Part shown: piece by piece, positions 1 through 64,000 of the stretch
Numbering within the stretch: position 1 is the first letter of the stretch
How the letters are laid out: the number at the start of each line of letters is the position of its first letter
IMG/VR virus record: IMGVR_UViG_3300011113_000621
Coordinates: 1-64,000 of that record
DNA: 64,000 nucleotides
Direction: 5' to 3' (one strand)
Source: a virus
Notes under the pieces: model-generated
Database searches by the model: none
Told to the model about the DNA's origin: nothing
What the model saw: the letters and a program-made list of their open reading frames with translations, nothing else
Made by a program: the position numbers and the translations under genes

Positions 1-1040
1 GCATTGACAATGTTTCAGAAAACAATGCAACTGCTGGACAACAAAATTTACAAGCAAGTCTATGGTCTAACAGTGCAGCAATTACTTCAATTCGTTTTGC
101 ATTATCTGGCGGAAACTATGCCCAATACTCAACCGCAACCTTGTATGGCGTGACATCTGCTGGCTATGGCGCAAAGGCTACTGGCGGAATCATCAGTCAA
201 GATGCTAATTATTTGTATCATACTTTCTTTAGCACAGGAACATTTACGCCAAGTGCTAATATCACTTGTGACTATCTAGTTGTAGCAGGTGGTGGTGGTG
301 CTGGAGATGACTACGCAGGTGGTGGAGGTGCAGGTGGACTTCGTTCAACTGTTGGTAATACTGGTGGTGGAGGTTCTTTAGAATCTGCCGTTGCTTTTAC
401 TAGCGGAACTGCATATACAATCACTGTTGGTGCAGGCGGTGCTGGAACAACAACAGGTGGAACAACAGGTAATGTTGGAAGCAACTCATCTATTTCTGGT
501 TCTGGTTTCACAACTATCACTTCTACTGGAGGAGGAGGTGGTGGTGGTATTGACAAAGCAGTATCTAATGGTGGTTCAGGTGGCGGTGCTGGTACTTCAA
601 ATACTTCTCCATACACAGTCGCAGGTGGTACTGGAACTGCTAATCAAGGCTATAATGGTGGTTCTGCTACAAAAGTTAGCGGTGGCTCTTATCCCGTTGA
701 AGGTGGCGGTGGTGGAGCAGGAGCCGTAGGTGGTAATGGTGGTGGAACCTCATCAGGTAATGGTGGCGCTGGTGTTTTACTTACAACTTGGGCAACAGTA
801 ACAGGTGCAGGAGTAAATAGTTACTTCGCAGGCGGCGGTGGTGGTGGTGGTTACGCACCATATGGAATTACTGCTGGCACAGGCGGTGCTGGTGGCGGTG
901 CTAATGGAACAAATGTTGATGGTGCCGCAGGAGCATCTGCATCTGCTAATACTGGCGGTGGTGGAGGTGGTGGAGGTGGAAACCAAGGTAATGGTGGTAA
1001 CGGTGGCTCTGGAATCGTAATAGTTAGATACGCAAAGTAA
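1..1040 (+). CDS. Glycine-rich putative virion fibre/surface protein, 5'-truncated by the window edge
   Basis: Frame is open from base 3 (IDNVSENNAT...LWSNSAAITSI...YSTATLYG) into the listed 141..1040 ORF. It has GGGGAGG repeats and ends GGSGIVIVRY, typical of phage Gly-rich domains. Confidence 0.7.
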   Translation, partial: IDNVSENNATAGQQNLQASLWSNSAAITSIRFALSGGNYAQYSTATLYGVTSAGYGAKATGGIISQDANYLYHTFFSTGTFTPSANITCDYLVVAGGGGAGDDYAGGGGAGGLRSTVGNTGGGGSLESAVAFTSGTAYTITVGAGGAGTTTGGTTGNVGSNSSISGSGFTTITSTGGGGGGGIDKAVSNGGSGGGAGTSNTSPYTVAGGTGTANQGYNGGSATKVSGGSYPVEGGGGGAGAVGGNGGGTSSGNGGAGVLLTTWATVTGAGVNSYFAGGGGGGGYAPYGITAGTGGAGGGANGTNVDGAAGASASANTGGGGGGGGGNQGNGGNGGSGIVIVRYAK

Positions 1041-1049
1041 AGGAAAACA

Positions 1050-1394
1050 ATGGCACATTTCGCTAAGATAGAAAATAATATAGTTCAGGAAGTATTAGTT
1101 GTTCCTGATCAAGAAGAACATCGTGGGCAAGAGTTCCTTGCTAACGACTTAGGACTAGGTGGGACTTGGATTCAAACAAGTTACAACCACAGAATCCGCA
1201 AGCAATATGCTGGCATTGGTTTCAAGTATGACGCTGATGCTGATGTCTTTATTGCACCACAGCCATTCCCTTCGTGGAGCCTAGATGCTAACCACGACTG
1301 GCAGGCACCAAAGGCTAAGCCTGAAGATGGCTTGGTCTATTTCTGGAACGAAGAGAAACTAGATTGGGAGGCGTTTGTCAATGACGCAATATAA
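1050..1394 (+). CDS. Conserved phage protein accompanying Gly-rich fibre genes (possible fibre chaperone)
   Basis: AAGGA RBS; MAHFAK...WIQTSYN...RKQYAGIG.KYD...DVFIAPQPFPSW motif commonly seen beside Gly-rich phage genes. Confidence 0.6.
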   Translation: MAHFAKIENNIVQEVLVVPDQEEHRGQEFLANDLGLGGTWIQTSYNHRIRKQYAGIGFKYDADADVFIAPQPFPSWSLDANHDWQAPKAKPEDGLVYFWNEEKLDWEAFVNDAI

Positions 1395-1611
1395 ACTCGT
1401 AGTTGATTGTGCTACAGGTAAGCAAGAGTACATTGCCCTTACCCCTGCTGAGATTGCAGAGCGTGACCAGGCTGCAGCCGCGGCTGCACAGGAGCAGCAA
1501 GCTCGTGAAGAAGCCGCAGCTGCAAAGGAAGCTCTTAAGGCGTCCGCACGTGCTAAACTTGTTTCAGGACAAACTCTTACAGAGGAAGAAGCAGCAGCAA
1601 TAGTTTTATAA
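1381..1611 (+). CDS. Small coiled-coil phage protein
   Basis: GGAGG precedes ATG at 1381; VVDCATG...LTPAEIAER...LTEEEAAAIVL. Confidence 0.55.
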   Translation: MTQYKLVVDCATGKQEYIALTPAEIAERDQAAAAAAQEQQAREEAAAAKEALKASARAKLVSGQTLTEEEAAAIVL

Positions 1612-1644
1612 CGCTTTTAAGGGGAGACAGGATATAGTGACACC

Positions 1645-2712
1645 ATGAAAGTCGCTGCCTACTGCGTTGCCTTAAACGAGGAAAAACACGTCGAGCGCTG
1701 GGTCGAAACAACCGCAGGTGCGGACTATCGTCTTGTGTGTGACACTGGATCAACAGACGGAACTGTAGAAAAATTACGCTCGTTAGGTGTAACTGTATTT
1801 GAGATACGAGTTAAGCCGTGGCGTTTTGACGTTGCCCGCAACACTGCACAGTCGCTGTTACCTGATGATATAGATGTATGTCACGTGATTGACATGGACG
1901 AAACAGTTGACGCGGACTTCTATGACAAGGTTCGTGAAAATTGGCAGGAGGGTGCAAACAAAGGCTGGCACGAGTTTGACACAGGTCATGTGTGGATGGG
2001 AGCCCGTTTACACGCGCGGCATGGAATTTATTGGCGTTGGCCAGTTCATGAGGCTTTTGTTCCCTCACTTAATACGCCGTTGCGCAGCGTGACAATTCCT
2101 GCAAAGATGTATCACAAGCCAGATAACACAAAATCACGCAGTCAATATCTTTCGATGTTAATCAACGCGTCAAAGGAATTTCCAAAGGATCACCGCATCT
2201 GGGTGTACCTATGTCGCGAGTACACATTTAATCAGATGTGGGAAGCTGTCATTGACGCTGCAGAGCAGGTAACTAAATACAGTGACGACTGGTATGTTGA
2301 AAGAGCTGCAGTGTGCCGTTGGGCAAGCGAGGCTAATCGTGCTCTAGGAAACGTTGAGGAGGCGCATCGCTGGATTGACAAGGCGATCGAGATAGATCCT
2401 TGCGGTGAAAATTACTTTGAAAAAGTTAGATGTTATTACGCAAAATCTAACTGGGGTGCGATGTGGGAGACATGTAAGAAGGTTTCCACGTGCGAGCCAA
2501 CAAAACATTACCTATCAAGTGAGGCGTTGTGGAGATGGCAGCTTCATGATATGAAGGCTCTTGCCGCACACTACCTTGGAGATCAACGCAAGGCAATCAA
2601 GTACGGAGAACTTGCACTTGAGGGAAGTCCTACCGACCAGCGTTTGAAAAATAACATGGAGTGGTATAAGAAGGGAATTCTTGCTCAAATAGAGGCAAAC
2701 AGTGGCAAGTAA
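1645..2712 (+). CDS. GT2-family glycosyltransferase with C-terminal TPR-like helices
   Basis: N-terminal GT-A motifs ALNEE, DTGSTDGT, RFDVARN, DMDE (DxD) and VHE; helical repeat C-terminus. Confidence 0.8.
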   Translation: MKVAAYCVALNEEKHVERWVETTAGADYRLVCDTGSTDGTVEKLRSLGVTVFEIRVKPWRFDVARNTAQSLLPDDIDVCHVIDMDETVDADFYDKVRENWQEGANKGWHEFDTGHVWMGARLHARHGIYWRWPVHEAFVPSLNTPLRSVTIPAKMYHKPDNTKSRSQYLSMLINASKEFPKDHRIWVYLCREYTFNQMWEAVIDAAEQVTKYSDDWYVERAAVCRWASEANRALGNVEEAHRWIDKAIEIDPCGENYFEKVRCYYAKSNWGAMWETCKKVSTCEPTKHYLSSEALWRWQLHDMKALAAHYLGDQRKAIKYGELALEGSPTDQRLKNNMEWYKKGILAQIEANSGK

Positions 2713-3610
2713 GGTATTTATCGCTATCCTTGCAAAGCAAAAGGAAAAGGTACTTCCATTATTCTTGCGCTCGCTTTATGATCTTGACTACCCTAAGGAA
2801 GACATTGCGCTATACGTGAGAACAAACAACAACACGGATAACACGCAACAGATTTTAGATGACTGGCTAAAAGAGCATCGCGCGGAGTATCACTACGTGC
2901 ACTATGATAACAGCGACATCGCAGATAACGTCGAGCAATACGGAGTTCACGAGTGGAACGGCGTGCGTTTTCGTGCGCTCGCAAAGATACGTCAGGCAAG
3001 TCTTGACGCGTTTCTAAGAAGTGACTGTGACTACTACTTTGTCATTGACGTTGACAACTTCCTGTTTCCTGAGACCCTAAAGGATCTTATTGAGGCTAGT
3101 AAGCCAATCATTGCTCCTTTATTGAGATACGCGGTCGCGACAGACGAATTTCCAGACTCTCCAGAGGACCAGGAGCGCGTAGGAAGTCACAAGTGTAGAT
3201 ATTACTCAAACTACCACCACATGGTAGATGACTACGGCTCGATACTAAATGAGCCAGTGTACTATCAACTTCTTCACCGCGTTGAAGGATATAAAGGTAT
3301 ATGGGACGTTGACTGTGTTCACTGCACGTATCTCATCAAGCGAGAACATGTAGATAAGCTTAGCTACCTTGAGGACTCAGATCGTTGGGAGTATATGGTC
3401 TTCTCGGAGTCTGCGCGTAAAGCTCGCATCAACCAATATTTGGACAACCGTAAGATCTACGGAATTCTTACTCTTACTGAGAACGGTCCAATGTGCGAGT
3501 GGTTGTTTGATCACCTAAAGGATCCGGCAACGCGCGACGAGCGCTACCAACAACATAATCCGCAGGACATCTTTTATACGCCTGAGAGGGCAGTAATACT
3601 AAGCGAGTAA
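2702..3610 (+). CDS. GT-A glycosyltransferase resembling the procollagen galactosyltransferase (COLGALT/LH3)/Anp1-type domain
   Basis: VFIAIL...LDYPK...TNNNTDNT...YFVIDVDNFL (DxD)...KPIIAPLL...VHCTYLI. Confidence 0.7.
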   Translation: MASKVFIAILAKQKEKVLPLFLRSLYDLDYPKEDIALYVRTNNNTDNTQQILDDWLKEHRAEYHYVHYDNSDIADNVEQYGVHEWNGVRFRALAKIRQASLDAFLRSDCDYYFVIDVDNFLFPETLKDLIEASKPIIAPLLRYAVATDEFPDSPEDQERVGSHKCRYYSNYHHMVDDYGSILNEPVYYQLLHRVEGYKGIWDVDCVHCTYLIKREHVDKLSYLEDSDRWEYMVFSESARKARINQYLDNRKIYGILTLTENGPMCEWLFDHLKDPATRDERYQQHNPQDIFYTPERAVILSE

Positions 3611-4579
3611 CTCGATACTTGTCTTTACCTTGGCGCTTACCAATATTGCCTCGGCAACCTTTAGGGTTTCAATTCCTGACTCAATTGACGTGACATTCTC
3701 AGATAGACCTAATACGTAGTCGCGGAATGCCTCGTGCTCTGCGAGTAAAGGTTCCTTACGGTTTAGTGAATATCGTGTAACGTCACCTTCCATAACACCT
3801 CTAAAGTTGTCTACGTCATATAAGGAGTTTGGATAATATGTCAACTGTGCATTTAGGGTATCCGCAACGAGCGCGCCTTTTTCACCAAGTATCGTAGTCT
3901 CACGTACCTTAAATGGACTCAGCCAGTCAATCATGTGCGTTGCAACGATACCTCCGTTGAGTTGTCCAATAATTGAGACGATGTCCTCGTGCTCTTTGCC
4001 TGAGTGATACGCGGTATGCGCGGTTACAGTTTCATATTTTCTCTGCGCGATCCACGAGGTAAGATCAATATCGTGCGTTCCTAGATCCTTTACGACACCA
4101 ACGTCCGCAATACGTGTCGGGTGCCAGCCTTGCCTTCTTGTGTAGATCTGGTAGATCTTGCCAAGTTGGCCTGACTCGATACGTTTCTTTGCCTCAATAA
4201 GCGCGGGGTTATAGCGCTCGATTTGCCCAACAGCTCCAACAAGATGCGCGTTTGTAAGCGCGTAGGATATTCTTTGCGCTGAGTCTACGGAGTGTGCAAG
4301 TGGCTTTTCAATGAGAACGTTTGCTCCCATGTCAATGATCTCAAGCGCAACCTCCTCGTGAAGTACGGTAGGAACTGCAACTACACAGTAATCAATGTCT
4401 TTCTTAATAAGATCACTTATCTGGCTAAGCAGTATTTCCTTTTTAACTGCGTTTGTTGGGTCGCCAGCTGGGTCATACACACCCACGAGATCAACGCCAG
4501 AGAGGTTAGAGAGGACACGTGCGTGATTTCTGCCCATCACACCTAAGCCAATAAGTGCGGCCTTTAGATTGGCTCCCAC
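3599..4579 (-). CDS. Gfo/Idh/MocA NAD-dependent NDP-sugar 3-dehydrogenase (WbpB/WlbA-like)
   Basis: Rossmann GLGVMG, EKP motif, ERYNP, DLGTHDID. Confidence 0.85.
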   Translation of the reverse strand: MGANLKAALIGLGVMGRNHARVLSNLSGVDLVGVYDPAGDPTNAVKKEILLSQISDLIKKDIDYCVVAVPTVLHEEVALEIIDMGANVLIEKPLAHSVDSAQRISYALTNAHLVGAVGQIERYNPALIEAKKRIESGQLGKIYQIYTRRQGWHPTRIADVGVVKDLGTHDIDLTSWIAQRKYETVTAHTAYHSGKEHEDIVSIIGQLNGGIVATHMIDWLSPFKVRETTILGEKGALVADTLNAQLTYYPNSLYDVDNFRGVMEGDVTRYSLNRKEPLLAEHEAFRDYVLGLSENVTSIESGIETLKVAEAILVSAKVKTSIELLA

Positions 4580-5664
4580 TAGCTTCCAGCCTTTGCTACC
4601 TTATTAACTGCGTTGACGATCTTGTGAAGATCGCCCATGCTAAGCTTAGGGTGAACAGGAAGAGATAGAACCTGCTTACATGCGGTCTTTGTTTTCTTAA
4701 GATCAAAGTCCTTGTTAAACGAAGGAAGCTTATGAACTGGTGTTGGATAATACACACCTGAGCCAATGCCAAGTTTTTCAAGCTCCTGGGCAAATTGATC
4801 TCTGTCATGATCAACTACACGTATCGTGTATTGGTGATACACGTGCGTATAGCCAAACTCCTCAACAGGGACAATTACTCCTTCAAGGTTCTCGCTAAGA
4901 TACTTTGCGTTCTCGCGACGTAACAGGTTAGCGCGGTGAAGCTTACGTAGTTGAACTCGGCCAATTGCCGCGTGAATATCTGTCATGCGTAGGTTAAATC
5001 CAACAACCTCGTTTGCATATCGTTTTTCCATGCCTTGGTTGCGAAGAAGACGTGCGTATCTTTCTACATTTTCATCTAGGGTAACAACCATGCCGCCCTC
5101 ACCGCTGGTCATGTTCTTTGTTGGATAAAACGAAAACGCAGCCGCGTCGCCAAATGATCCAACGTTTTGTCCAAGAATTTGAGCTCCGTGAGCTTGAGCC
5201 GCGTCTTCAATGACAAGTAGGTTGTGCTTCTCCGCGATGGCAAGAATTTTTTCCATGTTTGCGGGGTGTCCGTAGAGATGAACTACCTGTATCGCGCGTG
5301 TCTTCTTTGTTATTGCAGCCTCAATAGCCTTAGGATCAATGTTAAACGTGTCAAGCTCGATGTCAACAAACACAGGCGTCGCGCCAGTTAGAGCAACTGA
5401 GTTTGCAGTTGCGGCAAACGTAAAGCTTGGAACGATGACCTCGTCGCCCTGCTTTATACCAAGCGATAACAATGCGACGTGTAGAGCTGAGGTTCCGGAG
5501 TTGACGGCAACGCAACGTCGTCCGTCTACCCAGTTAGAGAATTCTTTTTCAAAGGCAAGTACCTGTGGTCCTTGTGCCATGCCGCCTGAGCGTAAAACCT
5601 TGTCAACCGCTTTTCTTTCACCGCGACCAATGTCAGGACTTGCTACGGATATAAACTTACTCAT
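4579..5664 (-). CDS. DegT/DnrJ/EryC1/StrS PLP-dependent NDP-sugar aminotransferase (WbpE-like)
   Basis: NSGTSAL, VHLYG, EDAAQAHGA, SFYPTKNMTSGEGG (PLP lysine), LSLPVHP. Confidence 0.92.
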   Translation of the reverse strand: MSKFISVASPDIGRGERKAVDKVLRSGGMAQGPQVLAFEKEFSNWVDGRRCVAVNSGTSALHVALLSLGIKQGDEVIVPSFTFAATANSVALTGATPVFVDIELDTFNIDPKAIEAAITKKTRAIQVVHLYGHPANMEKILAIAEKHNLLVIEDAAQAHGAQILGQNVGSFGDAAAFSFYPTKNMTSGEGGMVVTLDENVERYARLLRNQGMEKRYANEVVGFNLRMTDIHAAIGRVQLRKLHRANLLRRENAKYLSENLEGVIVPVEEFGYTHVYHQYTIRVVDHDRDQFAQELEKLGIGSGVYYPTPVHKLPSFNKDFDLKKTKTACKQVLSLPVHPKLSMGDLHKIVNAVNKVAKAGS

Positions 5665-6178
5665 GCCAGTATTCTACCTTACCTTCTGCAGTTACAGTTG
5701 CGACAACGCGTGCTGGAACACCCATCACGAGTGAAAATGGCGGAACATCCTTGGTCACAACGGCGCCTGCTGCAACGACTGCCCAGCGACCAATTTTAAC
5801 TGGCGCTACACATATTGCGCCTGCGCCGATTGATGCGCCTTCCTCAACCTCAACTCCGACAGCATGCCAGTCGCTTGAATCTTTTTGCGTCATGTCTGCG
5901 TTGACTGCTCGCGGATAGTGATCATTTGTAAAGATAACTCCTGGACCTATAAAAACTCCGTCGTGCACCTTTGCAGGTTCATAGATCATCGCGCCGTTTT
6001 GGATTTTTGAATTGTCACCAATATGCACGTCAGTTCCAACGTATGCACCTTTTCCAACTATAACGTTTTTTCCAAGATGCGCACCTTTGCGGACTTGAGC
6101 ATGATGCCAGACACGCACACCGTCTTGTAAAGATACACTATCCTCAACACTAGCAGAAGCTTCTACGTGTATTGTCAT
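5657..6178 (-). CDS. Left-handed beta-helix NDP-aminosugar N-acetyltransferase (WbpD/WlbB-like)
   Basis: Hexapeptide repeats, VWH, FIGPGVIFTNDHYPR, GAVVTKDVP...GVPAR. Confidence 0.88.
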   Translation of the reverse strand: MTIHVEASASVEDSVSLQDGVRVWHHAQVRKGAHLGKNVIVGKGAYVGTDVHIGDNSKIQNGAMIYEPAKVHDGVFIGPGVIFTNDHYPRAVNADMTQKDSSDWHAVGVEVEEGASIGAGAICVAPVKIGRWAVVAAGAVVTKDVPPFSLVMGVPARVVATVTAEGKVEYWHE

Positions 6179-6681
6179 ACCTTGTCCTTTTTCTTCTTTG
6201 TCTTTTTCTTACGTGGCTTTACTTTCTTTTCCTTTTTTTGAGCGTGATATGCATCTACCGCGTTAGCGCTCGTTCGCGAGCGCCAGGTAAAGTCACAGGC
6301 CTCGCACTTAACAAGCTTCATCGTGTTCCAACGTCCACCACCAGGAACGTCGACTACCAACGTATGTAATTTATTAGGTCGAGCGTTGCAATATGGACAC
6401 TGTGGAAAACGTTGACGTCGTGATTCCTGACCGTTCCATGAGACAGATAGTGTTCTTCTTATCTCACCTTCGTCTTTTCCACCCCAGATTCCCCAGATCT
6501 GTCTGTGCTCTAACGCCCACTTTAAGCATTCCTGTCTTGCAGGGCAAAGAAAACAAAGATTTTTTGCTTGGTATTTTTCAAAAGGTTGAGTTGAGAAAAA
6601 ATATTCACGTATCTTTTGATTTTCTGACTTAGCACACAAGGCTTCCTTTTGCCAGTCTAAACTTTTAGGAGTTACACTCAT
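6175..6681 (-). CDS. whiB: WhiB-family Fe-S transcription factor with C-terminal Zn-ribbon and basic tail
   Basis: WQKEALC...CFLCPARQEC..WAL...WGIWGG; extra CPYC...CEAC and Lys-rich end. Confidence 0.85.
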   Translation of the reverse strand: MSVTPKSLDWQKEALCAKSENQKIREYFFSTQPFEKYQAKNLCFLCPARQECLKWALEHRQIWGIWGGKDEGEIRRTLSVSWNGQESRRQRFPQCPYCNARPNKLHTLVVDVPGGGRWNTMKLVKCEACDFTWRSRTSANAVDAYHAQKKEKKVKPRKKKTKKKKDKV

Positions 6682-7055
6682 GTAAGTAGCACCTCAACCC
6701 AGGTAACCGGAGTTACATTATCAACTACATCTCCGTATGGTGTTTCTCCGTTTTCATCGCAAACTGAAAGATCGATGTCTCCGTCTACCTCTCCAGCGTA
6801 TCCAATTGAGATCTTTGCATTTTCTAAAGATTGAAAACCATTTCCTAATGAAATTGATATTCCATCACGCTGCAGTGCGGATGCAAGTGCGCGGCGTATT
6901 AACTCGTTCTCGAGGTCAACGTGCTCATCGGTAAAGAAAACTATGCTTTCATCAAGTAGCGGATCAAAGCCGTCACCTGTCCACTCTTTCCATAAAAGTT
7001 CGCCTACGCGTGAGTCCTTCACGATATTCCTCATCTGGGGAGATGGATAGATCAT
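6678..7055 (-). CDS. Hypothetical acidic protein
   Basis: ORF overlaps the whiB start by 4 nt; no recognisable motif; true start may be a downstream GTG. Confidence 0.55.
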   Translation of the reverse strand: MIYPSPQMRNIVKDSRVGELLWKEWTGDGFDPLLDESIVFFTDEHVDLENELIRRALASALQRDGISISLGNGFQSLENAKISIGYAGEVDGDIDLSVCDENGETPYGDVVDNVTPVTWVEVLLT

Positions 7056-7160
7056 ATATCGAGTGGAGTATTCTCGCGATAAGAATCACCGATTATTTTT
7101 TACACGTGAGATTACCCTAGACCTGTAGAGATAGGGTCTTAAAGAGGCAGTGAGTGACTA

Positions 7161-7688
7161 TTAAGCGGCGTTATAAGTGCCAAGATAGAGTTCGCCTTGG
7201 GCATTAGGCCATAGGTATTGATAGTACTCTGGGCGATAACCTTTATCCTCTGGCCAGCCAAACTGTGAGTACCAAGGATAATCTTTACGTAGAAGCGCTA
7301 TACGATGAGTCGATGCAAGCTGTTCATACTTTTCAATATCCTGCATCCAGGATGGAAACTTAAGATCGTCGTCTATACGGCCTATCTTTACCGCATGGTC
7401 ATAGGTAGAAAATATCTTAGGTAGCATTGTTGAGTTAAAGCCGCGGCTAACCCACTCGTTGTAGCAGGCAAGCGTGTATGCGACTAGAGCAGTTTCGTAA
7501 CCGCGCCACATATTTGCCGCAGGGTGATTTGCCCAGCCTTTTGGGTCACGGTTGTTATTGTTAGGGTCAAGACGGCTGATGGTTAAAAGTAATTGCCATG
7601 CCTCAAGTACTTGCTTGTTTAGGCGCTTATTATCAAGCTCGCGAGCAATGTGCTCAAACGAATCAGTATGAGGTAAGAATGTTTGCAT
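7161..7688 (-). CDS. Pyrimidine-dimer DNA glycosylase-like protein (MSMEG_6728 / T4 endonuclease V superfamily)
   Basis: MQTFLP...LDNKRLNKQVLEAWQ...HPAANMWRGYE...HRIALLRKD..WY...YLWP. Confidence 0.8.
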   Translation of the reverse strand: MQTFLPHTDSFEHIARELDNKRLNKQVLEAWQLLLTISRLDPNNNNRDPKGWANHPAANMWRGYETALVAYTLACYNEWVSRGFNSTMLPKIFSTYDHAVKIGRIDDDLKFPSWMQDIEKYEQLASTHRIALLRKDYPWYSQFGWPEDKGYRPEYYQYLWPNAQGELYLGTYNAA

Positions 7689-7713
7689 GGTCGTCCTTTG
7701 TCATTAGGGGTTT

Positions 7714-7724
7714 ATTATATCAGG
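7714..7724 (-). promoter_or_regulatory. Extended -10 promoter CCTGATATAAT
   Basis: Identical 11-mer at 62842 and 63453; upstream of the glycosylase gene. Confidence 0.6.
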
Positions 7725-7995
7725 AACCTTGGTCGTAGTCCTCCTGATTTCCTGGGTCCTCATATTCATCAATTTGGTCAATTGGGACATATATACCTAC
7801 CACCGTTACACGTCCACAGGCGGTACACTCGTTGACGGCGCCTGGAGATAGTTGAATTGGCACGTTTACACTTACCAGGCGCGTGATGATATTACCTCTT
7901 TCATCAACGCTATCTGGCTCCCAAACTGAGTTTTCGTCAATCCAACAACGCTCACATATTGGGACAAGTTCCTCCTCGCCGCCGCGAATACTCAT
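7720..7995 (-). CDS. Small putative Zn-binding protein
   Basis: CERC and CTAC pairs; translationally coupled to the upstream MTase-like gene. Confidence 0.55.
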   Translation of the reverse strand: MSIRGGEEELVPICERCWIDENSVWEPDSVDERGNIITRLVSVNVPIQLSPGAVNECTACGRVTVVGIYVPIDQIDEYEDPGNQEDYDQGS

Positions 7996-9230
7996 GTGTA
8001 CATCTTCTTTGCAGCTTGACGTGAGAAACCGCGATCTGTATCAATTAAAAATTCTCTATCACCAATTTTTTGTGCATCGCCTTGTTGTGGATTTCCCTCT
8101 AGTGATTCCTTAAGTGCCTTTGCAATCCATGAGGCTGCTTGCACTGGAACTGCCTTTCCCCACGTTGCCGCGAGCGCAGAGTAATCCTTTGATCCTTCAA
8201 TGTCCCAATCATCAGGAAGTCCCTGCATGCGTGCGCACTCTCTATGAGTTATAAGTCTTGGCTGTGTCGGGTGAATAACATGCTCTAACGCAGAGCCAGT
8301 TAACACGTTACACCAGTGATCTTCCTTCCATCGATAAGGTTGACTAAAGCCTAGCTTAAACTCTCTACGCTTAATACGTGGAGCCACATCAATCCACGTT
8401 TGAGGAAACGTATTATCGTTCATTTCCACTGCAAGCTTTACAGCCTTTCCAAGATCTCCGTTTCCTGGCCAGTTTTCGTTTCCTATTATGTCGAATACAT
8501 CTTTTATTCTTTGAACATGTATGTTGTTTTTTCCAATGTGCCCATCTACCTTTTGACTTTTAGATCTAAGATGTTTAACATGCTTTGATGGCGCAGGCTC
8601 AGTGTAAGGTTGTTTACTCCAACTTTGTGGCATTTCTGCAAGATCACCAATGATGTCCATAATCCTTGGAAGCTCTTTAGTCTTTGGCGTTGTAACGTCG
8701 AACTTAAGTCCTTTTCTTACAGCAACCCAAAAGTATCTTGGACGATAAGAAAATCCACCAAGTTGTAGGTTATTGTGTTTAACGTGATAAAGATCATACT
8801 TTTTACCAGAAACTTCCTCGACCATATCGCGATACTTAAGCATTACATCTCTACCTTGAGTATAGGCTTGTTGAACACACTCAAAGACGACCGCTTGAGG
8901 TTTTACGCGTCCTGCGTATTTCATAAATGCCCTTGTGTGTTCATGCGCCTTTGCATCAATTCCTCTATTACTCGGCCCTGACCATACCGACCATCCTGAG
9001 CATGGCGGACAACCAAGAACTATGTCTGTCTTCTTTGTTTCCCACTCGCTTGCATCATCTGAGAAGTTTGCTATCCAATTGTTTCCCATATGAGTTCTGT
9101 TGTTTTCAACTACCTGGTTTCCAAAGTTTAATGTCCCTGTGCGATGAATCATTTCCATTTCATTTTGCACAAAGCCAAGACTCATAAAGCCAGCAAGACC
9201 ATTGCAGTCAACAAACGTCATTTGTGACAT
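7992..9230 (-). CDS. Divergent C5-cytosine DNA methyltransferase-fold enzyme
   Basis: Motif IV GCPPCSGWS, VI FECV, VIII RPRYFWVA, IX RLITHRECARMQGLPDDW, X GKAVP; motif I degenerate (DCNGLAGF). Confidence 0.8.
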   Translation of the reverse strand: MSQMTFVDCNGLAGFMSLGFVQNEMEMIHRTGTLNFGNQVVENNRTHMGNNWIANFSDDASEWETKKTDIVLGCPPCSGWSVWSGPSNRGIDAKAHEHTRAFMKYAGRVKPQAVVFECVQQAYTQGRDVMLKYRDMVEEVSGKKYDLYHVKHNNLQLGGFSYRPRYFWVAVRKGLKFDVTTPKTKELPRIMDIIGDLAEMPQSWSKQPYTEPAPSKHVKHLRSKSQKVDGHIGKNNIHVQRIKDVFDIIGNENWPGNGDLGKAVKLAVEMNDNTFPQTWIDVAPRIKRREFKLGFSQPYRWKEDHWCNVLTGSALEHVIHPTQPRLITHRECARMQGLPDDWDIEGSKDYSALAATWGKAVPVQAASWIAKALKESLEGNPQQGDAQKIGDREFLIDTDRGFSRQAAKKMYT

Positions 9231-9307
9231 TTTTCCCTCTCGTAACTAAGTCCTACGGATGGACTGTATACTGAGAGGAAAGATGCGACCTGTCTAAATC
9301 ACTTTAT

Positions 9308-9610
9308 TTAGCTAGTTTTTTCTGCCTGGGTTCTTCCTACCTCATACCCGCAACCAGCGTATCCTGCAATATCAATCCAGGTATCAGGTTGAAACCCAGA
9401 CTTATTTGCGTATCGCGCGATCTTTAACCCAATCATTAACATTCCCACGTCCTCCTGGGTAATGTTTATCCCAAGAATCACTGACCATATTCTTGCAATG
9501 CGATCAAAGTTTTCCTCAGGACCTCCATATTGAATGTCACGGTCACCTACAATGATGCGCGCAGCTTCACGCAATGCCTCTACTCGATATAAAGATTTCT
9601 CATCACTCAT
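9308..9610 (-). CDS. DUF6378-like phage protein (frequently found in nucleotide-metabolism clusters)
   Basis: L.EA..II.GDR...YG.PEENF.RIA..WS...LKIAR...DTWIDIAGYAGC. Confidence 0.75.
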   Translation of the reverse strand: MSDEKSLYRVEALREAARIIVGDRDIQYGGPEENFDRIARIWSVILGINITQEDVGMLMIGLKIARYANKSGFQPDTWIDIAGYAGCGYEVGRTQAEKTS

Positions 9611-9611
9611 A

Positions 9612-9812
9612 TTATTCCTCTATCTTTGTCTTTACAATTACATATGCCATGTATCTTTTATCATTTTCTGTAGATGCAAGCATGCGCACCTCAGCGCCTA
9701 ATGGAAGTTTTGCGTCTTCATCTTCATTTATTCTCTTCCACTCAGCTAGTACTTTTTCCTTTACCTGTGAAATAGTTTCACCTGACACATAAAATTCAAT
9801 AGACGATCTCAT
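9612..9812 (-). CDS. Hypothetical protein
   Basis: Tightly packed ORF (ATGA overlap) inside the operon. Confidence 0.55.
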   Translation of the reverse strand: MRSSIEFYVSGETISQVKEKVLAEWKRINEDEDAKLPLGAEVRMLASTENDKRYMAYVIVKTKIEE

Positions 9813-10228
9813 TGAATTCGTTTCTGCAGTTGATAAGGAGCGTAGTGAGCGCCATCAAGAATTGGTTCCTTGTCATCAGTTGACTTAAACACAATATCTC
9901 CGTAGCGCACGGCAACAACGCGTCCTCTTCTTCCATTGTGAATAACTCCTGTACTACCGTCATAGGCATCAGCCTTTACGCGAACCTCATCACCTACGGT
10001 AATTGATCCAGGTTGAGCATCAATCCATTTTTCAGTTGGCGGCTCAGGAACAATTGAGTGTGTAAGCGCAAGTTGTGGAAACAACGCAACGACCTCCTTT
10101 ACTTGTGGATTAGAAAGATCAAGCGTTTCCCACGTCTTTAGTAACTTTAAGATGGCGTTTCCAACACCAACCTTTACACGTGCACCTTGCATTTGTTGGC
10201 GCACCCAGTCATAATTTACCTCAGGCAT
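9809..10228 (-). CDS. Hypothetical protein with SH3/KOW-like C-terminal domain
   Basis: ITVGDEVRVK...HNGRRGRVVAVRYGDIVF; overlaps both neighbours. Confidence 0.55.
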   Translation of the reverse strand: MPEVNYDWVRQQMQGARVKVGVGNAILKLLKTWETLDLSNPQVKEVVALFPQLALTHSIVPEPPTEKWIDAQPGSITVGDEVRVKADAYDGSTGVIHNGRRGRVVAVRYGDIVFKSTDDKEPILDGAHYAPYQLQKRIQ

Positions 10229-10706
10229 TTCCGTCTACCTCCTTTGGGAGACATTTTGCACACATATCTGGTGATGCGCCTCGACCAACGTCGTCAATTG
10301 CACGGGCGCAGAGCGCACACTTGACGCCAATATCTTTAATCTTGTATCCGTCTAACTGCCTTTGTTTGTTTCGTTCCATCTTTTCAATGTAAAACTTATC
10401 AAGCATTTCATCTGTTCCACCAGCGGCAACAATTATGTTTGCGACAAAGTGTAGAACGTCAACGGCCTCCTTGATAATTTCCTCGCGGTCTGCGTATGGC
10501 TTATCGTGTTGCCAAGGCTTCCATGATATTGCCTGGCGCATCTCTGCAAGTTCATCGTCAATGGCAAGCATATTCCAACGCATGTACTCAATGAGACGAC
10601 GAATATTAGCGTCCTTGTCGCCTGACATATCCTCAAAGTTTATGTAATAAACGTTTGTTTGTAGATCCTTTGTGCGTTTAATCCAGTTATTAAACAATAT
10701 TCCCAT
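10221..10706 (-). CDS. All-alpha NTP pyrophosphohydrolase (dimeric dUTPase / T4 gp56 dCTPase / MazG-like) with C-terminal CxxC-CxxC
   Basis: DELAEM...WKPW...EEIIKEAVDVLHF...YIEKMERNKQRQLDGY. Confidence 0.8.
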   Translation of the reverse strand: MGILFNNWIKRTKDLQTNVYYINFEDMSGDKDANIRRLIEYMRWNMLAIDDELAEMRQAISWKPWQHDKPYADREEIIKEAVDVLHFVANIIVAAGGTDEMLDKFYIEKMERNKQRQLDGYKIKDIGVKCALCARAIDDVGRGASPDMCAKCLPKEVDGNA

Positions 10707-10711
10707 GACTA

Positions 10712-11737
10712 CTATTTTCCTTTCGTTGCGTATAGGTTTAATGCGTCAGATACAGTCACCGCAGCATCTCTACGAGACGGAATTGACTTAGCATATTCTT
10801 CTCTTTGTGCGTGAGCGACTTCCACGCGTTTGTCAATGGGAAGAGTTTCAATGTGAGATGCAAGATATGTCCATGAATCTCCAATGGCTTGACTCTCTCG
10901 CCAATCTGTAGCTACGGGAGTAGAGGCATTAAGCGACTGTATTAGTCGATATGACCACCAAGTACCTCCTGTTTGATACGGACTAATTAAGGAGCCAATG
11001 CCAGAGCTTATTTGTGAGAATACCTGCTCGTCGTTCCAACCTTTATGCCACTTCATTGGAACTGACTGATAAGCAAGCATTCCAGTAACTTCCTTTATCC
11101 AGCTTGTGTTGTAATTTTCTACTACCCATTTATCACGCTTTTCAACTTCAATTGAGTCCTGCGTAGATAGTATGTATGAGTCCAGGTTTATTGCACACAA
11201 AGACTCAGCTGCACCTGCAGGTAATTGAGAAATTATCTTGCCTGTCCCAGACCAAGGAAGTGCTGGATACAAGGTAGTTGGCCACTCATCATTAAGAAGT
11301 CGATTTACAACCGCAAGTAAGTTTGATGCCATACCTGGAACTGTTGCATACATAAAACCTTTACGATACGAGTAAAAAGGCTTTGTTAAGTTATCTGGAG
11401 TTTTTACGATTGCACGTAAGCTCGCAGTTATGCGCGTTGGCTCTGGCGCATCAATAAAAAAGCGCAGTTTAGACGACTCTTGTAAAAGATCTATTAAGTT
11501 AAGTGCGCCATATACACGATTTGCACTTAAACTAGTTAATGGGCTAAGTCCAATAAGCACAAGATCGTATTGATCAAGGTCATTTATGTTCCATGAAATA
11601 TCAGGATCATCTTGAACTACCTCATGCCCGAGCTGAGAAAGAACATTACAAATAAGTCCAGCAAAAGATAGCGAGCGTTTATTGGCCTCGGCTGATGCGT
11701 GAGGCGCACTCATTCCTGTAATAAGTATCTTACTCAT
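10712..11737 (-). CDS. GT-B glycosyltransferase, T4 DNA beta-glucosyltransferase-like (paralog 2)
   Basis: KILITG...LGHEV...YDLVLIGLSPL...FFIDAPE...WWSYRLIQSL.ASTPVATD; colinear with the adjacent paralog. Confidence 0.6.
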   Translation of the reverse strand: MSKILITGMSAPHASAEANKRSLSFAGLICNVLSQLGHEVVQDDPDISWNINDLDQYDLVLIGLSPLTSLSANRVYGALNLIDLLQESSKLRFFIDAPEPTRITASLRAIVKTPDNLTKPFYSYRKGFMYATVPGMASNLLAVVNRLLNDEWPTTLYPALPWSGTGKIISQLPAGAAESLCAINLDSYILSTQDSIEVEKRDKWVVENYNTSWIKEVTGMLAYQSVPMKWHKGWNDEQVFSQISSGIGSLISPYQTGGTWWSYRLIQSLNASTPVATDWRESQAIGDSWTYLASHIETLPIDKRVEVAHAQREEYAKSIPSRRDAAVTVSDALNLYATKGK

Positions 11738-12954
11738 GCAAGTGTACCATCAGCATTTCTTTTTAGTCCTTTGTCCTCTTGTAGTGCGCGATTTATGATG
11801 CGACTGCAGTGTTCTACAAACGATGAGTATTGAGGAACAAACGGAGTAAACGCGTCACGTTGCGCCTGAGCTGCCTCGATAAGTTGAGCATCACTCATCT
11901 TTTCAACATCTGCAATTTTAAGTTTATACGCGTCACCTAATGGATCACCTTCACCTTTGTCAGTTACAAGAATTGATCCTACGTGCGCGGTGTAAAGAAA
12001 GCGACTGCGCCACCAGCCAGATCCAGCGTGCGGATATGGTGGAGAAAGAATTCCCCAATGTTGATTGTAAAACTCCAACACGTCCTTCTCTGTGTCAAAT
12101 CTTTGTCCGCCAAGTTTGCGTATTAACTTGCGACTGCCAACAATTTCAACTGGCCAAGTTAGATTTTTCTTTTCAAGCCAAGTATCATGTGGCATTAACG
12201 CACCTAAAACCCATGCGCGTTTCTTAAGTGACTGATTTAGTGGGACTACAGGACTTAGCGTTGGGACTATTGTTGATGTCGGGTCTAATGCCTCAATTGG
12301 ACCAAGTTCCTTTGGCATACGTTTACGCACAATAGATCTATCACCAAACGAGTACATAGGACAAACTGGAACCATACCAGCGGACCAACGCTCAATTAAA
12401 AGATCCTCGGCAGCTTGAACAAGCCTTTTCTCCCAGGGTTTAATTGTTTCATCGTTATCCATCATGTAATAGCGTTCAATGTAGCACTTCTTTGCCGCAT
12501 CTGGACTTACTGCACGCACTCTTTCAAGTGCAGCCTCAATGTCTGCACGACTAAAATATGTTGCGCCTTCATCACCGCGATGTTCAGTTCCAACAAGCAG
12601 ATGTTTGTACAACATCTCAGGTTTGCGAACTAGTGCCTTTGCTCCGTTGAACACAGTATTAAACTGCCAATCATCAAAAAATCCAACACAAGGTAGTCCA
12701 GATGACAGTGTGTAAAGTGCACCCATTGCGCCTTGTCTGCCGTTAAGCGAGTTTAATGGTGCAAGATTGACCCAGGCAACATCATATGAAGACAAGTCCT
12801 CGCCGGGAGTTACCTTACGCCAATCAACTTCATGACCTAACTCACGCAACGCCTGTGCAATAGACGCAGGCACGTCAATTTTTTGTATCGTCCTTTTTTC
12901 AGTGTTTATCTGCAGTGCAGTAAACCCTGTCATTAAGACAGATAACTTTTTCAT
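11734..12954 (-). CDS. GT-B glycosyltransferase, T4 DNA beta-glucosyltransferase-like (paralog 1)
   Basis: VLMTG...LGHEVDW...YDVAWVNLAPLNSLNG (cf. BGT YDRLIVVNSSINFFGG), FFDDWQ (cf. BGT LFTDIR), WWRSRF...ILVTD. Confidence 0.65.
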   Translation of the reverse strand: MKKLSVLMTGFTALQINTEKRTIQKIDVPASIAQALRELGHEVDWRKVTPGEDLSSYDVAWVNLAPLNSLNGRQGAMGALYTLSSGLPCVGFFDDWQFNTVFNGAKALVRKPEMLYKHLLVGTEHRGDEGATYFSRADIEAALERVRAVSPDAAKKCYIERYYMMDNDETIKPWEKRLVQAAEDLLIERWSAGMVPVCPMYSFGDRSIVRKRMPKELGPIEALDPTSTIVPTLSPVVPLNQSLKKRAWVLGALMPHDTWLEKKNLTWPVEIVGSRKLIRKLGGQRFDTEKDVLEFYNQHWGILSPPYPHAGSGWWRSRFLYTAHVGSILVTDKGEGDPLGDAYKLKIADVEKMSDAQLIEAAQAQRDAFTPFVPQYSSFVEHCSRIINRALQEDKGLKRNADGTLA

Positions 12955-12970
12955 AGTACTCCTCTCGTGC

Positions 12971-13030
12971 TAAGTGTGTTTAGCGCGTCACCTACGCATA
13001 ATATACATAGGTGACGACTAAACGCACTTA
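12971..13030 (-). terminator. Long stem-loop after the SSB gene (terminator or processing site)
   Basis: Arms taagtgtgtttag...gtcaccta and taggtgac...ctaaacgcactta; no clear U-tract. Confidence 0.45.
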
Positions 13031-13552
13031 GAACGGAGAGGCAGGTGCCGCCGCTACTGGTGCAGGAGCTGCTGCTGGTGCAGGTGCGGGTGCGGGTGCA
13101 GGCGCTGGTGCAGGAGCTGCTGCTGGTGCAGCAGATGCTGCTGCCGCTGCAGCCGCGTAGTACATCTTGATTTCATTTTTCTTGTTACCTTGCCAGGTAC
13201 GTGAACCTACCTGTGCACGGAACGAGCGTCCTTTTAATGCTGCTTCAATTTGAGCATTTGAAGGATTAGATGCAAAGAACTCGCGGCCAAGACCAAGAGC
13301 TCCCATCTTGCGGAAGAACATTCCGAGAGCCGCAGAGTTATCCGGTGTAACTACTAAGTTATCCCAGATTAGTCTCTTTGCGTGAGCGCCAGTTGTTACC
13401 TGCGCCTTAACTGCAAACATAGTCTTGCCTGATTGCGAGACCTTTGCTGTAGCCTCTACGATGGTTAGATCATAATCGCCATCGGGTAGAGGTTCATAAC
13501 TTGCTGATTCACCTGCGTCTTTAACGAGGTCGCCCCAGTTGAGAGTACTCAC
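13028..13552 (-). CDS. DUF669-like single-stranded DNA-binding protein
   Basis: YEPLPDGDY...SQSGKTMF...WDNLV...NEIK; Ala/Pro linker ending PF; follows the Sak4-like ATPase. Confidence 0.75.
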   Translation of the reverse strand: MSTLNWGDLVKDAGESASYEPLPDGDYDLTIVEATAKVSQSGKTMFAVKAQVTTGAHAKRLIWDNLVVTPDNSAALGMFFRKMGALGLGREFFASNPSNAQIEAALKGRSFRAQVGSRTWQGNKKNEIKMYYAAAAAAASAAPAAAPAPAPAPAPAPAPAAAPAPVAAAPASPF

Positions 13553-13555
13553 TGA

Positions 13556-14326
13556 TTAGCCTTTCTGTTCTGTTGGTTGTGGTTGTATTGGTGTCTTTGG
13601 ACCAAACACGACATCAAGCATACGCTCAATGCCGAGATTCTCTTGTTCTACGATTGCGCCAAGACGACCTTGAACGCGCTCGCCAGCTTCGTACTCATTG
13701 GTACGTTCTACATACATGCGTCGCACTTTATACGGAGGTTGCAGTGGATCTGGGTTTGGTAAAGATTCGACTGTCAACGCTCCAAGAATATCATAAAAGT
13801 ATGGTGCTTGGATTGCTAACTGTCCTTGTAGGTATGGACGAGCACGTCCATCACTTGAGCGTGCCATTGCAGTTAATACAACAGCTTCGAGTGCGTTAGT
13901 TGGATGCATAGTTAAGTCACGTAGGTCGCGTAGTAGCGCACCCATGTGGCGAAGTAGTTCACCCCACTGTTGCATTTTCATTTGTTCATTGCCTGCAATT
14001 GAGTCCATACACTTAACCTGCAACTCAGATATTGAGTCAATGATTAAGCTTTTGAACTGGTGTTTACCTAGTTGCAGCCATTGATACGTCTTTAGAACTG
14101 TATCGTAATCACGAACGGTGACAACACACGTATCCCAGGTACCATCTGCGACAGGCGGTTCCTCGCGCAGTGGGTCCCAATACTTAACTATGATTGGCAG
14201 AAATCGATGTCCGCCTTCAACGTCGAGCATTAGTCGGGGATACGGTGCTGTGACAGCAAAGGTGGACTTTCCAACTTTAGACTCTCCATACACCATCATC
14301 GTGAGGGATCGTTGTACTTGTGACAT
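13556..14326 (-). CDS. Sak4-like AAA_24 ssDNA-annealing ATPase
   Basis: Walker A YGESKVGKST, LDVEGG, Walker B LIIDSISE. Confidence 0.8.
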   Translation of the reverse strand: MSQVQRSLTMMVYGESKVGKSTFAVTAPYPRLMLDVEGGHRFLPIIVKYWDPLREEPPVADGTWDTCVVTVRDYDTVLKTYQWLQLGKHQFKSLIIDSISELQVKCMDSIAGNEQMKMQQWGELLRHMGALLRDLRDLTMHPTNALEAVVLTAMARSSDGRARPYLQGQLAIQAPYFYDILGALTVESLPNPDPLQPPYKVRRMYVERTNEYEAGERVQGRLGAIVEQENLGIERMLDVVFGPKTPIQPQPTEQKG

Positions 14327-14329
14327 GCG

Positions 14330-15259
14330 TCACTCACTTCCTTTCTTCTCTTCTGTTCCGTAGTATCCATATGGATCTCCTACATCGAACATTTCACTGA
14401 TTGCTTGTTCGGCGGCGCTTCCGTCGTCTAACAGTGGGCATACAGTGAAAAACTGGCATTTCCATTTGCAGTCGCGACTTGGGCGCGGATATGCAACGTA
14501 GCGATGATCTGCACCTGCGTCAAGGTCATCGCGTGTTTTCATTAGGTCAGTTAAAACTCCATTTACTCTTTGCCAAAATGAACGTAAGGCAAAGACATTG
14601 TGACGTACCTCAATTTGATCAAAAAATGGTGGACGTGCATTTGCGCTTCTTTTTACCTTTTTTAACAAGGTAAATATTCCGCCTTCGCTTCTTTCACCGT
14701 CTTTATTTTGTGCTGTCTCAAGTAACATATATGTAAGTATCTGCTCATTCATGTGCGCCATTGCACCAAAGTCTGTAAATGATCCACCGACAGTCTTAAA
14801 GTCGCGGAACATACGCACACCATCAGCCTTACGACGAACACGCATATCAATCTTTCCTTGAAGCTCTACGCGTCCCTCAAGCATTGGCATTGAAATAATT
14901 TCCTCGGTAGAGATCATCTCTAGCTCTGAGTCAATTCCGTTTTCCTCAACCCATTGCAGATAACCTTCAAGCATGATGCGTCCAAGCTCTGCCTCAGAGT
15001 CAAGGTCGTAAGTATCACGAAATGAATCCTCTAATGCCTTGCGGTCCGTTGCAACTAATATAGAGTGCGCCTCTAAAAGTGGAATACCTTTCGAGTAGTA
15101 GTCATCAAGTGCCTGGTGAATGCGGCTTCCAAGTGCGAGCGCGCCTGTCATCTGTTGTGTTTTAGGTTGTAAACGTCTGTAGTAACTTAGCCACCACTTA
15201 CGCTTGCAGTCCTTATAGGTTTGAACTTCAGAGTTGGAAATCTTTATAGGCTCTGTCAT
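14330..15259 (-). CDS. PD-(D/E)XK Cas4/RecB-like exonuclease
   Basis: S.SE...YKDC.RKW, GSRIH, GKID, RDFKT, C-terminal C..C.....C. Confidence 0.8.
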   Translation of the reverse strand: MTEPIKISNSEVQTYKDCKRKWWLSYYRRLQPKTQQMTGALALGSRIHQALDDYYSKGIPLLEAHSILVATDRKALEDSFRDTYDLDSEAELGRIMLEGYLQWVEENGIDSELEMISTEEIISMPMLEGRVELQGKIDMRVRRKADGVRMFRDFKTVGGSFTDFGAMAHMNEQILTYMLLETAQNKDGERSEGGIFTLLKKVKRSANARPPFFDQIEVRHNVFALRSFWQRVNGVLTDLMKTRDDLDAGADHRYVAYPRPSRDCKWKCQFFTVCPLLDDGSAAEQAISEMFDVGDPYGYYGTEEKKGSE

Positions 15260-17061
15260 AGTTTTCCTGCCTTATCATCTTTAAGTAAGCTAAGTAGCTT
15301 GTCTTTGTCACGAACAATTTGTTCGAAGTTGTCTGCCTTGGTTTCAAGAACTTGAATCACCCGTTCCTCAATAGTTCCCTCAGTAACATAGTCTGTCACA
15401 ATAATTGAGTCATGAATTTCTGATCCAATACGGTGTACACGATCCAAGGCCTGCTTGTGATCAACAAGTGACCATGGACGTTGCAACATGATTAGGCGAC
15501 GTGCGGCAGTTAGTGTAATACCAACTCCACCTGCCTGGGCTGTAAAAAGAATCCACTTGATCTTGCCTGCTTGAAAATCATCAACCGCTTGTTGACGTTC
15601 GTCCTCGCTTTGAGATCCAGTGATAAGACCGTGTCGTATATCTTCCTTAGTCAGTGCAGCGCTTAAAAGATAGATTAACTGTCTTGAGACTGCACATACG
15701 GCGACTGAGTCATTTCCAAAGTCACCATTTTTTATATCGTCCATCAATGCCTCAACCTTACAAGATGGATCTGCAAGAACAGCTTTAATCTCGCCTGTAG
15801 TTTCGTTTGTTGCCATTTCGGCGTATGAACTTGCAAACTGTAAAAGACGAATTGTTTGTGTAAGCGCAGATGGTGCGGTAAGCGCCTCTCCGCCTTCTAG
15901 CTCTGCAATCATCATGTCACGCATTTGGTCATAAGCTTTCTTTTGCTTAGTTGACATCTCTACATCACGACGTTCAAACATCATCTCTGGTAGCCATGGA
16001 AGTACCTTTGCCTTAAGCATACGACGCATACGTGGATTTATTGCTGCATAAAATTCTTGTTCCATGTGAGGCTTAACACCTAAAACCATCATGCCGCCAA
16101 AGGCATTAAGCATGGTGTTAATCATTCTGTCAACCCAACGTGTTTTACTTGGCCACTCATTTGGGCTTAGCCAGTGAAGAATTGACCACAGATCTAAAAC
16201 ATCGTTTGCAATTGGTGTTCCTGTAAGTGCAAATCTAATATCCGCATCACCTGTGGCAGCCCAAAGCGCACGAGTCTGCTTTGACTTTGCTTCCTTGGAC
16301 CTGTGAATTTCGTCAGCTATAACTGCCTTAAAATCAATGTTGTTTAGCTCACGCGGGTGAACTTCGCAGCGATTTTCCGACACCTTTTCATCGTGTCCGC
16401 CGCAGGACTGACACCTTGCTAGAGCAATGGACCCATAACCTGCCAGGCGTGAATGTGTTCTTAAACCTTCCCAGTTAATTACGTAAACATCCGCTGGTTC
16501 TTCAAATTGCTTACGGCGTTGACCTGCGCTTCCTTTGATGACTTGCACGTTTACGTCTGGCCACCACTTTACAAACTCACGCTTCCAATTTTTCTTTAGG
16601 GTATTAGGGCAAACTACCAAGGCAGGGAATATATCCTCACCTGAGTCCTTAAATGCCTTTAATGCGCGTATTGCCTGGGCAGTCTTACCAAGGCCAGGCT
16701 CGTCGGCAAGTAGGGCACGTCGCGCAGTCTTCAAAAATGCAACGCCAGCTCTCTGGTGGGGAAATAGGTCCGCGTTAGAGAGGTCCTCTAGGGTCTCTAG
16801 GTCACGTAGAGTATTCGCTGGGGTAATCCGATTGGCAAGCTCATTGGTGGCCCAGTCGGTCAATTTAGGGCCAATAATTAGGTCATTTCTAAAGGTAGAT
16901 CTCAACGCGAGACACGTTGCCCAGCTCAATGGGACTGTCCACACGCTCAGCTTTGTGTCCCACTTTGCACCAGGTAAGCTTTTACAAAGTTCCTTAAAGC
17001 GCCACTCAGCATTGATTACTACGTGCTTGTTTGTATCGTCAAGCTCTACGTTCACAGACAC
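15256..17061 (-). CDS. SNF2-family DNA helicase
   Basis: LADEPGLGKT, DEIH, LTGTPIAN, GGVGITLT, QALDRVHRIG. Confidence 0.92.
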   Translation of the reverse strand: MSVNVELDDTNKHVVINAEWRFKELCKSLPGAKWDTKLSVWTVPLSWATCLALRSTFRNDLIIGPKLTDWATNELANRITPANTLRDLETLEDLSNADLFPHQRAGVAFLKTARRALLADEPGLGKTAQAIRALKAFKDSGEDIFPALVVCPNTLKKNWKREFVKWWPDVNVQVIKGSAGQRRKQFEEPADVYVINWEGLRTHSRLAGYGSIALARCQSCGGHDEKVSENRCEVHPRELNNIDFKAVIADEIHRSKEAKSKQTRALWAATGDADIRFALTGTPIANDVLDLWSILHWLSPNEWPSKTRWVDRMINTMLNAFGGMMVLGVKPHMEQEFYAAINPRMRRMLKAKVLPWLPEMMFERRDVEMSTKQKKAYDQMRDMMIAELEGGEALTAPSALTQTIRLLQFASSYAEMATNETTGEIKAVLADPSCKVEALMDDIKNGDFGNDSVAVCAVSRQLIYLLSAALTKEDIRHGLITGSQSEDERQQAVDDFQAGKIKWILFTAQAGGVGITLTAARRLIMLQRPWSLVDHKQALDRVHRIGSEIHDSIIVTDYVTEGTIEERVIQVLETKADNFEQIVRDKDKLLSLLKDDKAGKL

Positions 17062-17146
17062 CTAAAAGGTTCCTTTCGTCATTAAGTCGTTATACTAACA
17101 GGTTTTGATAAAAAAGTAACTACATTTTGACCTAGTATGTAGATTT

Positions 17147-17611
17147 TTATTGGAGCAGGCGCAAGGGCTTCCATCCTAACTTTACACAGCGCAAAAGACC
17201 GTGGCGAATCGCATCTAACGCGTGTCCGTCACCGCCCTTATGCCAATATTCCAACTTTTTCAACTTAGGATTATCAAACATTGCCTTGGCGTCCGCTGGA
17301 GACTGGAAGATAATTGAATCAGGATCTAATCCACTATCTAGCATTATCTGTTTTAGAACGCCAATTTGCTCAAGGCTATAAGGTGCCTGTGAGTTGCGCA
17401 CCGTTTGTGCGTTTATGATAAACCTTTCGCAAACTACTTGTATTGCTATGTTACCTACCTTTGCGGTATTTAGTGCCTCACGTATTGGCTGAGCGTATTC
17501 TTTCATTTGATACTCGCCAGACATTATAATTTTTGGCTCGTCTCCAAGGTTTAAGGAAATCAACGCAATTCCACTTGCCTTGCCAGGGTCAACTGCTAGT
17601 ATATGCATCAC
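17147..17611 (-). CDS. RuvC-like Holliday-junction resolvase (RNase H fold)
   Basis: ILAVDPGKASG, VVCE, HALDAIRH; directly after polA. Confidence 0.7.
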   Translation of the reverse strand: MMHILAVDPGKASGIALISLNLGDEPKIIMSGEYQMKEYAQPIREALNTAKVGNIAIQVVCERFIINAQTVRNSQAPYSLEQIGVLKQIMLDSGLDPDSIIFQSPADAKAMFDNPKLKKLEYWHKGGDGHALDAIRHGLLRCVKLGWKPLRLLQ

Positions 17612-19434
17612 TTATATTTTTCTCCCCAGTTTTCCATAGGCCCGTCTATTCCTGCAGTAAGAGGAACATCCCAGCCTTGCGTAGTTGTCATGCACTGCTT
17701 AACAATGTTTTTAATTTCTTCAACGTCCTTCCTTGGCGCGTTAAGAACAATTTCATCGTGTACTGGAACTATGAGAAGTTCAGTTAAGTCAGCTTGATCT
17801 AACTTAACAAGGTTTGCCTTAAATACCTCGGCAGCGCCTCCTTGGATTAAATAATTCACCAGTGTGTAAACTCGGTCTTCATCGCACGGAAGGCGTCTGC
17901 CTGTCCATGTATATACATACCCTTGACCTTCTGCCTTTAGGCGACGCATTCCAGCATCTTCAATTTGGCGTTGAAAGTGCGACATTCCAGGAAACCTTGT
18001 ATCAAAAGCATCTGATACAGATCTCATTTGCCCTTCTTGTACTCCAGCTGTAATTGCTTGCTTCGCGACTCCAGCTCCATAAAGACGACCGTATACCGTT
18101 CCTTTAATAAGGTTACGACGCTTATCTGAGCGTTGCATATTTGGATCGTTGTAGATTTCTCTACCAATTTCCGTAAACGGATCTGACCCAGTAGCATCAG
18201 CTCTATTGAATAGGTTGATGAGATTTGGATCTTGCGAGAGCGAGGCAAACATTCTGAACTCGACTTGGTCAAGGTCGCTGGTAACAATGACATGTTCATC
18301 GTCCTTTGGGATAAATGCCGTGCGAACAGTGTCATCACCCTTAGGCAATGTCTGCAAGGCTGGATTTTGTATGCTCATACGACTCGTGCGAGCGCCAAGT
18401 GTTTTTACGGAAGGGTGAACTACTCCGTTTACGTTATCACTTAAGAAGTTTGAAAAATAAGTGTTTGCAAGCTTGTCTGCCTTACGTTGTTTTAACACGA
18501 TTTCGGCAAGATTTTTTACCTCGTCGTTTCCGTTAATGGTAAGTAGCTTTAATTGGTCCTTTGTTGCAGATTTTTGTCCTGTAGGTGTAAATTCTGTAAT
18601 TTCCGCGCCAAGTTTTTCAAAAAGACGCACTAGTTGAATGTTACTTGATATGGAAGTGCCGTTGTAGGTCTGCTTAGCCCAGTCTTTTACCGACTGACTG
18701 TAATCATTTAGCTCGTCATACTTTCTTTTAGAGTACTCAAGGTCTACGCGTGCTCCATTGATCTCCATGCGCGTAACGATCTTGCGTGCAGCCATTTCAA
18801 GTTCGTAAGCGCGGTTATATGGACCCGTAGGACCGCACTTTTCATAAAACATCTCCCACAGACGCATTGTAAGCACTGTATCAAGTGCTCCGTATGCCCA
18901 AAACGGTTCAAAGTTTACTGGAACTGTTCCCCATGTCCAACCATTTTCAATAAGCTTAAGGTCTAAGGTATCTTGCAACGCAACTGCGCGGCCATCAACG
19001 TGTAGTGCGGCAAGTTGCTTTAACGCACCAGATCCTAAAGGGTCAATTATGTGTGCCATAATCATAGTGTCGTGTGACCTATGCCATGGAATGTCCCAGC
19101 GTGATTGAACTGCAAACCAACGAGCCTCAAATGCTATGTTGTGACACACTAAAGGTCCATCAAACTTGTCCATAGCCTCGTAGAAAACACCAGCCCACTC
19201 TTGCCAAGGAATAGACCAACCTTGTTGGCCATCTCCGACTTGAACAAGACGTAGTTGACCGTGCCATGGAGATAGCGCATCACTGCGTTGACCACCTGGA
19301 CGCTCACCAGTTTCTGTATCAACTGCAATTGCGTTGTGTGGGCGTCTTTCACCGAGCCAACGTATAAAGGCATTAGCCTTTTCTACGCTGTCTACAAGGT
19401 GAAGCTTGACGTCGCCTAGTCCGCTATCTGTCAT
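17608..19434 (-). CDS. polA: Family A DNA polymerase (3'-5' exonuclease + polymerase)
   Basis: ExoI VDTET, HN..FE, YGALD; motif A DLDQVEFR, motif B KGTVYGRLYG, NYLIQGGAA, motif C VHDE. Confidence 0.95.
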   Translation of the reverse strand: MTDSGLGDVKLHLVDSVEKANAFIRWLGERRPHNAIAVDTETGERPGGQRSDALSPWHGQLRLVQVGDGQQGWSIPWQEWAGVFYEAMDKFDGPLVCHNIAFEARWFAVQSRWDIPWHRSHDTMIMAHIIDPLGSGALKQLAALHVDGRAVALQDTLDLKLIENGWTWGTVPVNFEPFWAYGALDTVLTMRLWEMFYEKCGPTGPYNRAYELEMAARKIVTRMEINGARVDLEYSKRKYDELNDYSQSVKDWAKQTYNGTSISSNIQLVRLFEKLGAEITEFTPTGQKSATKDQLKLLTINGNDEVKNLAEIVLKQRKADKLANTYFSNFLSDNVNGVVHPSVKTLGARTSRMSIQNPALQTLPKGDDTVRTAFIPKDDEHVIVTSDLDQVEFRMFASLSQDPNLINLFNRADATGSDPFTEIGREIYNDPNMQRSDKRRNLIKGTVYGRLYGAGVAKQAITAGVQEGQMRSVSDAFDTRFPGMSHFQRQIEDAGMRRLKAEGQGYVYTWTGRRLPCDEDRVYTLVNYLIQGGAAEVFKANLVKLDQADLTELLIVPVHDEIVLNAPRKDVEEIKNIVKQCMTTTQGWDVPLTAGIDGPMENWGEKYK

Positions 19435-19924
19435 TTACGTCCTTTGTTATTGTTACTTCTATATTACACTGTAAAAAGTACTCTACGGTCTCATCAGGAA
19501 GGCGATGAGACGCACGAGTGCCAATTCTCATAACAACACGACGTATTCCAGCGTTTGATATTAACTTTGCGCATTGATAACATGCTGCATCAGTTATGTA
19601 TATGGTTCCACCTTCAACGCGCGAGCGATCTACATATAAAAGTGCATTTGCCTCCGCATGTATTGACGGGCAGGAATCATACGTATTTGTCAAAGGAACT
19701 ACTCCTTGAGCGCGTGGGCACCATTCAATACAGTCACCTTCAACCGCAAGTGTCGCAGCGGGTCCGTTGTATCCTGTAGATGAGATACGTTGACTCTTTG
19801 AGACAACAACTGCACCTATTTGCGCACGACTACAGCGTGAACGTTTGGCAATTGAGTCTGCCACCGACATCCACGTTTCATCCCAGGAGGGTCTAGTTAG
19901 ATGATTCAGGTGGTCCTCCAACAA
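19424..19924 (-). CDS. dCMP deaminase (ComEB-like)
   Basis: RPSWDE, RS.C.R.QIGAV, TGYNG, HAEANA, CYQC. Confidence 0.9.
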   Translation of the reverse strand: MLEDHLNHLTRPSWDETWMSVADSIAKRSRCSRAQIGAVVVSKSQRISSTGYNGPAATLAVEGDCIEWCPRAQGVVPLTNTYDSCPSIHAEANALLYVDRSRVEGGTIYITDAACYQCAKLISNAGIRRVVMRIGTRASHRLPDETVEYFLQCNIEVTITKDVNDR

Positions 19925-20093
19925 TCATGCTGTTAAAAAGCTTGCTAATTAAAAACATAGCTTCCCTACGAGTAAACCCAGCCGCCTGCAGTTCAGTGTA
20001 CATCTCATGAAGTTGAACCATGGCAGCCTTCATTGGGCTTTCATACATGTCTTCAATTTCACGTTTTAATTTTTTCATCTTCTCTTCATCCAT
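19893..20093 (-). CDS. Small hypothetical protein
   Basis: ATG at 20093 overlaps the end of the TS-like gene; LHEMY..L..AGFTRREA motif. Confidence 0.55.
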   Translation of the reverse strand: MDEEKMKKLKREIEDMYESPMKAAMVQLHEMYTELQAAGFTRREAMFLISKLFNSMIVGGPPESSN

Positions 20094-20952
20094 TTGATTT
20101 TTCCTTATTCTTCTCAATGGCGCGTATCATTGCACTAGCATACCATCCTTCAAAGGGGTGAAGTCTATACCGTAACATTGTCTCTTCTATATGCTGAGCG
20201 GCAGTTAACGCGCTTAAGGCATATGATGAAACTTGCTGCCAAGTTAATCCAGTGATGGCTGGAATATCCTCATACTTGTCTGTGTACTTTAACTTATCAG
20301 CCATATCATAGTGTTGCTCGTAGATATGAAGAGATCCAACGTGGTGTGTGTAGTTTCCAGGCTCAATACCTAACACAGACGCAATTGCAAGTTGAACACG
20401 CGTAAATTGAAAGAAGTCATACGCGGCTCCAAGCCACACATCGTTCGAGCGCATAAATACAGTCATGTTTAACTTATTGTCACGTATTCTAAATTGGTGA
20501 AGTATCGTGCAGGGGTAGTCACGTTTCTTTGGAAGTAGATCGAGTTCAGGATTCCATATCGTAACAACTGCCTGTCTTGTGTCTGGGTCCTGCCTTAGTC
20601 TTTCAATAACCTTTTCATATTGGCCATTAGTTCTTAGACCATATGCGCCATGAAACAGTCCGTTGTCCTCAGCGTAGTTCTTAAATTGCGGGCCAACTGC
20701 AATGACAAGTTTTGGCGTTGATACTCCAGCGAGAAGTTGACACGCCTCAACCGCACCAATACCTGGAACAGTTCCGCGTCCTACACCTAATGGTAAGGTG
20801 TTCTTTACGTCATCAATGCGAATTACCGCGTCCTCGATCTCACGGGTCTTCATTCCGCGCGGAGCGGTTTCTCGACCGTGCTCTAAGACGTGTTTAACAA
20901 GATCAACGTATCCGTTAACTCCGTCTGGTATATTTATTATCGCAGTATCCAC
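20086..20952 (-). CDS. Thymidylate-synthase homolog of dCMP-hydroxymethylase type
   Basis: AYG.R, DPDTRQA, catalytic PC, RSNDVWLGAAYD (Asp at the E. coli Asn177-equivalent position), GSLHIY. Confidence 0.85.
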   Translation of the reverse strand: MDTAIINIPDGVNGYVDLVKHVLEHGRETAPRGMKTREIEDAVIRIDDVKNTLPLGVGRGTVPGIGAVEACQLLAGVSTPKLVIAVGPQFKNYAEDNGLFHGAYGLRTNGQYEKVIERLRQDPDTRQAVVTIWNPELDLLPKKRDYPCTILHQFRIRDNKLNMTVFMRSNDVWLGAAYDFFQFTRVQLAIASVLGIEPGNYTHHVGSLHIYEQHYDMADKLKYTDKYEDIPAITGLTWQQVSSYALSALTAAQHIEETMLRYRLHPFEGWYASAMIRAIEKNKEKSNG

Positions 20953-21950
20953 TGGCTCTCCCTGTCATATCGTAGTGATTGCTTAAATATCTCGTGCCCG
21001 TAATCTAGCTTGCGTGCGTTAGAGAAACGCCTTACATATTGCGGATGAGGAAGAACAACGTATTGGTGTTCCTTAAATCCATGAGCCTTTAGTCCTTTTT
21101 CTGCTTGGCTCCCAAGTGCAATTATTCTTGGTCTTCTTAATACCTGCCACAACTCGTCAACCTGCGTAACGTGCTCATCATTTACATTTATAATTCCCAT
21201 GGTCTTCCAAGAGTTACCTGGAAGAGATGATAACAAGAAATCACCAGAGTTTCCATCAACAGGCATAAATGGTAGTATTGTCTCCTTACCGTAAGCTTCC
21301 TTTATATTTTGTCTATCTCCAACAAGTAGTACCTGCGCGTCATAACGTCCAATGTACCAAGGAAATTGCTTAAGACTAGCTGCCTTAGTTTCCGCGTAGT
21401 ATGAGTTACTTATTATTTTTTCTGCAAGCATGGGAATATCATGTAGAGATTCGCTTGACGGGTTTAACATCTCGAACTCAGTGGCAACCTCGTCTGCCGC
21501 AAGTCGATATTGACCAAGGATCTTGCCAAGCTCATCACTAGTTACGTAATCGTCACCGCGAGATGAAAGACGACGTTGAATCACGTCTAAAGGTTGATAG
21601 AGCCAAAATTGATGAACACCGCGAGAGGCAAGAAAGAGTTCAACCCAACGCCAGCCCGCGACACCAAGTAGACCGTATCCGTCTTTATTATACTCGGGGC
21701 GTTTTAATGGAGAATATGTTTTTTCACCCCAGTGCCAACGGTCCGCGATCACGTTAGTAGCAGTAAAGTTACAGTTTTCTACAGATGTAACATAGTCTTG
21801 TAAAACCCAGCGACGGGTCATTTCTTGCGGCTTACTTTTATGAAAAAATTCTAGTTTCTTGTTAGGCTGAATTAAAAGTAGACCTTCTTTTATAGCGTCT
21901 ACAAGAGTAGATTTGCCAGAAGCATCTGTGCCCTCTATTATTATAAACAT
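20937..21950 (-). CDS. dNMP (thymidylate-like) kinase fused to a uracil-DNA-glycosylase-fold domain
   Basis: IEGTDASGKST P-loop and IADRWH; C-terminal VLLVGD...PF..VDGNSG...IIALG..A...HPQY. Confidence 0.75.
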   Translation of the reverse strand: MFIIIEGTDASGKSTLVDAIKEGLLLIQPNKKLEFFHKSKPQEMTRRWVLQDYVTSVENCNFTATNVIADRWHWGEKTYSPLKRPEYNKDGYGLLGVAGWRWVELFLASRGVHQFWLYQPLDVIQRRLSSRGDDYVTSDELGKILGQYRLAADEVATEFEMLNPSSESLHDIPMLAEKIISNSYYAETKAASLKQFPWYIGRYDAQVLLVGDRQNIKEAYGKETILPFMPVDGNSGDFLLSSLPGNSWKTMGIINVNDEHVTQVDELWQVLRRPRIIALGSQAEKGLKAHGFKEHQYVVLPHPQYVRRFSNARKLDYGHEIFKQSLRYDRESQWILR

Positions 21951-21993
21951 TAGCCCTCTCGTCGTTCTGTCTTTTAACTATTATACAATAGTA

Positions 21994-22548
21994 TCATAAG
22001 TTTTCTTTTTTATGCCTATTTTTTTGATAAAAACTTCGCGGTTTGCCTTTCTGCCACTCTGACATTTTCTTACGTGTTTCTTCTGAAACTATTCTGCCTC
22101 TAGACTTGTCCCCTATCTTCCTTTTGTGCTCTTCAGATAATCGTTTTCCAGTATGAGCTGCGGCTATTTTACGTCTAGTCTCTGCAGAATGGACTCTTCC
22201 TCTTTGCCCTTCAGATACTGCGCGTCTGGCTTCTTCTGTGAATACGTACCCAGTTATTCCATCTCCGCCATCAGTTGCATTGAGAAGCTTATATCCTTCT
22301 TTCCTGTAGTTAGCAATATACTTTACTTCTAAGTCTAAAGCTTCTTCAAGTGTTAAATTGTCGTCTAAAATAGTAAAAGTTACATTGTCATAGTGCTTTG
22401 CTATCCACAAATGAATAGGGTATTTTTTATCGTATTTTGAAGATTTTTTGTGCCTATACAGTCTTTCTTCTGCCGAATGCGTAGTTACGCCAATGTACCT
22501 ATACTCTTTAGGCGCATCTTTTAGATGTAAAACGTATACACACGCCAT
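21994..22548 (-). mobile_element. Free-standing GIY-YIG homing endonuclease with NUMOD3 repeats
   Basis: VY...RYIG.T....R..H, E..YI, LN...GG; HSAETRRKI / LSEEHKRKI / SEETRKKMS repeats; locally AT-rich. Confidence 0.85.
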
Positions 22549-23018
22549 TATGGAATAAGCTCTACCCTATAAACAGACTCGATTCCTTTATCAATATCTG
22601 AGGCGTCCTCTAACAATCTTTGAGCCACGTTGGTTAAATATCGGGCTCCACCTTGGTCATATTTATATAAGGCATCTAAGACTGGAGTAGGTTCCTCAGA
22701 TACCTGTGCCCAGTAGCGATGCTTTTCAGGAAATATCATAGCTACATTGCGAGTTGGAAAACACTGCTCGCAAGGGACTGCGTCACTATCTAAGGTTAAG
22801 GAAGGCATCTCATTTAATCCATATCTTTTAACCAATGGACACGCTGCTCCGTGGAATATTAGTGAAACTCCAACACGAGAAAGAATGTAAGATCCATTGT
22901 CAGTTTTATACAGCTTAAACTCAATCCAGCGATATGAACCTTGTCTCCACGAAGAAGACTCCGCAAGAAGCTTACCGCTAAATTGAAGCGTGCGTGATCC
23001 GTCCTTGACCTCATGCAT
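22548..23018 (-). CDS. Hypothetical phage protein
   Basis: Operonic ORF; RWIEFKLYKT..GSYIL motif and a His/Cys cluster. Confidence 0.6.
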   Translation of the reverse strand: MHEVKDGSRTLQFSGKLLAESSSWRQGSYRWIEFKLYKTDNGSYILSRVGVSLIFHGAACPLVKRYGLNEMPSLTLDSDAVPCEQCFPTRNVAMIFPEKHRYWAQVSEEPTPVLDALYKYDQGGARYLTNVAQRLLEDASDIDKGIESVYRVELIP

Positions 23019-23191
23019 TATTTTTTATCCGCCAAGTCTACATTGCCATTTGCAATGTCATTTACACGAGATAAAAGTGTGACGTCAGCACGCAAAGACG
23101 CAATTTGAGCTTCGTACATCATGACAAGCTCGCCAATGCGTTGCTGCAACGCCACTGCTATTAGTTCGTACTTTTCCTTTGGCTGTTCCAT
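23018..23191 (-). CDS. 57-aa coiled-coil protein (absent from the ORF track)
   Basis: Translated by hand: MEQPKEKYELIAVALQQRIGELVMMYEAQIASLRADVTLLSRVNDIANGNVDLADKK; exactly fills the gap, with TAATG overlap. Confidence 0.65.
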   Translation of the reverse strand: MEQPKEKYELIAVALQQRIGELVMMYEAQIASLRADVTLLSRVNDIANGNVDLADKK

Positions 23192-23193
23192 AA

Positions 23194-23415
23194 CTACGCG
23201 CCTAAGGCATCAATCTCTGCCTGTAAGGCAGCAAGTTGCAAATCAGCCTTGGCAACTACCTCACTTGCAGATGCAACTTTATCAGCGTCTGGAGTCTCTA
23301 GCGCGTTTTCTGCAACTAAAGATATCTGGGCATTGTACTTTGAGTATTGCACATTTTTAATGTGCGAATTTATGACCGCGATCTTTTCCTCGGTTGTTAG
23401 CTCTACGGTTGACAC
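23194..23415 (-). CDS. Small coiled-coil protein
   Basis: AAAGGAG RBS; follows the tail-fibre genes. Confidence 0.6.
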   Translation of the reverse strand: MSTVELTTEEKIAVINSHIKNVQYSKYNAQISLVAENALETPDADKVASASEVVAKADLQLAALQAEIDALGA

Positions 23416-23480
23416 CGTTTGTCTCCTTTGTCAATTTAACGTCCCTGTGACGTTAAAATCCTATACTGTTTTTTGTCAAT

Positions 23481-23690
23481 TTATTGCTCTTGTTGCACAC
23501 TGTTTTTAAAGTTAATAAGAGCGTCTTTCTTTAGCTCTTCTTGACTAATAAGACTTTCATAGGAAGGTGCATAGTCCTTGTTTAGTTCACCTGAATCAAC
23601 CTTTGCCTGCATAAGGTCTATTCTTCTTTGGCTAAGTGATATTCTTTCGTCTATTAGCTGTAACTTTATCTGTTTATCTAGTTCTTCCAT
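23481..23690 (-). CDS. Small coiled-coil protein (possible fibre chaperone)
   Basis: AGGTGA RBS; directly after the FN3 fibre gene. Confidence 0.55.
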   Translation of the reverse strand: MEELDKQIKLQLIDERISLSQRRIDLMQAKVDSGELNKDYAPSYESLISQEELKKDALINFKNSVQQEQ

Positions 23691-23697
23691 ATATCAC

Positions 23698-25368
23698 CTA
23701 TGCCCAGTTCGAGTATGCAGAATAGCTTGACCATGTGCTTCCACCGTTGTTAGTAGCACGTGCTCTTACACGCCAGTAGGTATAAGTTCTTGAGAGTAGA
23801 ACATTTTGCATTTCTTGTAGACCGCCTACAATATTTGTAGCATAGAAACCAGAGCTTGGTCTTGTGGCGGTAGATAAAATTGTTGACTGGTTATTACTTG
23901 CTTGGCAGTCAAGTTGATACTGTATAGTTCCGCTTCCCGACGAAGGAGTAAACGTTACGTCATATGCCCAGTTAGTTGCTGTACTGTTCGCAGAGTCATA
24001 TACTAAAGTTGGAGTACCTGGAGTTGAAGGTGCAGCAAGGCTAGAAAGGACAACTCCTGACCCAACCTCAGAAGATGTTCCTGCAGAGTTTGTTGCAGTC
24101 GCAAACGCCTTAAAGTAATATGGAGGAGGGCTTGCATCAAACGTAGTCACTGTGTACGAGACAGAGGAAGACGATGAGCTTGCCTTAAGAGTGTCAGACG
24201 TAGTTGGAGGGTTAGATGTAGAGGCATATATTCTTACGCTATAACTTGTGGGAGAATTTGACCAGCCAGAGGTTGTTGCAGTTAAAGTCGTGCCTTCAAC
24301 TCCCGTACCTGAAAGAGAAACCGTTCCGCCGCTTGGTGGAGACAGAGGAGCTGCAACTGTGGCGGTGTTTGAGAAAGCCTGGTTTGATCCACCTGCGTTT
24401 GACGCGGTGACACGGCAACGGATAGGGCTAAAGTATCCTAAGCTAAAGAAGTTAGAAGGAGGAGAGTAAGTAGAACTTGTTGCTCCAGATATATTTAAGT
24501 ATAAAGAGCCGCTATCATTGTATTGCCACTGATATGCGTAGGACGTTGGCGAGTTAGTCCACGTTCCAGTGGTACAAGAATATGTAGTTGTTCCTGCAGT
24601 TCCTGAAGAAGGAGTAACAACGGGTGCAACTGTGTTTACTGGAGCAGACACGACGTTTGGTGTTACTGAGTTAGACGCAGCAGAGGTTCCTGATGTTCCA
24701 TTTGCGTTAGTCGCGGACATCGTAAATGTATACGCTTGATTTGCAGCATACGAGCCAGTTACTGTAATTGGACTTGATGTTCCAGTGTAGCTCAAAGATA
24801 TTGAAGGGCTAGAGGTAATAGTTAAAGAAGAAAGCGCCTTTCCACCAGTCGCACCAGAGAAACTTAGCGATACCTGAGTAGAGCTTACAACGCTAGCACT
24901 TACAGTTGGAGTCTGTGGCACAGTGGTAGCGGTTGCGCTAGCAGCGGAGGACGCTGTCCCAGTTCCTACTGCATTTATTGCAGATACACGATAATAATAA
25001 ATTTGAGCGCTTGTAAGACCTGTGTCAGTGTAAGTTGTAGATGTTGTAAAGGTATTTGCCACAAGTGTAGAGTACGTGACGCCATTTAACGAGCGCTCGA
25101 TGAAGTAGCCCGTGATTGCAGATCCACCGTCACTTGGCGCAGTCCATGAAAGATCTATGCGACCGCTGTTGTAAGAGCGAGACGTTCCAAAGTCTGTGGC
25201 GGTAAGACCAGTAACTTGACCTGGAGCAGTTACTCCTCCAAAGAATGTTCTCCAGGTTCCAGACACCTTTACGTAGCCGTCAGTTACATTTCTCCAGGTG
25301 CCAGAAACTTTTACATATAAATTTGTAAGAGTGTTCCATGATCCACTTGACTTAACGTGCGCAGTCAT
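23698..25368 (-). CDS. Tail fibre/receptor-binding protein with FN3 and Ig-like domains
   Basis: [10 protein letters not shown]-terminal repeats; [16 protein letters not shown]...[14 protein letters not shown]3; GTW...PTSYAYQW Ig-like; Ser/Thr-rich. Confidence 0.75.
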
Positions 25369-25369
25369 C

Positions 25370-26524
25370 TTATGCCCACCTTAGCCAAACATCTCCGTTG
25401 ACTCCGTCACCAGACGTAGGTGCCGCAGATGATGCGAATGTGTTTCTTAGTGAGCCATACGCACCGGAAGTATTAGCTCCACTCGTATTTAAGAATGGGG
25501 CTGTTGCTAAAGTTATTGAGTTATTTAAGCTAGAAAGAATTACCGCTCCCGCTGCAGTCATAGTTAGTTGAGCAGAGCCTGAAGTGATAACAAGACCAGT
25601 AGATACTGTTGTTATGTCTGCAATTTGACTTCCACTTACATTGAAAAGGATAGAGTTTCCAGAGCCCGAAGGAGCTAATGCTAAGCCTGTTCCACTAGTG
25701 TAATTAGTAGAAGTAAATGTAGAACCGGTAATACCAGCACCAGTTATAGTACTTCCGCTTTGGATACTGCCCTTAAATATAGCAGCTCCCGTAGTTGCGC
25801 TAATTGAAAACGTTGAGCCATTGCCAGAGCCAGTACTTGTTGAGTCAAAACCAGCAAGACCTAATGAATTCATAACTATGCGTGCACCTGTAGTCGGTGA
25901 AGATCCAGAGTAAACTGTGATTCCATTAGTATTTACCGCAGTTATTTGATTGCTAGCATTAACAATAGTGCTTGCGCTTGGTTGAAGTGAGGCTAATGCT
26001 GCGTTATAAGCAGTCTGCGCGGCAGATGCAGCAGACGCGGAGTCCTGTGTTAAAGACCAAGCTGTTCCGTCCCAAGTGTAAAGCTTATCGTTATCATTGG
26101 TGTCAATCCACATATCACCAACTTGGTATGTACCCCCTGTCGGTGCGTTATCTTGATAGTAGGTAGCGTTCTTAGACTCTGCAGTGCTCTGCGCAACTGG
26201 GTCTGTAATATCTACGTAGTCTAAAAGATTACTGCTGTATACTTTTTGTGCCCCAGTATCTGGATCAACAACCGTTGTTCCTTCTTTTACAATGCTTGGA
26301 TCTGTGTCTGAAACTACAGTTACACCAAACTCGGCCTCGTTTGCAGTTACCGCGTCTGTAGCAATTTTCTTTGTGACAATAGCACGCGGAAGAATTTTTT
26401 CAGTTGTAACTACGTTTCTTTTTAGCCTCTTTGCACCAGGACGTTTTTCAATGCGACGAACCTTACGCTCAACGCTTGTAAGAACCTTTCCTATGCCTTT
26501 ACGACGTCTTCTTCTACTCGCCAA
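25370..26524 (-). CDS. Minor tail / fibre-anchoring protein
   Basis: YYQDNAPT...GDMWIDTND...YTWDGTAW; C-terminal [13 protein letters not shown]. Confidence 0.65.
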
Positions 26525-28481
26525 TCTTGTCCACCTCCGGCTCTGTAACTAGGGTGAGCTCTACTTCCTCGCCAAAACTTGGAGAGTCAGGAACAGAAAC
26601 TTTATATCCATCTATCTTTCTTACAATTACGGTGTCGCGCGGCTCAAGGTCTGTCTCAAGGCGCATGCGAACAAACTCATCATTTACGATTATTGAGCAC
26701 CAGTCTCCAGGAAGGTACTCTCCTATTCTTGGACTAAGTGAGCCATTTACACGCACACGTATATCTGAAATCGGTGGACGAGACTCGGCTAAGTATCTTT
26801 CCGCGTGCGCGTATAAGGCGTCTTCCTCAGATACCTCGTTGCGTGTTTCCTCCGCGTCTAAAAGTGGCCAGCCATCTTGCAATAAATCAGTCGCAGTTGC
26901 AACTGCATAAGGCTGAGACGCCTCATCTCCAAGATCTGGTATGTTTCCAACAACAAAGAAGCGTGTTGCTGCGTCCTCTGCATTTTCTTCCATGGTTACA
27001 TCAATGATGTTTCCAGGATACTCAAAAACAATCTCGTCTGCACCATATCTGCTTGGAGGTGCTGCCTGTCCTGTAGCAGGAGGATCTGGATAGTCGATAG
27101 CTATAAGAACAAATGTGCGAGTAAACACAGGAATACCTGCCACATACTCAAGATCACAGTCTATGCGAAACTCAAAGCCGTCTACTGTGTCTGCGTACTC
27201 ATCGAGCTCTTCTCCAACTGAACGCAACTCGTATCCGCGATACGTAGTGTTAGGAACATTTTTTCCACTGTAATCTTCAGTTGAGTACTCTATGTCTAAG
27301 TCAGAGTTTCCAGGATACGGTCCGTATGTCCCAATGCTTACAGTAGGTTGAACTACGGCAGTTCCAGCGGGCACTGCGGTTTGTATCATGTCGCTGTCAG
27401 CTACTTCTATAGTAAAAGTTGTAGAAGTAGGTGTAGCAAGTATTTCGTATTGCCCATCAAATAATAGGTCTATTGCAGAGGTATCATCTACACCAGAAAG
27501 AGTTACAGTCTGCCCTGCGCTAAATCCGTGGGCCGCAGACGTTGTTATAGTCCCTATAAAGTCTTCTATTTTCTTAAAGGTTACAGTTCTTGTTATCGTA
27601 GATACGGATGTAGATGACGATGAATCAATTGTAAATGTAGTAGAACTAGGAGTGGCTACTACATCCCAAACGCCATTAAAGGTAGAGTTAACATTGTATA
27701 TTTCTACCGACTGAGTGGGAATTAACTCGTGAGCGGAAGCTGTAGTTATAGTTGTAACTCCACCTGGAGCAGTGATAGACGTAATTTGCAAATCGTTAGT
27801 CTGCGCAGGCTCAATATCTGTGTTAGGAAATGAGATACCACTAAAGTCAACAAGAATCTCGTCAAGAAGCTGACGCACGTAATCATATGTATCTACACGA
27901 ACGTTGACTGTTACACCCTCATAAGTTCCATTTGGTATCGACGTTCCAGTTATCGTAAACGAGTCAGCGGTAGGAGCGCTTGCCACAGTGTAGTATCCAG
28001 TGTATTGAAAATCTCCAACCTCTGGAAAGGATAGGCGAACACTTGATCCAACAGGAAATCCATACTCAAACGCGTCTAGCGTTGCAGTAACTGTTCCACT
28101 AGATACAACAAGAGTGGCTCCAAAATCATGCGTCCAGGTCTTCCATATATTTCTATGATACAGATAGCTGGTAAACTCAGATGCATTAACGCTTAATATT
28201 CTGTCTACAACGTTATATGAGCGACTCCATATGATTCCGCCCCAGATGCAAACTCCATCACGCACTACATATAGTCCTGTCTTACCAGGCATTGTGCTGT
28301 TATACAAGTCCATTCCAGTGTTACTTGGTAAAACTGGAATTGTGCCTGAAAAACTACCTGCTGAATTTAGCACTCGCTCAAATGATACACCTTTGAACGG
28401 AATTTCTGCGAGTATATCGTTAGATAGAAGATTGGTTGTAAAATAGCGATAGTCAGCCGAAATTGTGTCTGTAGCTACCAT
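26514..28481 (-). CDS. Tail hub / Tal-like minor tail protein with inserted beta-sandwich repeats
   Basis: LNSAGSFSGT...VVRDG..IWGGIIW N-terminus; FEYPGNI; follows Dit; TT.SAH repeats. Confidence 0.7.
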   Translation of the reverse strand: MVATDTISADYRYFTTNLLSNDILAEIPFKGVSFERVLNSAGSFSGTIPVLPSNTGMDLYNSTMPGKTGLYVVRDGVCIWGGIIWSRSYNVVDRILSVNASEFTSYLYHRNIWKTWTHDFGATLVVSSGTVTATLDAFEYGFPVGSSVRLSFPEVGDFQYTGYYTVASAPTADSFTITGTSIPNGTYEGVTVNVRVDTYDYVRQLLDEILVDFSGISFPNTDIEPAQTNDLQITSITAPGGVTTITTASAHELIPTQSVEIYNVNSTFNGVWDVVATPSSTTFTIDSSSSTSVSTITRTVTFKKIEDFIGTITTSAAHGFSAGQTVTLSGVDDTSAIDLLFDGQYEILATPTSTTFTIEVADSDMIQTAVPAGTAVVQPTVSIGTYGPYPGNSDLDIEYSTEDYSGKNVPNTTYRGYELRSVGEELDEYADTVDGFEFRIDCDLEYVAGIPVFTRTFVLIAIDYPDPPATGQAAPPSRYGADEIVFEYPGNIIDVTMEENAEDAATRFFVVGNIPDLGDEASQPYAVATATDLLQDGWPLLDAEETRNEVSEEDALYAHAERYLAESRPPISDIRVRVNGSLSPRIGEYLPGDWCSIIVNDEFVRMRLETDLEPRDTVIVRKIDGYKVSVPDSPSFGEEVELTLVTEPEVDKIGE

Positions 28482-28526
28482 GTTACACCTCGCTGAGTAA
28501 ATTCGTCATTACAAAACATTTAGTAT

Positions 28527-29939
28527 CTATCCTAGCCAAGCTGAGCGATAATACACCGTAAGTACCGCCTCGCTTGTCGCATCTCCGTCATCCTCGAAAG
28601 ATATTACATTATCTCCAGGCGCAAGAAGAATCCACTCTGCAAGAACATCAATTAAGTTGCGCTTACCTACCGCGTCACCATCAAGTGATACCTCGTGCTC
28701 TAAGGTATCAATCTCTAAAATTTCACCTGCGCCTATTGATTCGATGATAGTTATAGACTCATTTGTTGTCTCGTTAATTATTTCAGCAGGGCCAGTAACA
28801 GGTCCCGCAATTGAAAGAACAACTGGAGCATAGGCATTACCGGTGTTTGTTATTGTAGCCTTTCCGGTAGCTGAAGTAGACGTATTCTTTCCTGGAATTA
28901 TCGTTGAGCGATAACCAAGCTCGTGACCTGCAAACCACTCATACTTTAAGGGGTCTGGTGCCCTTAATCCGATAGAGAACTCTGTGCGACCGCGTTCGTT
29001 TACCGTGTTTATCTCTGGGCGCCCTGAAAGTCGAACGTAGGACGCCTTAGTGGGGTCCTCGTTTGTCTTTAACCAGTCACCCACGTAAACAAGATCGGTG
29101 TTTGTGATTAACTTGTCACGCGCTATCTTTACGTAACTTGGACTTGGTGGCAAGAAGACTCCATTAAGTGTAATTTGTCTTGCCGCATATCTTCCGCGTA
29201 CATCATATGAGCCGTCTCCCCAGCCGCGAGGAATATCCTCAATATCTGGCTCTGGATGATTCCACCAGCCTTCAATGTCGGTGCAAATCCAAACTACGCC
29301 GTCCTCGTCAATGGTGTTAAGAACAAGTGAGCCAATGCTTACGTCCGCACTTAACTTTAGCCCCGTGATCTTTGGATACGGAACAGGACGAAAGGCTTGA
29401 TTTACCTTTTGAGTTTCCTGAGCTTGATTTGGCTCATCTACGTACTCGTTAAGATACGTTGCCTGCTCAAATAACACGGCATCTACTAAGAATTTTTGCC
29501 CCGCTGAGCCAGATGTAGGTTGAACAATTCTAACGAGCGCACTTAACGCACCGGAAGGCGCGGTAAATACTCCGGTAAGTCTTACCCAATCATCTCCGCC
29601 AATAACCTCAAGTTGAACTGAGTTTGATGTTGATATTACTGATCCTGCGGTAGCAGAGTCGTACCAAATAACGTCAGCTGATAAAGTTCCTGTTTGAGCT
29701 GCAGCAGGTATCTTTACATACGCTCCTAAGGCGTATGAAAGTCCTGCGGTAACAAGAATACGACTTGCAGTTACCACTCCTGAGTTTGAGGCTGCTGCTT
29801 TAGTAACCTCTAAACAAGATGATCCGTAAAAATACTCAGTTGTCATACGTGTGATTGTGCTTGAACCTGTAGCAGACCAGCCTGTCGTATCAGTCTTAAA
29901 TGACGGATTTACAATTAAGTTATTTCTTTGTGCCATCAT
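28527..29939 (-). CDS. Distal tail (Dit)-like protein with N-terminal carbohydrate-binding module
   Basis: NLIVNPSF....GW CBM-like N-terminus; G.W..P...R..GDG, R.ITL.G, APDPLKY, LAPGDN.I; follows the tape measure. Confidence 0.75.
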   Translation of the reverse strand: MMAQRNNLIVNPSFKTDTTGWSATGSSTITRMTTEYFYGSSCLEVTKAAASNSGVVTASRILVTAGLSYALGAYVKIPAAAQTGTLSADVIWYDSATAGSVISTSNSVQLEVIGGDDWVRLTGVFTAPSGALSALVRIVQPTSGSAGQKFLVDAVLFEQATYLNEYVDEPNQAQETQKVNQAFRPVPYPKITGLKLSADVSIGSLVLNTIDEDGVVWICTDIEGWWNHPEPDIEDIPRGWGDGSYDVRGRYAARQITLNGVFLPPSPSYVKIARDKLITNTDLVYVGDWLKTNEDPTKASYVRLSGRPEINTVNERGRTEFSIGLRAPDPLKYEWFAGHELGYRSTIIPGKNTSTSATGKATITNTGNAYAPVVLSIAGPVTGPAEIINETTNESITIIESIGAGEILEIDTLEHEVSLDGDAVGKRNLIDVLAEWILLAPGDNVISFEDDGDATSEAVLTVYYRSAWLG

Positions 29940-32900
29940 GCGCCTCCGCGACGTAGTCTAAATGCAAGTGTGCGGTCAATCATCGCCGCAAGTTCTGTCT
30001 CGTTCATTCCAGCAGATGGATACACATTTATAATATTTGCAGGGCCACCGTTTCCTGCTAGTTGAGCTACGATTGCGCGGTCACGGCGCGATAAACCTTG
30101 ACTATCAAGTGGCTCAATACGCTCAGGGCGACCAGCCTCAGCGACACGAACTATTGCTCCTCCTGGTTGAGGTTGAATGACTCCGCCTTCTGCAAAACCA
30201 GGGATTGGAGGAATAGCAAAACCTCTACCGCCAAATTTTGGTACCCAGTCAGGAACTGTAAACTTGATCTTTGCAAAGGTAGCGTTCCATAGTCTTGCTA
30301 TAGATGAAAACACGCGCTCGGCGCCGCTTAGTATCGAGTTAAATAGCGGGATCTTACTTAGTGCGTCCTTTGCTGCGTTGAATATACCTACCCATCCGTT
30401 GACAATAAACTTACCAAGAGCAGAGAATATCGTCTTAAGACCTTCAATCGGGTTTCCTGTGAGGATCTGCCAAAAGCCTTTAAGAACTCTTACACCAAGT
30501 GCGATGTACTCAGCAAACACCTTTATTGCTGCTACAAACACAAACTGGAATAATGGAACTATGTATGTTCCGATAAAGTCACCAATCTTCTTAAATACTT
30601 CTCCAATACCTTCTAGTCCTGGCTTTAACTCTTCAAACGCTGCCTTGATTGTATCAAATGCCTCTTTTAGTGCTGTTCCTACAGCGTCAATTAACTTTGC
30701 AACGGATTCTCTAAATATCTCGCTTTTAGTGTAGGCAATAACTATCACCGCAACAACTGCGGCTATTGCAGCAGCTATTGCAATTAAAGGAGCAAGTCCA
30801 ATGTTAAGTATGATTGTCAGTGCACCAAATGTACCTTTAATAAGCTGTATCGCTAAACCTAGTTTCTTGAACACTCCAACTACTGTAAGTATTGTTCCAC
30901 TAACTATAAAGAATCCAAGCTTTACTACACCTATGATAAGACCTAACGCGGAGAAGAACGCAAGAATGCGAGCGCCAGTGTCAAATAACTTCTTTATGGC
31001 AGGATCAGATAGTATGTTAACTACTGCACTAAGAGCGGTGTTAAGAGTATTAAAGAACGTTTGTATTGCACCGGAAGATAGCGTCACCTCTAGGAACTTT
31101 GTTAACGTGACAAGAAATTCTGCAAAGGCAGGACCTGCTGAGTTTAGTCCAGTAAGAATATTGCCAAATGAAGGAGCTGCCTGTTTTAAGGTGTCCCAAA
31201 ACTTGCCTACGTTTGGATCTGCTCCTGCCTTTAGGATCTCCTTGATAAAGGCTCCTATTGAGGAAAGCGCCTTTGTTGCATTTATCGTAGTCTCTCTTAG
31301 CCAGTCGGCTCCTGCTGGTTTTTCAAAGAATTTCTCAAACCCTGCGGTAACCTCAGTCAACCAATCAATGATTAGATATCCGCCACCTCCTGGCGTAAAC
31401 GCTGCACTAATTAGATTAACTATACCACTTACAGCATTTCCAAATATTCCACCGATACTTGCAGCTATGTCACCATACTTCTTAAAGAAGGCATCAAGTT
31501 CTCCAGATGCCTGTTTTGTATCTAGGAACTTGGCAAACTCGCCTGTCTTCTTCTCAAGGAAGTCAACAAACCTTCTCGTTTGAGAGTCTGCTCCAACAAG
31601 AAGTGAAAGAATAGAGTCGTATACGTTTCCAAAAATCTTTCCAAATCCTTCAACAACATACCCTGCTGTATCAAACACTTTAGCAAGATCTAGTTTATTT
31701 TCAAGATCTAGTATCGAGTCAACAATGCTATTAAACGCCTTTGCAACACTTTGTGCAAGATTAAAGAATAATGGCTCAAGTTGAGGGAAAAGCTCGTCTT
31801 TTAGTCTTCTTAGTCCATCTTCAAGACCTGGAAAAAGGCCTGCCGCTGCCGCGTCTCTTAATCTTTTTAACGCAGGCGCAAATTCATTTACTATAAACTT
31901 TACAAAGTCCTGCGCTGCCTTTGAGAGACCGCTGAGCGCATCGGCATAAGCGTCTGCACCAGCTGCACCAGACCCTGCGTCCTTAGCCTCCTCCTGAGCG
32001 CGTAACGCATCTCGCTCTGCACGTGCCTTTGCCTTTGCCGCCTGTTGAACGCTCTTAAATGCATCTTGCGCGGTGTCTGTTGCTGAGATAAGACGCAGTA
32101 ACCCTTCGTCTTGCACATCTGGAAAAGTTGCCTTTGCAACATCTAGAAGCTCGTCACTAACACTCTTGCTTTTTTCTACAAGGTCACTTTGTTGCTGTTG
32201 CAAGTCTTTGTTGCGGTCCTTAGACTTTCTGTAGTTTAACTCTGCCTCAGCAAATGCAAGTTGTGCCTCTCGACGAGCACGTGAGTTTGGTGGCAGGTCT
32301 TGAACACGCGCTAAGGTTTCGCGTGCCTTTTCAAGCTCAATTGCAGCTTTCTTTTCATTGATTGCTGCATCCTCTGCGTCAAATCCAAGTTGCTGCAGCT
32401 CTTCACGACCATCTTTAAGAGCTTCATTAAGATCTTTTTGTGCCTCAGTAAGTCTTTCATCTGCGTCTACAAGATTTTCTTGCGCTGCCTCTAGTCTACG
32501 TAGCGCTGCAATCTTAGCAGTGGCATCCGCTTTTGCGCCAGCTGATGATTTTTTAAGTCCTGCAGATATGGCATTACTTACACCTGAGAATGCAGCAGCA
32601 GTCACAAGTGCAGCCAGTCCTAAGGAGGTGAATATGCCAAGAAGAGAAGTTAATGAAGGTATTAGTGCTCCCGCTGCTGCGACTAAAGATAAGAATCCAC
32701 CAGCCAATGAACCAACAGAGGACACAAGTATAGATAGGGCAGGTCCTAAAGTATATCCAGTTCTAATAAGACTTTGAAAACTTCTTCGCGCAGCTAGTGC
32801 CTTTGAAGAAAAATCAGAAAAAGATCTTATTAAATTCTTTCCCATACCATCAGAGAAGCCATTAGAAAAAGTTTGTCCGATTCTGCGTCCATCACGATCT

Positions 32901-32992
32901 AAGTTTATGTTTTTAGCCGCATCGCGAACTTCTTTTTCAAATCCTGTTGTAATTGCACGAACAACAACGTAAGCATCACCTACTATTGCCAT
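29936..32992 (-). CDS. Tape measure protein
   Basis: 1018 aa, helical and Ala/Gly-rich; starts MAIVGDAYVVV; ends GFAEGGVI...VAEAGRPE; follows the chaperone pair. Confidence 0.9.
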   Translation of the reverse strand: MAIVGDAYVVVRAITTGFEKEVRDAAKNINLDRDGRRIGQTFSNGFSDGMGKNLIRSFSDFSSKALAARRSFQSLIRTGYTLGPALSILVSSVGSLAGGFLSLVAAAGALIPSLTSLLGIFTSLGLAALVTAAAFSGVSNAISAGLKKSSAGAKADATAKIAALRRLEAAQENLVDADERLTEAQKDLNEALKDGREELQQLGFDAEDAAINEKKAAIELEKARETLARVQDLPPNSRARREAQLAFAEAELNYRKSKDRNKDLQQQQSDLVEKSKSVSDELLDVAKATFPDVQDEGLLRLISATDTAQDAFKSVQQAAKAKARAERDALRAQEEAKDAGSGAAGADAYADALSGLSKAAQDFVKFIVNEFAPALKRLRDAAAAGLFPGLEDGLRRLKDELFPQLEPLFFNLAQSVAKAFNSIVDSILDLENKLDLAKVFDTAGYVVEGFGKIFGNVYDSILSLLVGADSQTRRFVDFLEKKTGEFAKFLDTKQASGELDAFFKKYGDIAASIGGIFGNAVSGIVNLISAAFTPGGGGYLIIDWLTEVTAGFEKFFEKPAGADWLRETTINATKALSSIGAFIKEILKAGADPNVGKFWDTLKQAAPSFGNILTGLNSAGPAFAEFLVTLTKFLEVTLSSGAIQTFFNTLNTALSAVVNILSDPAIKKLFDTGARILAFFSALGLIIGVVKLGFFIVSGTILTVVGVFKKLGLAIQLIKGTFGALTIILNIGLAPLIAIAAAIAAVVAVIVIAYTKSEIFRESVAKLIDAVGTALKEAFDTIKAAFEELKPGLEGIGEVFKKIGDFIGTYIVPLFQFVFVAAIKVFAEYIALGVRVLKGFWQILTGNPIEGLKTIFSALGKFIVNGWVGIFNAAKDALSKIPLFNSILSGAERVFSSIARLWNATFAKIKFTVPDWVPKFGGRGFAIPPIPGFAEGGVIQPQPGGAIVRVAEAGRPERIEPLDSQGLSRRDRAIVAQLAGNGGPANIINVYPSAGMNETELAAMIDRTLAFRLRRGGA

Positions 32993-33026
32993 ATATTCAC
33001 CTCCCTTCTTTTAATTTTCATTGCTT

Positions 33027-33455
33027 TTAGCCTAACGGTCCTTCTAATGCAGAGCCAAATGGTAAAGTTGATTTAGCATTAACTGGCGTTGGCGGTACGA
33101 AAGGCTTGGTTGGTTTGCTCTTTTGAAGTGGATCAAAAGGAACAATCGCCTCTTCAGCTATATCAAAATTCTTTGAGGTCACTCCAGATGAGCTTGCAGA
33201 ATTTCCAGTTGCAACTGCATACGCGTATTCTGACTCATAGAATTGTTGATATATCTGTTGACGTGCACGGTCACGTCCCTCCGCCTGCTCTGCAGACGAA
33301 TAGAACATGTCCTCTTCAAAGAAGTAGTGAATCACATCAAGCATGTCACGTGATTCCATCTCTGAGAGTCTGATTCCGTTCACGATAGCCTTTCCATTAA
33401 CATAGGGCCAGAGATCTACGCACCAGTGGAGGAGACTTCTGGCCCCTCGGTAGGG
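33027..33455 (-). CDS. Tail assembly chaperone, -1 frameshift extension
   Basis: The -1 frame is open from CCC TAC at 33455 (YRGARSLLHWCVDLWPYVNG...) into the listed 33027..33383 ORF. Confidence 0.7.
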   Translation of the reverse strand, partial: PYRGARSLLHWCVDLWPYVNGKAIVNGIRLSEMESRDMLDVIHYFFEEDMFYSSAEQAEGRDRARQQIYQQFYESEYAYAVATGNSASSSGVTSKNFDIAEEAIVPFDPLQKSKPTKPFVPPTPVNAKSTLPFGSALEGPLG

Positions 33456-33766
33456 CGCGCTGTATACACCTCAACAAGCCAGGCGCTAATTTGCCCAAGA
33501 GTATCAACTGAAACAATCTTGTCTGGGTCTGTTAAAAGTGTATTAAAGCGTGAGTAGCTTTCATCAACTAGAACATTTTTAAAGAAGTCGCTAATTGTTT
33601 TTGCCGCGTCAGCTGGATCATCTCCACTTGAACGAGCAACTAAGTCTAAAAGTACCTTACCTTGCAACTCTGGACGACAATTAAATGTCTCTCCATAGAT
33701 CATAAACTCTACTGGTTCTTTTTCTCCAGCTTGTGTTCCTGAACCGAAGTCCTTGAACTTTGCCAT
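33416..33766 (-). CDS. Tail assembly chaperone
   Basis: Upstream of the tape measure; ends W.VEVYTARPT. Confidence 0.8.
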   Translation of the reverse strand: MAKFKDFGSGTQAGEKEPVEFMIYGETFNCRPELQGKVLLDLVARSSGDDPADAAKTISDFFKNVLVDESYSRFNTLLTDPDKIVSVDTLGQISAWLVEVYTARPTEGPEVSSTGA

Positions 33767-33824
33767 ATCTTTCTTCCTCCGTATTATGTTAGTGTCTTTA
33801 TTAAGACGTGTGCCTTAACTCTAG

Positions 33825-34355
33825 TTATCTTATCAAGTAAAGATTATCGGTGAGGTACTTATTAGGTTTTGTTCCAGGGTGTCTTACTACGCGAGTATAC
33901 ACGATCCTTCCCCTTGCAGAAAAACGAAGTGTCTCTGCTCTACGAGGAACTATTATGTGCGGGCGTGCTCCTTCGTGATGTACTAAAGCGTAGTTTAGAG
34001 GTGACCCTATCTTTACCTGTTGCCCAGGACCTCTACGACTATGCTCTATTTCAAGTGAAGCTTTTAATTTTCCAGTTTTTACGCCTACTTGAGATCTTGC
34101 AGCTATAAGAACTCGTAGTCCACGTCCGTATAGATATCTTCCTACAGGTCCAGAAGGACTATTTAAGAATTTATCTAATACTGGACGACGAAAAACTATT
34201 CCTGCAAATGATAAGCTAATGCGAGTCCCTGCGCGTCCACCACCACCAAAGGCAGAGCGAAATTGCCTTGGACTATTTAATCTTCTTCCTCTACGAGCAA
34301 TCCTTTGTCCAAAATAAAGTATAGGACTGTCATTTATTAGCCCGAATAGTGGCAT
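33825..34355 (-). CDS. HK97 gp10-like tail-completion/neck protein
   Basis: VKTGKLKASL, YAL.HHEGARPH.I.P...LRF...V.HPGT.PN.YL. Confidence 0.7.
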   Translation of the reverse strand: MPLFGLINDSPILYFGQRIARRGRRLNSPRQFRSAFGGGGRAGTRISLSFAGIVFRRPVLDKFLNSPSGPVGRYLYGRGLRVLIAARSQVGVKTGKLKASLEIEHSRRGPGQQVKIGSPLNYALVHHEGARPHIIVPRRAETLRFSARGRIVYTRVVRHPGTKPNKYLTDNLYLIR

Positions 34356-34867
34356 TATGGCACCGCTATCGTAAGTTGCATTGCAGTTGTTTGAAAACCA
34401 CCATCAAAACCTGTAGAGTCAGCTGTTGCAATTACGCCAAGGCCAAAGTCTCCCTCTTCTTCCTTCCACTGATCTAACTTGTTAATAAGTTCCATAAACA
34501 TCCATGCGTCAACCGCTGCAATCTCAGATGCTTCTTGAATCTTTTCTCCGGTCGGAGCTTTTCCATTTACTCCAACTACAGGGATCTCTCTTGATATTGA
34601 AATTGTTAAAACTGCTGAGCGTGGCATTTGGCAGCGTTGCGGCTCACTTGCCTCATCTCCAGGCCGACCAAGATACACTTGAATAAATGAAACTACAAGT
34701 TGCTCACAGTCAATCGCAGGCTCACCCATCGTCCAAAACTGTCTGCTTGGCAAAGGTACGTTGTATTCCTCGTAGACCTCTATGACCTTTTCAAGAACTT
34801 TGTCAAGAAGTGTTTTTAGATTTAATGCCCTTGAGTCTACTGTCGATACGTCTATTAGTCTTCCCAC
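34355..34867 (-). CDS. Tail terminator / head-tail joining protein
   Basis: Position in the neck operon; DCEQL.V motif. Confidence 0.55.
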   Translation of the reverse strand: MGRLIDVSTVDSRALNLKTLLDKVLEKVIEVYEEYNVPLPSRQFWTMGEPAIDCEQLVVSFIQVYLGRPGDEASEPQRCQMPRSAVLTISISREIPVVGVNGKAPTGEKIQEASEIAAVDAWMFMELINKLDQWKEEEGDFGLGVIATADSTGFDGGFQTTAMQLTIAVP

Positions 34868-34869
34868 GT

Positions 34870-36264
34870 CTATTCTCCGATGTTATAGGTAGGAATAACT
34901 TCTTTACCAAGACGAAGTGCAAGGTTTCCTGAGGCAATATACACTGTCTCGATCTCTCCCGCGTTTAATGGATCTGGCCGTGATGCGTATAGGTCCCATG
35001 TACCAGGATCAACAAATCCTACGTATGCATAGGCATCATCATATGAGACAGTTAAGGTGATACTGTCGCGAGTTTCATTGGTAACTGTAGCAGTTCCGGT
35101 GTCAGCGCCATATGCAACGTCATCATATCCTTGACGTGCATAGGTAAAGGCCGTAGACGAAGGAACGTCAACTATGTAGTAGCTGCCATTAAACGTAGAG
35201 TTAATGCCTGCAACAGTAACAAGATCACCCTCTACAAATCCGTGAGCGGCAGTGGTTGTAATCGTAACAATACCATCGGTAAGTTGCTTATAAGCTACGT
35301 TTCTTGTAACGTCACTCACTATTGGATCATTTAGTTGAACCGCTCCAGTAGAAAGTTCCTTTGTCTTTGTTCCTGTGTAGTTTGCAATCTTAAGCATTGG
35401 AACCCACGTATCATCGCTTGCAAGAAATCCTGCGTTGATGTAGTCAAGGTTAACGTCTAACGCGCCTCCCTCTGCTCCTGTGATATACATGTCTAAGACG
35501 CTTTGTCCAAGCGGTAAAGGCTTTGGCACCGTGCGACGAGCGCGTGGTACGTCTGGACTAAATACGCGTGCCTTAGCGCGAGCGCGATCTGGGTTTACGG
35601 ACTTAAGAAATAGATCAACGACATAAAGACCAGTTCTCATCTCTTCAATGAAGTCCTGGTTATCTAAAATTGTATAGTTAACACCTTGTCGTGAAACTGA
35701 CGTTACACGTTGAGGAAGAGCGCAGTCATCATCTCCAGACCATAGCTTTATAAACTCTGTAGCTAAAACACGAGCTGCTGCCTTACCTGACGCAGGAGGC
35801 GGAGCTCCATATGTATACGTAACCTCGATGTTGCAAGGAGCCCAGGAGGTTCCAGCCTTTGCTTGAATGGTAGAGTGATCAACTAGGTAGTAGTTAGCAG
35901 GATCAACGATCTTGCCTGCTCTATCACGTACTGAATGAATACGAACAACGGGTCTGCCACGAAGGCGAAGACGCGTTGACGGAGACATGCCGTCTGTAGT
36001 TATTTCTGCATAATCGTCAAACTCATCAAAAGGAATGTTATACACGTCTCCACCAACAAGCTCAGGTGTGTAATTTCGTGAAGATGCTCCAAGACGATAC
36101 GCACGAGACGCGCAGACGTAGCGCTCTGTTACAGTAGTTATTCCATTAAACTTACGACCAGACATGGACCAAAGAAGCTGAGATGCAACCTTAACGGCAT
36201 CATACGCATACTCGTCATCAGCGTAGCTATCGAGCTCATCTACTGTTACCCAAAGATTTGACAC
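34870..36264 (-). CDS. Head-to-tail adaptor with C-terminal beta-domain extension
   Basis: AS.LLW..SGR.F, VTYTYG.PPP..G..AA..LA.E, C.LP.RVTSVSRQGV, TGL..VD.F....NP. Confidence 0.75.
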   Translation of the reverse strand: MSNLWVTVDELDSYADDEYAYDAVKVASQLLWSMSGRKFNGITTVTERYVCASRAYRLGASSRNYTPELVGGDVYNIPFDEFDDYAEITTDGMSPSTRLRLRGRPVVRIHSVRDRAGKIVDPANYYLVDHSTIQAKAGTSWAPCNIEVTYTYGAPPPASGKAAARVLATEFIKLWSGDDDCALPQRVTSVSRQGVNYTILDNQDFIEEMRTGLYVVDLFLKSVNPDRARAKARVFSPDVPRARRTVPKPLPLGQSVLDMYITGAEGGALDVNLDYINAGFLASDDTWVPMLKIANYTGTKTKELSTGAVQLNDPIVSDVTRNVAYKQLTDGIVTITTTAAHGFVEGDLVTVAGINSTFNGSYYIVDVPSSTAFTYARQGYDDVAYGADTGTATVTNETRDSITLTVSYDDAYAYVGFVDPGTWDLYASRPDPLNAGEIETVYIASGNLALRLGKEVIPTYNIGE

Positions 36265-36299
36265 TCGTTATCCCGTCTACTCGTCATTATTATGAAGAC

Positions 36300-36343
36300 G
36301 AGCGACATGCCTGTGTAGGTGGTTACACGTTGGCATGTCGCTC
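36300..36343 (-). terminator. Stem-loop after the major tail gene
   Basis: 12-bp perfect arms gagcgacatgcc / ggcatgtcgctc. Confidence 0.6.
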
Positions 36344-36354
36344 TCTTGTTCTTA

Positions 36355-37401
36355 TTAGGAGGTTGGATCCTCTGTTGACGCGATGATAAAGTCAGTCGCG
36401 TTATCAGCGTTGTAGTTCTCGTTACCAGGGACGTTGTAAGCTGTTGTTGAGCCTTCGCTTGCAAAGTCGGTTACCGCACGGCCATTTGCAGAAACATCAG
36501 CTGTTCCTGAATCTGCCGTTGAGGCAATGGTTCCACTTGTTGACGTTGTATAGGTAAACGTTGTTGTTGTTGGAACAGACGCGATGGTGTATGTACCATT
36601 AAGCGCAGTTGTGGTAAGACCTGCCACGACGACCTCGTCTCCTGCCTCAAAGTTATGAGCAGCTGATGTAGTAAGTGTAGCAGTCGAGCTTGTGCGAGCA
36701 ACGTTATTAACAGATGCTGAGAGATCTCCATGCCATCTGTAGAAGCCTTTACGACCTGTTGGTGCCCAGCTTGAACGTGCATATGAGTATGGACGCTCTG
36801 TAGCTACTGGGAACTCCCAGCGCTCATCAAGACCATCACTAAAGTTAGTGTTTCCAAGGCCGTAACCTTCGAATGTAGTTGCAAGCATTCCGTTTTCAAT
36901 TACGCGATCTCCGCTTTGGCGAAGCTTTGCGTATGGGAATACCCAGTGGAAGTAAGGAAGTGTTGCAGCCTTCTTTCCATCAATGATTGCAAAGGACCAG
37001 CACTCAATCGCAACGCCGTTTCCAGCTGGGTCGTCGCCAGTTGCAGGAGAAGACCAACCGATTGACTTGCGATCTGGTGAAGCATATGTTCCGAGGTTCT
37101 TGCGAAGTAGTAAACCGCCAGAAATTAGCTGAGTAAGTTCTGGATCTGGTTCACAGATTGCAAGTTCCATTGTGATACGCTTTAGCGTATCAGGTGACTT
37201 GTAGGTAACGCAGACTGTTCCATCTGCGCCCTTCTCTGTCATTTCATCGCCTTCTTCGTACTCAGGCGTAAATGAAAGGCGTAAAAAGCCTGATGTGGTG
37301 TAGCTGTCACCGGCCGCGTTCAGGAGGTTACCAGACGCATCAAGACGAGTTACTCGAATTGACACGCCCTGAATGCTGGCGGCGTATTCTTGAGTTGCCA
37401 T
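36355..37401 (-). CDS. Major tail protein
   Basis: RVTRLD..G, PEYEEGDE...ADG.VC, C..DPEL, Y.HWVFP, IENG...TFEG; follows the capsid genes. Confidence 0.85.
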   Translation of the reverse strand: MATQEYAASIQGVSIRVTRLDASGNLLNAAGDSYTTSGFLRLSFTPEYEEGDEMTEKGADGTVCVTYKSPDTLKRITMELAICEPDPELTQLISGGLLLRKNLGTYASPDRKSIGWSSPATGDDPAGNGVAIECWSFAIIDGKKAATLPYFHWVFPYAKLRQSGDRVIENGMLATTFEGYGLGNTNFSDGLDERWEFPVATERPYSYARSSWAPTGRKGFYRWHGDLSASVNNVARTSSTATLTTSAAHNFEAGDEVVVAGLTTTALNGTYTIASVPTTTTFTYTTSTSGTIASTADSGTADVSANGRAVTDFASEGSTTAYNVPGNENYNADNATDFIIASTEDPTS

Positions 37402-37446
37402 GTTTTTTATTTTCTCCTTGTTTAGAAGCGGCTATCTAGAGCTATT

Positions 37447-38313
37447 CTATGCCGTTAGATCAACTCTGACTGCGAGATGAATGGACGGATCAAAGTATAC
37501 CGCAGCTGGGCGGATAGCCTTGAGACGTACACTATTTGCATTGTTCGACACGTCATAGCCCTGTGCTAGATTGTCGTTTACGACATCTGGCTTGCCAAGG
37601 TATACCTTGACTGTTCCAGTGGCGTACATCCATTTGTTTGCAGCTGTTGCGCTTTCTCCTGTAGCTCCGGTTGGGCCACTTCCTGGGTAGCCTGATCCAA
37701 TAATTACTGGAGTTCCTCCAACAGTCTGTAGGTGATCTCTATCACGAGTGTGATAGAAAAGGGCACCATCAGCAGCAAGAAGAGCTGCTACGTCGCGTGT
37801 CATGTGAATAACACCCTGCTCTCCCGCAGGCGAGTCAGTTCCAATTGTATGTTCAAGAAGGGCAATTGCACGGCGCGCAGATAAAGCAGTTCCTGAATTT
37901 AGAATTGTTGCAGAGGCATCAACCAATGCCTTATTGTCATGTGACTCACCGATTCTAATGGCTCCAGCCCATAATTCTTTTTCAAGTGCCTTCTGTGTTA
38001 CTCCTTCAAGTTGGCGAGTAATGCGGGCAATGCGATCAATTCCAGAAAAACCTAGTGTTGAGCGGGTCTCATCTACCTCAATAAAAAATGGTTTAATCTC
38101 GTCAAAATAGTTGACGGTAGGAGCAGAAATCTGCTCGCTTGTGCTGTCTGTATCATCGTAATTTGTAATAAATTGAGGTGTAGTTTCCCATTCCTGCGAG
38201 AAACCTCGTACCCATTTGTCCTCATCAACTGAGGTATCTGGCTTTACTACTGTGAGTAGGCCAAACATCGAAGGGATAATCTTCGGCGCCTCAAAAACTC
38301 CTGTGTAAGCCAT
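37447..38313 (-). CDS. Capsid decoration / minor capsid protein
   Basis: Immediately after the major capsid; GVIHM, T..GTPV..G.GY, WMYATG.V, typical of actinophage cement proteins. Confidence 0.65.
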   Translation of the reverse strand: MAYTGVFEAPKIIPSMFGLLTVVKPDTSVDEDKWVRGFSQEWETTPQFITNYDDTDSTSEQISAPTVNYFDEIKPFFIEVDETRSTLGFSGIDRIARITRQLEGVTQKALEKELWAGAIRIGESHDNKALVDASATILNSGTALSARRAIALLEHTIGTDSPAGEQGVIHMTRDVAALLAADGALFYHTRDRDHLQTVGGTPVIIGSGYPGSGPTGATGESATAANKWMYATGTVKVYLGKPDVVNDNLAQGYDVSNNANSVRLKAIRPAAVYFDPSIHLAVRVDLTA

Positions 38314-38359
38314 TATTGCTTTCCTAATCTAACTCTCGTTTTAATTACCTTTTCGTATT

Positions 38360-38385
38360 GGAGGCGCCCGCAAGCGAGCGCCTCC
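38360..38385 (-). terminator. GC-rich stem-loop after the major capsid gene
   Basis: ggaggcgc...gcgcctcc inverted repeat 18 nt past the stop; no U-tract. Confidence 0.45.
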
Positions 38386-38403
38386 TCAACGAAGTATCGA
38401 ATT

Positions 38404-40401
38404 TTAGTATTCGATTGTAGCTGCTGTTGCGCCACCGTTGGTGTCGCGTAGAGCTGCTGCTGTACCGTTGACTGCGATTGTTGATGCGACCTTGAGAGAC
38501 TCAACGCCGACCTTTGCAACGCCTTCGAAGGTTTCAACGAACATCTTGTAATCGTTGGTTCCAACAAGGGTGGAGTCACGGATAATTCCGAGATCCAAGG
38601 TACCGCCATCGAGGAACAAGAATGTTCCTTCTGCGAACATGTACCAGGTCAAGGTGTCTCCGAACTCATTCATTGCACCTGCACCTTGTGCGCCTGTTGG
38701 CTCTTCAAGGTGGTAGCAGATGTTTACGTTGCGTGCTGCAAGGTATCCATCAATTTCTCCGTATGCGTTAAGCATGTTATCGCCAGGAGCTGCAAGTACT
38801 AGGTCTGCTGCCATTGCGTCCTTGATCCATGCTGGAGCAATTACACGAAGTGGAGCATTAGGCTCTAGACGGTGACGACCGCGGTAAGCGGAAGCAGCGC
38901 GTCCAACCTGAACTAGGAAGTCACGAGCAACACCAATGATTGATGCTGATGTGACTGCAGTTGACAAGCTTGTCAAGCGAGAAAGGATTTGACCTTCTGC
39001 TTCACGAGCATGCTGAATAAGACCAAGCTCGTTGTGACGAGCGATCAATTCAGGATACGCGCGAGTTAGAAGGTTACCAAACTGTAGCTGTAGGGTTACA
39101 GCGTCAGTTGCAACAGTGTTTTCAGTTGCAGCGGTAACAGTCAAGCTGAGCTTTGAAGCAGGTGATGGTGTTTCAGCTGAATCGTTTGCAGCAGTCCATA
39201 CACCGACAGCGTTAGCGTAGTCGGAAAGGACTGGTGGAACGATGTAGCGGATACCGCCACGATCTGCTTGGAAGCGAGGTAGGCAGTCACGTACTGGACG
39301 TGCTGTTGTTCCGATTCCGAAGATGTCGTACTTGACTTCAAATGGAGCCTGGTGGCCACCAGCAGCAACAAGTGCCTCTGGGCCGACTACATTTTGGATT
39401 TTCTTCCAGTTAGATTCTGCATCTGTTGAAAGAGTGCGCTCTTCTGGATATTGAGTTGTAATAGATGCAACGATGTGCTGTTCACCGTCTCCACCGTTTA
39501 CACGGCGTAGACCATGAAGACGCTTGGACATTGCCTCTGCGACTTCAGACATGTTGTTGATTGTGCTGCCCGCTGTGTATCCAGGAATGTCAGCGCCAGC
39601 CGTAATAGCTACGGTAGCCGCTGAAGTCTGGAGTGATGGGCGGCGATCCGCTGGAGCTTCAATTACTTCAGTAACTGTAGCTTCAGTCTCGTTTGCGGCG
39701 GCGGTCACTGGTGCCTCCTGCTCCTTCTGCTCAGTTTGAGCAACTTGGGTTGTTTCTGGGGTAGCTGAAACTTCGATTTCAGCTGAGGCTGCAACAGGTT
39801 CTGTCGCAACTTCTGCAGCTGGTGCCTCTACGTTTTCAGTTGGTTCTGCTGAAAGTTCGGCTTCTGGAGTTACCTCGGCCGCTGCTTCCGCAGGAGTTTC
39901 TTCTGCAACAGCAGCTTCTGCAGCTGGTGTTACTTCAGTAGTAGCAACTTCTTGTGTTGCTACGGGTGTTTCTGCTGGGGTTGAAAGCTCAGATGCCTCT
40001 TCCACAGTAGTTGACGCTTCGGCCATTGGCTTATCCTCTTCTTTTTCTTCTTTGATGACTGGAGCAGCAGGAGCCTCTTCAGGCATTTCCTTCTCCTCTT
40101 TATCATCGTCAGAATCGGTTTCGCCTTCAGGCATTTCTTCCTTCATTTCGTCACCCTTAACACGCATTGCGGCTTCAGCGGCGCGTGCAGCAAGCTCTTG
40201 AGCTTGTGCCTCACGACGTGAAATTTCACCACGTACTGTGTCAAGCATGTCTGCCAATGAGGTCATGGCGTCTACTGTCTGCGGAGTTGGATCCTCCTTT
40301 TCAACCGTTTCGAATTCGCTGACGATAGCACTCTGTAACTCAACAAGCTTTTCAGCGTCGAGTTCAGAAAGCTGGTCTAGCATTTCTTTTATACGGTCCA
40401 C
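38404..40401 (-). CDS. Major capsid protein with long N-terminal scaffold region
   Basis: Coiled-coil plus Glu/Ala/Pro-rich N-terminus; ALVAAGG..AP....YD, RPVRD.LP.F.A.RGG, GGTLDLG..RDS.L..TNDY..F.ETFEG; strong GGAGG RBS. Confidence 0.88.
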   Translation of the reverse strand: MDRIKEMLDQLSELDAEKLVELQSAIVSEFETVEKEDPTPQTVDAMTSLADMLDTVRGEISRREAQAQELAARAAEAAMRVKGDEMKEEMPEGETDSDDDKEEKEMPEEAPAAPVIKEEKEEDKPMAEASTTVEEASELSTPAETPVATQEVATTEVTPAAEAAVAEETPAEAAAEVTPEAELSAEPTENVEAPAAEVATEPVAASAEIEVSATPETTQVAQTEQKEQEAPVTAAANETEATVTEVIEAPADRRPSLQTSAATVAITAGADIPGYTAGSTINNMSEVAEAMSKRLHGLRRVNGGDGEQHIVASITTQYPEERTLSTDAESNWKKIQNVVGPEALVAAGGHQAPFEVKYDIFGIGTTARPVRDCLPRFQADRGGIRYIVPPVLSDYANAVGVWTAANDSAETPSPASKLSLTVTAATENTVATDAVTLQLQFGNLLTRAYPELIARHNELGLIQHAREAEGQILSRLTSLSTAVTSASIIGVARDFLVQVGRAASAYRGRHRLEPNAPLRVIAPAWIKDAMAADLVLAAPGDNMLNAYGEIDGYLAARNVNICYHLEEPTGAQGAGAMNEFGDTLTWYMFAEGTFLFLDGGTLDLGIIRDSTLVGTNDYKMFVETFEGVAKVGVESLKVASTIAVNGTAAALRDTNGGATAATIEY

Positions 40402-40529
40402 TGTCCCTCCTCCGGGCCAGTCATGATGAACAAGATTTGTTAGTTCATCTCGCTAATCAGTCCAAGGCCGAGGGACTCTACGCGGTTTGCGTGGAGGCAC
40501 TCTACCTGGATTGAATAATACATTATATT

Positions 40530-43500
40530 TTAAGTTAGGAGTCGGAGAAGTTTACTCAATTCTGAGGAAATCTCAGCTTGAGAGAAGTAATCTCCACCTG
40601 ACATAAACGACTTGAGTCCTGTCGTCGCCTTATCAGCCTCATCCTTTCCTATCTTTTCTTCCACCCTTGGGATCATATCTTCGATAAGACCTTTTAAGGC
40701 CGGAGGAAGATCACTATAACGGATCTTCTCCGTGTCGCTTCCAAACGGCAATGGGAGGTTTGCAATGGTCTCTCCTAAGGCTCGTGCCGAGGTGCGAATA
40801 TTTTCTAGTGCATCTGGGTTAAGTGCACGGGTATCAATTCTGTCAACTATGGAGATAACATCGCCTGCGGCGCGTGCTGCCTCGATATAGTTTCCAGCAT
40901 CATCAAGGTTTTCTGCTTCCTCGATTTTTTCAATTGCTCGATCTAGTCCACTGTCGCCAAGGTCCTGCTTTATACGAGCTAGAACCTGACGAAACTTACC
41001 TTTTGCATCACGCGGCTGAGTCTTGCCAGGCACGTACTTACCTGCCTGAACGTCTGTTACTTCTCCGAACTCAGCCGCTGATGCTTTTCCCAAATCGTTT
41101 GACTCCTCGTTGGAGTAAGCCATTCCACCATGGCATCTTGCGCACGGGCAACCTGGTGGACACTGGCACTGTTGACCAGCGTATCCAGGGCAAATGCAAC
41201 CATAGTCCTTGCACATTCCGCAGTCAAATCCAGCGGTCTCAGGAGATGCAACCATCGCGATACGCTCACGTAGGTAGGCAACCTCTTCACCAAGCTCTTG
41301 GCTTGATAAAGATTTCCACTTATCTGGAATTAAGTCTGGACGGTCAAGTTGACGAGCGCGCTTCATGATGTGGCGTCTAACAGCCGCACGCTTGCCTGGC
41401 TTTGATCTTCCGTAAGCTTGAATTGAGTCCTTCAAGGAGTCGATGTTTGTAATCGGGTATGAACCATCTTTAAGAGCATAGCCCTTCTTAGCAAGTTGCT
41501 GACGCTTCTCGCGGGAGATGTAACCAAACTCGTCGTCAAACTTTTGTACTCCAAAAACTCTAGAATACAGAGCATCTGCACGAGCGGAAAGCTCTGCGGC
41601 GTGCGCCTCCTTTAATGCTGTAAAGCGCTCACGAGCGGCGTCCGCTTTAGATGAAAGTTCAGCTTGTTCTAACTGCTCCAGTTTTTGTACACGAGAGACC
41701 AAATCTGCGATTGGATCCGCCTTCATGCGTGCAAGAACTCCTGCGCCAGCCGCAACAAGTGCCATAACCGCGCCTGAGGCTACACGAGCACGGGCAATAG
41801 GGAACCCTGGAACGTTTACCTGGCAAACCGCTACAAGCTCAAGTTTACCGTTAATTGGACGCCAGTCACCAGAAGGTGCAGACGCGCGAACTGCGCGAAC
41901 CTGCTCTGGTGTAGTTCCTGGACGTAAAGCTCCAGATACCCAAATACCAAAGGAATCTTCTCCAGCGTGAACGTCCGCGAAGGCAGATGCTGTATCGTCA
42001 TAGTGACGTACCGCCTCTTGTGCGGAAGCTTCAAGTGAGGCGTGTCCGCCTGCTAAAGTTAGTTGTCCAACAGGAACGTCTGTTCCGTCGTCAGTGCGAA
42101 CTACACCTGTGTGAAAGTACGCGTAGTTGCTTCTTGAACGTGGTGGCTTTGTGCCAAATGACATTCCGATGTGATCTACGTGCCACGCCGCGATATGACC
42201 AAATACACGACCTTCATCGTCCACGGTCAATGGAGTTGGCTTGTCGAGCTGCGGATTGTCAAACCACGAACGCGGTGGTACGACTGGGATTGATCCTGCC
42301 ACTAAGCCACAAGCGACAAGCGCTGAAGCCTCTACAGGATCCATTTCGTCGACGTATATGCCGTCCGGGATCACTGTTTCCTCCTGATTCTCGTCTTCGA
42401 CGAGGTAGATTTGGCACTCTTGGAATGCCGGTTTTGGTACAATTGTTACTGCCATAACTCGTGCATGCGAGATCACGAGTTTATCAGTTCCAATCTTACC
42501 ACTGTCTTTTTCGGCCAGTTCAGGAACTTCTTGACTTGCCTCAAACTGATCGAGGTCCGCAGAAACTCCACGGATAAAACCATTACGTATTAAACGCTCG
42601 GCTTCCTTACCATATTCGCCAGAGTCAAACACGCCGTGCGCGTTGCCAATACCGCCTTCTACGCGTTCCATATGATCAATACGTCCAACTACAACTGATC
42701 CGTTGTGTCCTTCACCAGTTTCAATTTGCCACATCAATGGCAAAGGCAGTTCACGAATTTCTATCGCACCTTTCTTAAAGGTACGTCCATCACCAGTCTC
42801 AATCTCCTCTGGAATTACAAGAGGAATCTTAAACTTTGCACCTTCTGCTGTTGTCATCTCTTCTTCAAGATGCCCTGCTGCAGTAAGAACCCGTCTGCGA
42901 GCATCTGCTGCTCTAGCTGAAAGAGTCGCCTTATCTATGATCTCTTGCGAGCTTAGTATTTCATCTACTGCAAAGTTTCCACGACCGCGCTTCATTCCCG
43001 GGTTGCGACGATCTCCTGGCCACATGCCAGTCATCTCCTTGTGACGAAGCGAGCAGTATCCTTTAGCTCTTGGTCCCATGTACTTCTTAAGGTTGCGGTA
43101 ACAGCGCGTCCAGTCACCTGGAGTATTCCAACGAATCTTTATAACTCCGCCTTTACCGATTGTCCAGTAGCGACGTAAGTTCTCTGCATTTCCTCGATTA
43201 CGATCTAGTCCACCAGCCGCAGTTAGGAACATTCCATTTTTACCATTCCAAAGAACTGTAATAAACTCGAGGTCCTTTACAGATGCAGTTACTGGAGTTA
43301 TTCCATCAACTTGCTCGATAACTGTTTTGAGAGATGCGCCATCAAGAGGAACTACAGGAGGTGGAGTTGCAGACTTCATATCAGCAAGTATTTGCTCGTC
43401 ACGCACCCACTTCTTATCCTTACGAGTATACGTCATCGCATCAGTTGATGTAGAGCTAGCTGGGACTAGCGACACTAACTCATAGACAGCGCTAGGGTCT

Positions 43501-45284
43501 GTGTCCGAAACGATTGCAAAAAATACAGGCTGAACGTCTGAGGTTTCAGGTGACATCTCCTTAGACTCGCCTGGAGAAGCAGCGCTGGTTATAGGCTGGT
43601 AGTACATTTTGTTTGGATAGTAGTACTCGCCGTCTGAGCCTTTAACTTTCTTGTTTAAGAAACTTGCAAGAGCTGGGTGTTTATATGGGTCAAGCTTAAG
43701 CTTAACGCCAGTTAACTTTTCTAGCTCTTTAAGGTAAGGACTCTTTGAAACTTTTTCTATCTGATTTTTTCCAGTAATAACCTTTGGGCCAGATCCGTCC
43801 GAGCGAGACTCGAACCCTTCTGTTTTATTTGCATCAAATGCGTCCCGTTGAGATTTTACCCAGCCTGGCCAATCACCAAGTACCTTTCCCATATCTTCAG
43901 AAGTCATTGCTGGAAGAGTTCCGGGAATCTTAGCTCCAGGACGATCAATTGGAACGCGAGGTTCAGCAAGAATACCTGATGTATCAAGAGGAGTTATATC
44001 CATGGGCGCAGTTTTTTGTGCGCTAACTGAAGACTCTGGTTCTGTTGCAGTTGCAGGAACGTCTACTATATCTCCTGAATCAAGTTTTACTCTAACACTT
44101 TGCTTTTCAGGATCAATTGCTACTATGCTACCAGACCCACGTTCGGCATCTCCACCGATAACTACTCGCGATCCTTGCTTTGAAAATCTGCCAGTTTTGT
44201 CGCGTACTTGCTTTGCAGCTTTTTCAGATCTTTCCTCGGGAGTATAATCTCCGTCTCCTTCGGTTTCGCCTTCAGCGGCAGCGGCTACAAGTGAATCTAT
44301 AAACTCTAAGTCTAGCTCGCTAGCGGCAGCTGCAAATAACTCGGCTTCCTCTTCATCAATCTCAAAGATTGAAACTGGTCTAAATGGATCTTCTTGGAAG
44401 CAGGCGCTTAAAAAGAATGCAGACTCTGCGTCAATTTCAATGTGAACCTTTTCTACTGAAAGGTCTTGCTCATCGTCTAATGCCATGTCATAGCTAGTAA
44501 GGTCTTGGTTTACGTCGTCTAGTGTGTTCCAAGTTCCACCATCCCAAACCTTAACGTCGTAGTTCTCATCAATCTTGTATAGGCGATCAATTCCAGAGCC
44601 GTCCATGCGCATACGAGCAATGAACTCAACTGCTTCTAAATTATGCTCAAATGCACCTAAGTCCGTAGGGTATTGAGTGTTAACTGCATAATCAAATTCG
44701 TCCTCGTGGTATGAGCTGTCTGCGTATCCATCTGCCCTTAATGACTTTTTGTTTTCTCTTTCAACGATGGCACGCGCCCAACGCCACGCGGTGTCGCCAC
44801 CCCAGAGAGCCCACGCAATACGCCCATTTGACGGAAAACCGTCTTCTCCTGGCGAGTAGCCTTTTGCCTTCTTATCAACCTCATGACGAGGGAAATACTT
44901 TGCAATATGACGGACCTTTTCAATTCCAATTTGTCCTCCTCTTGAAAGAGTGCGGGCCGTATTAAGACCTACTGGAGTTCCTCCGCGCTTGTGCTCCTTA
45001 CGCCACTCAAGAGCTCTCTTTGCCTCCTCTTGAGCGCCTTTAGGAATCGTGTATAAACGACGAGCGCCACCTACTATGCTTACGTCTAGCGTGGTAAGCG
45101 CAGCACTTGCTAATTCAAGTTGTGATTCGGTAACATCTAGATCTTCGTCGCTCCATGTAACAGAGGCAGTTAGCGAAGATAAGACTCCTTGATTAACAAC
45201 TAAGTTTTCCTCAGAGTTAATTACAACACCCTGGGTGTCGTTTGAAAAAAGAACAAGAGGTCCGCTTTTTCCTACTACATTCAT
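40530..45284 (-). CDS. Multi-domain capsid maturation protease polyprotein
   Basis: Prohead protease motifs ETGDGR.F...LPLMWQ...GHNG..VVGRID...GVSADLD, plus a GRVFGH...SGDWR domain and several small head-protein modules. Confidence 0.75.
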   Translation of the reverse strand: MNVVGKSGPLVLFSNDTQGVVINSEENLVVNQGVLSSLTASVTWSDEDLDVTESQLELASAALTTLDVSIVGGARRLYTIPKGAQEEAKRALEWRKEHKRGGTPVGLNTARTLSRGGQIGIEKVRHIAKYFPRHEVDKKAKGYSPGEDGFPSNGRIAWALWGGDTAWRWARAIVERENKKSLRADGYADSSYHEDEFDYAVNTQYPTDLGAFEHNLEAVEFIARMRMDGSGIDRLYKIDENYDVKVWDGGTWNTLDDVNQDLTSYDMALDDEQDLSVEKVHIEIDAESAFFLSACFQEDPFRPVSIFEIDEEEAELFAAAASELDLEFIDSLVAAAAEGETEGDGDYTPEERSEKAAKQVRDKTGRFSKQGSRVVIGGDAERGSGSIVAIDPEKQSVRVKLDSGDIVDVPATATEPESSVSAQKTAPMDITPLDTSGILAEPRVPIDRPGAKIPGTLPAMTSEDMGKVLGDWPGWVKSQRDAFDANKTEGFESRSDGSGPKVITGKNQIEKVSKSPYLKELEKLTGVKLKLDPYKHPALASFLNKKVKGSDGEYYYPNKMYYQPITSAASPGESKEMSPETSDVQPVFFAIVSDTDPSAVYELVSLVPASSTSTDAMTYTRKDKKWVRDEQILADMKSATPPPVVPLDGASLKTVIEQVDGITPVTASVKDLEFITVLWNGKNGMFLTAAGGLDRNRGNAENLRRYWTIGKGGVIKIRWNTPGDWTRCYRNLKKYMGPRAKGYCSLRHKEMTGMWPGDRRNPGMKRGRGNFAVDEILSSQEIIDKATLSARAADARRRVLTAAGHLEEEMTTAEGAKFKIPLVIPEEIETGDGRTFKKGAIEIRELPLPLMWQIETGEGHNGSVVVGRIDHMERVEGGIGNAHGVFDSGEYGKEAERLIRNGFIRGVSADLDQFEASQEVPELAEKDSGKIGTDKLVISHARVMAVTIVPKPAFQECQIYLVEDENQEETVIPDGIYVDEMDPVEASALVACGLVAGSIPVVPPRSWFDNPQLDKPTPLTVDDEGRVFGHIAAWHVDHIGMSFGTKPPRSRSNYAYFHTGVVRTDDGTDVPVGQLTLAGGHASLEASAQEAVRHYDDTASAFADVHAGEDSFGIWVSGALRPGTTPEQVRAVRASAPSGDWRPINGKLELVAVCQVNVPGFPIARARVASGAVMALVAAGAGVLARMKADPIADLVSRVQKLEQLEQAELSSKADAARERFTALKEAHAAELSARADALYSRVFGVQKFDDEFGYISREKRQQLAKKGYALKDGSYPITNIDSLKDSIQAYGRSKPGKRAAVRRHIMKRARQLDRPDLIPDKWKSLSSQELGEEVAYLRERIAMVASPETAGFDCGMCKDYGCICPGYAGQQCQCPPGCPCARCHGGMAYSNEESNDLGKASAAEFGEVTDVQAGKYVPGKTQPRDAKGKFRQVLARIKQDLGDSGLDRAIEKIEEAENLDDAGNYIEAARAAGDVISIVDRIDTRALNPDALENIRTSARALGETIANLPLPFGSDTEKIRYSDLPPALKGLIEDMIPRVEEKIGKDEADKATTGLKSFMSGGDYFSQAEISSELSKLLRLLT

Positions 45285-46231
45285 GCCTGCTCTTTTCCTG
45301 TCTCATCAGTGACTGGTCCGCCCGCAATCCATGCATCGCACGTGCGCGAAGCGGCACACTTAAAGTCAAGGGCCTCGCAATATCCTAATTCGCCTTGAAC
45401 CACCACGTCATAGGAATCTTCAACGTTTCCGTCCCCTTGTTGTAGGCCCTGAGCAATGCAGTCCTTCATCTTAGAGGTGACGATAAATGCAGCACAGTTA
45501 CCACATCTGCTTGTTTTGGCGTCCTCACTGGACACATTCCAACGAGTTGCCTTTTCCTTCCAAAACTCGTCGTTAGGTTCCTGTGGATTTAGTGGACCAT
45601 ACCCAACGTTGTCAATTGCATTTTGGCGGTTCTTAAGATTTAGTTGAATATCCTGAGTTGCAGGAGGGCAGGCGTCTCCCTCTGCCGCCGCAACGACTGG
45701 CTCTTCAGCTGTCTGCTTATCAAGATATCTAACAATGTGACCATAAGGGCCGTTAGGATCAATAGGCCCTAGTGCAGCAAAGACAAGCTCCAACATACCT
45801 GGAGCAGTTATCTTTTGGTCCGGATCGTCACTTGAAAGCTGGTCATACAAGTCAGGATAGTCAAAGAATACTTGGTCAATGTCATCATAGGTACCAACAT
45901 CAATTTGCTGGCTGTTATCATTGTATGTAGCTTCACGAGAACGTCTTAGCTGCACCTTCTCAGAGGAAACTGCTAACTTTATATTTGACTCTTCAAATGC
46001 CTCAGAAAATCTAAAGGTGCTTAAGTTAACTGTTGCTATTGAAAGAAGATCTTCTACCTTTAGCTTACGGTCTTTTACAATCTTTTCCATAAGCATCTTT
46101 ACTCGCCTGGTTGGGTTAAAAATCTCTGCATCTTTGTCTTCAAAGACGTATACAAACTTTTTATCATCTGCAACTATAGAAAAAACATGGTTGTTACTAA
46201 CTAACTCATACGCTCTAATTACCTTTACCAT
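45281..46231 (-). CDS. Head-region protein with Cys-rich C-terminal domain
   Basis: CPPATQD..LNLKNR...YGP.NP...RCGNCAAF...GYC...FKCAA.RTCDAW. Confidence 0.65.
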   Translation of the reverse strand: MVKVIRAYELVSNNHVFSIVADDKKFVYVFEDKDAEIFNPTRRVKMLMEKIVKDRKLKVEDLLSIATVNLSTFRFSEAFEESNIKLAVSSEKVQLRRSREATYNDNSQQIDVGTYDDIDQVFFDYPDLYDQLSSDDPDQKITAPGMLELVFAALGPIDPNGPYGHIVRYLDKQTAEEPVVAAAEGDACPPATQDIQLNLKNRQNAIDNVGYGPLNPQEPNDEFWKEKATRWNVSSEDAKTSRCGNCAAFIVTSKMKDCIAQGLQQGDGNVEDSYDVVVQGELGYCEALDFKCAASRTCDAWIAGGPVTDETGKEQA

Positions 46232-46242
46232 AGTGTCTCTCC

Positions 46243-49200
46243 TTAGTTCCAGTATCCTAGTCGCAAGGCATTTTCAAGTGCCTTGTACTCTTGGCTGTTC
46301 TTAGATATTAAATTATTTAATCGCGAGGATACAGCGTCCTTAAACGCATCATAGGTTCCCCACTTTTCAATGATCTTATCCATCTCAAAACCTTTAGGTT
46401 GGTATAAAGGATTTGAAAGATTATCTGTAATATTCTTGATTTGATGCCTATAGATCTTTAGTAAATCTCCCGTTCCGATTTTGTTTATAAGAATAGGCAT
46501 GTAGTTTTGGTATGCGTCTGACCCCGCGAAACTATCAGAGTCAATTAAAAAGTCTTCAATGCGTGTTTCATCTTTTTTAATTTCACCTAAAGTATTGTCA
46601 ACTGGAAACACGCGTAATTTTCCGGTAGACTTATCAAAAGCTATCATGTAATTTCCGTCGTGACGGTCTACATTGTTTGAAAGAATATCGAATATAGACA
46701 TTCTTATGATGTCCTCAGGATTGTCTAATAGTTCTACAAATCTTTGTGGATCATACTGTAGTCTAGTTATTGTCCCGCTAGCGTCTGGTATACCGTTTCT
46801 AGCGCCTGGTCCAGCGTTAACTGCTCTACTAACCAAAGGTACATTTGACCCGGCTTCACTCATAACAACAAGATTTTGCTGATTCTTTGCAGCACGAACG
46901 TCGTGAATTCCTTGCATACCAGCGGCTCTAAAGATTATTGATGCTTCTAACTCGGTGATTCCAGCAGGAGTTTCTGAGTAGTCTGCAGCGTACTCATCGT
47001 TTTTTACGTAGAATTTTTGTCCGCTTGCAATATGTGTAACCTCGAACATACCATATTGATCATTTACTCCAAGACCATTAAGTCTCTTCACTTCAAAACC
47101 TGCTTCTGCTATTTTTGAAGTTCCTCCACTGGCTGCGGCACTAAAATCGTCAACAGTAAATTCTGACAACACGTTTGCAGAGTTAAACGGATCTGAGTAT
47201 CCATGATCTGCACGATACTCGTTTGAAAGGCCATCACGTAGACGAAATACATCATCGAGTGAAAGACTTCTATTCTTGTTCAGCATCTGCCTAGACACGT
47301 AATCATTTAAGGCGTTTTTAGCATCTACAGAAAGAACCGCTAGTGACCTGTTATTTCGCAGTGCATCTTTGATTTGACTGTAGTACGGAGAAATTACTCC
47401 ATCGTTTCTAAACTCGTCTGACTCTATAACAGAAAGACCTTGAGATGAAACGCTAGGGATATTCTGCTTTGACAAAACGCGTTTACGCGCATTTTTTATT
47501 TGGTTGTAGTTTATAGCTTGTATCTGTTCGCGCGCCGTGGGATTAAGATGCTTTACCCCTGACCAGCCAGTGTCCATCATTACAGTTTTACCAAGCCATT
47601 TTCCTTTTTCAGGGTCCTTTTCTGGATCCCATCCAACAAGAGCAAACTCTAAAGGTGTTGGCAGAATAGAAAGATTATAGCTACCATCATTAAGTTTGGC
47701 TCTGTCCACGCGATACTTAAGTACATCTAGCTGCACATTTTCTAAGTCTGTTCGTGCCTGGCGACGCAGTTTTTGCATAATATTTACCACGTCTGTAGAG
47801 TTAGTCCAAGTGTATCCTGTAAGTGCCCAAACAAATCCACCTTGATATTCTCCACCGCCAGCAGCACCAACGTAAACTTTTTCTATTCCATTTGCAGCAT
47901 ACCAGTTTTCTACCCAGCGATTGTACGCAGATCCAAATCCTTTTTGCTTTAATTCCTTGTTGTACAGAGCCATAAATTCTGCATAACCTGACTTAGAAAC
48001 TTCAGTAACGTTACCGTCTCTGTCAAGTTTACGTTTTATTTTTATAGATCTTTTAGCTCTACCTATAGGTCTTCCATTAACATCACGTATGTCAAGAGCA
48101 ATACCAAAAGATACACTTGCCTTTCCATTATCCATATCTTCTTTACTTGGATTATTGTATGAATTTTCTAAATCAACATCAATACTAACGTCTCTTACTT
48201 TAAGAGTATAAAAGTCGCCTCCAAAAGATATACCAGAGCGGTCACCATAAGCATCACCAATAAGTCTTTTAATTTCATCTTTTATTTCGTTTACTTCTTT
48301 AGCCGAGCCGTCTTGATCAGCAAGAGAGTACTTATAGGCCAGTTGCTCTAATACATCAAGACTAACTCTGTCTTTTCCAGCCTTTGCAATTTCTGCGTCG
48401 CGATCTTTCCATGCCGAGAAATTTGACTGCACTGAATCTTCTCTTGTTTTTCCTTCTAAAAAGTCTGGACGAGTACTTTCATCGTTGACTCCTATAGTGT
48501 CACCTGAACGCGCAATTCTTGGAGCTGGAAGAAGTGGTCTGTCAAGACGTTGTTGTACATCAGTGGATGGCAACATTTCTTCTCGGGTAACAACAGTTGA
48601 AGCTCCGCCTGAATCAGTTGATATTGCGCGAACTTTACTTGCTGATCTTACCTGAGTCGTTCCATCATCAAACTTTATGCGCAGATATTCTGGATTATTT
48701 TGTATCGCAGTGACAGTTCCAAGCTTTCCGTCCTTGATGGCTTGAACACGCGCTCCCTTACCCACCACAACTCCGTCACGAACTATTGTTGTGTTATTAG
48801 GTGAGTATCCCGCTTCTTCTGGGCCTGGATACTGATACTGTGGTGTTACAGGCGCTGGCTCAGAAGTCTCTGTTTCATCCTCTTCTGGCTCAGAAGACGT
48901 GTCATATATGCTAGCTCGTTCCTGAGGAGTAAGATCTCTCCATCCAGCCTGGCCAGCTCCTCTTGGGTCCGAAAACCATTCAGGCGAAACGGTAACTTGT
49001 GTAATTGAACCATTACGTGCAACATAAAGGTCTTCCCACGGGTCAATGTATGCGAGTGACCCATCGGAAGGCAGGTACGAAATCACCTTAACTCCGCTTG
49101 GAAATAAGTCGTCGTCAACGTCATAAAAATCCTTAATTGCATCAATGTTTTCATTAAACATATTTGCTACTTGAGCAGGCTCGGGTACTTGAGCAGGCTC

Positions 49201-52200
49201 GGGCGCTTCTTCAAAATTATTTGACTCGCTAAGGATACGCTCAATTACAGCGTTTGTATTTACATTTAGACGTTGAAGAGCATCACGAACAGCTTCTACT
49301 CTAACTTCATAAAGTCCTTCGTTAGAAGGAGCGTCTGGGTTAAAGTTAAGTAGTGCAGATCCAGATCCATTAACTATTGCCTTTTCAAATTGTTCCAAAA
49401 GGTCTGCCTCTTCAAACTTAGTTGCTATGTATCTTGGATTATCTGAATATCCATTCTCATCTGGTTCTTCTGTTGTCCAATTGTATGAATTAGTATCAAT
49501 GTCATAGTAGTCAGGATTCTTTTCAGTATCCACTGGTATGTTGTAGAGTAGCTCGCCTTGAGGAGCGGCATCACGCTGTTCATCAGACGCGTTAGCCGCT
49601 TTTTCCTCAGTCTCTTTAGGAGTAGAAGCTTCTTTAATTTGAGAAATTTCTTCAAATATGTCATCGATTAGTGCTTCTTCGTCTGGGTCTGGCGTCCCAC
49701 CCGCTGCATCATGTAACTTGTTTAGGTTGTTGCGATTTCCGTTAACTGCGTCATAGGCATTTGCAATAACACGGTTGGGATCTCCACCTGCTAAGAATAT
49801 TGCGTTATACAAAGCTTCGGCTGGAACAAATTCATCACCTTTATTAAACTCTAGCTGCCCTGCCCCGCTGCCATTTGCTCTGCCTGCCGCAGGGGAGGGG
49901 GAATCAACAACATCATCTATTTCCTCGAGATCTAATAACTCGCCATCGTCACCAATACTTGACTCGATGATTTCATTAAAGATTGCATCGTCTTTGTCAC
50001 CAATTAAAGCTTGAGTAAGCGCGACGCTTAGTTGTGGAAGTGTGTACTTAACCGCTAAGCGCTCTGGATCATCTGTAAAGTCTGTCGATTCTTCATCCAC
50101 GCGACCATCTGGCTCGTAGTCGATAGTGCGTAGTTGAAATGCCCCAGCAGGAACGTCAAAATCTCTAAAAAGTGAAGGAGTTGACGGAGTGCTAGGGCTT
50201 GGTACTTTTGGGGGTGTTCCTCCGCCTCCGTCTGGCGGAGTTGGTGATTCGTCTGGGCCTTCATCTCTTCCATCCCAAAGATCAGAAAGAAGCTCTCTAT
50301 ACTTTTTCTCAGCGGCGTCCATAAACGCATCTTCGTCAAAGTCAATTTCAAGCTCGTCGTCGTCTTCTAAGTCACGGCGTTCCTTGTAGGCTCCTTCTAA
50401 TATATCTGAAAGTTGATTTTTTAATGAATCAACGGCAGCTTGAATAAAGTCTTCCTTATTAGCTGTTGCAGAAAAATTATTATTAAATTGATCTTGTATG
50501 TCAAAGCGCGAGTCAGCTGCATCCCACATCTGCTCGACAATGCTTTCACCGACGTCACTTGCATCATTGTCAAGAACTTCTTCAAGTTCCTTTGACATAT
50601 CGAACTCAGACTCGGCTCCGTCTACAACTGTATTAGTGATGTCTTTACCAAAGTCATCAGAGTTCGAGAATGGTCCAGTGTACCTACTCGGTGGAGTTGG
50701 TGGAACTGCACCACCACCTTCGTCGTCTTCCCACTTGGCAAGTTTACTTTCTAGCTCTTTAATCAATTCATCTACTTGCTCTTTTGCTTCTTCTATATCT
50801 CTGTCTAGTGAATTGTCCTTGTCGTCGCCAGTGTCGATTTCATCTAGCTTCTCTTTTAACTCTTCTAATGGAGATAGCGCTCGTTCAACCGCTTCGATCA
50901 CGCCTAATGGCGGATTGTCTAAGTCTGTCCACGTGCCTGCTGCAGGACCATTACCATTATCAGTGTACTCACGTGCGTCAGATAGTGGGCTGTATGCGTC
51001 GTTTAGTGCGTCCTCTAACTTAGTTGCGTCTGAACCATTTAGTTCTCCACCGTTAATAAGGTCTTGTACATTGTATAAGTTTACTGTCTCGTTTGACCAG
51101 TTTTCTACGTCGGTAACACCAGTAAATGCTGTAGGCGGTTTGTTGTCTGAGTCATCGCCGTCTGATGAAGGAGTTGGTGGTTCGTCTGGGCCTTCGCCAG
51201 TATCGTTTCCAATTTCCATTTCTTTTTGGCGAGCGTTGTCAATAAATCCACCGCGATAGTATGGAAGTCCATCTAACTCAAAAAGTCCACTAAGGAACTC
51301 ATCATTATTTTCTGCATCTAACTCATTAACATTGTCAGCAGGTATCAGATCGTTTTCATCTGTCGCACCTGTGTCTATATGGTGATACGTGCCATCTGGG
51401 AATCTGACAATTAGGCTCTGGCCATCGCCATCTGCAAAGACAACTTCTGCACCCTTAGGGATGGAAGGGTCTAATGTATTTGGATCTATACCTGGCATGT
51501 CCGGTAAAGGCTTTGCAGCATATTTTCTAAGATCTCTGCCTTCTGCACCGTCAAAGACTGCAGCGTGACGTTCTTGAGCTGACTTACTACTGTCAAGAGC
51601 AATTGCCTTAGCAGAATTGTAGTCAAACGTGGTAGGCTCTCTGTCCGGTGAGGCAGCAGACTTATCTTTAGTTCCGATCTTCTCATCAAGCATATCAATA
51701 GCTTTGCCAAGAAGATCTTTAGCCTTCTCTATACGAGGGCCGCCAGGAAATCCAGGTCTTTCAACTTCATCAAAGAAACTTTTAATGGCGCTACGCGCAT
51801 TCTTACGATCATCTTGATTATTTGGAATGTCATTCTTTAAGCTGTTACCAAATCCTACGTTAGCATCTTTTAATGCTTCTCTAGCATCATAATATCTATT
51901 TGAGGCAGCCTCATTTGGAATGTCACCACTACGTCCATGCTCGAGAACTTCATTGTATGCCTCTTGAATAACTGCTGCAATCTCATTGTTGTCACCAGCA
52001 AATCTTGGAACTTCTCCTCCACCAATACCATCAAGCTGCTCTTTGATAGCATCAACACTGTTTTGGTGACCGAATAAGGTACTCTTAAGGAAGTTTTTAT
52101 TCCAGATTTTTTCTGCGTTATTCCACTTAAATCCAAGTCTCTTTATCAACTCTCTTTGAGGATATGTGTTTCCAGAAAGCTTTACCTGAACGCCATCAAC

Positions 52201-53739
52201 ATTTCCTGGCTCACGGCCAGGGAAAACTCCAACTGGTATTTTCTTACTTTCTGCAGTGTAGTTTACGCCGTTAGGAAGTGCTCCTGACTCACTAACGCCT
52301 TCGGGAAGAAGTTTATCGTCAGTGCTTTCTTTTCTACGCGCCTTGTCTGGGTTTTTACGAGCGTAGTCTGCCTCAATTCTGCGAACCTGCTCGCGAGTCA
52401 TATTAAGGTCTTCTGCTACTTCCTCGAGAGACTCGCCGTCCATACGTCTACTAAAAATTGATTCAGCAAGACGCTCTTGTTGCGCATCGCGAGCAGCCTG
52501 TATACCTTTTGCGTTCTCTTCGTCACCGCGGTCTTGGACTCCAACACTTTCCTTAAACTTGTCATAATCAGGCGAGTCCTTCTCTGCAAGAGATTGCGCC
52601 TCTGCCCATGATTTAACATTTCCAACGTTATCGCCAGTGTTTCCGTCTTTATCAAGACGATGAAGCGCGAAGCCAGACTCGTTTGGAATTAGCTTATAGT
52701 CATCGTCAGACATAAACGATCCATCATCTTGCTTTGTCCAACCAGAAGGAGCATCAACTCTTGTCTTAAGAAGGTCTGCAAGATTTGGAATATTAGCAGA
52801 TGATAATTCCTTGGCGGTTGGTTTACGTGCGCCTGTATCTCTTTTTATTCCAGCTCGTTTTAGTGCTTTTCCAGGAATGCGAGCTTTTATAGGTGTTGCA
52901 TTTGCACTTTCAATCGAGTAAATTCCATCAGGTAACGAGTTATTTCCACGAATTTCAACAAGACCAGCGTTTGCAACTGGCTTGCCGTTCTCTGTCGAGT
53001 AACCACGTGCGGCGTTAACGCCAACGTAAGTTCCACCAGCGCTTCCAATGTCTCCATTGGGAAGTCTAAAGTTAAAATCAATTCCACGTCCCATCTCAAC
53101 CCAACGTCCCCTACGGTCACGCCACTGCAATGCAACACGAGCGCGACGGGCAGCACTTGAATTTCCTCCACCAAAACCAAATGCAGCTAATAAAGTTTTG
53201 ATTGGAGACTCATCAATCTTAAAAAATAAAGGAATGGCCGATGCCAATGTGACGCGCAAACGCGCAAATGCATGGCGACGTTGGATTGATCCTGGCTCAA
53301 GCGAGTGAGCAGTTGCAATTAAAGGACGAATTGAGTTATCAATAGATGGATCTGACGAAAGCCATTGAGCATATCTTTCTCGAGCAACGTCACTTGACGC
53401 AGTCAAATTTAATGATGATCTAGGGTGGCCAATTGGTAGTAGGTCAGTGTTAGATGAATACTCATATGCCTTAAAGGTGTCTTGATGTGCCGTGATAAAC
53501 TTTGCAACCTCGCGAAGTACACCAAGCTCACGGGACTCATTTGACAACGATGAAAGACTGGCGTTTGCGCGATTCATGACTGTAAGCGCACTACGAGGAA
53601 TAACTCTACGCTCAATTGGAGCGTTCTTGTTTGCCTCTACTACAAGAGATAAAACTTTTTCACGAAGAGATAAAGGTTTGTAGCCTTTTGGGTAGATTGC
53701 CTTACGATCTACCATCTTGCTTACTAATTCTTCGTACAT
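46243..53739 (-). CDS. 2498-aa polyvalent head-associated protein (sigma-4-like HTH, KOW, GNAT-like and HipA/PI-kinase-like domains)
   Basis: Uninterrupted ORF between portal and protease; RDRRGRW; SLEEVAEDLNMTREQVRRIE; KQKGFGSAY...GGFVWA..GY; FYVK...E...NVDRHDGN...VDN. Confidence 0.7.
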   Translation of the reverse strand: MYEELVSKMVDRKAIYPKGYKPLSLREKVLSLVVEANKNAPIERRVIPRSALTVMNRANASLSSLSNESRELGVLREVAKFITAHQDTFKAYEYSSNTDLLPIGHPRSSLNLTASSDVARERYAQWLSSDPSIDNSIRPLIATAHSLEPGSIQRRHAFARLRVTLASAIPLFFKIDESPIKTLLAAFGFGGGNSSAARRARVALQWRDRRGRWVEMGRGIDFNFRLPNGDIGSAGGTYVGVNAARGYSTENGKPVANAGLVEIRGNNSLPDGIYSIESANATPIKARIPGKALKRAGIKRDTGARKPTAKELSSANIPNLADLLKTRVDAPSGWTKQDDGSFMSDDDYKLIPNESGFALHRLDKDGNTGDNVGNVKSWAEAQSLAEKDSPDYDKFKESVGVQDRGDEENAKGIQAARDAQQERLAESIFSRRMDGESLEEVAEDLNMTREQVRRIEADYARKNPDKARRKESTDDKLLPEGVSESGALPNGVNYTAESKKIPVGVFPGREPGNVDGVQVKLSGNTYPQRELIKRLGFKWNNAEKIWNKNFLKSTLFGHQNSVDAIKEQLDGIGGGEVPRFAGDNNEIAAVIQEAYNEVLEHGRSGDIPNEAASNRYYDAREALKDANVGFGNSLKNDIPNNQDDRKNARSAIKSFFDEVERPGFPGGPRIEKAKDLLGKAIDMLDEKIGTKDKSAASPDREPTTFDYNSAKAIALDSSKSAQERHAAVFDGAEGRDLRKYAAKPLPDMPGIDPNTLDPSIPKGAEVVFADGDGQSLIVRFPDGTYHHIDTGATDENDLIPADNVNELDAENNDEFLSGLFELDGLPYYRGGFIDNARQKEMEIGNDTGEGPDEPPTPSSDGDDSDNKPPTAFTGVTDVENWSNETVNLYNVQDLINGGELNGSDATKLEDALNDAYSPLSDAREYTDNGNGPAAGTWTDLDNPPLGVIEAVERALSPLEELKEKLDEIDTGDDKDNSLDRDIEEAKEQVDELIKELESKLAKWEDDEGGGAVPPTPPSRYTGPFSNSDDFGKDITNTVVDGAESEFDMSKELEEVLDNDASDVGESIVEQMWDAADSRFDIQDQFNNNFSATANKEDFIQAAVDSLKNQLSDILEGAYKERRDLEDDDELEIDFDEDAFMDAAEKKYRELLSDLWDGRDEGPDESPTPPDGGGGTPPKVPSPSTPSTPSLFRDFDVPAGAFQLRTIDYEPDGRVDEESTDFTDDPERLAVKYTLPQLSVALTQALIGDKDDAIFNEIIESSIGDDGELLDLEEIDDVVDSPSPAAGRANGSGAGQLEFNKGDEFVPAEALYNAIFLAGGDPNRVIANAYDAVNGNRNNLNKLHDAAGGTPDPDEEALIDDIFEEISQIKEASTPKETEEKAANASDEQRDAAPQGELLYNIPVDTEKNPDYYDIDTNSYNWTTEEPDENGYSDNPRYIATKFEEADLLEQFEKAIVNGSGSALLNFNPDAPSNEGLYEVRVEAVRDALQRLNVNTNAVIERILSESNNFEEAPEPAQVPEPAQVANMFNENIDAIKDFYDVDDDLFPSGVKVISYLPSDGSLAYIDPWEDLYVARNGSITQVTVSPEWFSDPRGAGQAGWRDLTPQERASIYDTSSEPEEDETETSEPAPVTPQYQYPGPEEAGYSPNNTTIVRDGVVVGKGARVQAIKDGKLGTVTAIQNNPEYLRIKFDDGTTQVRSASKVRAISTDSGGASTVVTREEMLPSTDVQQRLDRPLLPAPRIARSGDTIGVNDESTRPDFLEGKTREDSVQSNFSAWKDRDAEIAKAGKDRVSLDVLEQLAYKYSLADQDGSAKEVNEIKDEIKRLIGDAYGDRSGISFGGDFYTLKVRDVSIDVDLENSYNNPSKEDMDNGKASVSFGIALDIRDVNGRPIGRAKRSIKIKRKLDRDGNVTEVSKSGYAEFMALYNKELKQKGFGSAYNRWVENWYAANGIEKVYVGAAGGGEYQGGFVWALTGYTWTNSTDVVNIMQKLRRQARTDLENVQLDVLKYRVDRAKLNDGSYNLSILPTPLEFALVGWDPEKDPEKGKWLGKTVMMDTGWSGVKHLNPTAREQIQAINYNQIKNARKRVLSKQNIPSVSSQGLSVIESDEFRNDGVISPYYSQIKDALRNNRSLAVLSVDAKNALNDYVSRQMLNKNRSLSLDDVFRLRDGLSNEYRADHGYSDPFNSANVLSEFTVDDFSAAASGGTSKIAEAGFEVKRLNGLGVNDQYGMFEVTHIASGQKFYVKNDEYAADYSETPAGITELEASIIFRAAGMQGIHDVRAAKNQQNLVVMSEAGSNVPLVSRAVNAGPGARNGIPDASGTITRLQYDPQRFVELLDNPEDIIRMSIFDILSNNVDRHDGNYMIAFDKSTGKLRVFPVDNTLGEIKKDETRIEDFLIDSDSFAGSDAYQNYMPILINKIGTGDLLKIYRHQIKNITDNLSNPLYQPKGFEMDKIIEKWGTYDAFKDAVSSRLNNLISKNSQEYKALENALRLGYWN
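49168..49203. repeat. Exact 18-bp tandem duplication (PEPAQV x2) in a linker of the giant protein
   Basis: tacttgagcaggctcggg occurs twice in tandem. Confidence 0.9.
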
Positions 53740-55061
53740 TATCTATTTCGCCCTTTCGGGAGTAGGTCTGCATCATTTGAAGCATAAAGTTTAGTTGCAA
53801 GTTGATATGCTCGATCAAACGGAACGTCTCCGTCACGGACACCACGTAACCATGCACCGCGTAATGCTGGAATGATCTCGTAGCCAAGACCTGAGTACTC
53901 TGCCATCGAGTAAATTGCATGCTCTGGAGAACCATATTCATCAAGTGACTTTAATGCAACCTGCATAAGCTCATGCTGCATCATTGAAGCCTCTGCTCTT
54001 GAGGACTTTGGATGTGCCTTTGGCAAGAGATCGTTGTCCTGCTTGTAATTTGGATTTGCAGGAGACCCTGAGCGCAACAGCTTTAGAAACGCGTTAACGC
54101 GAGCCATTGCCCACTGATCACGAGTCTTGCCTGGTCTATGGCTAGATGAAAATGCGCCTGACCCTCTACGATACACTGCCTTTAACATTGGTAACGTTGC
54201 CTTGCGTCCTGGCTTTGCGTTCTTGTTATGCTCTACTACCTTTTTACGAAGTGAATTTTCTGTTTTTTGTGAGAATACAATTTTCTTTCCACCTGAGGCT
54301 GATCCCTTTGGATTTTTCTTTGATCCGTAGATGCGATCCTTCTTTGGAGCTTTGCGTGATGCGGCAAACTCTTGAGCTGCAGATGAGTCCTTAGGAACAC
54401 AGTTAGGAACCATTCTGCCATTTTTCTTTTTCATTCCAACTTGAACGTATCCGTCCCAACATGGACCAGCGGCTGCAGTTACGACGCCATCTGGGATAAG
54501 TGCAAAGCGGCAGTAACCTTCAGGCTCTACCTGTGCATCAATGATCTTGCACTCACTGCCACCAACATATAAAATGCAGTTGGCACACTTAACACCAATG
54601 TCCTTAATATCATTTTTCTCCGCAGGTTCATATCCTGCCCAAACGCCCGTGTCATCAGAGTTAAACTTTCCGTATTTTTGAGTAATTTCAATAAGCGCGT
54701 CGGCAAGATCTTGTTCCTCGGCAACGACAATTCCTGCAGCTAAGAGAGCGTCCTCCTGCTCGATTTGAAATGTCTCATACATCTCATCGTGCGCGTGATC
54801 ATCATAGTCTTCACTGTCAACGTTAATTGAGTTTATGCGCATTGGGCACATGCAGGTAATCGGGCAAGGGCACTGACTTGATGGGCAGTTCTCGCAAGAG
54901 CAGGAATTTTCGTAACAGTAAGGGCAGTCATTTACTTCTGCTTCTACTGGAAGATTTGCTGGCTCTTCTTGCTTGTGTGACTTACCATTTATCTTTGAGT
55001 ATAGATCCGCCATGCGTAGCAGAAGCTCAGCTGCTTCTTGCTTGGTGTTATCGTCATGCAT
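53739..55061 (-). CDS. Modular Cys-rich head-region protein
   Basis: Metallothionein-like Cys run, CANC...C...GYC module, CWDGY...VPNCVP module, VYRRG.GA...RP...QWA.ARVN.F module. Confidence 0.65.
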   Translation of the reverse strand: MHDDNTKQEAAELLLRMADLYSKINGKSHKQEEPANLPVEAEVNDCPYCYENSCSCENCPSSQCPCPITCMCPMRINSINVDSEDYDDHAHDEMYETFQIEQEDALLAAGIVVAEEQDLADALIEITQKYGKFNSDDTGVWAGYEPAEKNDIKDIGVKCANCILYVGGSECKIIDAQVEPEGYCRFALIPDGVVTAAAGPCWDGYVQVGMKKKNGRMVPNCVPKDSSAAQEFAASRKAPKKDRIYGSKKNPKGSASGGKKIVFSQKTENSLRKKVVEHNKNAKPGRKATLPMLKAVYRRGSGAFSSSHRPGKTRDQWAMARVNAFLKLLRSGSPANPNYKQDNDLLPKAHPKSSRAEASMMQHELMQVALKSLDEYGSPEHAIYSMAEYSGLGYEIIPALRGAWLRGVRDGDVPFDRAYQLATKLYASNDADLLPKGRNR

Positions 55062-56736
55062 TTGGAGGTACCTCGTCTTGGGGAGTTACTTGCTCTGGTG
55101 TTGCTGGTGGTTGTTGTGCGGCCTGCTCTAAGATTTGTTCAATCTCTGGTGGAACTGGCGCTACGGACTGTGCCTGTTGAACCTCGCGAAGCTTATTCAT
55201 AAGTTCAGGTGATATTGCACCTATCATCTGCTCGGTAAGTTCTGGTGATATTGAACCCTTTTCTATCAAAAGACGAAGTGCTAGTTCCTTTGACTCTGGA
55301 GCATCAGAGCTTGAGAAACCGTGAGCGCGTCTCCAGGCATCAAATGAAACTGCCATGCGATCAAATCCAGAGTCTGCGTCTGCAGCTCTATCATTACGTG
55401 TTGCTACTTGAGATGGGTCATACCAGAGACAGACGCGCTTAACGTCTTCCTCTCTAAAACCTGCAGAGAGAAGCGCAGGACGAAGATACATAACTGTCAA
55501 CGCGTCAACGATGATAAGCATCAACGGTTCAATGTGTGCCTTGTAAAGCGCCTCGTCAATTTGTAGCGCGTTCGAGTATTTAACGTTGGCTAAACCTGTA
55601 ACAACATCCTTTGGCACGTCTAGACCTTGAAGGATACGCTCTAACACGCGGTCAGCGCGTTGTGCAAGCGATGGGTCAAACGATCTTTCAAACTTAAATT
55701 GCTTGATTCTGTCGCCAAGCTCTGCAGGACCACGAATGATAAGAGGAACAACTGCAGATGCAGAATCCTCGTCACGAATCGGAGTCGTCATTGCATCAAT
55801 GAGTTGATCTTCAAACTCGTCGGCTGCCTCCTCGGCAGTCATGCCAGGACTTAACTCGTTCTCATCATCATAAGGATAGTCTGGGTCTGGACTTGCTGCA
55901 ACTGAAAGTCCGTCTGGCAAATAAAGTGCACCAGCGTTGAGTCGCGAGCGCGCGGTTGCTCTAAACGTGCGATTTAGAAGTAGAAGCTCTGCGCATAGAT
56001 CTAAGAGACCGCGCATGCTCGAATCTGCTTCCTCGGAGTAACGTGGGTGAGCTCTCCAAATTCGTCCAACAAAACTTGTGTTGGGAAGCTTTAATGCGGC
56101 AGCTGCGTTTTTGCCGCCTGACGTGACAACGTCACGACGTGGAATTATTAGATACTGGTTGCGTGCATCAACTTGAAGCTCGTCTGTTGAGCGAATATCC
56201 CAGCTTTCAGGAACGCCCGTTCCTTTACGCTCAGGGAATTGCACAAGATAGCACTCACCTGAAACCGATAGGTTTAGGGCTGCATCTCGTAATAGTCCAG
56301 CCTGTCCGCCGTATGCAGAGTCTAATCGCGCTAACGCACGCTCTGCAGCAGCAGCTAATCTCTGGTCAACAACATCGCTGTTGTTAACAGGGACAGGCGA
56401 CTCCGCGGGATTATCAACCGCGGCTGCATAAAGACGAATACGTGAAACAACTGATGCAACAAGGTTAAATGCATACTTAACTTCGCCAATTGCATCATAG
56501 TACTCCCAGGCTTCACTCTGCCAATCAGAGGATCCGCCTGTTCTACGTTGCTTAAATCTTTCAACCTCGCCCTTATCATTTATGGCGATTTGTACTGCCG
56601 CTGCAGTTATAGGTCGCGGAGCAGAGTAAGGTAGTGATTGCGCATATGAGATATCTGAAATGACAACTGGAGTTGTTACATTACGTTGTGGTCTTTGATT
56701 GCGAGGAGGAAATTCCTCGCGACGAAAAATTGCCAC
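55054..56736 (-). CDS. Portal protein
   Basis: WQSEAWEYYD.IGE, RIWR.HP.....ADS, RSRL.AG.L.LP, SA.VP..I, GLDVP...TG; follows terminase and DUF1360. Confidence 0.85.
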   Translation of the reverse strand: MAIFRREEFPPRNQRPQRNVTTPVVISDISYAQSLPYSAPRPITAAAVQIAINDKGEVERFKQRRTGGSSDWQSEAWEYYDAIGEVKYAFNLVASVVSRIRLYAAAVDNPAESPVPVNNSDVVDQRLAAAAERALARLDSAYGGQAGLLRDAALNLSVSGECYLVQFPERKGTGVPESWDIRSTDELQVDARNQYLIIPRRDVVTSGGKNAAAALKLPNTSFVGRIWRAHPRYSEEADSSMRGLLDLCAELLLLNRTFRATARSRLNAGALYLPDGLSVAASPDPDYPYDDENELSPGMTAEEAADEFEDQLIDAMTTPIRDEDSASAVVPLIIRGPAELGDRIKQFKFERSFDPSLAQRADRVLERILQGLDVPKDVVTGLANVKYSNALQIDEALYKAHIEPLMLIIVDALTVMYLRPALLSAGFREEDVKRVCLWYDPSQVATRNDRAADADSGFDRMAVSFDAWRRAHGFSSSDAPESKELALRLLIEKGSISPELTEQMIGAISPELMNKLREVQQAQSVAPVPPEIEQILEQAAQQPPATPEQVTPQDEVPPNA

Positions 56737-56774
56737 TTAAACTCCTGTCATTAAGATAACGGAACGCATTAACA

Positions 56775-57086
56775 TTACCTGTCAAGTCGTGCGGTTATTA
56801 AGCCTGCTATCGCAGACAGGGCAAATATACACCCAATTAGGAATACCGTACTTGGAAAAAATGCATAAAGAAACATGGTTGGAAGCGCGATCCAAAGGGA
56901 CATACACCACTCACAGGTAAACAGGTATCCGATTGAACTCGTGTGAGAGGGCTTCCTGCTAAAGACCCAGTCACGCACGGGCTCAAATATTGTGTCAACT
57001 ATTACCAGGCGCGTTAGGCGATAAACCATAAGCGCAAGTACAACGAAGTGAAGGGCTGATATGTTTTCTATCTCGTATAGGTTCAT
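56775..57086 (-). CDS. DUF1360-like membrane protein
   Basis: YRLTRL...D.IF..VR...L..C.WC.S.W; hydrophobic helices. Confidence 0.75.
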   Translation of the reverse strand: MNLYEIENISALHFVVLALMVYRLTRLVIVDTIFEPVRDWVFSRKPSHTSSIGYLFTCEWCMSLWIALPTMFLYAFFPSTVFLIGCIFALSAIAGLITARLDR

Positions 57087-57466
57087 GATGTTGGGTCCTT
57101 TACTGAGTCCATTGTTTTATAAGGGCTAAATGACCGTAGGCGACTGCCACAGGTACATCCTTGCACATGCTTAAATGCAACTATCTTCCCAGATAAGGTA
57201 AGTGCCTGGGAGTCAAGCTTTTTATCTCCGGACCAGTTTAGGTCCGCGAGTCGTTCTGAGAATATAAGGCGAGGTCCTCCTGAGGCATCTGCCGCAACAA
57301 CAAGGACCAAGCTTGAATCATCCTGCATAACTATAGTTCTTACCCTCTCAAGATAGCGGCCTCCGTCTGGAACCTTACTTGAGGTTGTTGCTTCCTTAAA
57401 GTCCTCCATTACGTTTGCGGGGATTGCAACTATAGTGGATGGAAAGAAGTCATGGATAATCTTCAT
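57083..57466 (-). CDS. Hypothetical protein
   Basis: Operonic ORF with C-terminal GC.CGSRL motif. Confidence 0.55.
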   Translation of the reverse strand: MKIIHDFFPSTIVAIPANVMEDFKEATTSSKVPDGGRYLERVRTIVMQDDSSLVLVVAADASGGPRLIFSERLADLNWSGDKKLDSQALTLSGKIVAFKHVQGCTCGSRLRSFSPYKTMDSVKDPTS

Positions 57467-57951
57467 ACTGTAAGCGCCCGATCTACTCTACGTTTCATTG
57501 CTCGATAGGTAACGCCTGAGACGCGGGCGAGCTCTGAGACCGTGACTCCCTTTAGATATAGGTTCTTGGCGATGTCTGAAAGTTCATGGTTGGCATTAAA
57601 TGAGGCTGAGGCTGGTGACGTGCGGGAACGATAACGTCTTGCCAGCGGTGATAATCTTGCGATGCGTAACTGCTCGTCAATTGGGATTCCTGGGCTTTTA
57701 GGACGAACTCTTCTTAGGCGCGGTGACTTTATGGGAGGGCGAGGAACGGGCGAGATGGACGCTTGCTCCTTGACCTTACGAACTGTCCAGGCGCGAATTG
57801 TTGAGCGCGTCTTTACGGGAGTAAAGGCATTTGCAATTGATTGATATGACCAGCCTACTGCAACAAGCTCCTGAACTCTAAAGCACAAGGCGTCCTTTGT
57901 AAGTGTAACGAGCAGATCTCTCTCGCTCTTAGGCAGTAGCGGTGCGGCCAT
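57463..57951 (-). CDS. Tandem helix-turn-helix DNA-binding protein
   Basis: GWSYQSIANAF...RSTIRAW and GVTVSELARVSGVTYRAMKRR. Confidence 0.65.
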   Translation of the reverse strand: MAAPLLPKSERDLLVTLTKDALCFRVQELVAVGWSYQSIANAFTPVKTRSTIRAWTVRKVKEQASISPVPRPPIKSPRLRRVRPKSPGIPIDEQLRIARLSPLARRYRSRTSPASASFNANHELSDIAKNLYLKGVTVSELARVSGVTYRAMKRRVDRALTV

Positions 57952-58009
57952 GGAGTTACCTTAACACGCGCTCGTCAAAGCGTGTACAAACTGCTCGGTG
58001 TTTTGTACT

Positions 58010-59431
58010 TTATCGTACACGAAACCCGCCTTTTCCTCCGCGAAAGGAGGGAAGCTTACGATGAGCAAGAGACTTTGCAGTTATATGTCCGCCAAGGAAT
58101 CCTGCAGGAGGCTTAATGAGAAGCGCTGTTAATGCGTGAACAAGTGCATCAACACGGTCTGGAGATCTTGATGTTTCACCAGGAATCCAACTTGTCATCT
58201 GACTTTCAAGCTCAGGAAGATAGTTTATGTGATGAACACGATTTTGCTCGTAGGCAAGGGTCACAGGCTCCGCGCGTAGTGCCTTGCCATACTTTGAGTG
58301 AACCTCTAATACCTTTACGTTTGGATCAATTGTATTTATTGCATTGCGAACTAAGGCGCCACCTTGATTTACTTCCGCTACGACAGGGCAACCCCACTTG
58401 CGTGCCATTTGCACAACCTTGTTTGCCCAAATATCAGGAGAACCATGAACTGTCGCATCCTCAAGGATCCAGGAGTTGCGCTTATATAAGTCGCGCTCGC
58501 CTGTTGATGCGCAAACAACAATTCCACACTCGTCGCGAGGATTCTCTGCAACCGATGGGTCAACGCCAATTACACGTAGTGGAGCTCCAATTGGAAGTTG
58601 CGTTTCACGACCGCGATCTATAAGTTCAATTGTCCAGAGAGCTCCTTCAATATCTGAAAGCATCTCTCCGTAGAGTTCCTGTTGTGCAAGACGCGTTCCT
58701 TCATATACACCCATAATTGCACTTATATATGACTCAGATAGGTTTCCACGGTTGTCCATGGTTGAGCCTTTGGTAATAATCACCTTGTCTGGCTGCTTCT
58801 TACTTTCATTTATAAGTTGATATAGAAGTGGAACTCGCTTAGGTGTCGTCGTGATTAAGATCTTTGGCTTTAGTCCAAGACGTGTACCAACGCGTAAGTT
58901 ATCAAACGCGGTCATACCCGCCGCGTCGGGAGTTTGACGCCAGGCGGCAACCTCATCACCCCAGGCATGCGTAAATTGAGGACCGCGAAGCGAGTCAGGC
59001 TCATCGGCTGTAAAGAGAGTTGCGGTGTTTCCATTAGGCCAAGTAAGACGACGCTTTGAAGGTTCGTAGTGTGGGCGCTCGCTTGGTGGCGTGATATTTA
59101 TGATTCCTGATTCGCCTTCTACGATAACGTCACGAACGTCTGCGGCGGTACGCGCAACGAGCGCAAAGCGAAGTTGTCCTTTATTCGTGTACCTTGCTTG
59201 TTCTCTTACCCACTCTGCGGCAAGTCTTGTCTTACCAAAACCGCGACCTGCAAGTACAAGCCAGATGTTCCAGTCATCGCCTGGCGGAGCCTGCTGCTCA
59301 GGACGGCCCCAAAACGACCAGTCCCAAGGAAGGATCTCTTGATCAAGTCCACTTAATATCGCATCACGTTCCTCCTCGGAAAGTATTGCGATTTGCTCGG
59401 CGATGCTTTTGCCCATGTACAAATAGTACAA
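58010..59431 (-). CDS. terL: Terminase large subunit (likely start MGKSIA, about 15 nt downstream of the listed start)
   Basis: AGRGFGKT, LRGPQ, WGDE, TTTP, nuclease IGVDP...DE.GI, E.NQGG, SPDR.DA. Confidence 0.93.
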   Translation of the reverse strand: MYYLYMGKSIAEQIAILSEEERDAILSGLDQEILPWDWSFWGRPEQQAPPGDDWNIWLVLAGRGFGKTRLAAEWVREQARYTNKGQLRFALVARTAADVRDVIVEGESGIINITPPSERPHYEPSKRRLTWPNGNTATLFTADEPDSLRGPQFTHAWGDEVAAWRQTPDAAGMTAFDNLRVGTRLGLKPKILITTTPKRVPLLYQLINESKKQPDKVIITKGSTMDNRGNLSESYISAIMGVYEGTRLAQQELYGEMLSDIEGALWTIELIDRGRETQLPIGAPLRVIGVDPSVAENPRDECGIVVCASTGERDLYKRNSWILEDATVHGSPDIWANKVVQMARKWGCPVVAEVNQGGALVRNAINTIDPNVKVLEVHSKYGKALRAEPVTLAYEQNRVHHINYLPELESQMTSWIPGETSRSPDRVDALVHALTALLIKPPAGFLGGHITAKSLAHRKLPSFRGGKGGFRVR

Positions 59432-59680
59432 TAAGATGCGCTCGTTGATTTGTGTACAAAAGCGCAGATGCAGTACCTTAAGGTTAATTGCCTTGGACGT
59501 GAGAAAGCGCCCTGCATTACGGGAGCGCTTTCCTAAAGTGTCTCCAACATTTTTTACAATTCTTCATATTTTTCTGTTTTTTGTCAAGAGCATAAGGCAT
59601 TGCCTCTACAAAAAATTATTTTGTAGATTGTTGCAAAGGTATGGTTGCTTGCTTATTAGTTATTTGTCTTAGAAATACTT

Positions 59681-59711
59681 CAGGCTAGCACCTTTGTAAG
59701 ATGCTAGCCTG
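59681..59711 (-). terminator. Stem-loop after the peptidoglycan-binding protein gene
   Basis: caggctagca / tgctagcctg perfect 10-bp arms. Confidence 0.55.
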
Positions 59712-59728
59712 TGACTAGTAGATGTATG

Positions 59729-60241
59729 TTAGTTCAAGTTAATCTCTACGTTGTTGTCGCCTTCAAACAACTTAGTGAAGGTGTCAGCGTCAACGTTGCC
59801 AGTTGCATTAAGTCCCTTGTCAACCTGGAACTTAGTGATTGCTAGTTTTGTAAGATCACCTAGCCAGCCATCACGATCTGCGTATGCTTCGTTGTAGCCA
59901 AGCTCAACGAGGCGGCGTTGTACGTGATGAACGGTTAAGCTCTTACGTGCGAACTTGTTCTTGTAGACGCAGTTGCTGAGGAACACTGAGTCCTTTTCAC
60001 CTGAGGAGACAACGTGGCGTGAACTTGCCTTAGGCTTATCAACCTTTGGTTGTTCAATAACTTCTACCGCAACCGCAGGTTCAGGCTGTGGTTCTGGTGT
60101 TGGTTCAGGTTCAGGAACTACAACTACAACAGGTTCAGGTTCAGGTTCAGGTACTACTTCTACTGGAGACTCTACCTCAACAGGAGCTGGTGCCGCAGCA
60201 TCAACTTCTAGCTCAGTAGGTTGAATGTTTTCTTCGCTCAT
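59729..60241 (-). CDS. Peptidoglycan-binding (PG_binding_1) protein with Pro/Glu-rich N-terminus
   Basis: V..VQRRL.ELGY.....DG.LG.LT..AI.KFQ...GL..TG.VD..T. Confidence 0.75.
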   Translation of the reverse strand: MSEENIQPTELEVDAAAPAPVEVESPVEVVPEPEPEPVVVVVPEPEPTPEPQPEPAVAVEVIEQPKVDKPKASSRHVVSSGEKDSVFLSNCVYKNKFARKSLTVHHVQRRLVELGYNEAYADRDGWLGDLTKLAITKFQVDKGLNATGNVDADTFTKLFEGDNNVEINLN

Positions 60242-60267
60242 GGATTTAATATAATCCTATCTCGTGA

Positions 60268-60831
60268 CTATGACTTGGGGAACAGTGGCAGCCATTTGGT
60301 TATTGAAGGCTCCTCCGCACTACCATCATAGGCATTTGGTCCTAGTCCCCATGAGCCCCAGTCAGTTCCACCCTTTGTCATGTGGAATGTAATCTTTGCA
60401 TTAGTTACTGGGTCAAACAGGTCTGCGTTAGCCGCAAGGTTATATTTCTCACGACGGTCTGCACCAAGGCTTCCAATCATGTTAACTTGGAATATGCCAT
60501 ATGAGTTGTCGCCTGTTCTCACATTGTCATTGTGAGCTATAGGTCGACCATTACTCTCCCGCATGGCAACTGCCCATGCTAGCTTTAGGGCTTGGCCCTT
60601 GAAGCCTACTGCACGAAGTAGCTCTACGAGCTCGTCCTGCTTTAGCTTCCTTGCGCCCTCTAATCTTTCAAGAGGGTTTCCCTTTACAAGCTCATGTTTA
60701 TGAGCTGGTATTGGTGTTTGTATGTATTGTACCGCCGCATTGGACGACATGGTCGTCACCGCGAAGATACCAATTGTCAGTGCTGTTATATAGGCTACGG
60801 ACGTCATTGCTAGTCCACGTAATGTGAGCAA
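60268..60831 (-). CDS. Secreted lysozyme-like / lytic transglycosylase
   Basis: Hydrophobic signal/anchor; AVAMRESNG (catalytic Glu), SYGIFQVN, LFDPVTNA, W..W; AGAAGGAGG RBS. Confidence 0.8.
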   Translation of the reverse strand: MLTLRGLAMTSVAYITALTIGIFAVTTMSSNAAVQYIQTPIPAHKHELVKGNPLERLEGARKLKQDELVELLRAVGFKGQALKLAWAVAMRESNGRPIAHNDNVRTGDNSYGIFQVNMIGSLGADRREKYNLAANADLFDPVTNAKITFHMTKGGTDWGSWGLGPNAYDGSAEEPSITKWLPLFPKS

Positions 60832-61011
60832 CGCTAGTTCGCCTCCTTCTTAGGTTAGGGATGGGATAACTCAATGCAGCCACCGCATTAAGCTTCTTGC
60901 TACCCTGCAGCTTCTCAGATTTATGTCTGTCCTCTACCACTTGCACAGGGTTGGAGATATTAAGGGGCGTTAATAAAATAAACGTACCTCCGTCTCTCCG
61001 TATTGAACTTA
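60832..61011 (-). ncRNA. Candidate structured 5' leader upstream of the transglycosylase
   Basis: About 180 nt of non-coding sequence after a TGGTATAGT -10 element, with several nested hairpins. Confidence 0.4.
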
Positions 61012-61063
61012 CTGGTAAACTATACCATAATGAAAGTAAAACTTTACCTAAAAGTAGGCAGTT

Positions 61064-61261
61064 TTACTTATTTTTATTCTTGGCCTTTTCTTCCTCGGCC
61101 TTTAGCATTTGAGCCTCGATTTTAAGAAGAAGAGGAGTAAATGCTCTCACTAGTAATTCAACGTCTCCTTGAGATTTTGCCTCGTGACGTTTCATACGAC
61201 GGACACCTTTTTGCGCCGCGGTAATGAGTGGGCTGTCATGTACTATTCCGTAGAGTGGCAC
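61064..61261 (-). CDS. Small basic protein (likely GTG start at 61261)
   Basis: TGATATAAT promoter at 61293-61301 and GAGGAGG RBS favour a start inside the listed ORF. Confidence 0.5.
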   Translation of the reverse strand: MPLYGIVHDSPLITAAQKGVRRMKRHEAKSQGDVELLVRAFTPLLLKIEAQMLKAEEEKAKNKNK

Positions 61262-61367
61262 TATGACCACCTCCTCTCGTTCTGATGGGTTAATTATATC
61301 ATCAGAAGGGGGGTCTTGTAAACCCCCCTCGAGAGGAGGCTGGTACCAACTCATAGGTAAGCCTACC

Positions 61368-61520
61368 TTAGCCCCTTTGGGACAGGCAGGCCATTGCGAC
61401 CGAGGTTAACCCTAGGGCTAGGACCAACGTGCCTTTAGAAGGGTCCAGAAGGGCAGTAAGAACCGCCAGAACAGAGCTGGCGGCTGATACCACGGCTGGC
61501 CACACGATATTGCGCAACAC
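61368..61520 (-). CDS. 50-aa two-helix membrane protein (absent from the ORF track)
   Basis: Translated by hand: MLRNIVWPAVVSAASSVLAVLTALLDPSKGTLVLALGLTSVAMACLSQRG. Confidence 0.5.
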   Translation of the reverse strand: MLRNIVWPAVVSAASSVLAVLTALLDPSKGTLVLALGLTSVAMACLSQRG

Positions 61521-61532
61521 GGGGTCTAGACC

Positions 61533-61712
61533 TTACTTGCTCTTTCGGGTCTTACCCTTAAGGCGATCTGAGGTGTTACGGATTGGGGTGCCTGAGTCTG
61601 CGATGAGCTTACGAGCCTTACCGTATGTAATGCCAAGCTCCTGGGCTACCTCAACTACGGACTTGCCAGCTGTATAAAGTGCAGCTGCCTGTTGTGATGA
61701 CGCTGTTGTCAT
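61533..61712 (-). CDS. Small helix-turn-helix DNA-binding protein
   Basis: AAAGGA RBS before ATG 61712; LYTAGKSVVEVAQELGITYGKARKLI..SG..IR. Confidence 0.75.
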   Translation of the reverse strand: MTTASSQQAAALYTAGKSVVEVAQELGITYGKARKLIADSGTPIRNTSDRLKGKTRKSK

Positions 61713-61828
61713 TTGTTTTCCTTTTCTCGTTCTCGTTTTTTCCTGTTTGTTTTTATTACCTTCGAGTGATAGTAATAAGACTCGCGACCGATCGATCAGA
61801 TCGCGTGCCTCGTTGAGCAGACTACTGC

Positions 61829-62281
61829 TCAAGATTTATTTTTCTTTTCTGGTTTTGGAGGAACCTTCCCATGCTTATTACATAGCATCTTTCCTCCCCA
61901 TGCGCTACGAGGTTTGACGTTTAGATCACAGTCAGTTCCATATCCTGCCGCATAGCAACGAACTCTGTCCTTGACAAGAATCGCATTGTTAATGGCAGCA
62001 ATTGCGCGTTTGACAACTGAGTTGTTAATGACAAATCCATTATCCTTATGACAGCTCCAACACAGGTATTCATTTCTTCGATGTGCTGGATCTCTAAGTG
62101 CGTTGGGCGCACCGCAGTTATCGCAATGTTGAATGTTCTTTCGAGTGAATACGATGTTGCGATAATCTGATGCACAAATCAACTTGTCATCAAGTTCATA
62201 GACGAGTACGTTTGTGTCACCGCACGAGGAACAGGTGTCATAAACGTAAATCTGTTCTCGTTGAACAGTACCTCTTGTCAT
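61829..62281 (-). CDS. Multi-CxxC zinc-finger protein
   Basis: CSSC, CDNC, CWSC, C..H; GGAGG RBS. Confidence 0.6.
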   Translation of the reverse strand: MTRGTVQREQIYVYDTCSSCGDTNVLVYELDDKLICASDYRNIVFTRKNIQHCDNCGAPNALRDPAHRRNEYLCWSCHKDNGFVINNSVVKRAIAAINNAILVKDRVRCYAAGYGTDCDLNVKPRSAWGGKMLCNKHGKVPPKPEKKNKS

Positions 62282-62337
62282 TGATCCTCCGTAATCGTCC
62301 TTAGGAAAACTATAATCCTTTTATCTGAACTTGTAAA

Positions 62338-62607
62338 CTATTCCTTAGGGTGAACTACTCCAAGCAAGGGAGTTGCCGCAGCCTTGACGAATTGCTTTTC
62401 AGCCATGTGGTCATAGGTAGATGCGATTAGTATTGAAGGAAGACAGAAGGCAATGAGGCCAGTCATTGCTGCAAAGAAATGAGTCCAGGTTCCTCCAATT
62501 GAAAGTGCAATCATTGAGATTGCCCATATTCCGGAGAGTACCTTAAGTGAGAAGGAGATGCGACGGTATTGAAAACCGCGTCTGCGAATTTCTTTTACTG
62601 ATTGCAT
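62338..62607 (-). CDS. Two-TM membrane protein
   Basis: Two hydrophobic segments; AAAGGA RBS. Confidence 0.6.
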   Translation of the reverse strand: MQSVKEIRRRGFQYRRISFSLKVLSGIWAISMIALSIGGTWTHFFAAMTGLIAFCLPSILIASTYDHMAEKQFVKAAATPLLGVVHPKE

Positions 62608-62642
62608 GGAGAAGTCCTTTCGTCATTCTGTAAGGTATTTCC

Positions 62643-62798
62643 TTACAGTGTTGCTATTCCTATGATTGTGCATAGTGCAATTGCAATAATTGCTGGAAGT
62701 GGAGCTGCATCTGGCAAGTTGTCACTTAGCCAATCAGTGATGTTTCCAAAGAAATCTACTGTTGAATCCATTGCGTCTCCAAAGAAGTCCATAATCAT
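62643..62798 (-). CDS. 51-aa single-TM protein (absent from the ORF track)
   Basis: MIMDFFGDAMDSTVDFFGNITDWLSDNLPDAAPLPAIIAIALCTIIGIATL; own promoter (62842-62852) and AAAGGG RBS. Confidence 0.6.
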   Translation of the reverse strand: MIMDFFGDAMDSTVDFFGNITDWLSDNLPDAAPLPAIIAIALCTIIGIATL

Positions 62799-62841
62799 TT
62801 TAGTCCCTTTCGTCGTTACCCAGGTTCCTGGGCATAGGATA

Positions 62842-62852
62842 ATTATATCAGG
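62842..62852 (-). promoter_or_regulatory. Extended -10 promoter CCTGATATAAT
   Basis: Intergenic repeat of the same motif. Confidence 0.6.
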
Positions 62853-62870
62853 AAGGTCCCAGAAATTGGG

Positions 62871-63425
62871 TTAAAACCCAAATTTCTTTCTACATTCCGG
62901 TCCAAGCTGGAGGCTACGGCTGGTTGGGTCTGTGAGCTCCGCGCCGCATGACCCACAGCAAGAGTAGTGGACGCCAAAGAGCTTGGCGTACCCATATTGG
63001 TTGGACTTGATGACTCCAACAAGGTCAAGGACGTCCTGAACAGAAAGCTTGTGGCGTGTAAACCCACCAAGGCTTCCGGTGAGTCGGCGCATGTAAAGAG
63101 TACTCATAAACTCACGTACCTCAACGAAAAGGAGGTCGCCATGAATCTCGAAATCGAGGTCAAGGTGACTTAGGTCCGCAACAGGAATGGCGTACTTAGA
63201 CTTTTGAATGGTAGCCAATGGGACTTGGGTTGGGTTTACGCGAGGAGCCTTAGGAAGCTTAGGGAGGGCTAGCAGCCGCTTGATTAGATCTGATGCTTGA
63301 AGCTTATTTAACATCGGTAGGTTTTCGCGAAGCTCATCAGCCTCACCTGTTTCAATATCACGTTCTTTGAGAAGGCCAAGGATAAAATCAACCTGCTTCT
63401 CTGATGGTCCGATTAGTGTCGTCAT
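62871..63425 (-). CDS. DUF6011-like Zn-finger protein
   Basis: SEKQ N-terminus; C..CG..LTDP.S...GPEC C-terminus. Confidence 0.7.
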   Translation of the reverse strand: MTTLIGPSEKQVDFILGLLKERDIETGEADELRENLPMLNKLQASDLIKRLLALPKLPKAPRVNPTQVPLATIQKSKYAIPVADLSHLDLDFEIHGDLLFVEVREFMSTLYMRRLTGSLGGFTRHKLSVQDVLDLVGVIKSNQYGYAKLFGVHYSCCGSCGAELTDPTSRSLQLGPECRKKFGF

Positions 63426-63452
63426 TTTGGCTCCTTTCCTGAGCTTGGTACT

Positions 63453-63463
63453 ATTATATCAGG
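63453..63463 (-). promoter_or_regulatory. Extended -10 promoter CCTGATATAAT
   Basis: Intergenic, 28 nt before the ATG at 63425. Confidence 0.6.
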
Positions 63464-63471
63464 TAGGTCAG

Positions 63472-63513
63472 GAAAATAAAGGAAGCCAGGCGGGAATGGG
63501 ACCACCTGGCTTC
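63472..63513 (-). terminator. Rho-independent terminator
   Basis: gaagccaggtgg-loop-ccgcctggcttc followed by ctttatttt on the minus strand. Confidence 0.75.
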
Positions 63514-63599
63514 TTGGAAAGGGTGTCTACAACCTGAACGGATTGGAGGTACGTCCAGGGAGACCCTTGGCATAAGGTATGAACGGACCTTTACCAAGT
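63472..63599 (-). ncRNA. Candidate ~128-nt small RNA (promoter, two hairpins, intrinsic terminator)
   Basis: TGATATAAT at 63606-63614; three consecutive stem-loops, the last followed by CUUUAUUUU. Confidence 0.55.
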
Positions 63600-63611
63600 A
63601 GGACAATTATA

Positions 63612-64000
63612 TCATGCCCAGGAGAATAAACGAACCTCTTCATAGACCGTACCTACGACCTGACTCCAAATCTGTGGCGTGTGGTCAAACGGCTGATACC
63701 CACCGGCTCCTCCGATTAGGACTCGGCCTTGAGAATAGGTGTTGGCAATTTGGCCTACGACCTTAGCCGCATACTCATATCCAGGGTAATCGAAGTTAAG
63801 TGTTGACAACGGATCTGAAATGTGAGCATCAGCTCCAGTAGCTAACAGCACAACATCTGGTTGGATCTTGTGTGACAGCTCTGCAACTTGATCTACCGCA
63901 TCACGAAATACGTCATCACCGGAGCCTGGATCTAACGCCCAGTTATAAATACCGAACGAAGGTATATGCCCATCAAGACCTGTGCCTGGAAAAATTGCAG
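63612..64000 (-). CDS. Histone deacetylase / AcuC-family deacetylase, C-terminal part (5'-truncated by the window edge)
   Basis: Frame open from the window end: IFPGTG...N.AL.PGSGD...QPDVV..ATGADAH..DPL...GGAGGY. Confidence 0.85.
   Translation of the reverse strand, partial: AIFPGTGLDGHIPSFGIYNWALDPGSGDDVFRDAVDQVAELSHKIQPDVVLLATGADAHISDPLSTLNFDYPGYEYAAKVVGQIANTYSQGRVLIGGAGGYQPFDHTPQIWSQVVGTVYEEVRLFSWA

Follow-up and report, generated by a model that had tools for sequence, protein, structure and literature searches.

Organization of the locus

The window, a stretch of 64,000 nucleotides, stems from an uncultured lake (freshwater) phage of actinobacteria, whose record (IMGVR_UViG_3300011113_000621) is a fragment with an estimated completeness of 72%. 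All genes that an earlier note on this DNA had listed were found, tightly packed on the minus strand, and its limits proved exact, from the stop of an oxidoreductase gene at 3599 to the start of a kinase gene at 21950. Missing from that account were a whiB gene between an amino-sugar trio and the rest of the cluster, and two GT2 genes on the plus strand that converge on the trio.

The operon begins with a gene (20937-21950; early leader-like motif at 21953-21966) for a P-loop nucleotide kinase with a thymidylate-kinase-like N-terminal half (phrog_761, 3.8e-10, residues 1-158) and a C-terminal half without assigned function. It weakly matches YorR (2axp/3kb2), and its counterpart in the sister phage DSL-LC01 is annotated as thymidylate kinase. 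Also on the minus strand are a thymidylate synthase (TS) homologue (20086-20952; PF00303, 3.9e-29), whose closest solved structure is the CMP hydroxymethylase MilA (5b6d, 5e-22), and a dCMP deaminase (19424-19924; PF00383, 6e-19), which adjoins the TS homologue in relatives too. Replication and recombination genes identified by Pfam are interleaved with the pathway at 13028-19434 on the same strand. They encode PolA (17608-19434), a RuvC-like protein, an SNF2 helicase (15256-17061), a PD-(D/E)XK nuclease, an AAA_24 RecA-like protein and a DUF669 protein, and their order is the same in DSL-LC01 and in Micrococcus phage Kurnik. The remaining minus-strand genes of the module encode two GT-B glycosyltransferases, gtB (11734-12954, 406 aa) and gtA (10712-11737, 341 aa), a MazG/dimeric-dUTPase-type nucleotide pyrophosphohydrolase (10221-10706; PF08761 (dUTPase_2), 1.1e-11; phrog_18650, 1.3e-19) with weak matches to dimeric dUTPases, a DUF6378 protein that is kept in relatives (9308-9610; PF19905, 1.2e-27), a C5-cytosine-methylase-fold enzyme (7992-9230; PF00145, 1.5e-24) and a WhiB-type regulator (6175-6681; PF02467, 2e-15). 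Judging from gene positions, whiB is the last operon gene in relatives without the trio. A DNA glycosylase previously counted among the modification genes (7161-7688, minus strand; PF03013, 1.3e-17) is of the T4 endonuclease-V type (Pyr_excise, pyrimidine-dimer-specific); it shows no sign of a role in modification and probably serves UV repair.

A conserved core with elements that recur in unrelated viruses

The order kin-ts-dcd-...-gtB-gtA-mazg-...-mt-...-whiB is kept in 80 of 80 IMG/VR relatives with enough sequence. DSL-LC01 has the same core order, and Gordonia phages have the same components; Kurnik shares the layout with different glycosyltransferases, possibly of the GT-A type. The gtB family, comprising 618 cluster representatives, extends further: in Aeromonas phage phiAS4, which is T4-like, a single gene of this family occurs together with a gp42-type TS of the same residue signature. 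Moreover, gtB-family domains are fused to a C5-methylase-fold domain (P0325, P0372 and P0388) or to dUTPase_2 (P0284), fusions of the former kind also occur as single ORFs of 829-1100 aa (L108, L110 and L111), and many contigs of marine or soil origin have a gtB-family gene next to a methylase-fold gene. A TS homologue is present in 36 of the 39 such fused or adjacent loci of at least 10 kb, and the alignable TS homologues carry D-C-D-D at the four signature sites in 45 of 45 cases.

The co-occurrence in relatives on which the earlier note had staked its proposal holds for the core genes and fails for the trio, which is limited to the closest clade. Based on sequence comparison and structural models, we consider the core (6175-21950) a putative T4-style, two-stage cytosine hypermodification pathway embedded in a replication module, with the trio as an accessory cassette (probability of about 0.62). 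A literature search found no measured chemistry for this phage or any relative.

An accessory amino-sugar cassette

The trio consists of a Gfo/Idh/MocA NDP-sugar 3-dehydrogenase-like oxidoreductase (3599-4579; NF040723 UDP-GlcNAc 3-dehydrogenase, 1.1e-64, under the cut-off) matching GnnA (7bvj) and WlbA (3q2k/3q2i), a DegT-family NDP-sugar aminotransferase (4579-5664; PF01041, 4.5e-125) with matches including QdtB (2e-74) and WbpE (5e-63), and a left-handed beta-helix hexapeptide sugar N-acetyltransferase of the WlbB/WbpD/QdtC kind (5657-6178; PF00132, 9e-26), whose closest solved relative is WlbB (3mqg, 8.7e-30). All three lie on the minus strand. These matches are consistent with the 3-acetamido sugar proposed earlier, and the trio would most plausibly make UDP-2,3-diacetamido-2,3-dideoxy-hexose from UDP-GlcNAc. 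Neither a 6-dehydrogenase nor a 2-epimerase was found in the record.

Which glycosyltransferase uses this sugar is the main point on which readings diverge. The trio is co-oriented with the DNA operon and the acetyltransferase start overlaps the whiB stop, which ties the trio to the operon's transcript; a leader or promoter of its own was not detected. A BGT-fold enzyme, likeliest gtA, might then place the 2,3-diacetamido sugar on 5-hydroxymethylcytosine (hmC) or on a first sugar. Phages already described as glycosylating their DNA carry NDP-sugar pathways of their own (PMC13326640), and N-acetylhexosamine on 5hmC is already known (bioRxiv 10.1101/2023.12.21.572611). In DSL-LC01, a UDP-galactopyranose mutase gene lies between the two GT-B genes, which shows that this phage group recruits NDP-sugar enzymes to DNA glycosyltransferases. 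Furthermore, gtA evolves faster than gtB (identity in relatives of 44-98% and 77-99%, respectively), as expected if donor specificity varies.

However, most relatives keep gtA and gtB without the trio, and no context was found in which the trio stands beside GT-B genes alone. Two alleles of the trio exist, which share about 67% identity; their reassortment is independent of the core, gtA and gtB included. Precisely at the junction of whiB and the acetyltransferase gene, nucleotide identity to G001 drops from 93-95% to 63-78%, and L095 has an aminotransferase that is 96% identical, compared with just 74-85% for the core. The trio, an accessory cassette of later acquisition, lies in a mosaic hot spot. 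It adjoins GT2a, which has a TPR domain, and GT2b (1645-3610, plus strand; Pfam; phrog_13126, 1.9e-69) within a hypervariable glycan island. In relatives, these two genes form the 3' end of a collagen/Gly-rich fibre operon in which further glycan-tailoring genes are found; genes for collagen and Gly_rich_2 proteins lie upstream of them in G001 and G003, and a set of sulfation and glycan genes accompanies them in G003. At the contig end of our record, a truncated glycine-rich-domain protein (3-1040, plus strand; PF21722, 8e-12) is a candidate glycosylated fibre protein.

Since conservation of the trio does not follow that of the DNA module and the trio sits in a hot spot next to fibre-operon GT2 genes, the amino sugar on DNA advanced in the earlier note is possible and not favoured. 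We give GT2a/GT2b about an even chance of being the user of the sugar, for glycosylation of virion fibres of the glycine-rich or collagen-like kind, the DNA glycosyltransferases an appreciable but smaller one, and any other user the remainder. Decoration of fibre proteins is at least as likely as that of DNA, and we lean to the former.

The C5-methylase-fold enzyme has a rebuilt cofactor site

Alignments with M.HaeIII and within the family show that the methylase-fold enzyme keeps its catalytic residues and has rebuilt cofactor motifs (NGLAGF, PPCS, ECV, RPR and GKAV). Motif I is degenerate, the Lys of GKAV replaces the usual Asn of motif X, and neither motif I nor the acidic residues of motifs II/III, which hold the adenosyl part, are conserved in the subfamily. 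The enzyme was seen only in phages with a dCMP-type TS. Its description as atypical is upheld, as is its membership in the module, and its reaction with cytosine or hmC in DNA is probably something other than methylation. If every cytosine were already hmC, an enzyme acting at C5 would be left without an obvious substrate; only some of the cytosines may therefore be replaced, or the steps may follow another order.

One such chemistry would be that of CmoX from Synechococcus phage S-B43 (PMC12783734), with host carboxy-SAM used to form 5-carboxymethylcytosine at non-replaced cytosines. Both enzymes have the C5-methylase fold and a basic residue in place of the motif X Asn, Lys here and Arg in CmoX: in SpCmoX this is Arg-350, which touches the carboxymethyl group, and engineered M.MpeI N374K accepts Cx-SAM (PMC12783734). 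Relatives fused or adjacent to a glycosyltransferase have Arg there as well (ARGV/ARAV). Nevertheless, the parallel is doubtful, as motifs I-III are eroded here, no CmoA or CmoY partner was seen (CmoA was not found in the 72% complete record), and the family always accompanies an hm-dCMP synthase, which would remove the substrate.

Residue signature of the TS homologue and fold of the glycosyltransferases

The preferred reading, hmC made in the nucleotide pool and glycosylated in DNA, builds on the TS homologue and on gtA and gtB. The motifs 'RDYPC' and 'RSNDVWLGAAYD' place L143D, C146, a retained D169 and N177D in the TS homologue, a combination that by experimentally backed criteria denotes 5hm-dCMP synthases and not the D169N 5-hydroxy type (PMC13326640). 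This signature is retained in DSL-LC01, the Gordonia phages and the IMG/VR relatives. At the level of these four residues, the dCMP/hydroxymethyl specificity claimed earlier is borne out.

That the enzyme instead yields another C5-modified dCMP (5-methyl or 5-hydroxy), or that deamination of its product gives 5-hydroxymethyl-dUMP and hence a base other than hmC, is slightly less probable still than the CmoX parallel. N177D homologues do include 5hodCMP synthases, yet all tested 5hodCMP synthases are D169N, and L143D accompanies hydroxymethyl and not methyl products (PMC13326640). With a methyl product, gtA and gtB would lack an acceptor. The neighbouring dCMP deaminase and the dUTPase family membership of the hydrolase would fit a deaminated product; however, T4 likewise has a dCMP deaminase together with hmC.

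Among known structures, T4 BGT ranks first for the AF2 models of both glycosyltransferases (gtA: pLDDT 91.9, Z 18.5, rmsd 3.7, 298 aligned; gtB: pLDDT 94.8, Z 19.5, rmsd 3.9, 303-306 aligned), followed by SenB (Z 16.9/17.8 for gtA/gtB) and T4 AGT (15.4/17.0), so that other GT-B enzymes trail by just 1.5-3 Z units. The two are paralogous (21% identity, E 1e-12). The models agree with the earlier description of two BGT-like paralogues, and gtB is a candidate hmC glycosyltransferase acting on DNA. It is very unlikely that the pair glycosylates a host or virion component while the TS homologue, kinase and deaminase merely supply nucleotides: the GT-B fold is generic (SenB, PimA and BshA lie within 3 Z units of BGT), a Pfam search gave no match and a family profile run against solved structures found no sequence-level link to T4 BGT, but the pair is encoded within a nucleotide/replication operon, members of its family are fused to, or lie beside, dUTPase_2 and the fold of DNA cytosine-C5 enzymes, the hm-dCMP synthase signature accompanies the family in three unrelated virus groups, and ordinary nucleotide supply has no use for a TS homologue specific to dCMP.

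A proposed two-stage pathway

Residue signatures and family membership suggest that, before replication, the TS homologue would convert dCMP to 5-hydroxymethyl-dCMP, which the adjacent kinase, a candidate hm-dCMP kinase, would phosphorylate. The MazG/dUTPase_2 hydrolase, a candidate dCTPase/dUTPase, would exclude dCTP and dUTP from the pool, and the deaminase would provide dUMP for host dTMP synthesis; the kinase and hydrolase assignments are weak, at family level only. PolA could then make hmC-DNA. After replication, as fold and gene association suggest, gtA and gtB would use a UDP-sugar to glycosylate the 5-CH2OH group, working on different sites or successively to yield a disaccharide. The methylase-fold enzyme, with its cytosine-attacking residues kept and its donor pocket rebuilt, appears to be integral to the module.

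Comparison with known systems

The trio resembles WbpB/WbpE/WbpD (WlbA/WlbC/WlbB) and GnnA/GnnB in combining a 3-dehydrogenase, a DegT protein and a beta-helix N-acetyltransferase in one block, with all matches to these families under the equivalog cut-offs. The WbpA 6-dehydrogenase and WbpI 2-epimerase are absent here, and the product is probably neutral UDP-GlcNAc3NAc, not a mannuronic acid.

The earlier note knew of no characterised phage with this combination. This stands for the exact set of genes; however, phage-encoded NDP-sugar pathways for DNA (PMC13326640) and glycosyl-5hmC with diverse sugars are already published, the latter in a preprint (bioRxiv 10.1101/2023.12.21.572611) that documents hexose and N-acetylhexosamine on 5hmC. 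The clusters described there, of a methyltransferase, a TET-type dioxygenase and a glycosyltransferase, likewise pair a C5-methylase-fold enzyme with DNA glycosyltransferases. Here, in contrast, hmC would arise in the nucleotide pool and the methylase-fold enzyme is without canonical SAM motifs; no TET/JBP gene was found, in a search that gave no match in control genomes either.

RB69, DLP3 and RL38J1 glycosylate 5-hydroxycytosine (PMC13326640). There, too, a TS homologue has GT-B DNA glycosyltransferases and a kinase of the thymidylate kinase type as neighbours, and the phages bring NDP-sugar genes of their own, among them one for a UDP-Galp mutase like that of DSL-LC01. Their synthases are D169N and form 5-hydroxy-dCMP, whereas Asp169 is kept here, and their sugar genes lie inside the DNA cluster, whereas the trio is accessory and at the operon end.

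The T4 pathway to glucosyl-hmC (gp42 dCMP hydroxymethylase, gp1 kinase, gp56 dCTPase/dUTPase, cd deaminase and the alpha-/beta-glucosyltransferases) follows the same logic with the same activities, which here are predicted from the genes. Shared are the specificity residues of the TS homologue, an all-alpha NTP pyrophosphatase, a dCMP deaminase, a nucleotide kinase and a pair of GT-B enzymes that structurally match T4 BGT best. The present phage differs in being an actinobacterial siphovirus with PolA instead of a T4-type replisome, in a kinase that is thymidylate-kinase-like and not gp1-like, in gtA and gtB forming a sequence family separate from BGT, and in possessing an extra, conserved C5-methylase-fold enzyme.

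Layout of the gene cluster

The source record is a single IMG/VR virus entry of 99,753 bp with an estimated completeness of 72% and a GC content of about 45%, of which the window covers the first 64 kb. On the minus strand, a near-gapless run of genes extends from 21950 to 3599, and these limits match those assigned to the cluster in the earlier note. Each of the families named there was recovered by searches against Pfam, PHROGs and NCBIfam, and the observation of the gene cluster as such is confirmed. The run encodes a thymidylate synthase (TS) homologue (20086-20952), a P-loop kinase (20937-21950), a dCMP deaminase, PolA, an SNF2 helicase, recombination genes, a MazG/dUTPase_2 hydrolase, a protein with the fold of C5-methyltransferases (MTase), a glycosylase of the T4 endonuclease V type, WhiB and a block of three sugar genes (Gfo/Idh/MocA oxidoreductase, DegT aminotransferase and hexapeptide acetyltransferase; hereafter the trio). 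The assignments of the kinase and of the MazG/dUTPase_2 hydrolase apply at family level only.

Three further features accompany the run. A GIY-YIG/NUMOD3 homing endonuclease gene (21994-22548, minus strand) separates the kinase gene from the tail genes. The relative G001 (88% identity) lacks this gene, and its alignment leaves out exactly that stretch. A RuvC-like gene (17147-17611, minus strand) shares 68% nucleotide identity with G001, compared to 91-93% for its neighbours, and looks like an allelic replacement within a conserved operon. The early leader motif of the phage (AACGACGAAAGGAC, 2 mismatches) is found on the minus strand at 21953-21966 and 17070-17083, just before the starts of the kinase and helicase genes, and no copy of it precedes the trio.

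The TS homologue is predicted to form 5-hydroxymethyl-dCMP

The TS homologue has a thymidylate synthase fold, as judged from its PF00303 score of 102 bits (cut-off 24.3), and its closest solved structure is the CMP hydroxymethylase MilA. To read its specificity, we followed Lee et al. 2026 (PMC13326640), whose residue criteria draw on in vivo assays of a large number of viral TS homologues. According to these, Asp at the position of Asn177 (E. coli numbering) confers specificity for cytosine over uracil, and Asp at the position of Leu143 a hydroxymethyl over a methyl product, while every 5-hydroxy-dCMP synthase assayed carried the exchange D169N (PMC13326640). In the TS homologue, the motif YPCT aligns with the catalytic Cys146, which is thus present. 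An Asp occupies the Asn177 position (RSNDVWLGAAYD, aligned to RANDAFRGAVSD of MilA), a second Asp the Leu143 position (RDYPC), and Asp169 is kept (RSND). The same signature is found in phage DSL-LC01, in Gordonia phages and in the IMG/VR relatives. Based on the residues at these three positions and their identity among relatives, our best call for the product is 5-hydroxymethyl-dCMP. A search of the record for a second TS found none.

Two glycosyltransferases with the fold of T4 BGT

The products of gtA (10712-11737, minus strand) and gtB (11734-12954, minus strand) are paralogous to each other (21% identity, E 1e-12). The earlier note described both as similar to T4 beta-glucosyltransferase (BGT). 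At the level of sequence this does not hold, as neither protein matches any Pfam family at E 0.01, and hence not the T4 BGT family PF09198 (GT63), and BGT is absent up to E 10 when a profile of the gtB family (A2) is compared to solved structures. At the level of fold, however, it does. AlphaFold2 models built on alignments of metagenomic homologues (pLDDT of 91.9 for gtA and 94.8 for gtB) show two Rossmann domains in a GT-B arrangement, and T4 BGT is the top structural match of both over the whole chain (Z 18.5, r.m.s.d. 3.7, 298 aligned residues for gtA; Z 19.5, r.m.s.d. 3.9, 303-306 aligned residues for gtB). The next matches for gtA and gtB, respectively, are SenB (Z 16.9 and 17.8) and T4 alpha-glucosyltransferase (Z 15.4 and 17.0), so the lead of T4 BGT over generic GT-B enzymes is small. 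An Asp following strand 4 is invariant in gtA (Asp96) and near-invariant in gtB (Asp95), and might correspond to the catalytic base Asp100 of BGT. Since BGT ranks first by fold, yet with no sequence link and a small margin over generic GT-B enzymes, the models indicate that gtA and gtB are BGT-fold enzymes of a separate family and not members of the BGT family. Their candidate acceptor, as suggested by gene association, is 5hmC in duplex DNA.

A C5-MTase-fold enzyme with an altered cofactor site

We compared the MTase-fold enzyme with its homologues from Gordonia, Micrococcus and lake phages. The residues that attack cytosine are retained and invariant in the family alignment, i.e., PPCS in motif IV, the Glu of motif VI (ECV) and the Arg-x-Arg of motif VIII (RPR). 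In motif I, the canonical SAM-binding sequence FxGxG is absent and reads NGLAGF (HGFGGG in Micrococcus phage Kurnik), no acidic residue of motifs II/III is conserved after strand 2 of the family alignment, and no alignment to M.HaeIII is obtained for the N-terminal 60 residues. These alterations recur throughout the homologues compared. Motif X reads GKAV or GKGV with an invariant Lys, compared to the canonical Gly-Asn-(Ala/Ser)-Val; versions that are fused or adjacent to a glycosyltransferase carry Arg at this position. A basic residue at the Asn position of motif X is a feature shared with SpCmoX, where Arg-350 contacts the carboxymethyl group of carboxy-SAM and parallels the engineered M.MpeI variant N374K (PMC12783734). 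The enzyme thus resembles CmoX in this respect, with Lys in place of Arg. These motifs suggest that it likely carries out a reaction other than methylation on cytosine or hmC in DNA, for which carboxymethylation is one candidate. The carboxy-SAM synthase CmoA (TIGR00740) had no match in the record, although the latter has an estimated completeness of 72% and the host might supply CmoA instead. No TET/JBP gene was matched in the record either, which carries little weight because control genomes likewise gave no match.

The core module recurs in unrelated viruses

The gtB family comprises 618 cluster representatives. Its members in cultured phages are found in the Actinomycetia phage DSL-LC01, in 13 Gordonia phages and in T4-like Aeromonas, Vibrio and Stenotrophomonas phages. 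DSL-LC01 and the window have a common gene order, and the Gordonia phages with a gtB-family member also encode the TS homologue and the atypical MTase. Aeromonas phage phiAS4 combines one family member with a gp42-type TS of the same signature; among three neighbouring genes of ~350 aa in this phage, profile comparison placed the middle one alone in the family. Among 80 IMG/VR relatives, the core from kinase to WhiB is kept in every stretch of sufficient length, in line, as far as the core is concerned, with the co-conservation that the earlier note had proposed to look for.

Moreover, gtB-family proteins occur as fusions with a C5-MTase-fold domain (P0325, P0372 and P0388; single ORFs of 829-1100 aa in the contigs L108, L110 and L111), in which motif IV reads PPCA and motif X ARGV or ARAV. 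P0388 had no match in IMG/VR. Other members are fused to dUTPase_2 (P0284) or to class I methyltransferase domains (P0285 and P0294). A scan of metagenome contigs revealed numerous cases, of marine, soil and lake origin, in which the MTase-fold gene and the glycosyltransferase gene are adjacent or fused. Where such loci span at least 10 kb, 36 of 39 encode the TS homologue and 32 of 39 the dCMP deaminase, and the four signature sites read Asp-Cys-Asp-Asp in all 45 alignable TS homologues from the contigs with both genes. This recurrent fusion and adjacency, together with the shared TS signature, ties the predicted glycosyltransferase, cytosine-C5 enzyme and hm-dCMP synthesis to each other across unrelated viruses.

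Two cultured phages vary this theme. In Kurnik, two glycosyltransferases of ~250 aa (9805-11321) occupy the slot of the GT-B pair, and the TS, deaminase, MazG and atypical MTase are kept in the same layout. One of the two has a weak, sub-threshold match to GT25, which suggests a GT-A type. In DSL-LC01, a UDP-galactopyranose mutase gene (16040-17137) lies between the two GT-B genes. The authors who described this phage interpreted the mutase as an auxiliary gene for the cell wall and considered the MTase a conventional methylase. For the mutase, a role in decorating hmC with galactofuranose seems no less likely. In the literature, we found no chemical DNA analysis for Gordonia, Micrococcus or DSL-LC01-type phages.

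Predicted product and possible targets of the amino-sugar trio

The trio (3599-6178, minus strand) makes up a complete set of the WbpB/WbpE/WbpD type, i.e., 3-dehydrogenase, aminotransferase and N-acetyltransferase, with all assignments at family level and below equivalog cut-offs. The top matches of the oxidoreductase are UDP-GlcNAc 3-dehydrogenase, GnnA and WlbA; the acetyltransferase matches WlbB best and, in addition, N-acetyltransferases of 3-amino sugars, QdtC among them. The aminotransferase is a DegT enzyme of a generic kind. The "3-acetamido sugar" put forward previously is reasonable. A 4,6-dehydratase is absent from the trio block, and the record lacks the WbpA 6-dehydrogenase (PF03721) and the WbpI 2-epimerase (PF02350) of the uronic-acid branch. 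From these best matches and the lack of 4,6-dehydratase, 6-dehydrogenase and 2-epimerase, the most coherent predicted product is a UDP-2,3-diacetamido-2,3-dideoxy-hexose derived from UDP-GlcNAc.

The trio is confined to the closest clade, and in all other relatives whiB is directly followed by the GT2 genes. Nucleotide identity to G001 amounts to 93-95% over the DNA module and falls abruptly to 63-78% in the trio, with the drop located at the boundary of whiB and the acetyltransferase gene; the GT2 genes share 78-82%, and identity is lost to the left of position 1625. Conversely, the aminotransferase of contig L095 is 96% identical, compared to 74% for gtA and 78% for the MTase. This identity break and the mismatch in L095 indicate that the trio exists as two alleles moving independently of the core. 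In some trio-less relatives (L016, L020 and L032, ~16900-17760), GT2b has the opposite orientation, shares the strand of whiB and takes the trio's place.

The GT2 genes converging on the trio (1645-3610, plus strand) close a plus-strand operon, whose first genes in G001 encode three large proteins with collagen repeats. The fibre operon (5401-19601) of G003 (L094), a complete relative, encodes three Gly_rich_2 proteins, one protein with collagen repeats, an APS kinase, two sulfotransferases, GT2 and DXD glycosyltransferases, an NDP-sugar epimerase/dehydratase and a radical-SAM/SPASM enzyme, and could provide sulfated glycans on virion fibres. In the window, a glycine-rich-domain protein upstream of the GT2 genes is cut by the contig end, and the TPR domain of GT2a shows a faint similarity to the substrate-binding domain of collagen prolyl-hydroxylase. 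This gene content marks the GT2 region as a hypervariable fibre-glycan island with the trio at its edge.

Alternatively, the amino sugar might be placed on DNA, as the earlier note had proposed. In favour of this, the trio lies on the strand of the DNA operon, with an overlap between its start and the stop of whiB, DSL-LC01 has a sugar-nucleotide gene (its mutase) between the GT-B genes, and DNA-glycosylating phages with NDP-sugar pathways of their own have been published (PMC13326640). Scans for promoters and terminators stayed below shuffle expectation and did not delimit the trio as a separate unit. Relatives with and without the trio were also compared for the divergence of gtA and of GT2a/GT2b, and the result favours neither of the two candidate users. 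Searches for an independent context of the trio that would decide its target yielded none among cultured phages (unrelated cyanophage and enterobacterial matches of the aminotransferase only), IMG/VR (the same eight contigs of the closest clade only, for aminotransferase and oxidoreductase) or bacterial genomes (one 30% match of the oxidoreductase). As its distribution does not back a link to DNA, we consider an amino sugar on DNA possible but do not favour it, and lean towards the virion fibre as its target.

Discussion

Sequence, fold and comparative evidence make it a well-supported prediction that C is replaced by hmC via the nucleotide pool and then glycosylated by two BGT-fold enzymes. 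The more elaborate reading, in which BGT-fold enzymes would transfer the trio-made 2,3-diacetamido-2,3-dideoxy-hexose to 5hmC and the Lys-type C5-methylase-fold enzyme would add a new non-methyl reaction, appears unlikely, with a probability of roughly one in four. A two-part DNA decoration of this kind has not yet been described.

If the core prediction is true, glycosyl-hmC DNA would be no peculiarity of T-even phages and instead common in abundant freshwater actinophages, soil Gordonia phages and many marine viruses, written by an uncharacterised family of glycosyltransferases. Glycosyl-hmC DNA is resistant to many restriction enzymes, and its carriers may therefore be under-sampled or mis-read in metagenomes. 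Furthermore, the recurrent adjacency or fusion of a glycosyltransferase to a rebuilt cytosine-C5 enzyme points to a so far unassayed DNA reaction. As cultured carriers exist (the Gordonia phages Forza, GodonK and GMA2 and Micrococcus phage Kurnik), this reaction is open to direct testing. Enzymes of this kind also serve as tools for mapping 5hmC. Taken together, the pathway would represent a variant of the T4 kind, of which the conserved and sometimes glycosyltransferase-fused cytosine-C5 enzyme is the most interesting element.

Follow-up and report, generated by a model that had tools for sequence, protein, structure and literature searches.

What reaction is catalyzed by an enzyme that keeps the covalent chemistry of a DNA cytosine C5-methyltransferase (C5-MTase) but appears to have replaced its donor pocket? 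The question is raised by a gene on the minus strand of the window, the 64,000-nucleotide stretch of viral DNA analyzed here (positions 1 to 64,000 of IMG/VR record IMGVR_UViG_3300011113_000621). Few DNA enzymes are understood as well as C5-MTases, and their cofactor-free side reactions on 5hmC have so far been laboratory curiosities. The group to which this gene belongs, the Lys clade, has hundreds of viral members, none of which has been characterized, and these combine retained covalent chemistry and a replaced donor pocket with genomes in which C5 of cytosine should already be occupied. A sequence-only reading of the locus had proposed that the gene product is likely not an ordinary methyltransferase, and that it might instead use an anionic SAM analogue or act on hmC.

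The gene occupies positions 7992..9230 (-), stop codon included, and its translation in the list of open reading frames gives a protein of 412 amino acids (P0001). The frame has no internal stops, and its first ATG is preceded at a distance of 5 nt by the ribosome-binding site AGAGGG. A scan for promoters and terminators around the gene performed no better than on shuffled sequence, and a megablast search with positions 7000-10500 found no matches among GenBank phages. PF00145 is the sole Pfam family matched (E=1.5e-24, residues 13-374). A model of P0001 made with AF2 has a pLDDT of 96.1, and its alignment by VIA-align to solved C5-MTases gives Z scores of 30.4 for DNMT1, 28.5 for M.HaeIII and 26 for M.HhaI, with matches in this Z range of 26-30 spanning 288-368 residues. 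The fold assigned from the letters alone is thus borne out. The target-recognition domain is homologous to those of DNMT1 and MET1. A C-terminal tail (residues 381-412, positions 7995..8090 (-)) extends past the aligned range of the listed solved C5-MTases, whose alignment rows stop at model residues 377-386; its consensus in the clade alignments is GE.IG.RE.LID.

Alignment to M.HaeIII places the catalytic residues where the sequence-only reading had seen them. Motif IV has the core Pro76-Cys77-Ser78 (8997..9005 (-)), in which the Pro76-Cys77 pair (9000-9005) retains the catalytic Cys and Ser stands at the Gln of PCQ. Motif VI reads Glu117-Cys118-Val119 (8874..8882 (-)) for canonical ENV, and motif VIII is Arg163-Pro-Arg165 (8736..8744 (-)). 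These data show that P0001 has the C5-cytosine methyltransferase fold, with the base-flipping scaffold and the covalent machinery (Cys77, Glu117 and Arg163/Arg165) intact.

The donor site is a different matter. Motif I, D8-C-N-G-L-A-G-F15 (9186..9209 (-)), had been called broken, and the profile alignment to M.HaeIII specifies the changes: Asn10 falls in the family column that aligns with the SAM-stacking Phe, and the first Gly of FxGxG is matched by Leu12. Three further substitutions had escaped the sequence-only reading: Gly32 (9135..9137 (-)) replaces the ribose-binding Glu of motif II (column of M.HaeIII Glu29), Ile53 occupies the motif III Asp column (M.HaeIII Asp50, which contacts adenine N6), and Ser78 replaces the PCQ Gln. 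Motif X is Gly358-Lys359-Ala-Val (8148..8159 (-)), with the Lys codon AAG at 8154-8156. The HMMER alignment sets W-G-K-A-V-P-V of P0001 over I-G-N-A-V-P-V of M.HaeIII and thereby puts Lys359 exactly at the motif X Asn position, as had been supposed. Of the residues typical of SAM-dependent C5-MTases, P0001 therefore lacks Phe and Gly in motif I, Glu in motif II, Asp in motif III, Gln in PCQ, and Asn in both ENV and GN. As the alignments show, the residues that would make the classical adenosine contacts to SAM are gone. The residues around the C5 group are also altered (Gln to Ser78, Asn to Cys118 and Asn to Lys359); in M.HhaI, Gln82 and Asn304 face the transferred group (PMC3526304). P0001 nonetheless has a conserved N-terminal pocket formed by GFG, Asn44 and Trp63, which suggests that a ligand is still bound there; this could be an unusual adenosyl cofactor.

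We examined the conservation of these features in a close set of 120 homologues with 58-86% identity to P0001, and in a distant set of 130 representatives of 50%-identity clusters, across which the clade diverges to ~30% identity (alignment mode MAFFT --auto). Across the 120 close homologues, all rebuilt and catalytic motifs are invariant; motif I DCNGLAGF is found in 109 of 109 aligned close homologues and the motif X Lys in 121 of 121. The Lys persists in 123 of the 130 representatives, with Arg in 3 more, and Phe occurs at the motif I column in none. The motif II column has Glu in 80 of 130, while 42 others carry Ser, Gly, Ala or Thr, with Gly in the P0001 subclade; the clade can dispense with the motif II Glu but not with the Lys. 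Ser stands at the PCQ Gln position in 107/130, and motif IV is mostly NPPC and overall (N/C)PPCS, with CPPC in P0001. The motif VI Glu is present in 129/130, followed by Ser (122) or Cys (5) and never by Asn. For motif VIII, the counts are 127/130 for Arg163 and 130/130 for Arg165. P0001 thus displays the clade signature: G-K in motif X, PPCS, E-(S/C)-V, and a polar residue where motif I normally has Phe. The agreement goes well beyond what chance would give. A decaying methylase, which would have undercut the initial proposal, was rejected, as the motifs are conserved and dN/dS lies at about 0.06-0.08 (0.059-0.076 for the P0001 gene against six relatives), a sign of strong purifying selection.

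Relatives of P0001 are encoded on at least 475 IMG/VR stretches, whereas a search of 185,579 species genomes yielded only two matching MAG contigs. The 15 matching GenBank phage records are all from actinophages, and cultured carriers include the Gordonia phages Forza, GMA2 and GodonK and the Micrococcus phage Kurnik. The Lys clade is essentially virus-only. Several members have elaborated architectures. P0240 carries an intein exactly at the catalytic Cys; inteins typically occupy essential sites. In P0241, a single cluster representative for which a search of IMG/VR found no match, the enzyme is fused to an HMUDK/aGPT-Pplase-type domain (PF18723, E=5e-40). Some members are fused to or neighbored by class-I SAM-MTase-fold domains (Methyltransf_23 and FkbM; also DSL-LC01), P0145 has a winged-helix domain at its C-terminus, and an amino-acid:DNA transferase is encoded nearby in seven clade loci. 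A search of the ESM Atlas that excluded PF00145 returned sub-threshold matches only. The HMUDK/aGPT-Pplase-type and FkbM-type fusions and the intein at the catalytic Cys are new observations for the Lys clade.

The genomic neighborhood points to synthesis of modified cytosine. In the enzyme's operon and 1 kb upstream lies a gene for a MazG/dUTPase_2-type NTP pyrophosphohydrolase, a putative dCTPase (10221..10706 (-); PF08761, E=1.1e-11); of 71 diverse clade loci, 45 have a MazG-type homologue within a few genes on the upstream side, and in 35 it is the immediate upstream neighbor. Two paralogous proteins of 341 and 406 amino acids (10712..12954 (-)) have no Pfam match and sit where other members of the module have BGT-like glycosyltransferases. 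They have homologues in DSL-LC01 (one annotated as a glycosyltransferase) and Gordonia phage Forza and a weak Atlas lead to Glyco_trans_1_2, and hhalign detected no similarity between them and the BGT-like 448-amino-acid partner family; putative glycosyltransferase is here a designation by synteny and annotation only. Apart from MazG, the commonest partner of the clade, present in 35/71 loci, folds like T4 beta-glucosyltransferase. Downstream, the ATG of a gene for a 91-amino-acid CxxC...CxxC protein (7720..7995 (-)) overlaps the enzyme's stop codon (ATGA). This protein has no family match, and its gene adjoins the enzyme gene in 77 of 84 loci, mostly of the P0001 lineage. A Pyr_excise glycosylase/AP-lyase gene, specific to that lineage, is located two genes downstream of the enzyme.

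A link to hydroxymethylation is a thymidylate-synthase (TS) homologue (20086..20952 (-)) whose best PDB match is the CMP 5-hydroxymethylase MilA (E=5e-22). It has Asp at the positions of E. coli ThyA L143 and N177 and keeps Asp169, a dCMP-hydroxymethylase signature as defined in PMC13326640. A 5-hydroxy-dCMP synthase was considered and rejected, because Asp169 is kept. Nearby are genes for a dCMP deaminase (19424..19924 (-); PF00383, E=6e-19) and a P-loop dNMP-kinase-like protein (20937..21950 (-); phrog_761 thymidylate kinase, E=3.8e-10). Of 39 phage records with the enzyme, 38 also encode a TS homologue, the exception being 29% complete, and so do 22/22 enzyme-bearing IMG/VR records with a completeness of 90% or more; the signature is found in each of the 41 TS homologues checked. 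The gene content thus predicts that the phage makes hm-dCMP, and few C5 positions in its own DNA should be left unoccupied. Taken as a whole, and with confidence that stops short of even, our best explanation would make the Lys clade a fixed component of a phage module that swaps cytosine for glycosylated 5hmC.

Because the attack residues are kept, the pocket is rebuilt around a Lys, and the family is virus-only and travels with glycosyl-hmC genes, P0001 probably performs a non-methyl reaction on DNA. The doubt first cast on ordinary methyltransferase activity is supported in this way by both sequence and context. The leading candidate, which we hold tentatively, is that the Lys-clade enzyme acts without SAM and takes as its substrate 5hmC, or a 5hmC derivative, in the DNA of the phage itself. 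Of the two routes suggested at the outset, action on hmC is favored over use of Cx-SAM, and it fits the near-perfect co-occurrence with dCMP-hydroxymethylase-type genes. Under this model, Cys77 would add to C6 of 5hmC (or the derivative), and the resulting enamine would let the exocyclic 5-CH2 substituent leave, with Lys359 serving as an acid or anion binder. The exocyclic-methylene intermediate would be the one that thymidylate-synthase-type enzymes use and that clade 2 aGPT-Pplases have been proposed to share. Next, either another nucleophile would add or formaldehyde would be released, the net effect being that a subset of 5hmC sites is rewritten.

There is precedent for the component steps. 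C5-MTases add aldehydes to C5 of cytosine, according to the statement in PMC7763475 that cites Liutkeviciute 2009, and this piece of the initial background holds. For clade 2 aGPT-Pplases, thiolate attack on C6 has been proposed, with group transfer at the C5 methyl (PMC8989533). Counting for 5hmC rewriting are the HMUDK/aGPT-Pplase-type fusion of P0241, the amino-acid:DNA transferase neighbors, the intein at Cys and the conservation of the pocket. Counting against it, the co-occurrence with hm-dCMP synthesis equally fits action on leftover or host cytosine; the GFG/Asn44/Trp63 pocket and the motif II Glu kept by two thirds of the clade also weigh on this side. Somewhat more guardedly still, we suggest that P0001 may be a natural, SAM-independent 5hmC rewriter with a C5-MTase fold, using C6 covalent catalysis to expel or exchange the substituent of the 5-methylene carbon, with Lys359 in the former donor site, and so generating a hitherto undescribed cytosine hypermodification in hmC phages of actinobacteria and others. 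If Lys-clade enzymes do act on 5hmC, they would represent a new enzymatic step in DNA hypermodification, possibly yielding a new base, and could become a tool for selective rewriting or labeling of 5hmC.

It is also conceivable, if unlikely, that the enzyme acts on unmodified cytosine with a non-SAM donor or water. In one version it would be a post-replicative proofreader that converts residual phage C to 5hmC, with for example a folate one-carbon donor; in another it would be a weapon that deaminates or covalently traps host C-DNA and so feeds cleavage by the glycosylase/AP-lyase. C5-MTases starved of SAM deaminate cytosine. The residues that read the Watson-Crick edge of cytosine and attack C6 are all canonical, and its partner gene encodes the dCTPase-like MazG, likewise a cytosine-excluding function. 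The Pyr_excise neighbor would suit the weapon, but it is restricted to the P0001 lineage. Moreover, a sole installer of hydroxymethyl groups should occur without a dCMP hydroxymethylase, whereas the only such record is the single incomplete one noted above. The smaller Ser78 and Cys118, as well as the fusion to an hm-pyrimidine-processing domain, are better suited to a bulky C5 substituent than to unmodified cytosine.

Rather unlikely, too, is a CmoX-like alkyl or carboxyalkyl transfer to unmodified cytosine, in which Lys359 would pair with the carboxylate of an anionic SAM analogue. CmoX, a natural Arg-type DNA cytosine C5-carboxymethyltransferase from Synechococcus phage S-B43 (PDB 8YF3), was published in December 2025 (PMC12783734) and had been missed by the sequence-only reading. 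That reading had relied on M.MpeI N374K, an engineered C5-MTase that uses Cx-SAM, as cited in PMC12783734. Like that variant and CmoX with its Arg350 (PMC12783734), P0001 has a basic side chain, that of Lys359, where M.HhaI has N304. The class-I SAM-MTase-fold fusions and neighbors (Methyltransf_23, FkbM and DSL-LC01) could be CmoA-like donor synthases, and the motif II Glu is retained in two thirds of the clade. However, a search for phage-encoded CmoA (TIGR00740) found none in the 99.7-kb contig, which is 72% complete, or in five relatives, of which four are complete or were deposited as such; this extends the earlier remark that the window has no such synthase. The fused class-I MTase domains do not match CmoA, and searches of the 99.7-kb contig for an Asn-synthase-type ligase (PF00733), an FkbM-type domain and a DSL-LC01 MTase homologue were all negative. 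CmoX keeps Phe25, Glu47, Phe48 and Asp69 for Cx-SAM and has SPPC in motif IV (PMC12783734), whereas P0001 has Asn10, Gly32, Thr33 and Ile53 at the equivalent positions, as mapped through the M.HaeIII alignment and the motif equivalences in PMC12783734, and CPPC. Although 8YF3 has the same fold, it aligns with a Z of 23.2 and is no closer than ordinary methylases (Z 26-30). Finally, C5 should already be occupied in the phage's own DNA. Thus, the Cx-SAM route that had been offered as an alternative is disfavored. Should the enzyme prove to use a new donor on cytosine instead, it would add a second lineage, independent of CmoX, to that discovery.

It seems improbable that P0001 is simply a SAM-dependent 5mC methyltransferase of the ordinary kind with unusually divergent motifs, whether to shield residual C sites or to methylate the host's DNA. 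P0001 belongs to TIGR00675 as well as PF00145, its homologues are annotated as methyltransferases in databases, and motifs IV, VI and VIII are intact. Against this, every classical SAM contact is replaced in P0001 by substitutions that are conserved rather than drifting. In M.HhaI, the single change Q82A reduces methylation 16-fold, and the Y254S/N304A variant binds AdoMet and AdoHcy more weakly (PMC3526304). P0001 also scores 57 bits with the NCBIfam dcm model, below the cut-off of 100.65 bits. Least probable is a role without catalysis, either as an accessory that binds DNA or flips bases (to present 5hmC to glycosyltransferases, for example) or as a regulator, as the lost cofactor site and the winged-helix domain of P0145 might hint, since pseudo-enzymes usually lose catalytic residues, whereas here Cys77, Glu117 and Arg165 are near-invariant down to ~30% identity, dN/dS is ~0.07 and an intein sits at the Cys.

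How does the Lys clade compare with known systems? Canonical C5-MTases (M.HaeIII 1DCT, M.HhaI, prophage CP-933R 3G7U and DNMT1/MET1) share the two-domain fold, PC, the motif VI Glu, RxR and motif IX with it; the Lys clade differs in its extra conserved C-terminal tail, its restriction to viruses and its tie to hm-dCMP synthesis. CmoX is likewise a phage protein of C5-MTase fold whose counterpart of M.HhaI Asn304 is basic. It installs, and the Lys clade is predicted to install or process, a C5 group other than methyl on which hypermodification can build. CmoX, however, travels with CmoA and often an AMP-forming amide ligase and acts on plain C (PMC12783734), whereas the Lys clade has Lys and (N/C)PPCS, lacks CmoA in the genomes searched, and is accompanied by dCMP hydroxymethylase, MazG and BGT-like glycosyltransferases. 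Engineered enzymes offer another parallel: in M.MpeI and M.HhaI, the latter as the Q82A/Y254S/N304A variant made for extended SAM analogues (PMC3526304), the PCQ Gln and motif X Asn are altered too, which re-tunes what fits beside C5. These variants keep the adenosine pocket and need a SAM-type cofactor, whereas the Lys clade has rebuilt that pocket as well.

The clade 2 aGPT-Pplases and 5-HMUDK (PMC8989533) follow the same proposed logic, in which a thiolate attacks C6 of a 5-hydroxymethyl-pyrimidine and the group on the 5-methylene is exchanged. They differ in having a helix-hairpin-helix glycosylase-like fold and in acting on 5hmU after its phosphorylation, and P0001 has no aGPT-Pplase or HMUDK_hel homology in Pfam, PF18723 being found only in the distant P0241; the resemblance is mechanistic only. 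The module as a whole has a parallel in the glucosyl-5hmC system of T4 (gp56, gp42, gp1 and the alpha/beta-GT), whose parts are the same as those around the Lys-clade gene: a dCTPase-like MazG, a dCMP-hydroxymethylase-type TS homologue, a dNMP kinase and BGT-like glycosyltransferases. To our knowledge, T4 has no component with a C5-MTase fold, and the Lys-clade enzyme would represent an additional step relative to the T4 module.

The gene for P0001, a protein with the C5-methyltransferase fold, is an uninterrupted 412-codon reading frame on the minus strand (7992-9230). A good ribosome-binding site, AGAGGG, lies 5 bases ahead of the first ATG, and this spacing favours Met1 as the probable start; the ESM Atlas entry of the protein begins at Met4 (9219-9230, minus strand). 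P0001 matches the C-5 cytosine DNA methylase family (PF00145, E=1.5e-24) and PHROG 116 (5e-34), and scores 57 bits with the NCBIfam dcm model, below the cut-off of 100.65. An AlphaFold2 model made with the family alignment (pLDDT 96.1, pTM 0.93) gives VIA-align Z scores of 30.4 for DNMT1 (356 residues aligned), 28.7 for the prophage CP-933R methylase (3G7U), 28.5 for M.HaeIII, about 26 for M.HhaI and 24.2 for M.MpeI. As modeled, P0001 resembles a C5-methyltransferase in full, over both domains, and its recognition domain is of the DNMT1 type. Its conserved tail (residues 381-412) falls outside the range aligned with the compared solved structures.

HMMER alignments to solved methylases place Lys359 (codon 8154-8156) at the motif X Asn, with W-G-K-A-V-P-V lying on I-G-N-A-V-P-V of M.HaeIII, as the sequence-only reading had claimed. 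The catalytic residues that it listed as retained are all in place, namely the PC dipeptide (Cys77), motif VI Glu117 and motif VIII Arg163 and Arg165. Its description of a broken motif I holds for that motif but understates the change. When a profile from 104 family members is aligned to M.HaeIII, Asn10 falls in the column of the Phe stacking on the adenine of SAM, Leu12 in that of the first Gly of FxGxG, Gly32 in that of the ribose-holding motif II Glu and Ile53 in that of the motif III Asp, while Ser78 replaces the Gln of PCQ and Cys118 the Asn of ENV. By this alignment, all classical adenosine contacts and three residues around the transferred group are replaced in P0001. A conserved pocket of G-F-G, Asn44 and Trp63 hints that some ligand may still be bound.

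These substitutions are conserved. Among 120 homologues of 58-86% identity, D-C-N-G-L-A-G-F, G-C-P-P-C-S-G-W-S, F-E-C-V-Q-Q, R-x-R-Y-F-W and W-G-K-A-V show no or almost no variation, and dN/dS for the gene is 0.059-0.076 against six relatives; together these values rule out random decay of a methylase. When 1.84 billion cluster representatives were searched exhaustively with HMMER, 134 matched at E<1e-30, and 130 representatives were aligned. Of these 130, 123 carry Lys at motif X and three carry Arg; Ser occupies the PCQ position in 107, and at the middle position of ENV 122 have Ser and five have Cys. Phe is absent from its motif I column (0/130), where Gln, His, Asn, Glu or Tyr stands instead. 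The motif II Glu is present in only 80/130, with P0001 in a subclade that lacks it, and thus the near-universal Lys, not the ribose-binding Glu, defines the clade. One metagenomic representative (P0240, 752 aa) has a Hint/LAGLIDADG intein directly before the catalytic Cys, between it and the PP of motif IV, such that this Cys is the +1 extein residue; this position fits an essential catalytic site.

Homologues occur in only 15 GenBank phage records, from Actinomycetia phage DSL-LC01, Gordonia phages (Forza, GMA2 and GodonK groups) and Micrococcus phage Kurnik, and each carrier has the gene order glycosyltransferase(s), MazG, then the annotated “methyltransferase”. Among 185,579 prokaryotic species genomes, the only matches are two contigs from metagenome-assembled genomes, of a Coriobacteriia (L199, 17.6 kb) and an Acidobacteria (L200, 41 kb), which may be binned phage or prophage DNA. 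A thymidylate synthase (TS) homologue is encoded in 38 of 39 enzyme-carrying records, the sole exception being 29% complete, and in all 22 IMG/VR records that are at least 90% complete. All 41 TS homologues inspected have an Asp/Asp169/Asp signature, which, according to PMC13326640, tells dCMP hydroxymethylases apart from thymidylate synthases and 5-hydroxy-dCMP synthases. This co-occurrence, the signature and the near-absence of matches in prokaryotic genomes indicate that the clade is virus-only and tied to hm-dCMP synthesis.

In this phage, the enzyme gene sits in a co-oriented replication and nucleotide module. The TS homologue (20086-20952) best matches the CMP 5-hydroxymethylase MilA (E=5e-22); it carries Asp where E. 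coli ThyA has Leu143 and Asn177, and retains Asp169. Together with a dNMP-kinase-like gene, a dCMP deaminase and a MazG/dUTPase_2 hydrolase, it would make a complete T4-like route to hm-dCTP. Alongside lie two unknown paralogues (341 and 406 aa) and a WbpB/E/D-like amino-sugar set of GFO/IDH/MocA oxidoreductase, DegT aminotransferase and hexapeptide acyltransferase (3599-6178, minus strand). In 80 IMG/VR relatives (70-98% identity), the WhiB-to-DUF669 block keeps strict synteny. The genes for the amino sugar are limited to the six nearest relatives (65-96% identity), with the remaining module conserved, and DSL-LC01 has a UDP-galactopyranose mutase in their place, so the sugar seems to vary among close phages. 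The stop codon of the enzyme gene overlaps, as ATGA, the start of a gene for a 91-residue acidic protein with two CxxC pairs (7720-7995, minus strand), coupling the two in translation; it adjoins the enzyme throughout the freshwater lineage, gave no family match and may be a partner or regulator. Two genes downstream of the enzyme is a Pyr_excise (T4 endonuclease V-like) glycosylase/AP-lyase gene (7161-7688, minus strand), conserved in the P0001 lineage and DSL-LC01 and not in the clade's other lineages. A WhiB-like protein with a Cys-rich C-terminal extension and poly-Lys tail is encoded at 6175-6681 (minus strand); Gordonia phage Forza and DSL-LC01 too have a WhiB gene after that of the enzyme.

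The association extends well past the P0001 lineage. We compared 71 loci, including a second, distant IMG/VR set (25-51% identity to a B-subclade query); in 45 of these, a MazG-type gene is present within a few genes upstream, and directly upstream, often with overlapping reading frames, in 35. The commonest partner after MazG (35/71 loci) is a 448-residue family with no Pfam hit (e.g. L102:1798-3141, plus strand). The six best PDB matches of its AlphaFold2 model (own alignment, pLDDT 91) are all T4 beta-glucosyltransferase, so this may be a common family, so far without annotation, of glycosyltransferases acting on 5hmC in DNA. Genes for a sugar-nucleotidyl transferase, an epimerase and a glycosyltransferase-like protein also recur nearby, and seven loci have an amino-acid:DNA transferase (PF18724).

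Domain fusions place the clade within multi-step DNA hypermodification. A 919-residue metagenomic representative (P0241) combines the Lys-type domain with a helical domain of the 5-hmdU DNA kinase kind (PF18723, E=5e-40), which also matches the annotated aGPT-pyrophosphorylase of Bacillus phage Nachito; 5-hydroxymethyl-pyrimidines in DNA are what such enzymes process. In six other representatives, the C-terminal part is a class-I SAM-methyltransferase domain (Methyltransf_23 or FkbM type). At one locus, an amino-acid:DNA transferase (PF18724; L134:6585-7526, plus strand) lies a few genes upstream of the Lys-type enzyme and a free-standing FkbM-type SAM methyltransferase (L134:7935-8597, plus strand) three genes upstream. 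These domains also show that, where methyl transfer is called for nearby, a SAM-binding domain of its own, recognisable by its Pfam signature, is recruited.

The base-flipping and Cys77-to-C6 machinery is intact, the adenosine site is lost and three side chains near C5 are conservedly remodelled, in obligatory company with hm-dCMP synthesis, a dCTPase-like MazG and BGT-like transferases. Our leading, if tentative, proposal is that the enzyme acts on 5hmC, or a derivative, in phage DNA by C6 addition and exchange or loss at the 5-CH2. Cys77 would add to C6 of the flipped base, the 5-CH2 substituent would depart with assistance from Lys359, and the exocyclic-methylene intermediate would be trapped by another nucleophile or collapse with loss of formaldehyde. 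Such chemistry has precedents: C5-methyltransferases swap the hydroxyl of 5hmC for thiols. Addition of aldehydes to cytosine C5 by these enzymes is mentioned in PMC7763475, which cites Liutkeviciute 2009, and a C6 thiolate has been proposed for group transfer at the C5 methyl by clade 2 aGPT-Pplases (PMC8989533).

Co-occurrence with hm-dCMP synthesis is also compatible with a reaction that does not use SAM and targets residual cytosine or that of the host, the enzyme being a hydroxymethylating proofreader, deaminase or trap, and alone cannot separate the two; we consider this role unlikely. Slightly more doubtful is a transferase using an anionic SAM analogue, one of the two branches of the sequence-only reading, whose interpretation is supported in part. 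CmoX of Synechococcus phage S-B43, described in December 2025 as a naturally occurring carboxymethyltransferase for cytosine C5 in DNA, bears Arg350 where M.HhaI has Asn304, keeps Phe25, Glu47, Phe48 and Asp69 for carboxy-SAM (Cx-SAM) and needs a phage CmoA, the Cx-SAM synthase (PMC12783734). The adenosine contacts kept in CmoX are missing from the Lys-type clade. No CmoA (TIGR00740) had been seen in the window, and likewise none was found in the 99.7-kb contig or in five relatives (four being complete, or deposited as complete); nor does the contig encode an Asn-synthase-type ligase, an FkbM-type domain or a homologue of the small class-I methyltransferase of DSL-LC01. Given the differing motif, the missing contacts and the lack of a phage-encoded CmoA or ligase, Cx-SAM use by P0001 is disfavoured on searches that covered phage genomes; the host may supply the cofactor. 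An ordinary methylase, for which the fold and catalytic residues would speak, is improbable with the adenosine site lost. A non-catalytic binder is very improbable in view of the intact Cys77 machinery.

The P0001 clade represents a new form of the C5-methyltransferase fold that has yet to be characterised, and its reaction is directly testable in the cultured Gordonia and Micrococcus phages that carry the enzyme. The CmoX family is defined through SPPC and Arg350 (PMC12783734), whereas the Lys-type clade has (N/C)PPC and Lys, and the P0001 model is not specially close to CmoX (8YF3; Z 23.2). A further parallel is provided by engineered M.HhaI: Gln82 and Asn304 are the side chains shown to press on the group being transferred, the single change Q82A reduces methylation 16-fold, and Y254S/N304A weakens AdoMet and AdoHcy binding (PMC3526304). 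Ser78 and Lys359 of P0001 correspond to Gln82 and Asn304, both altered in that enzyme.
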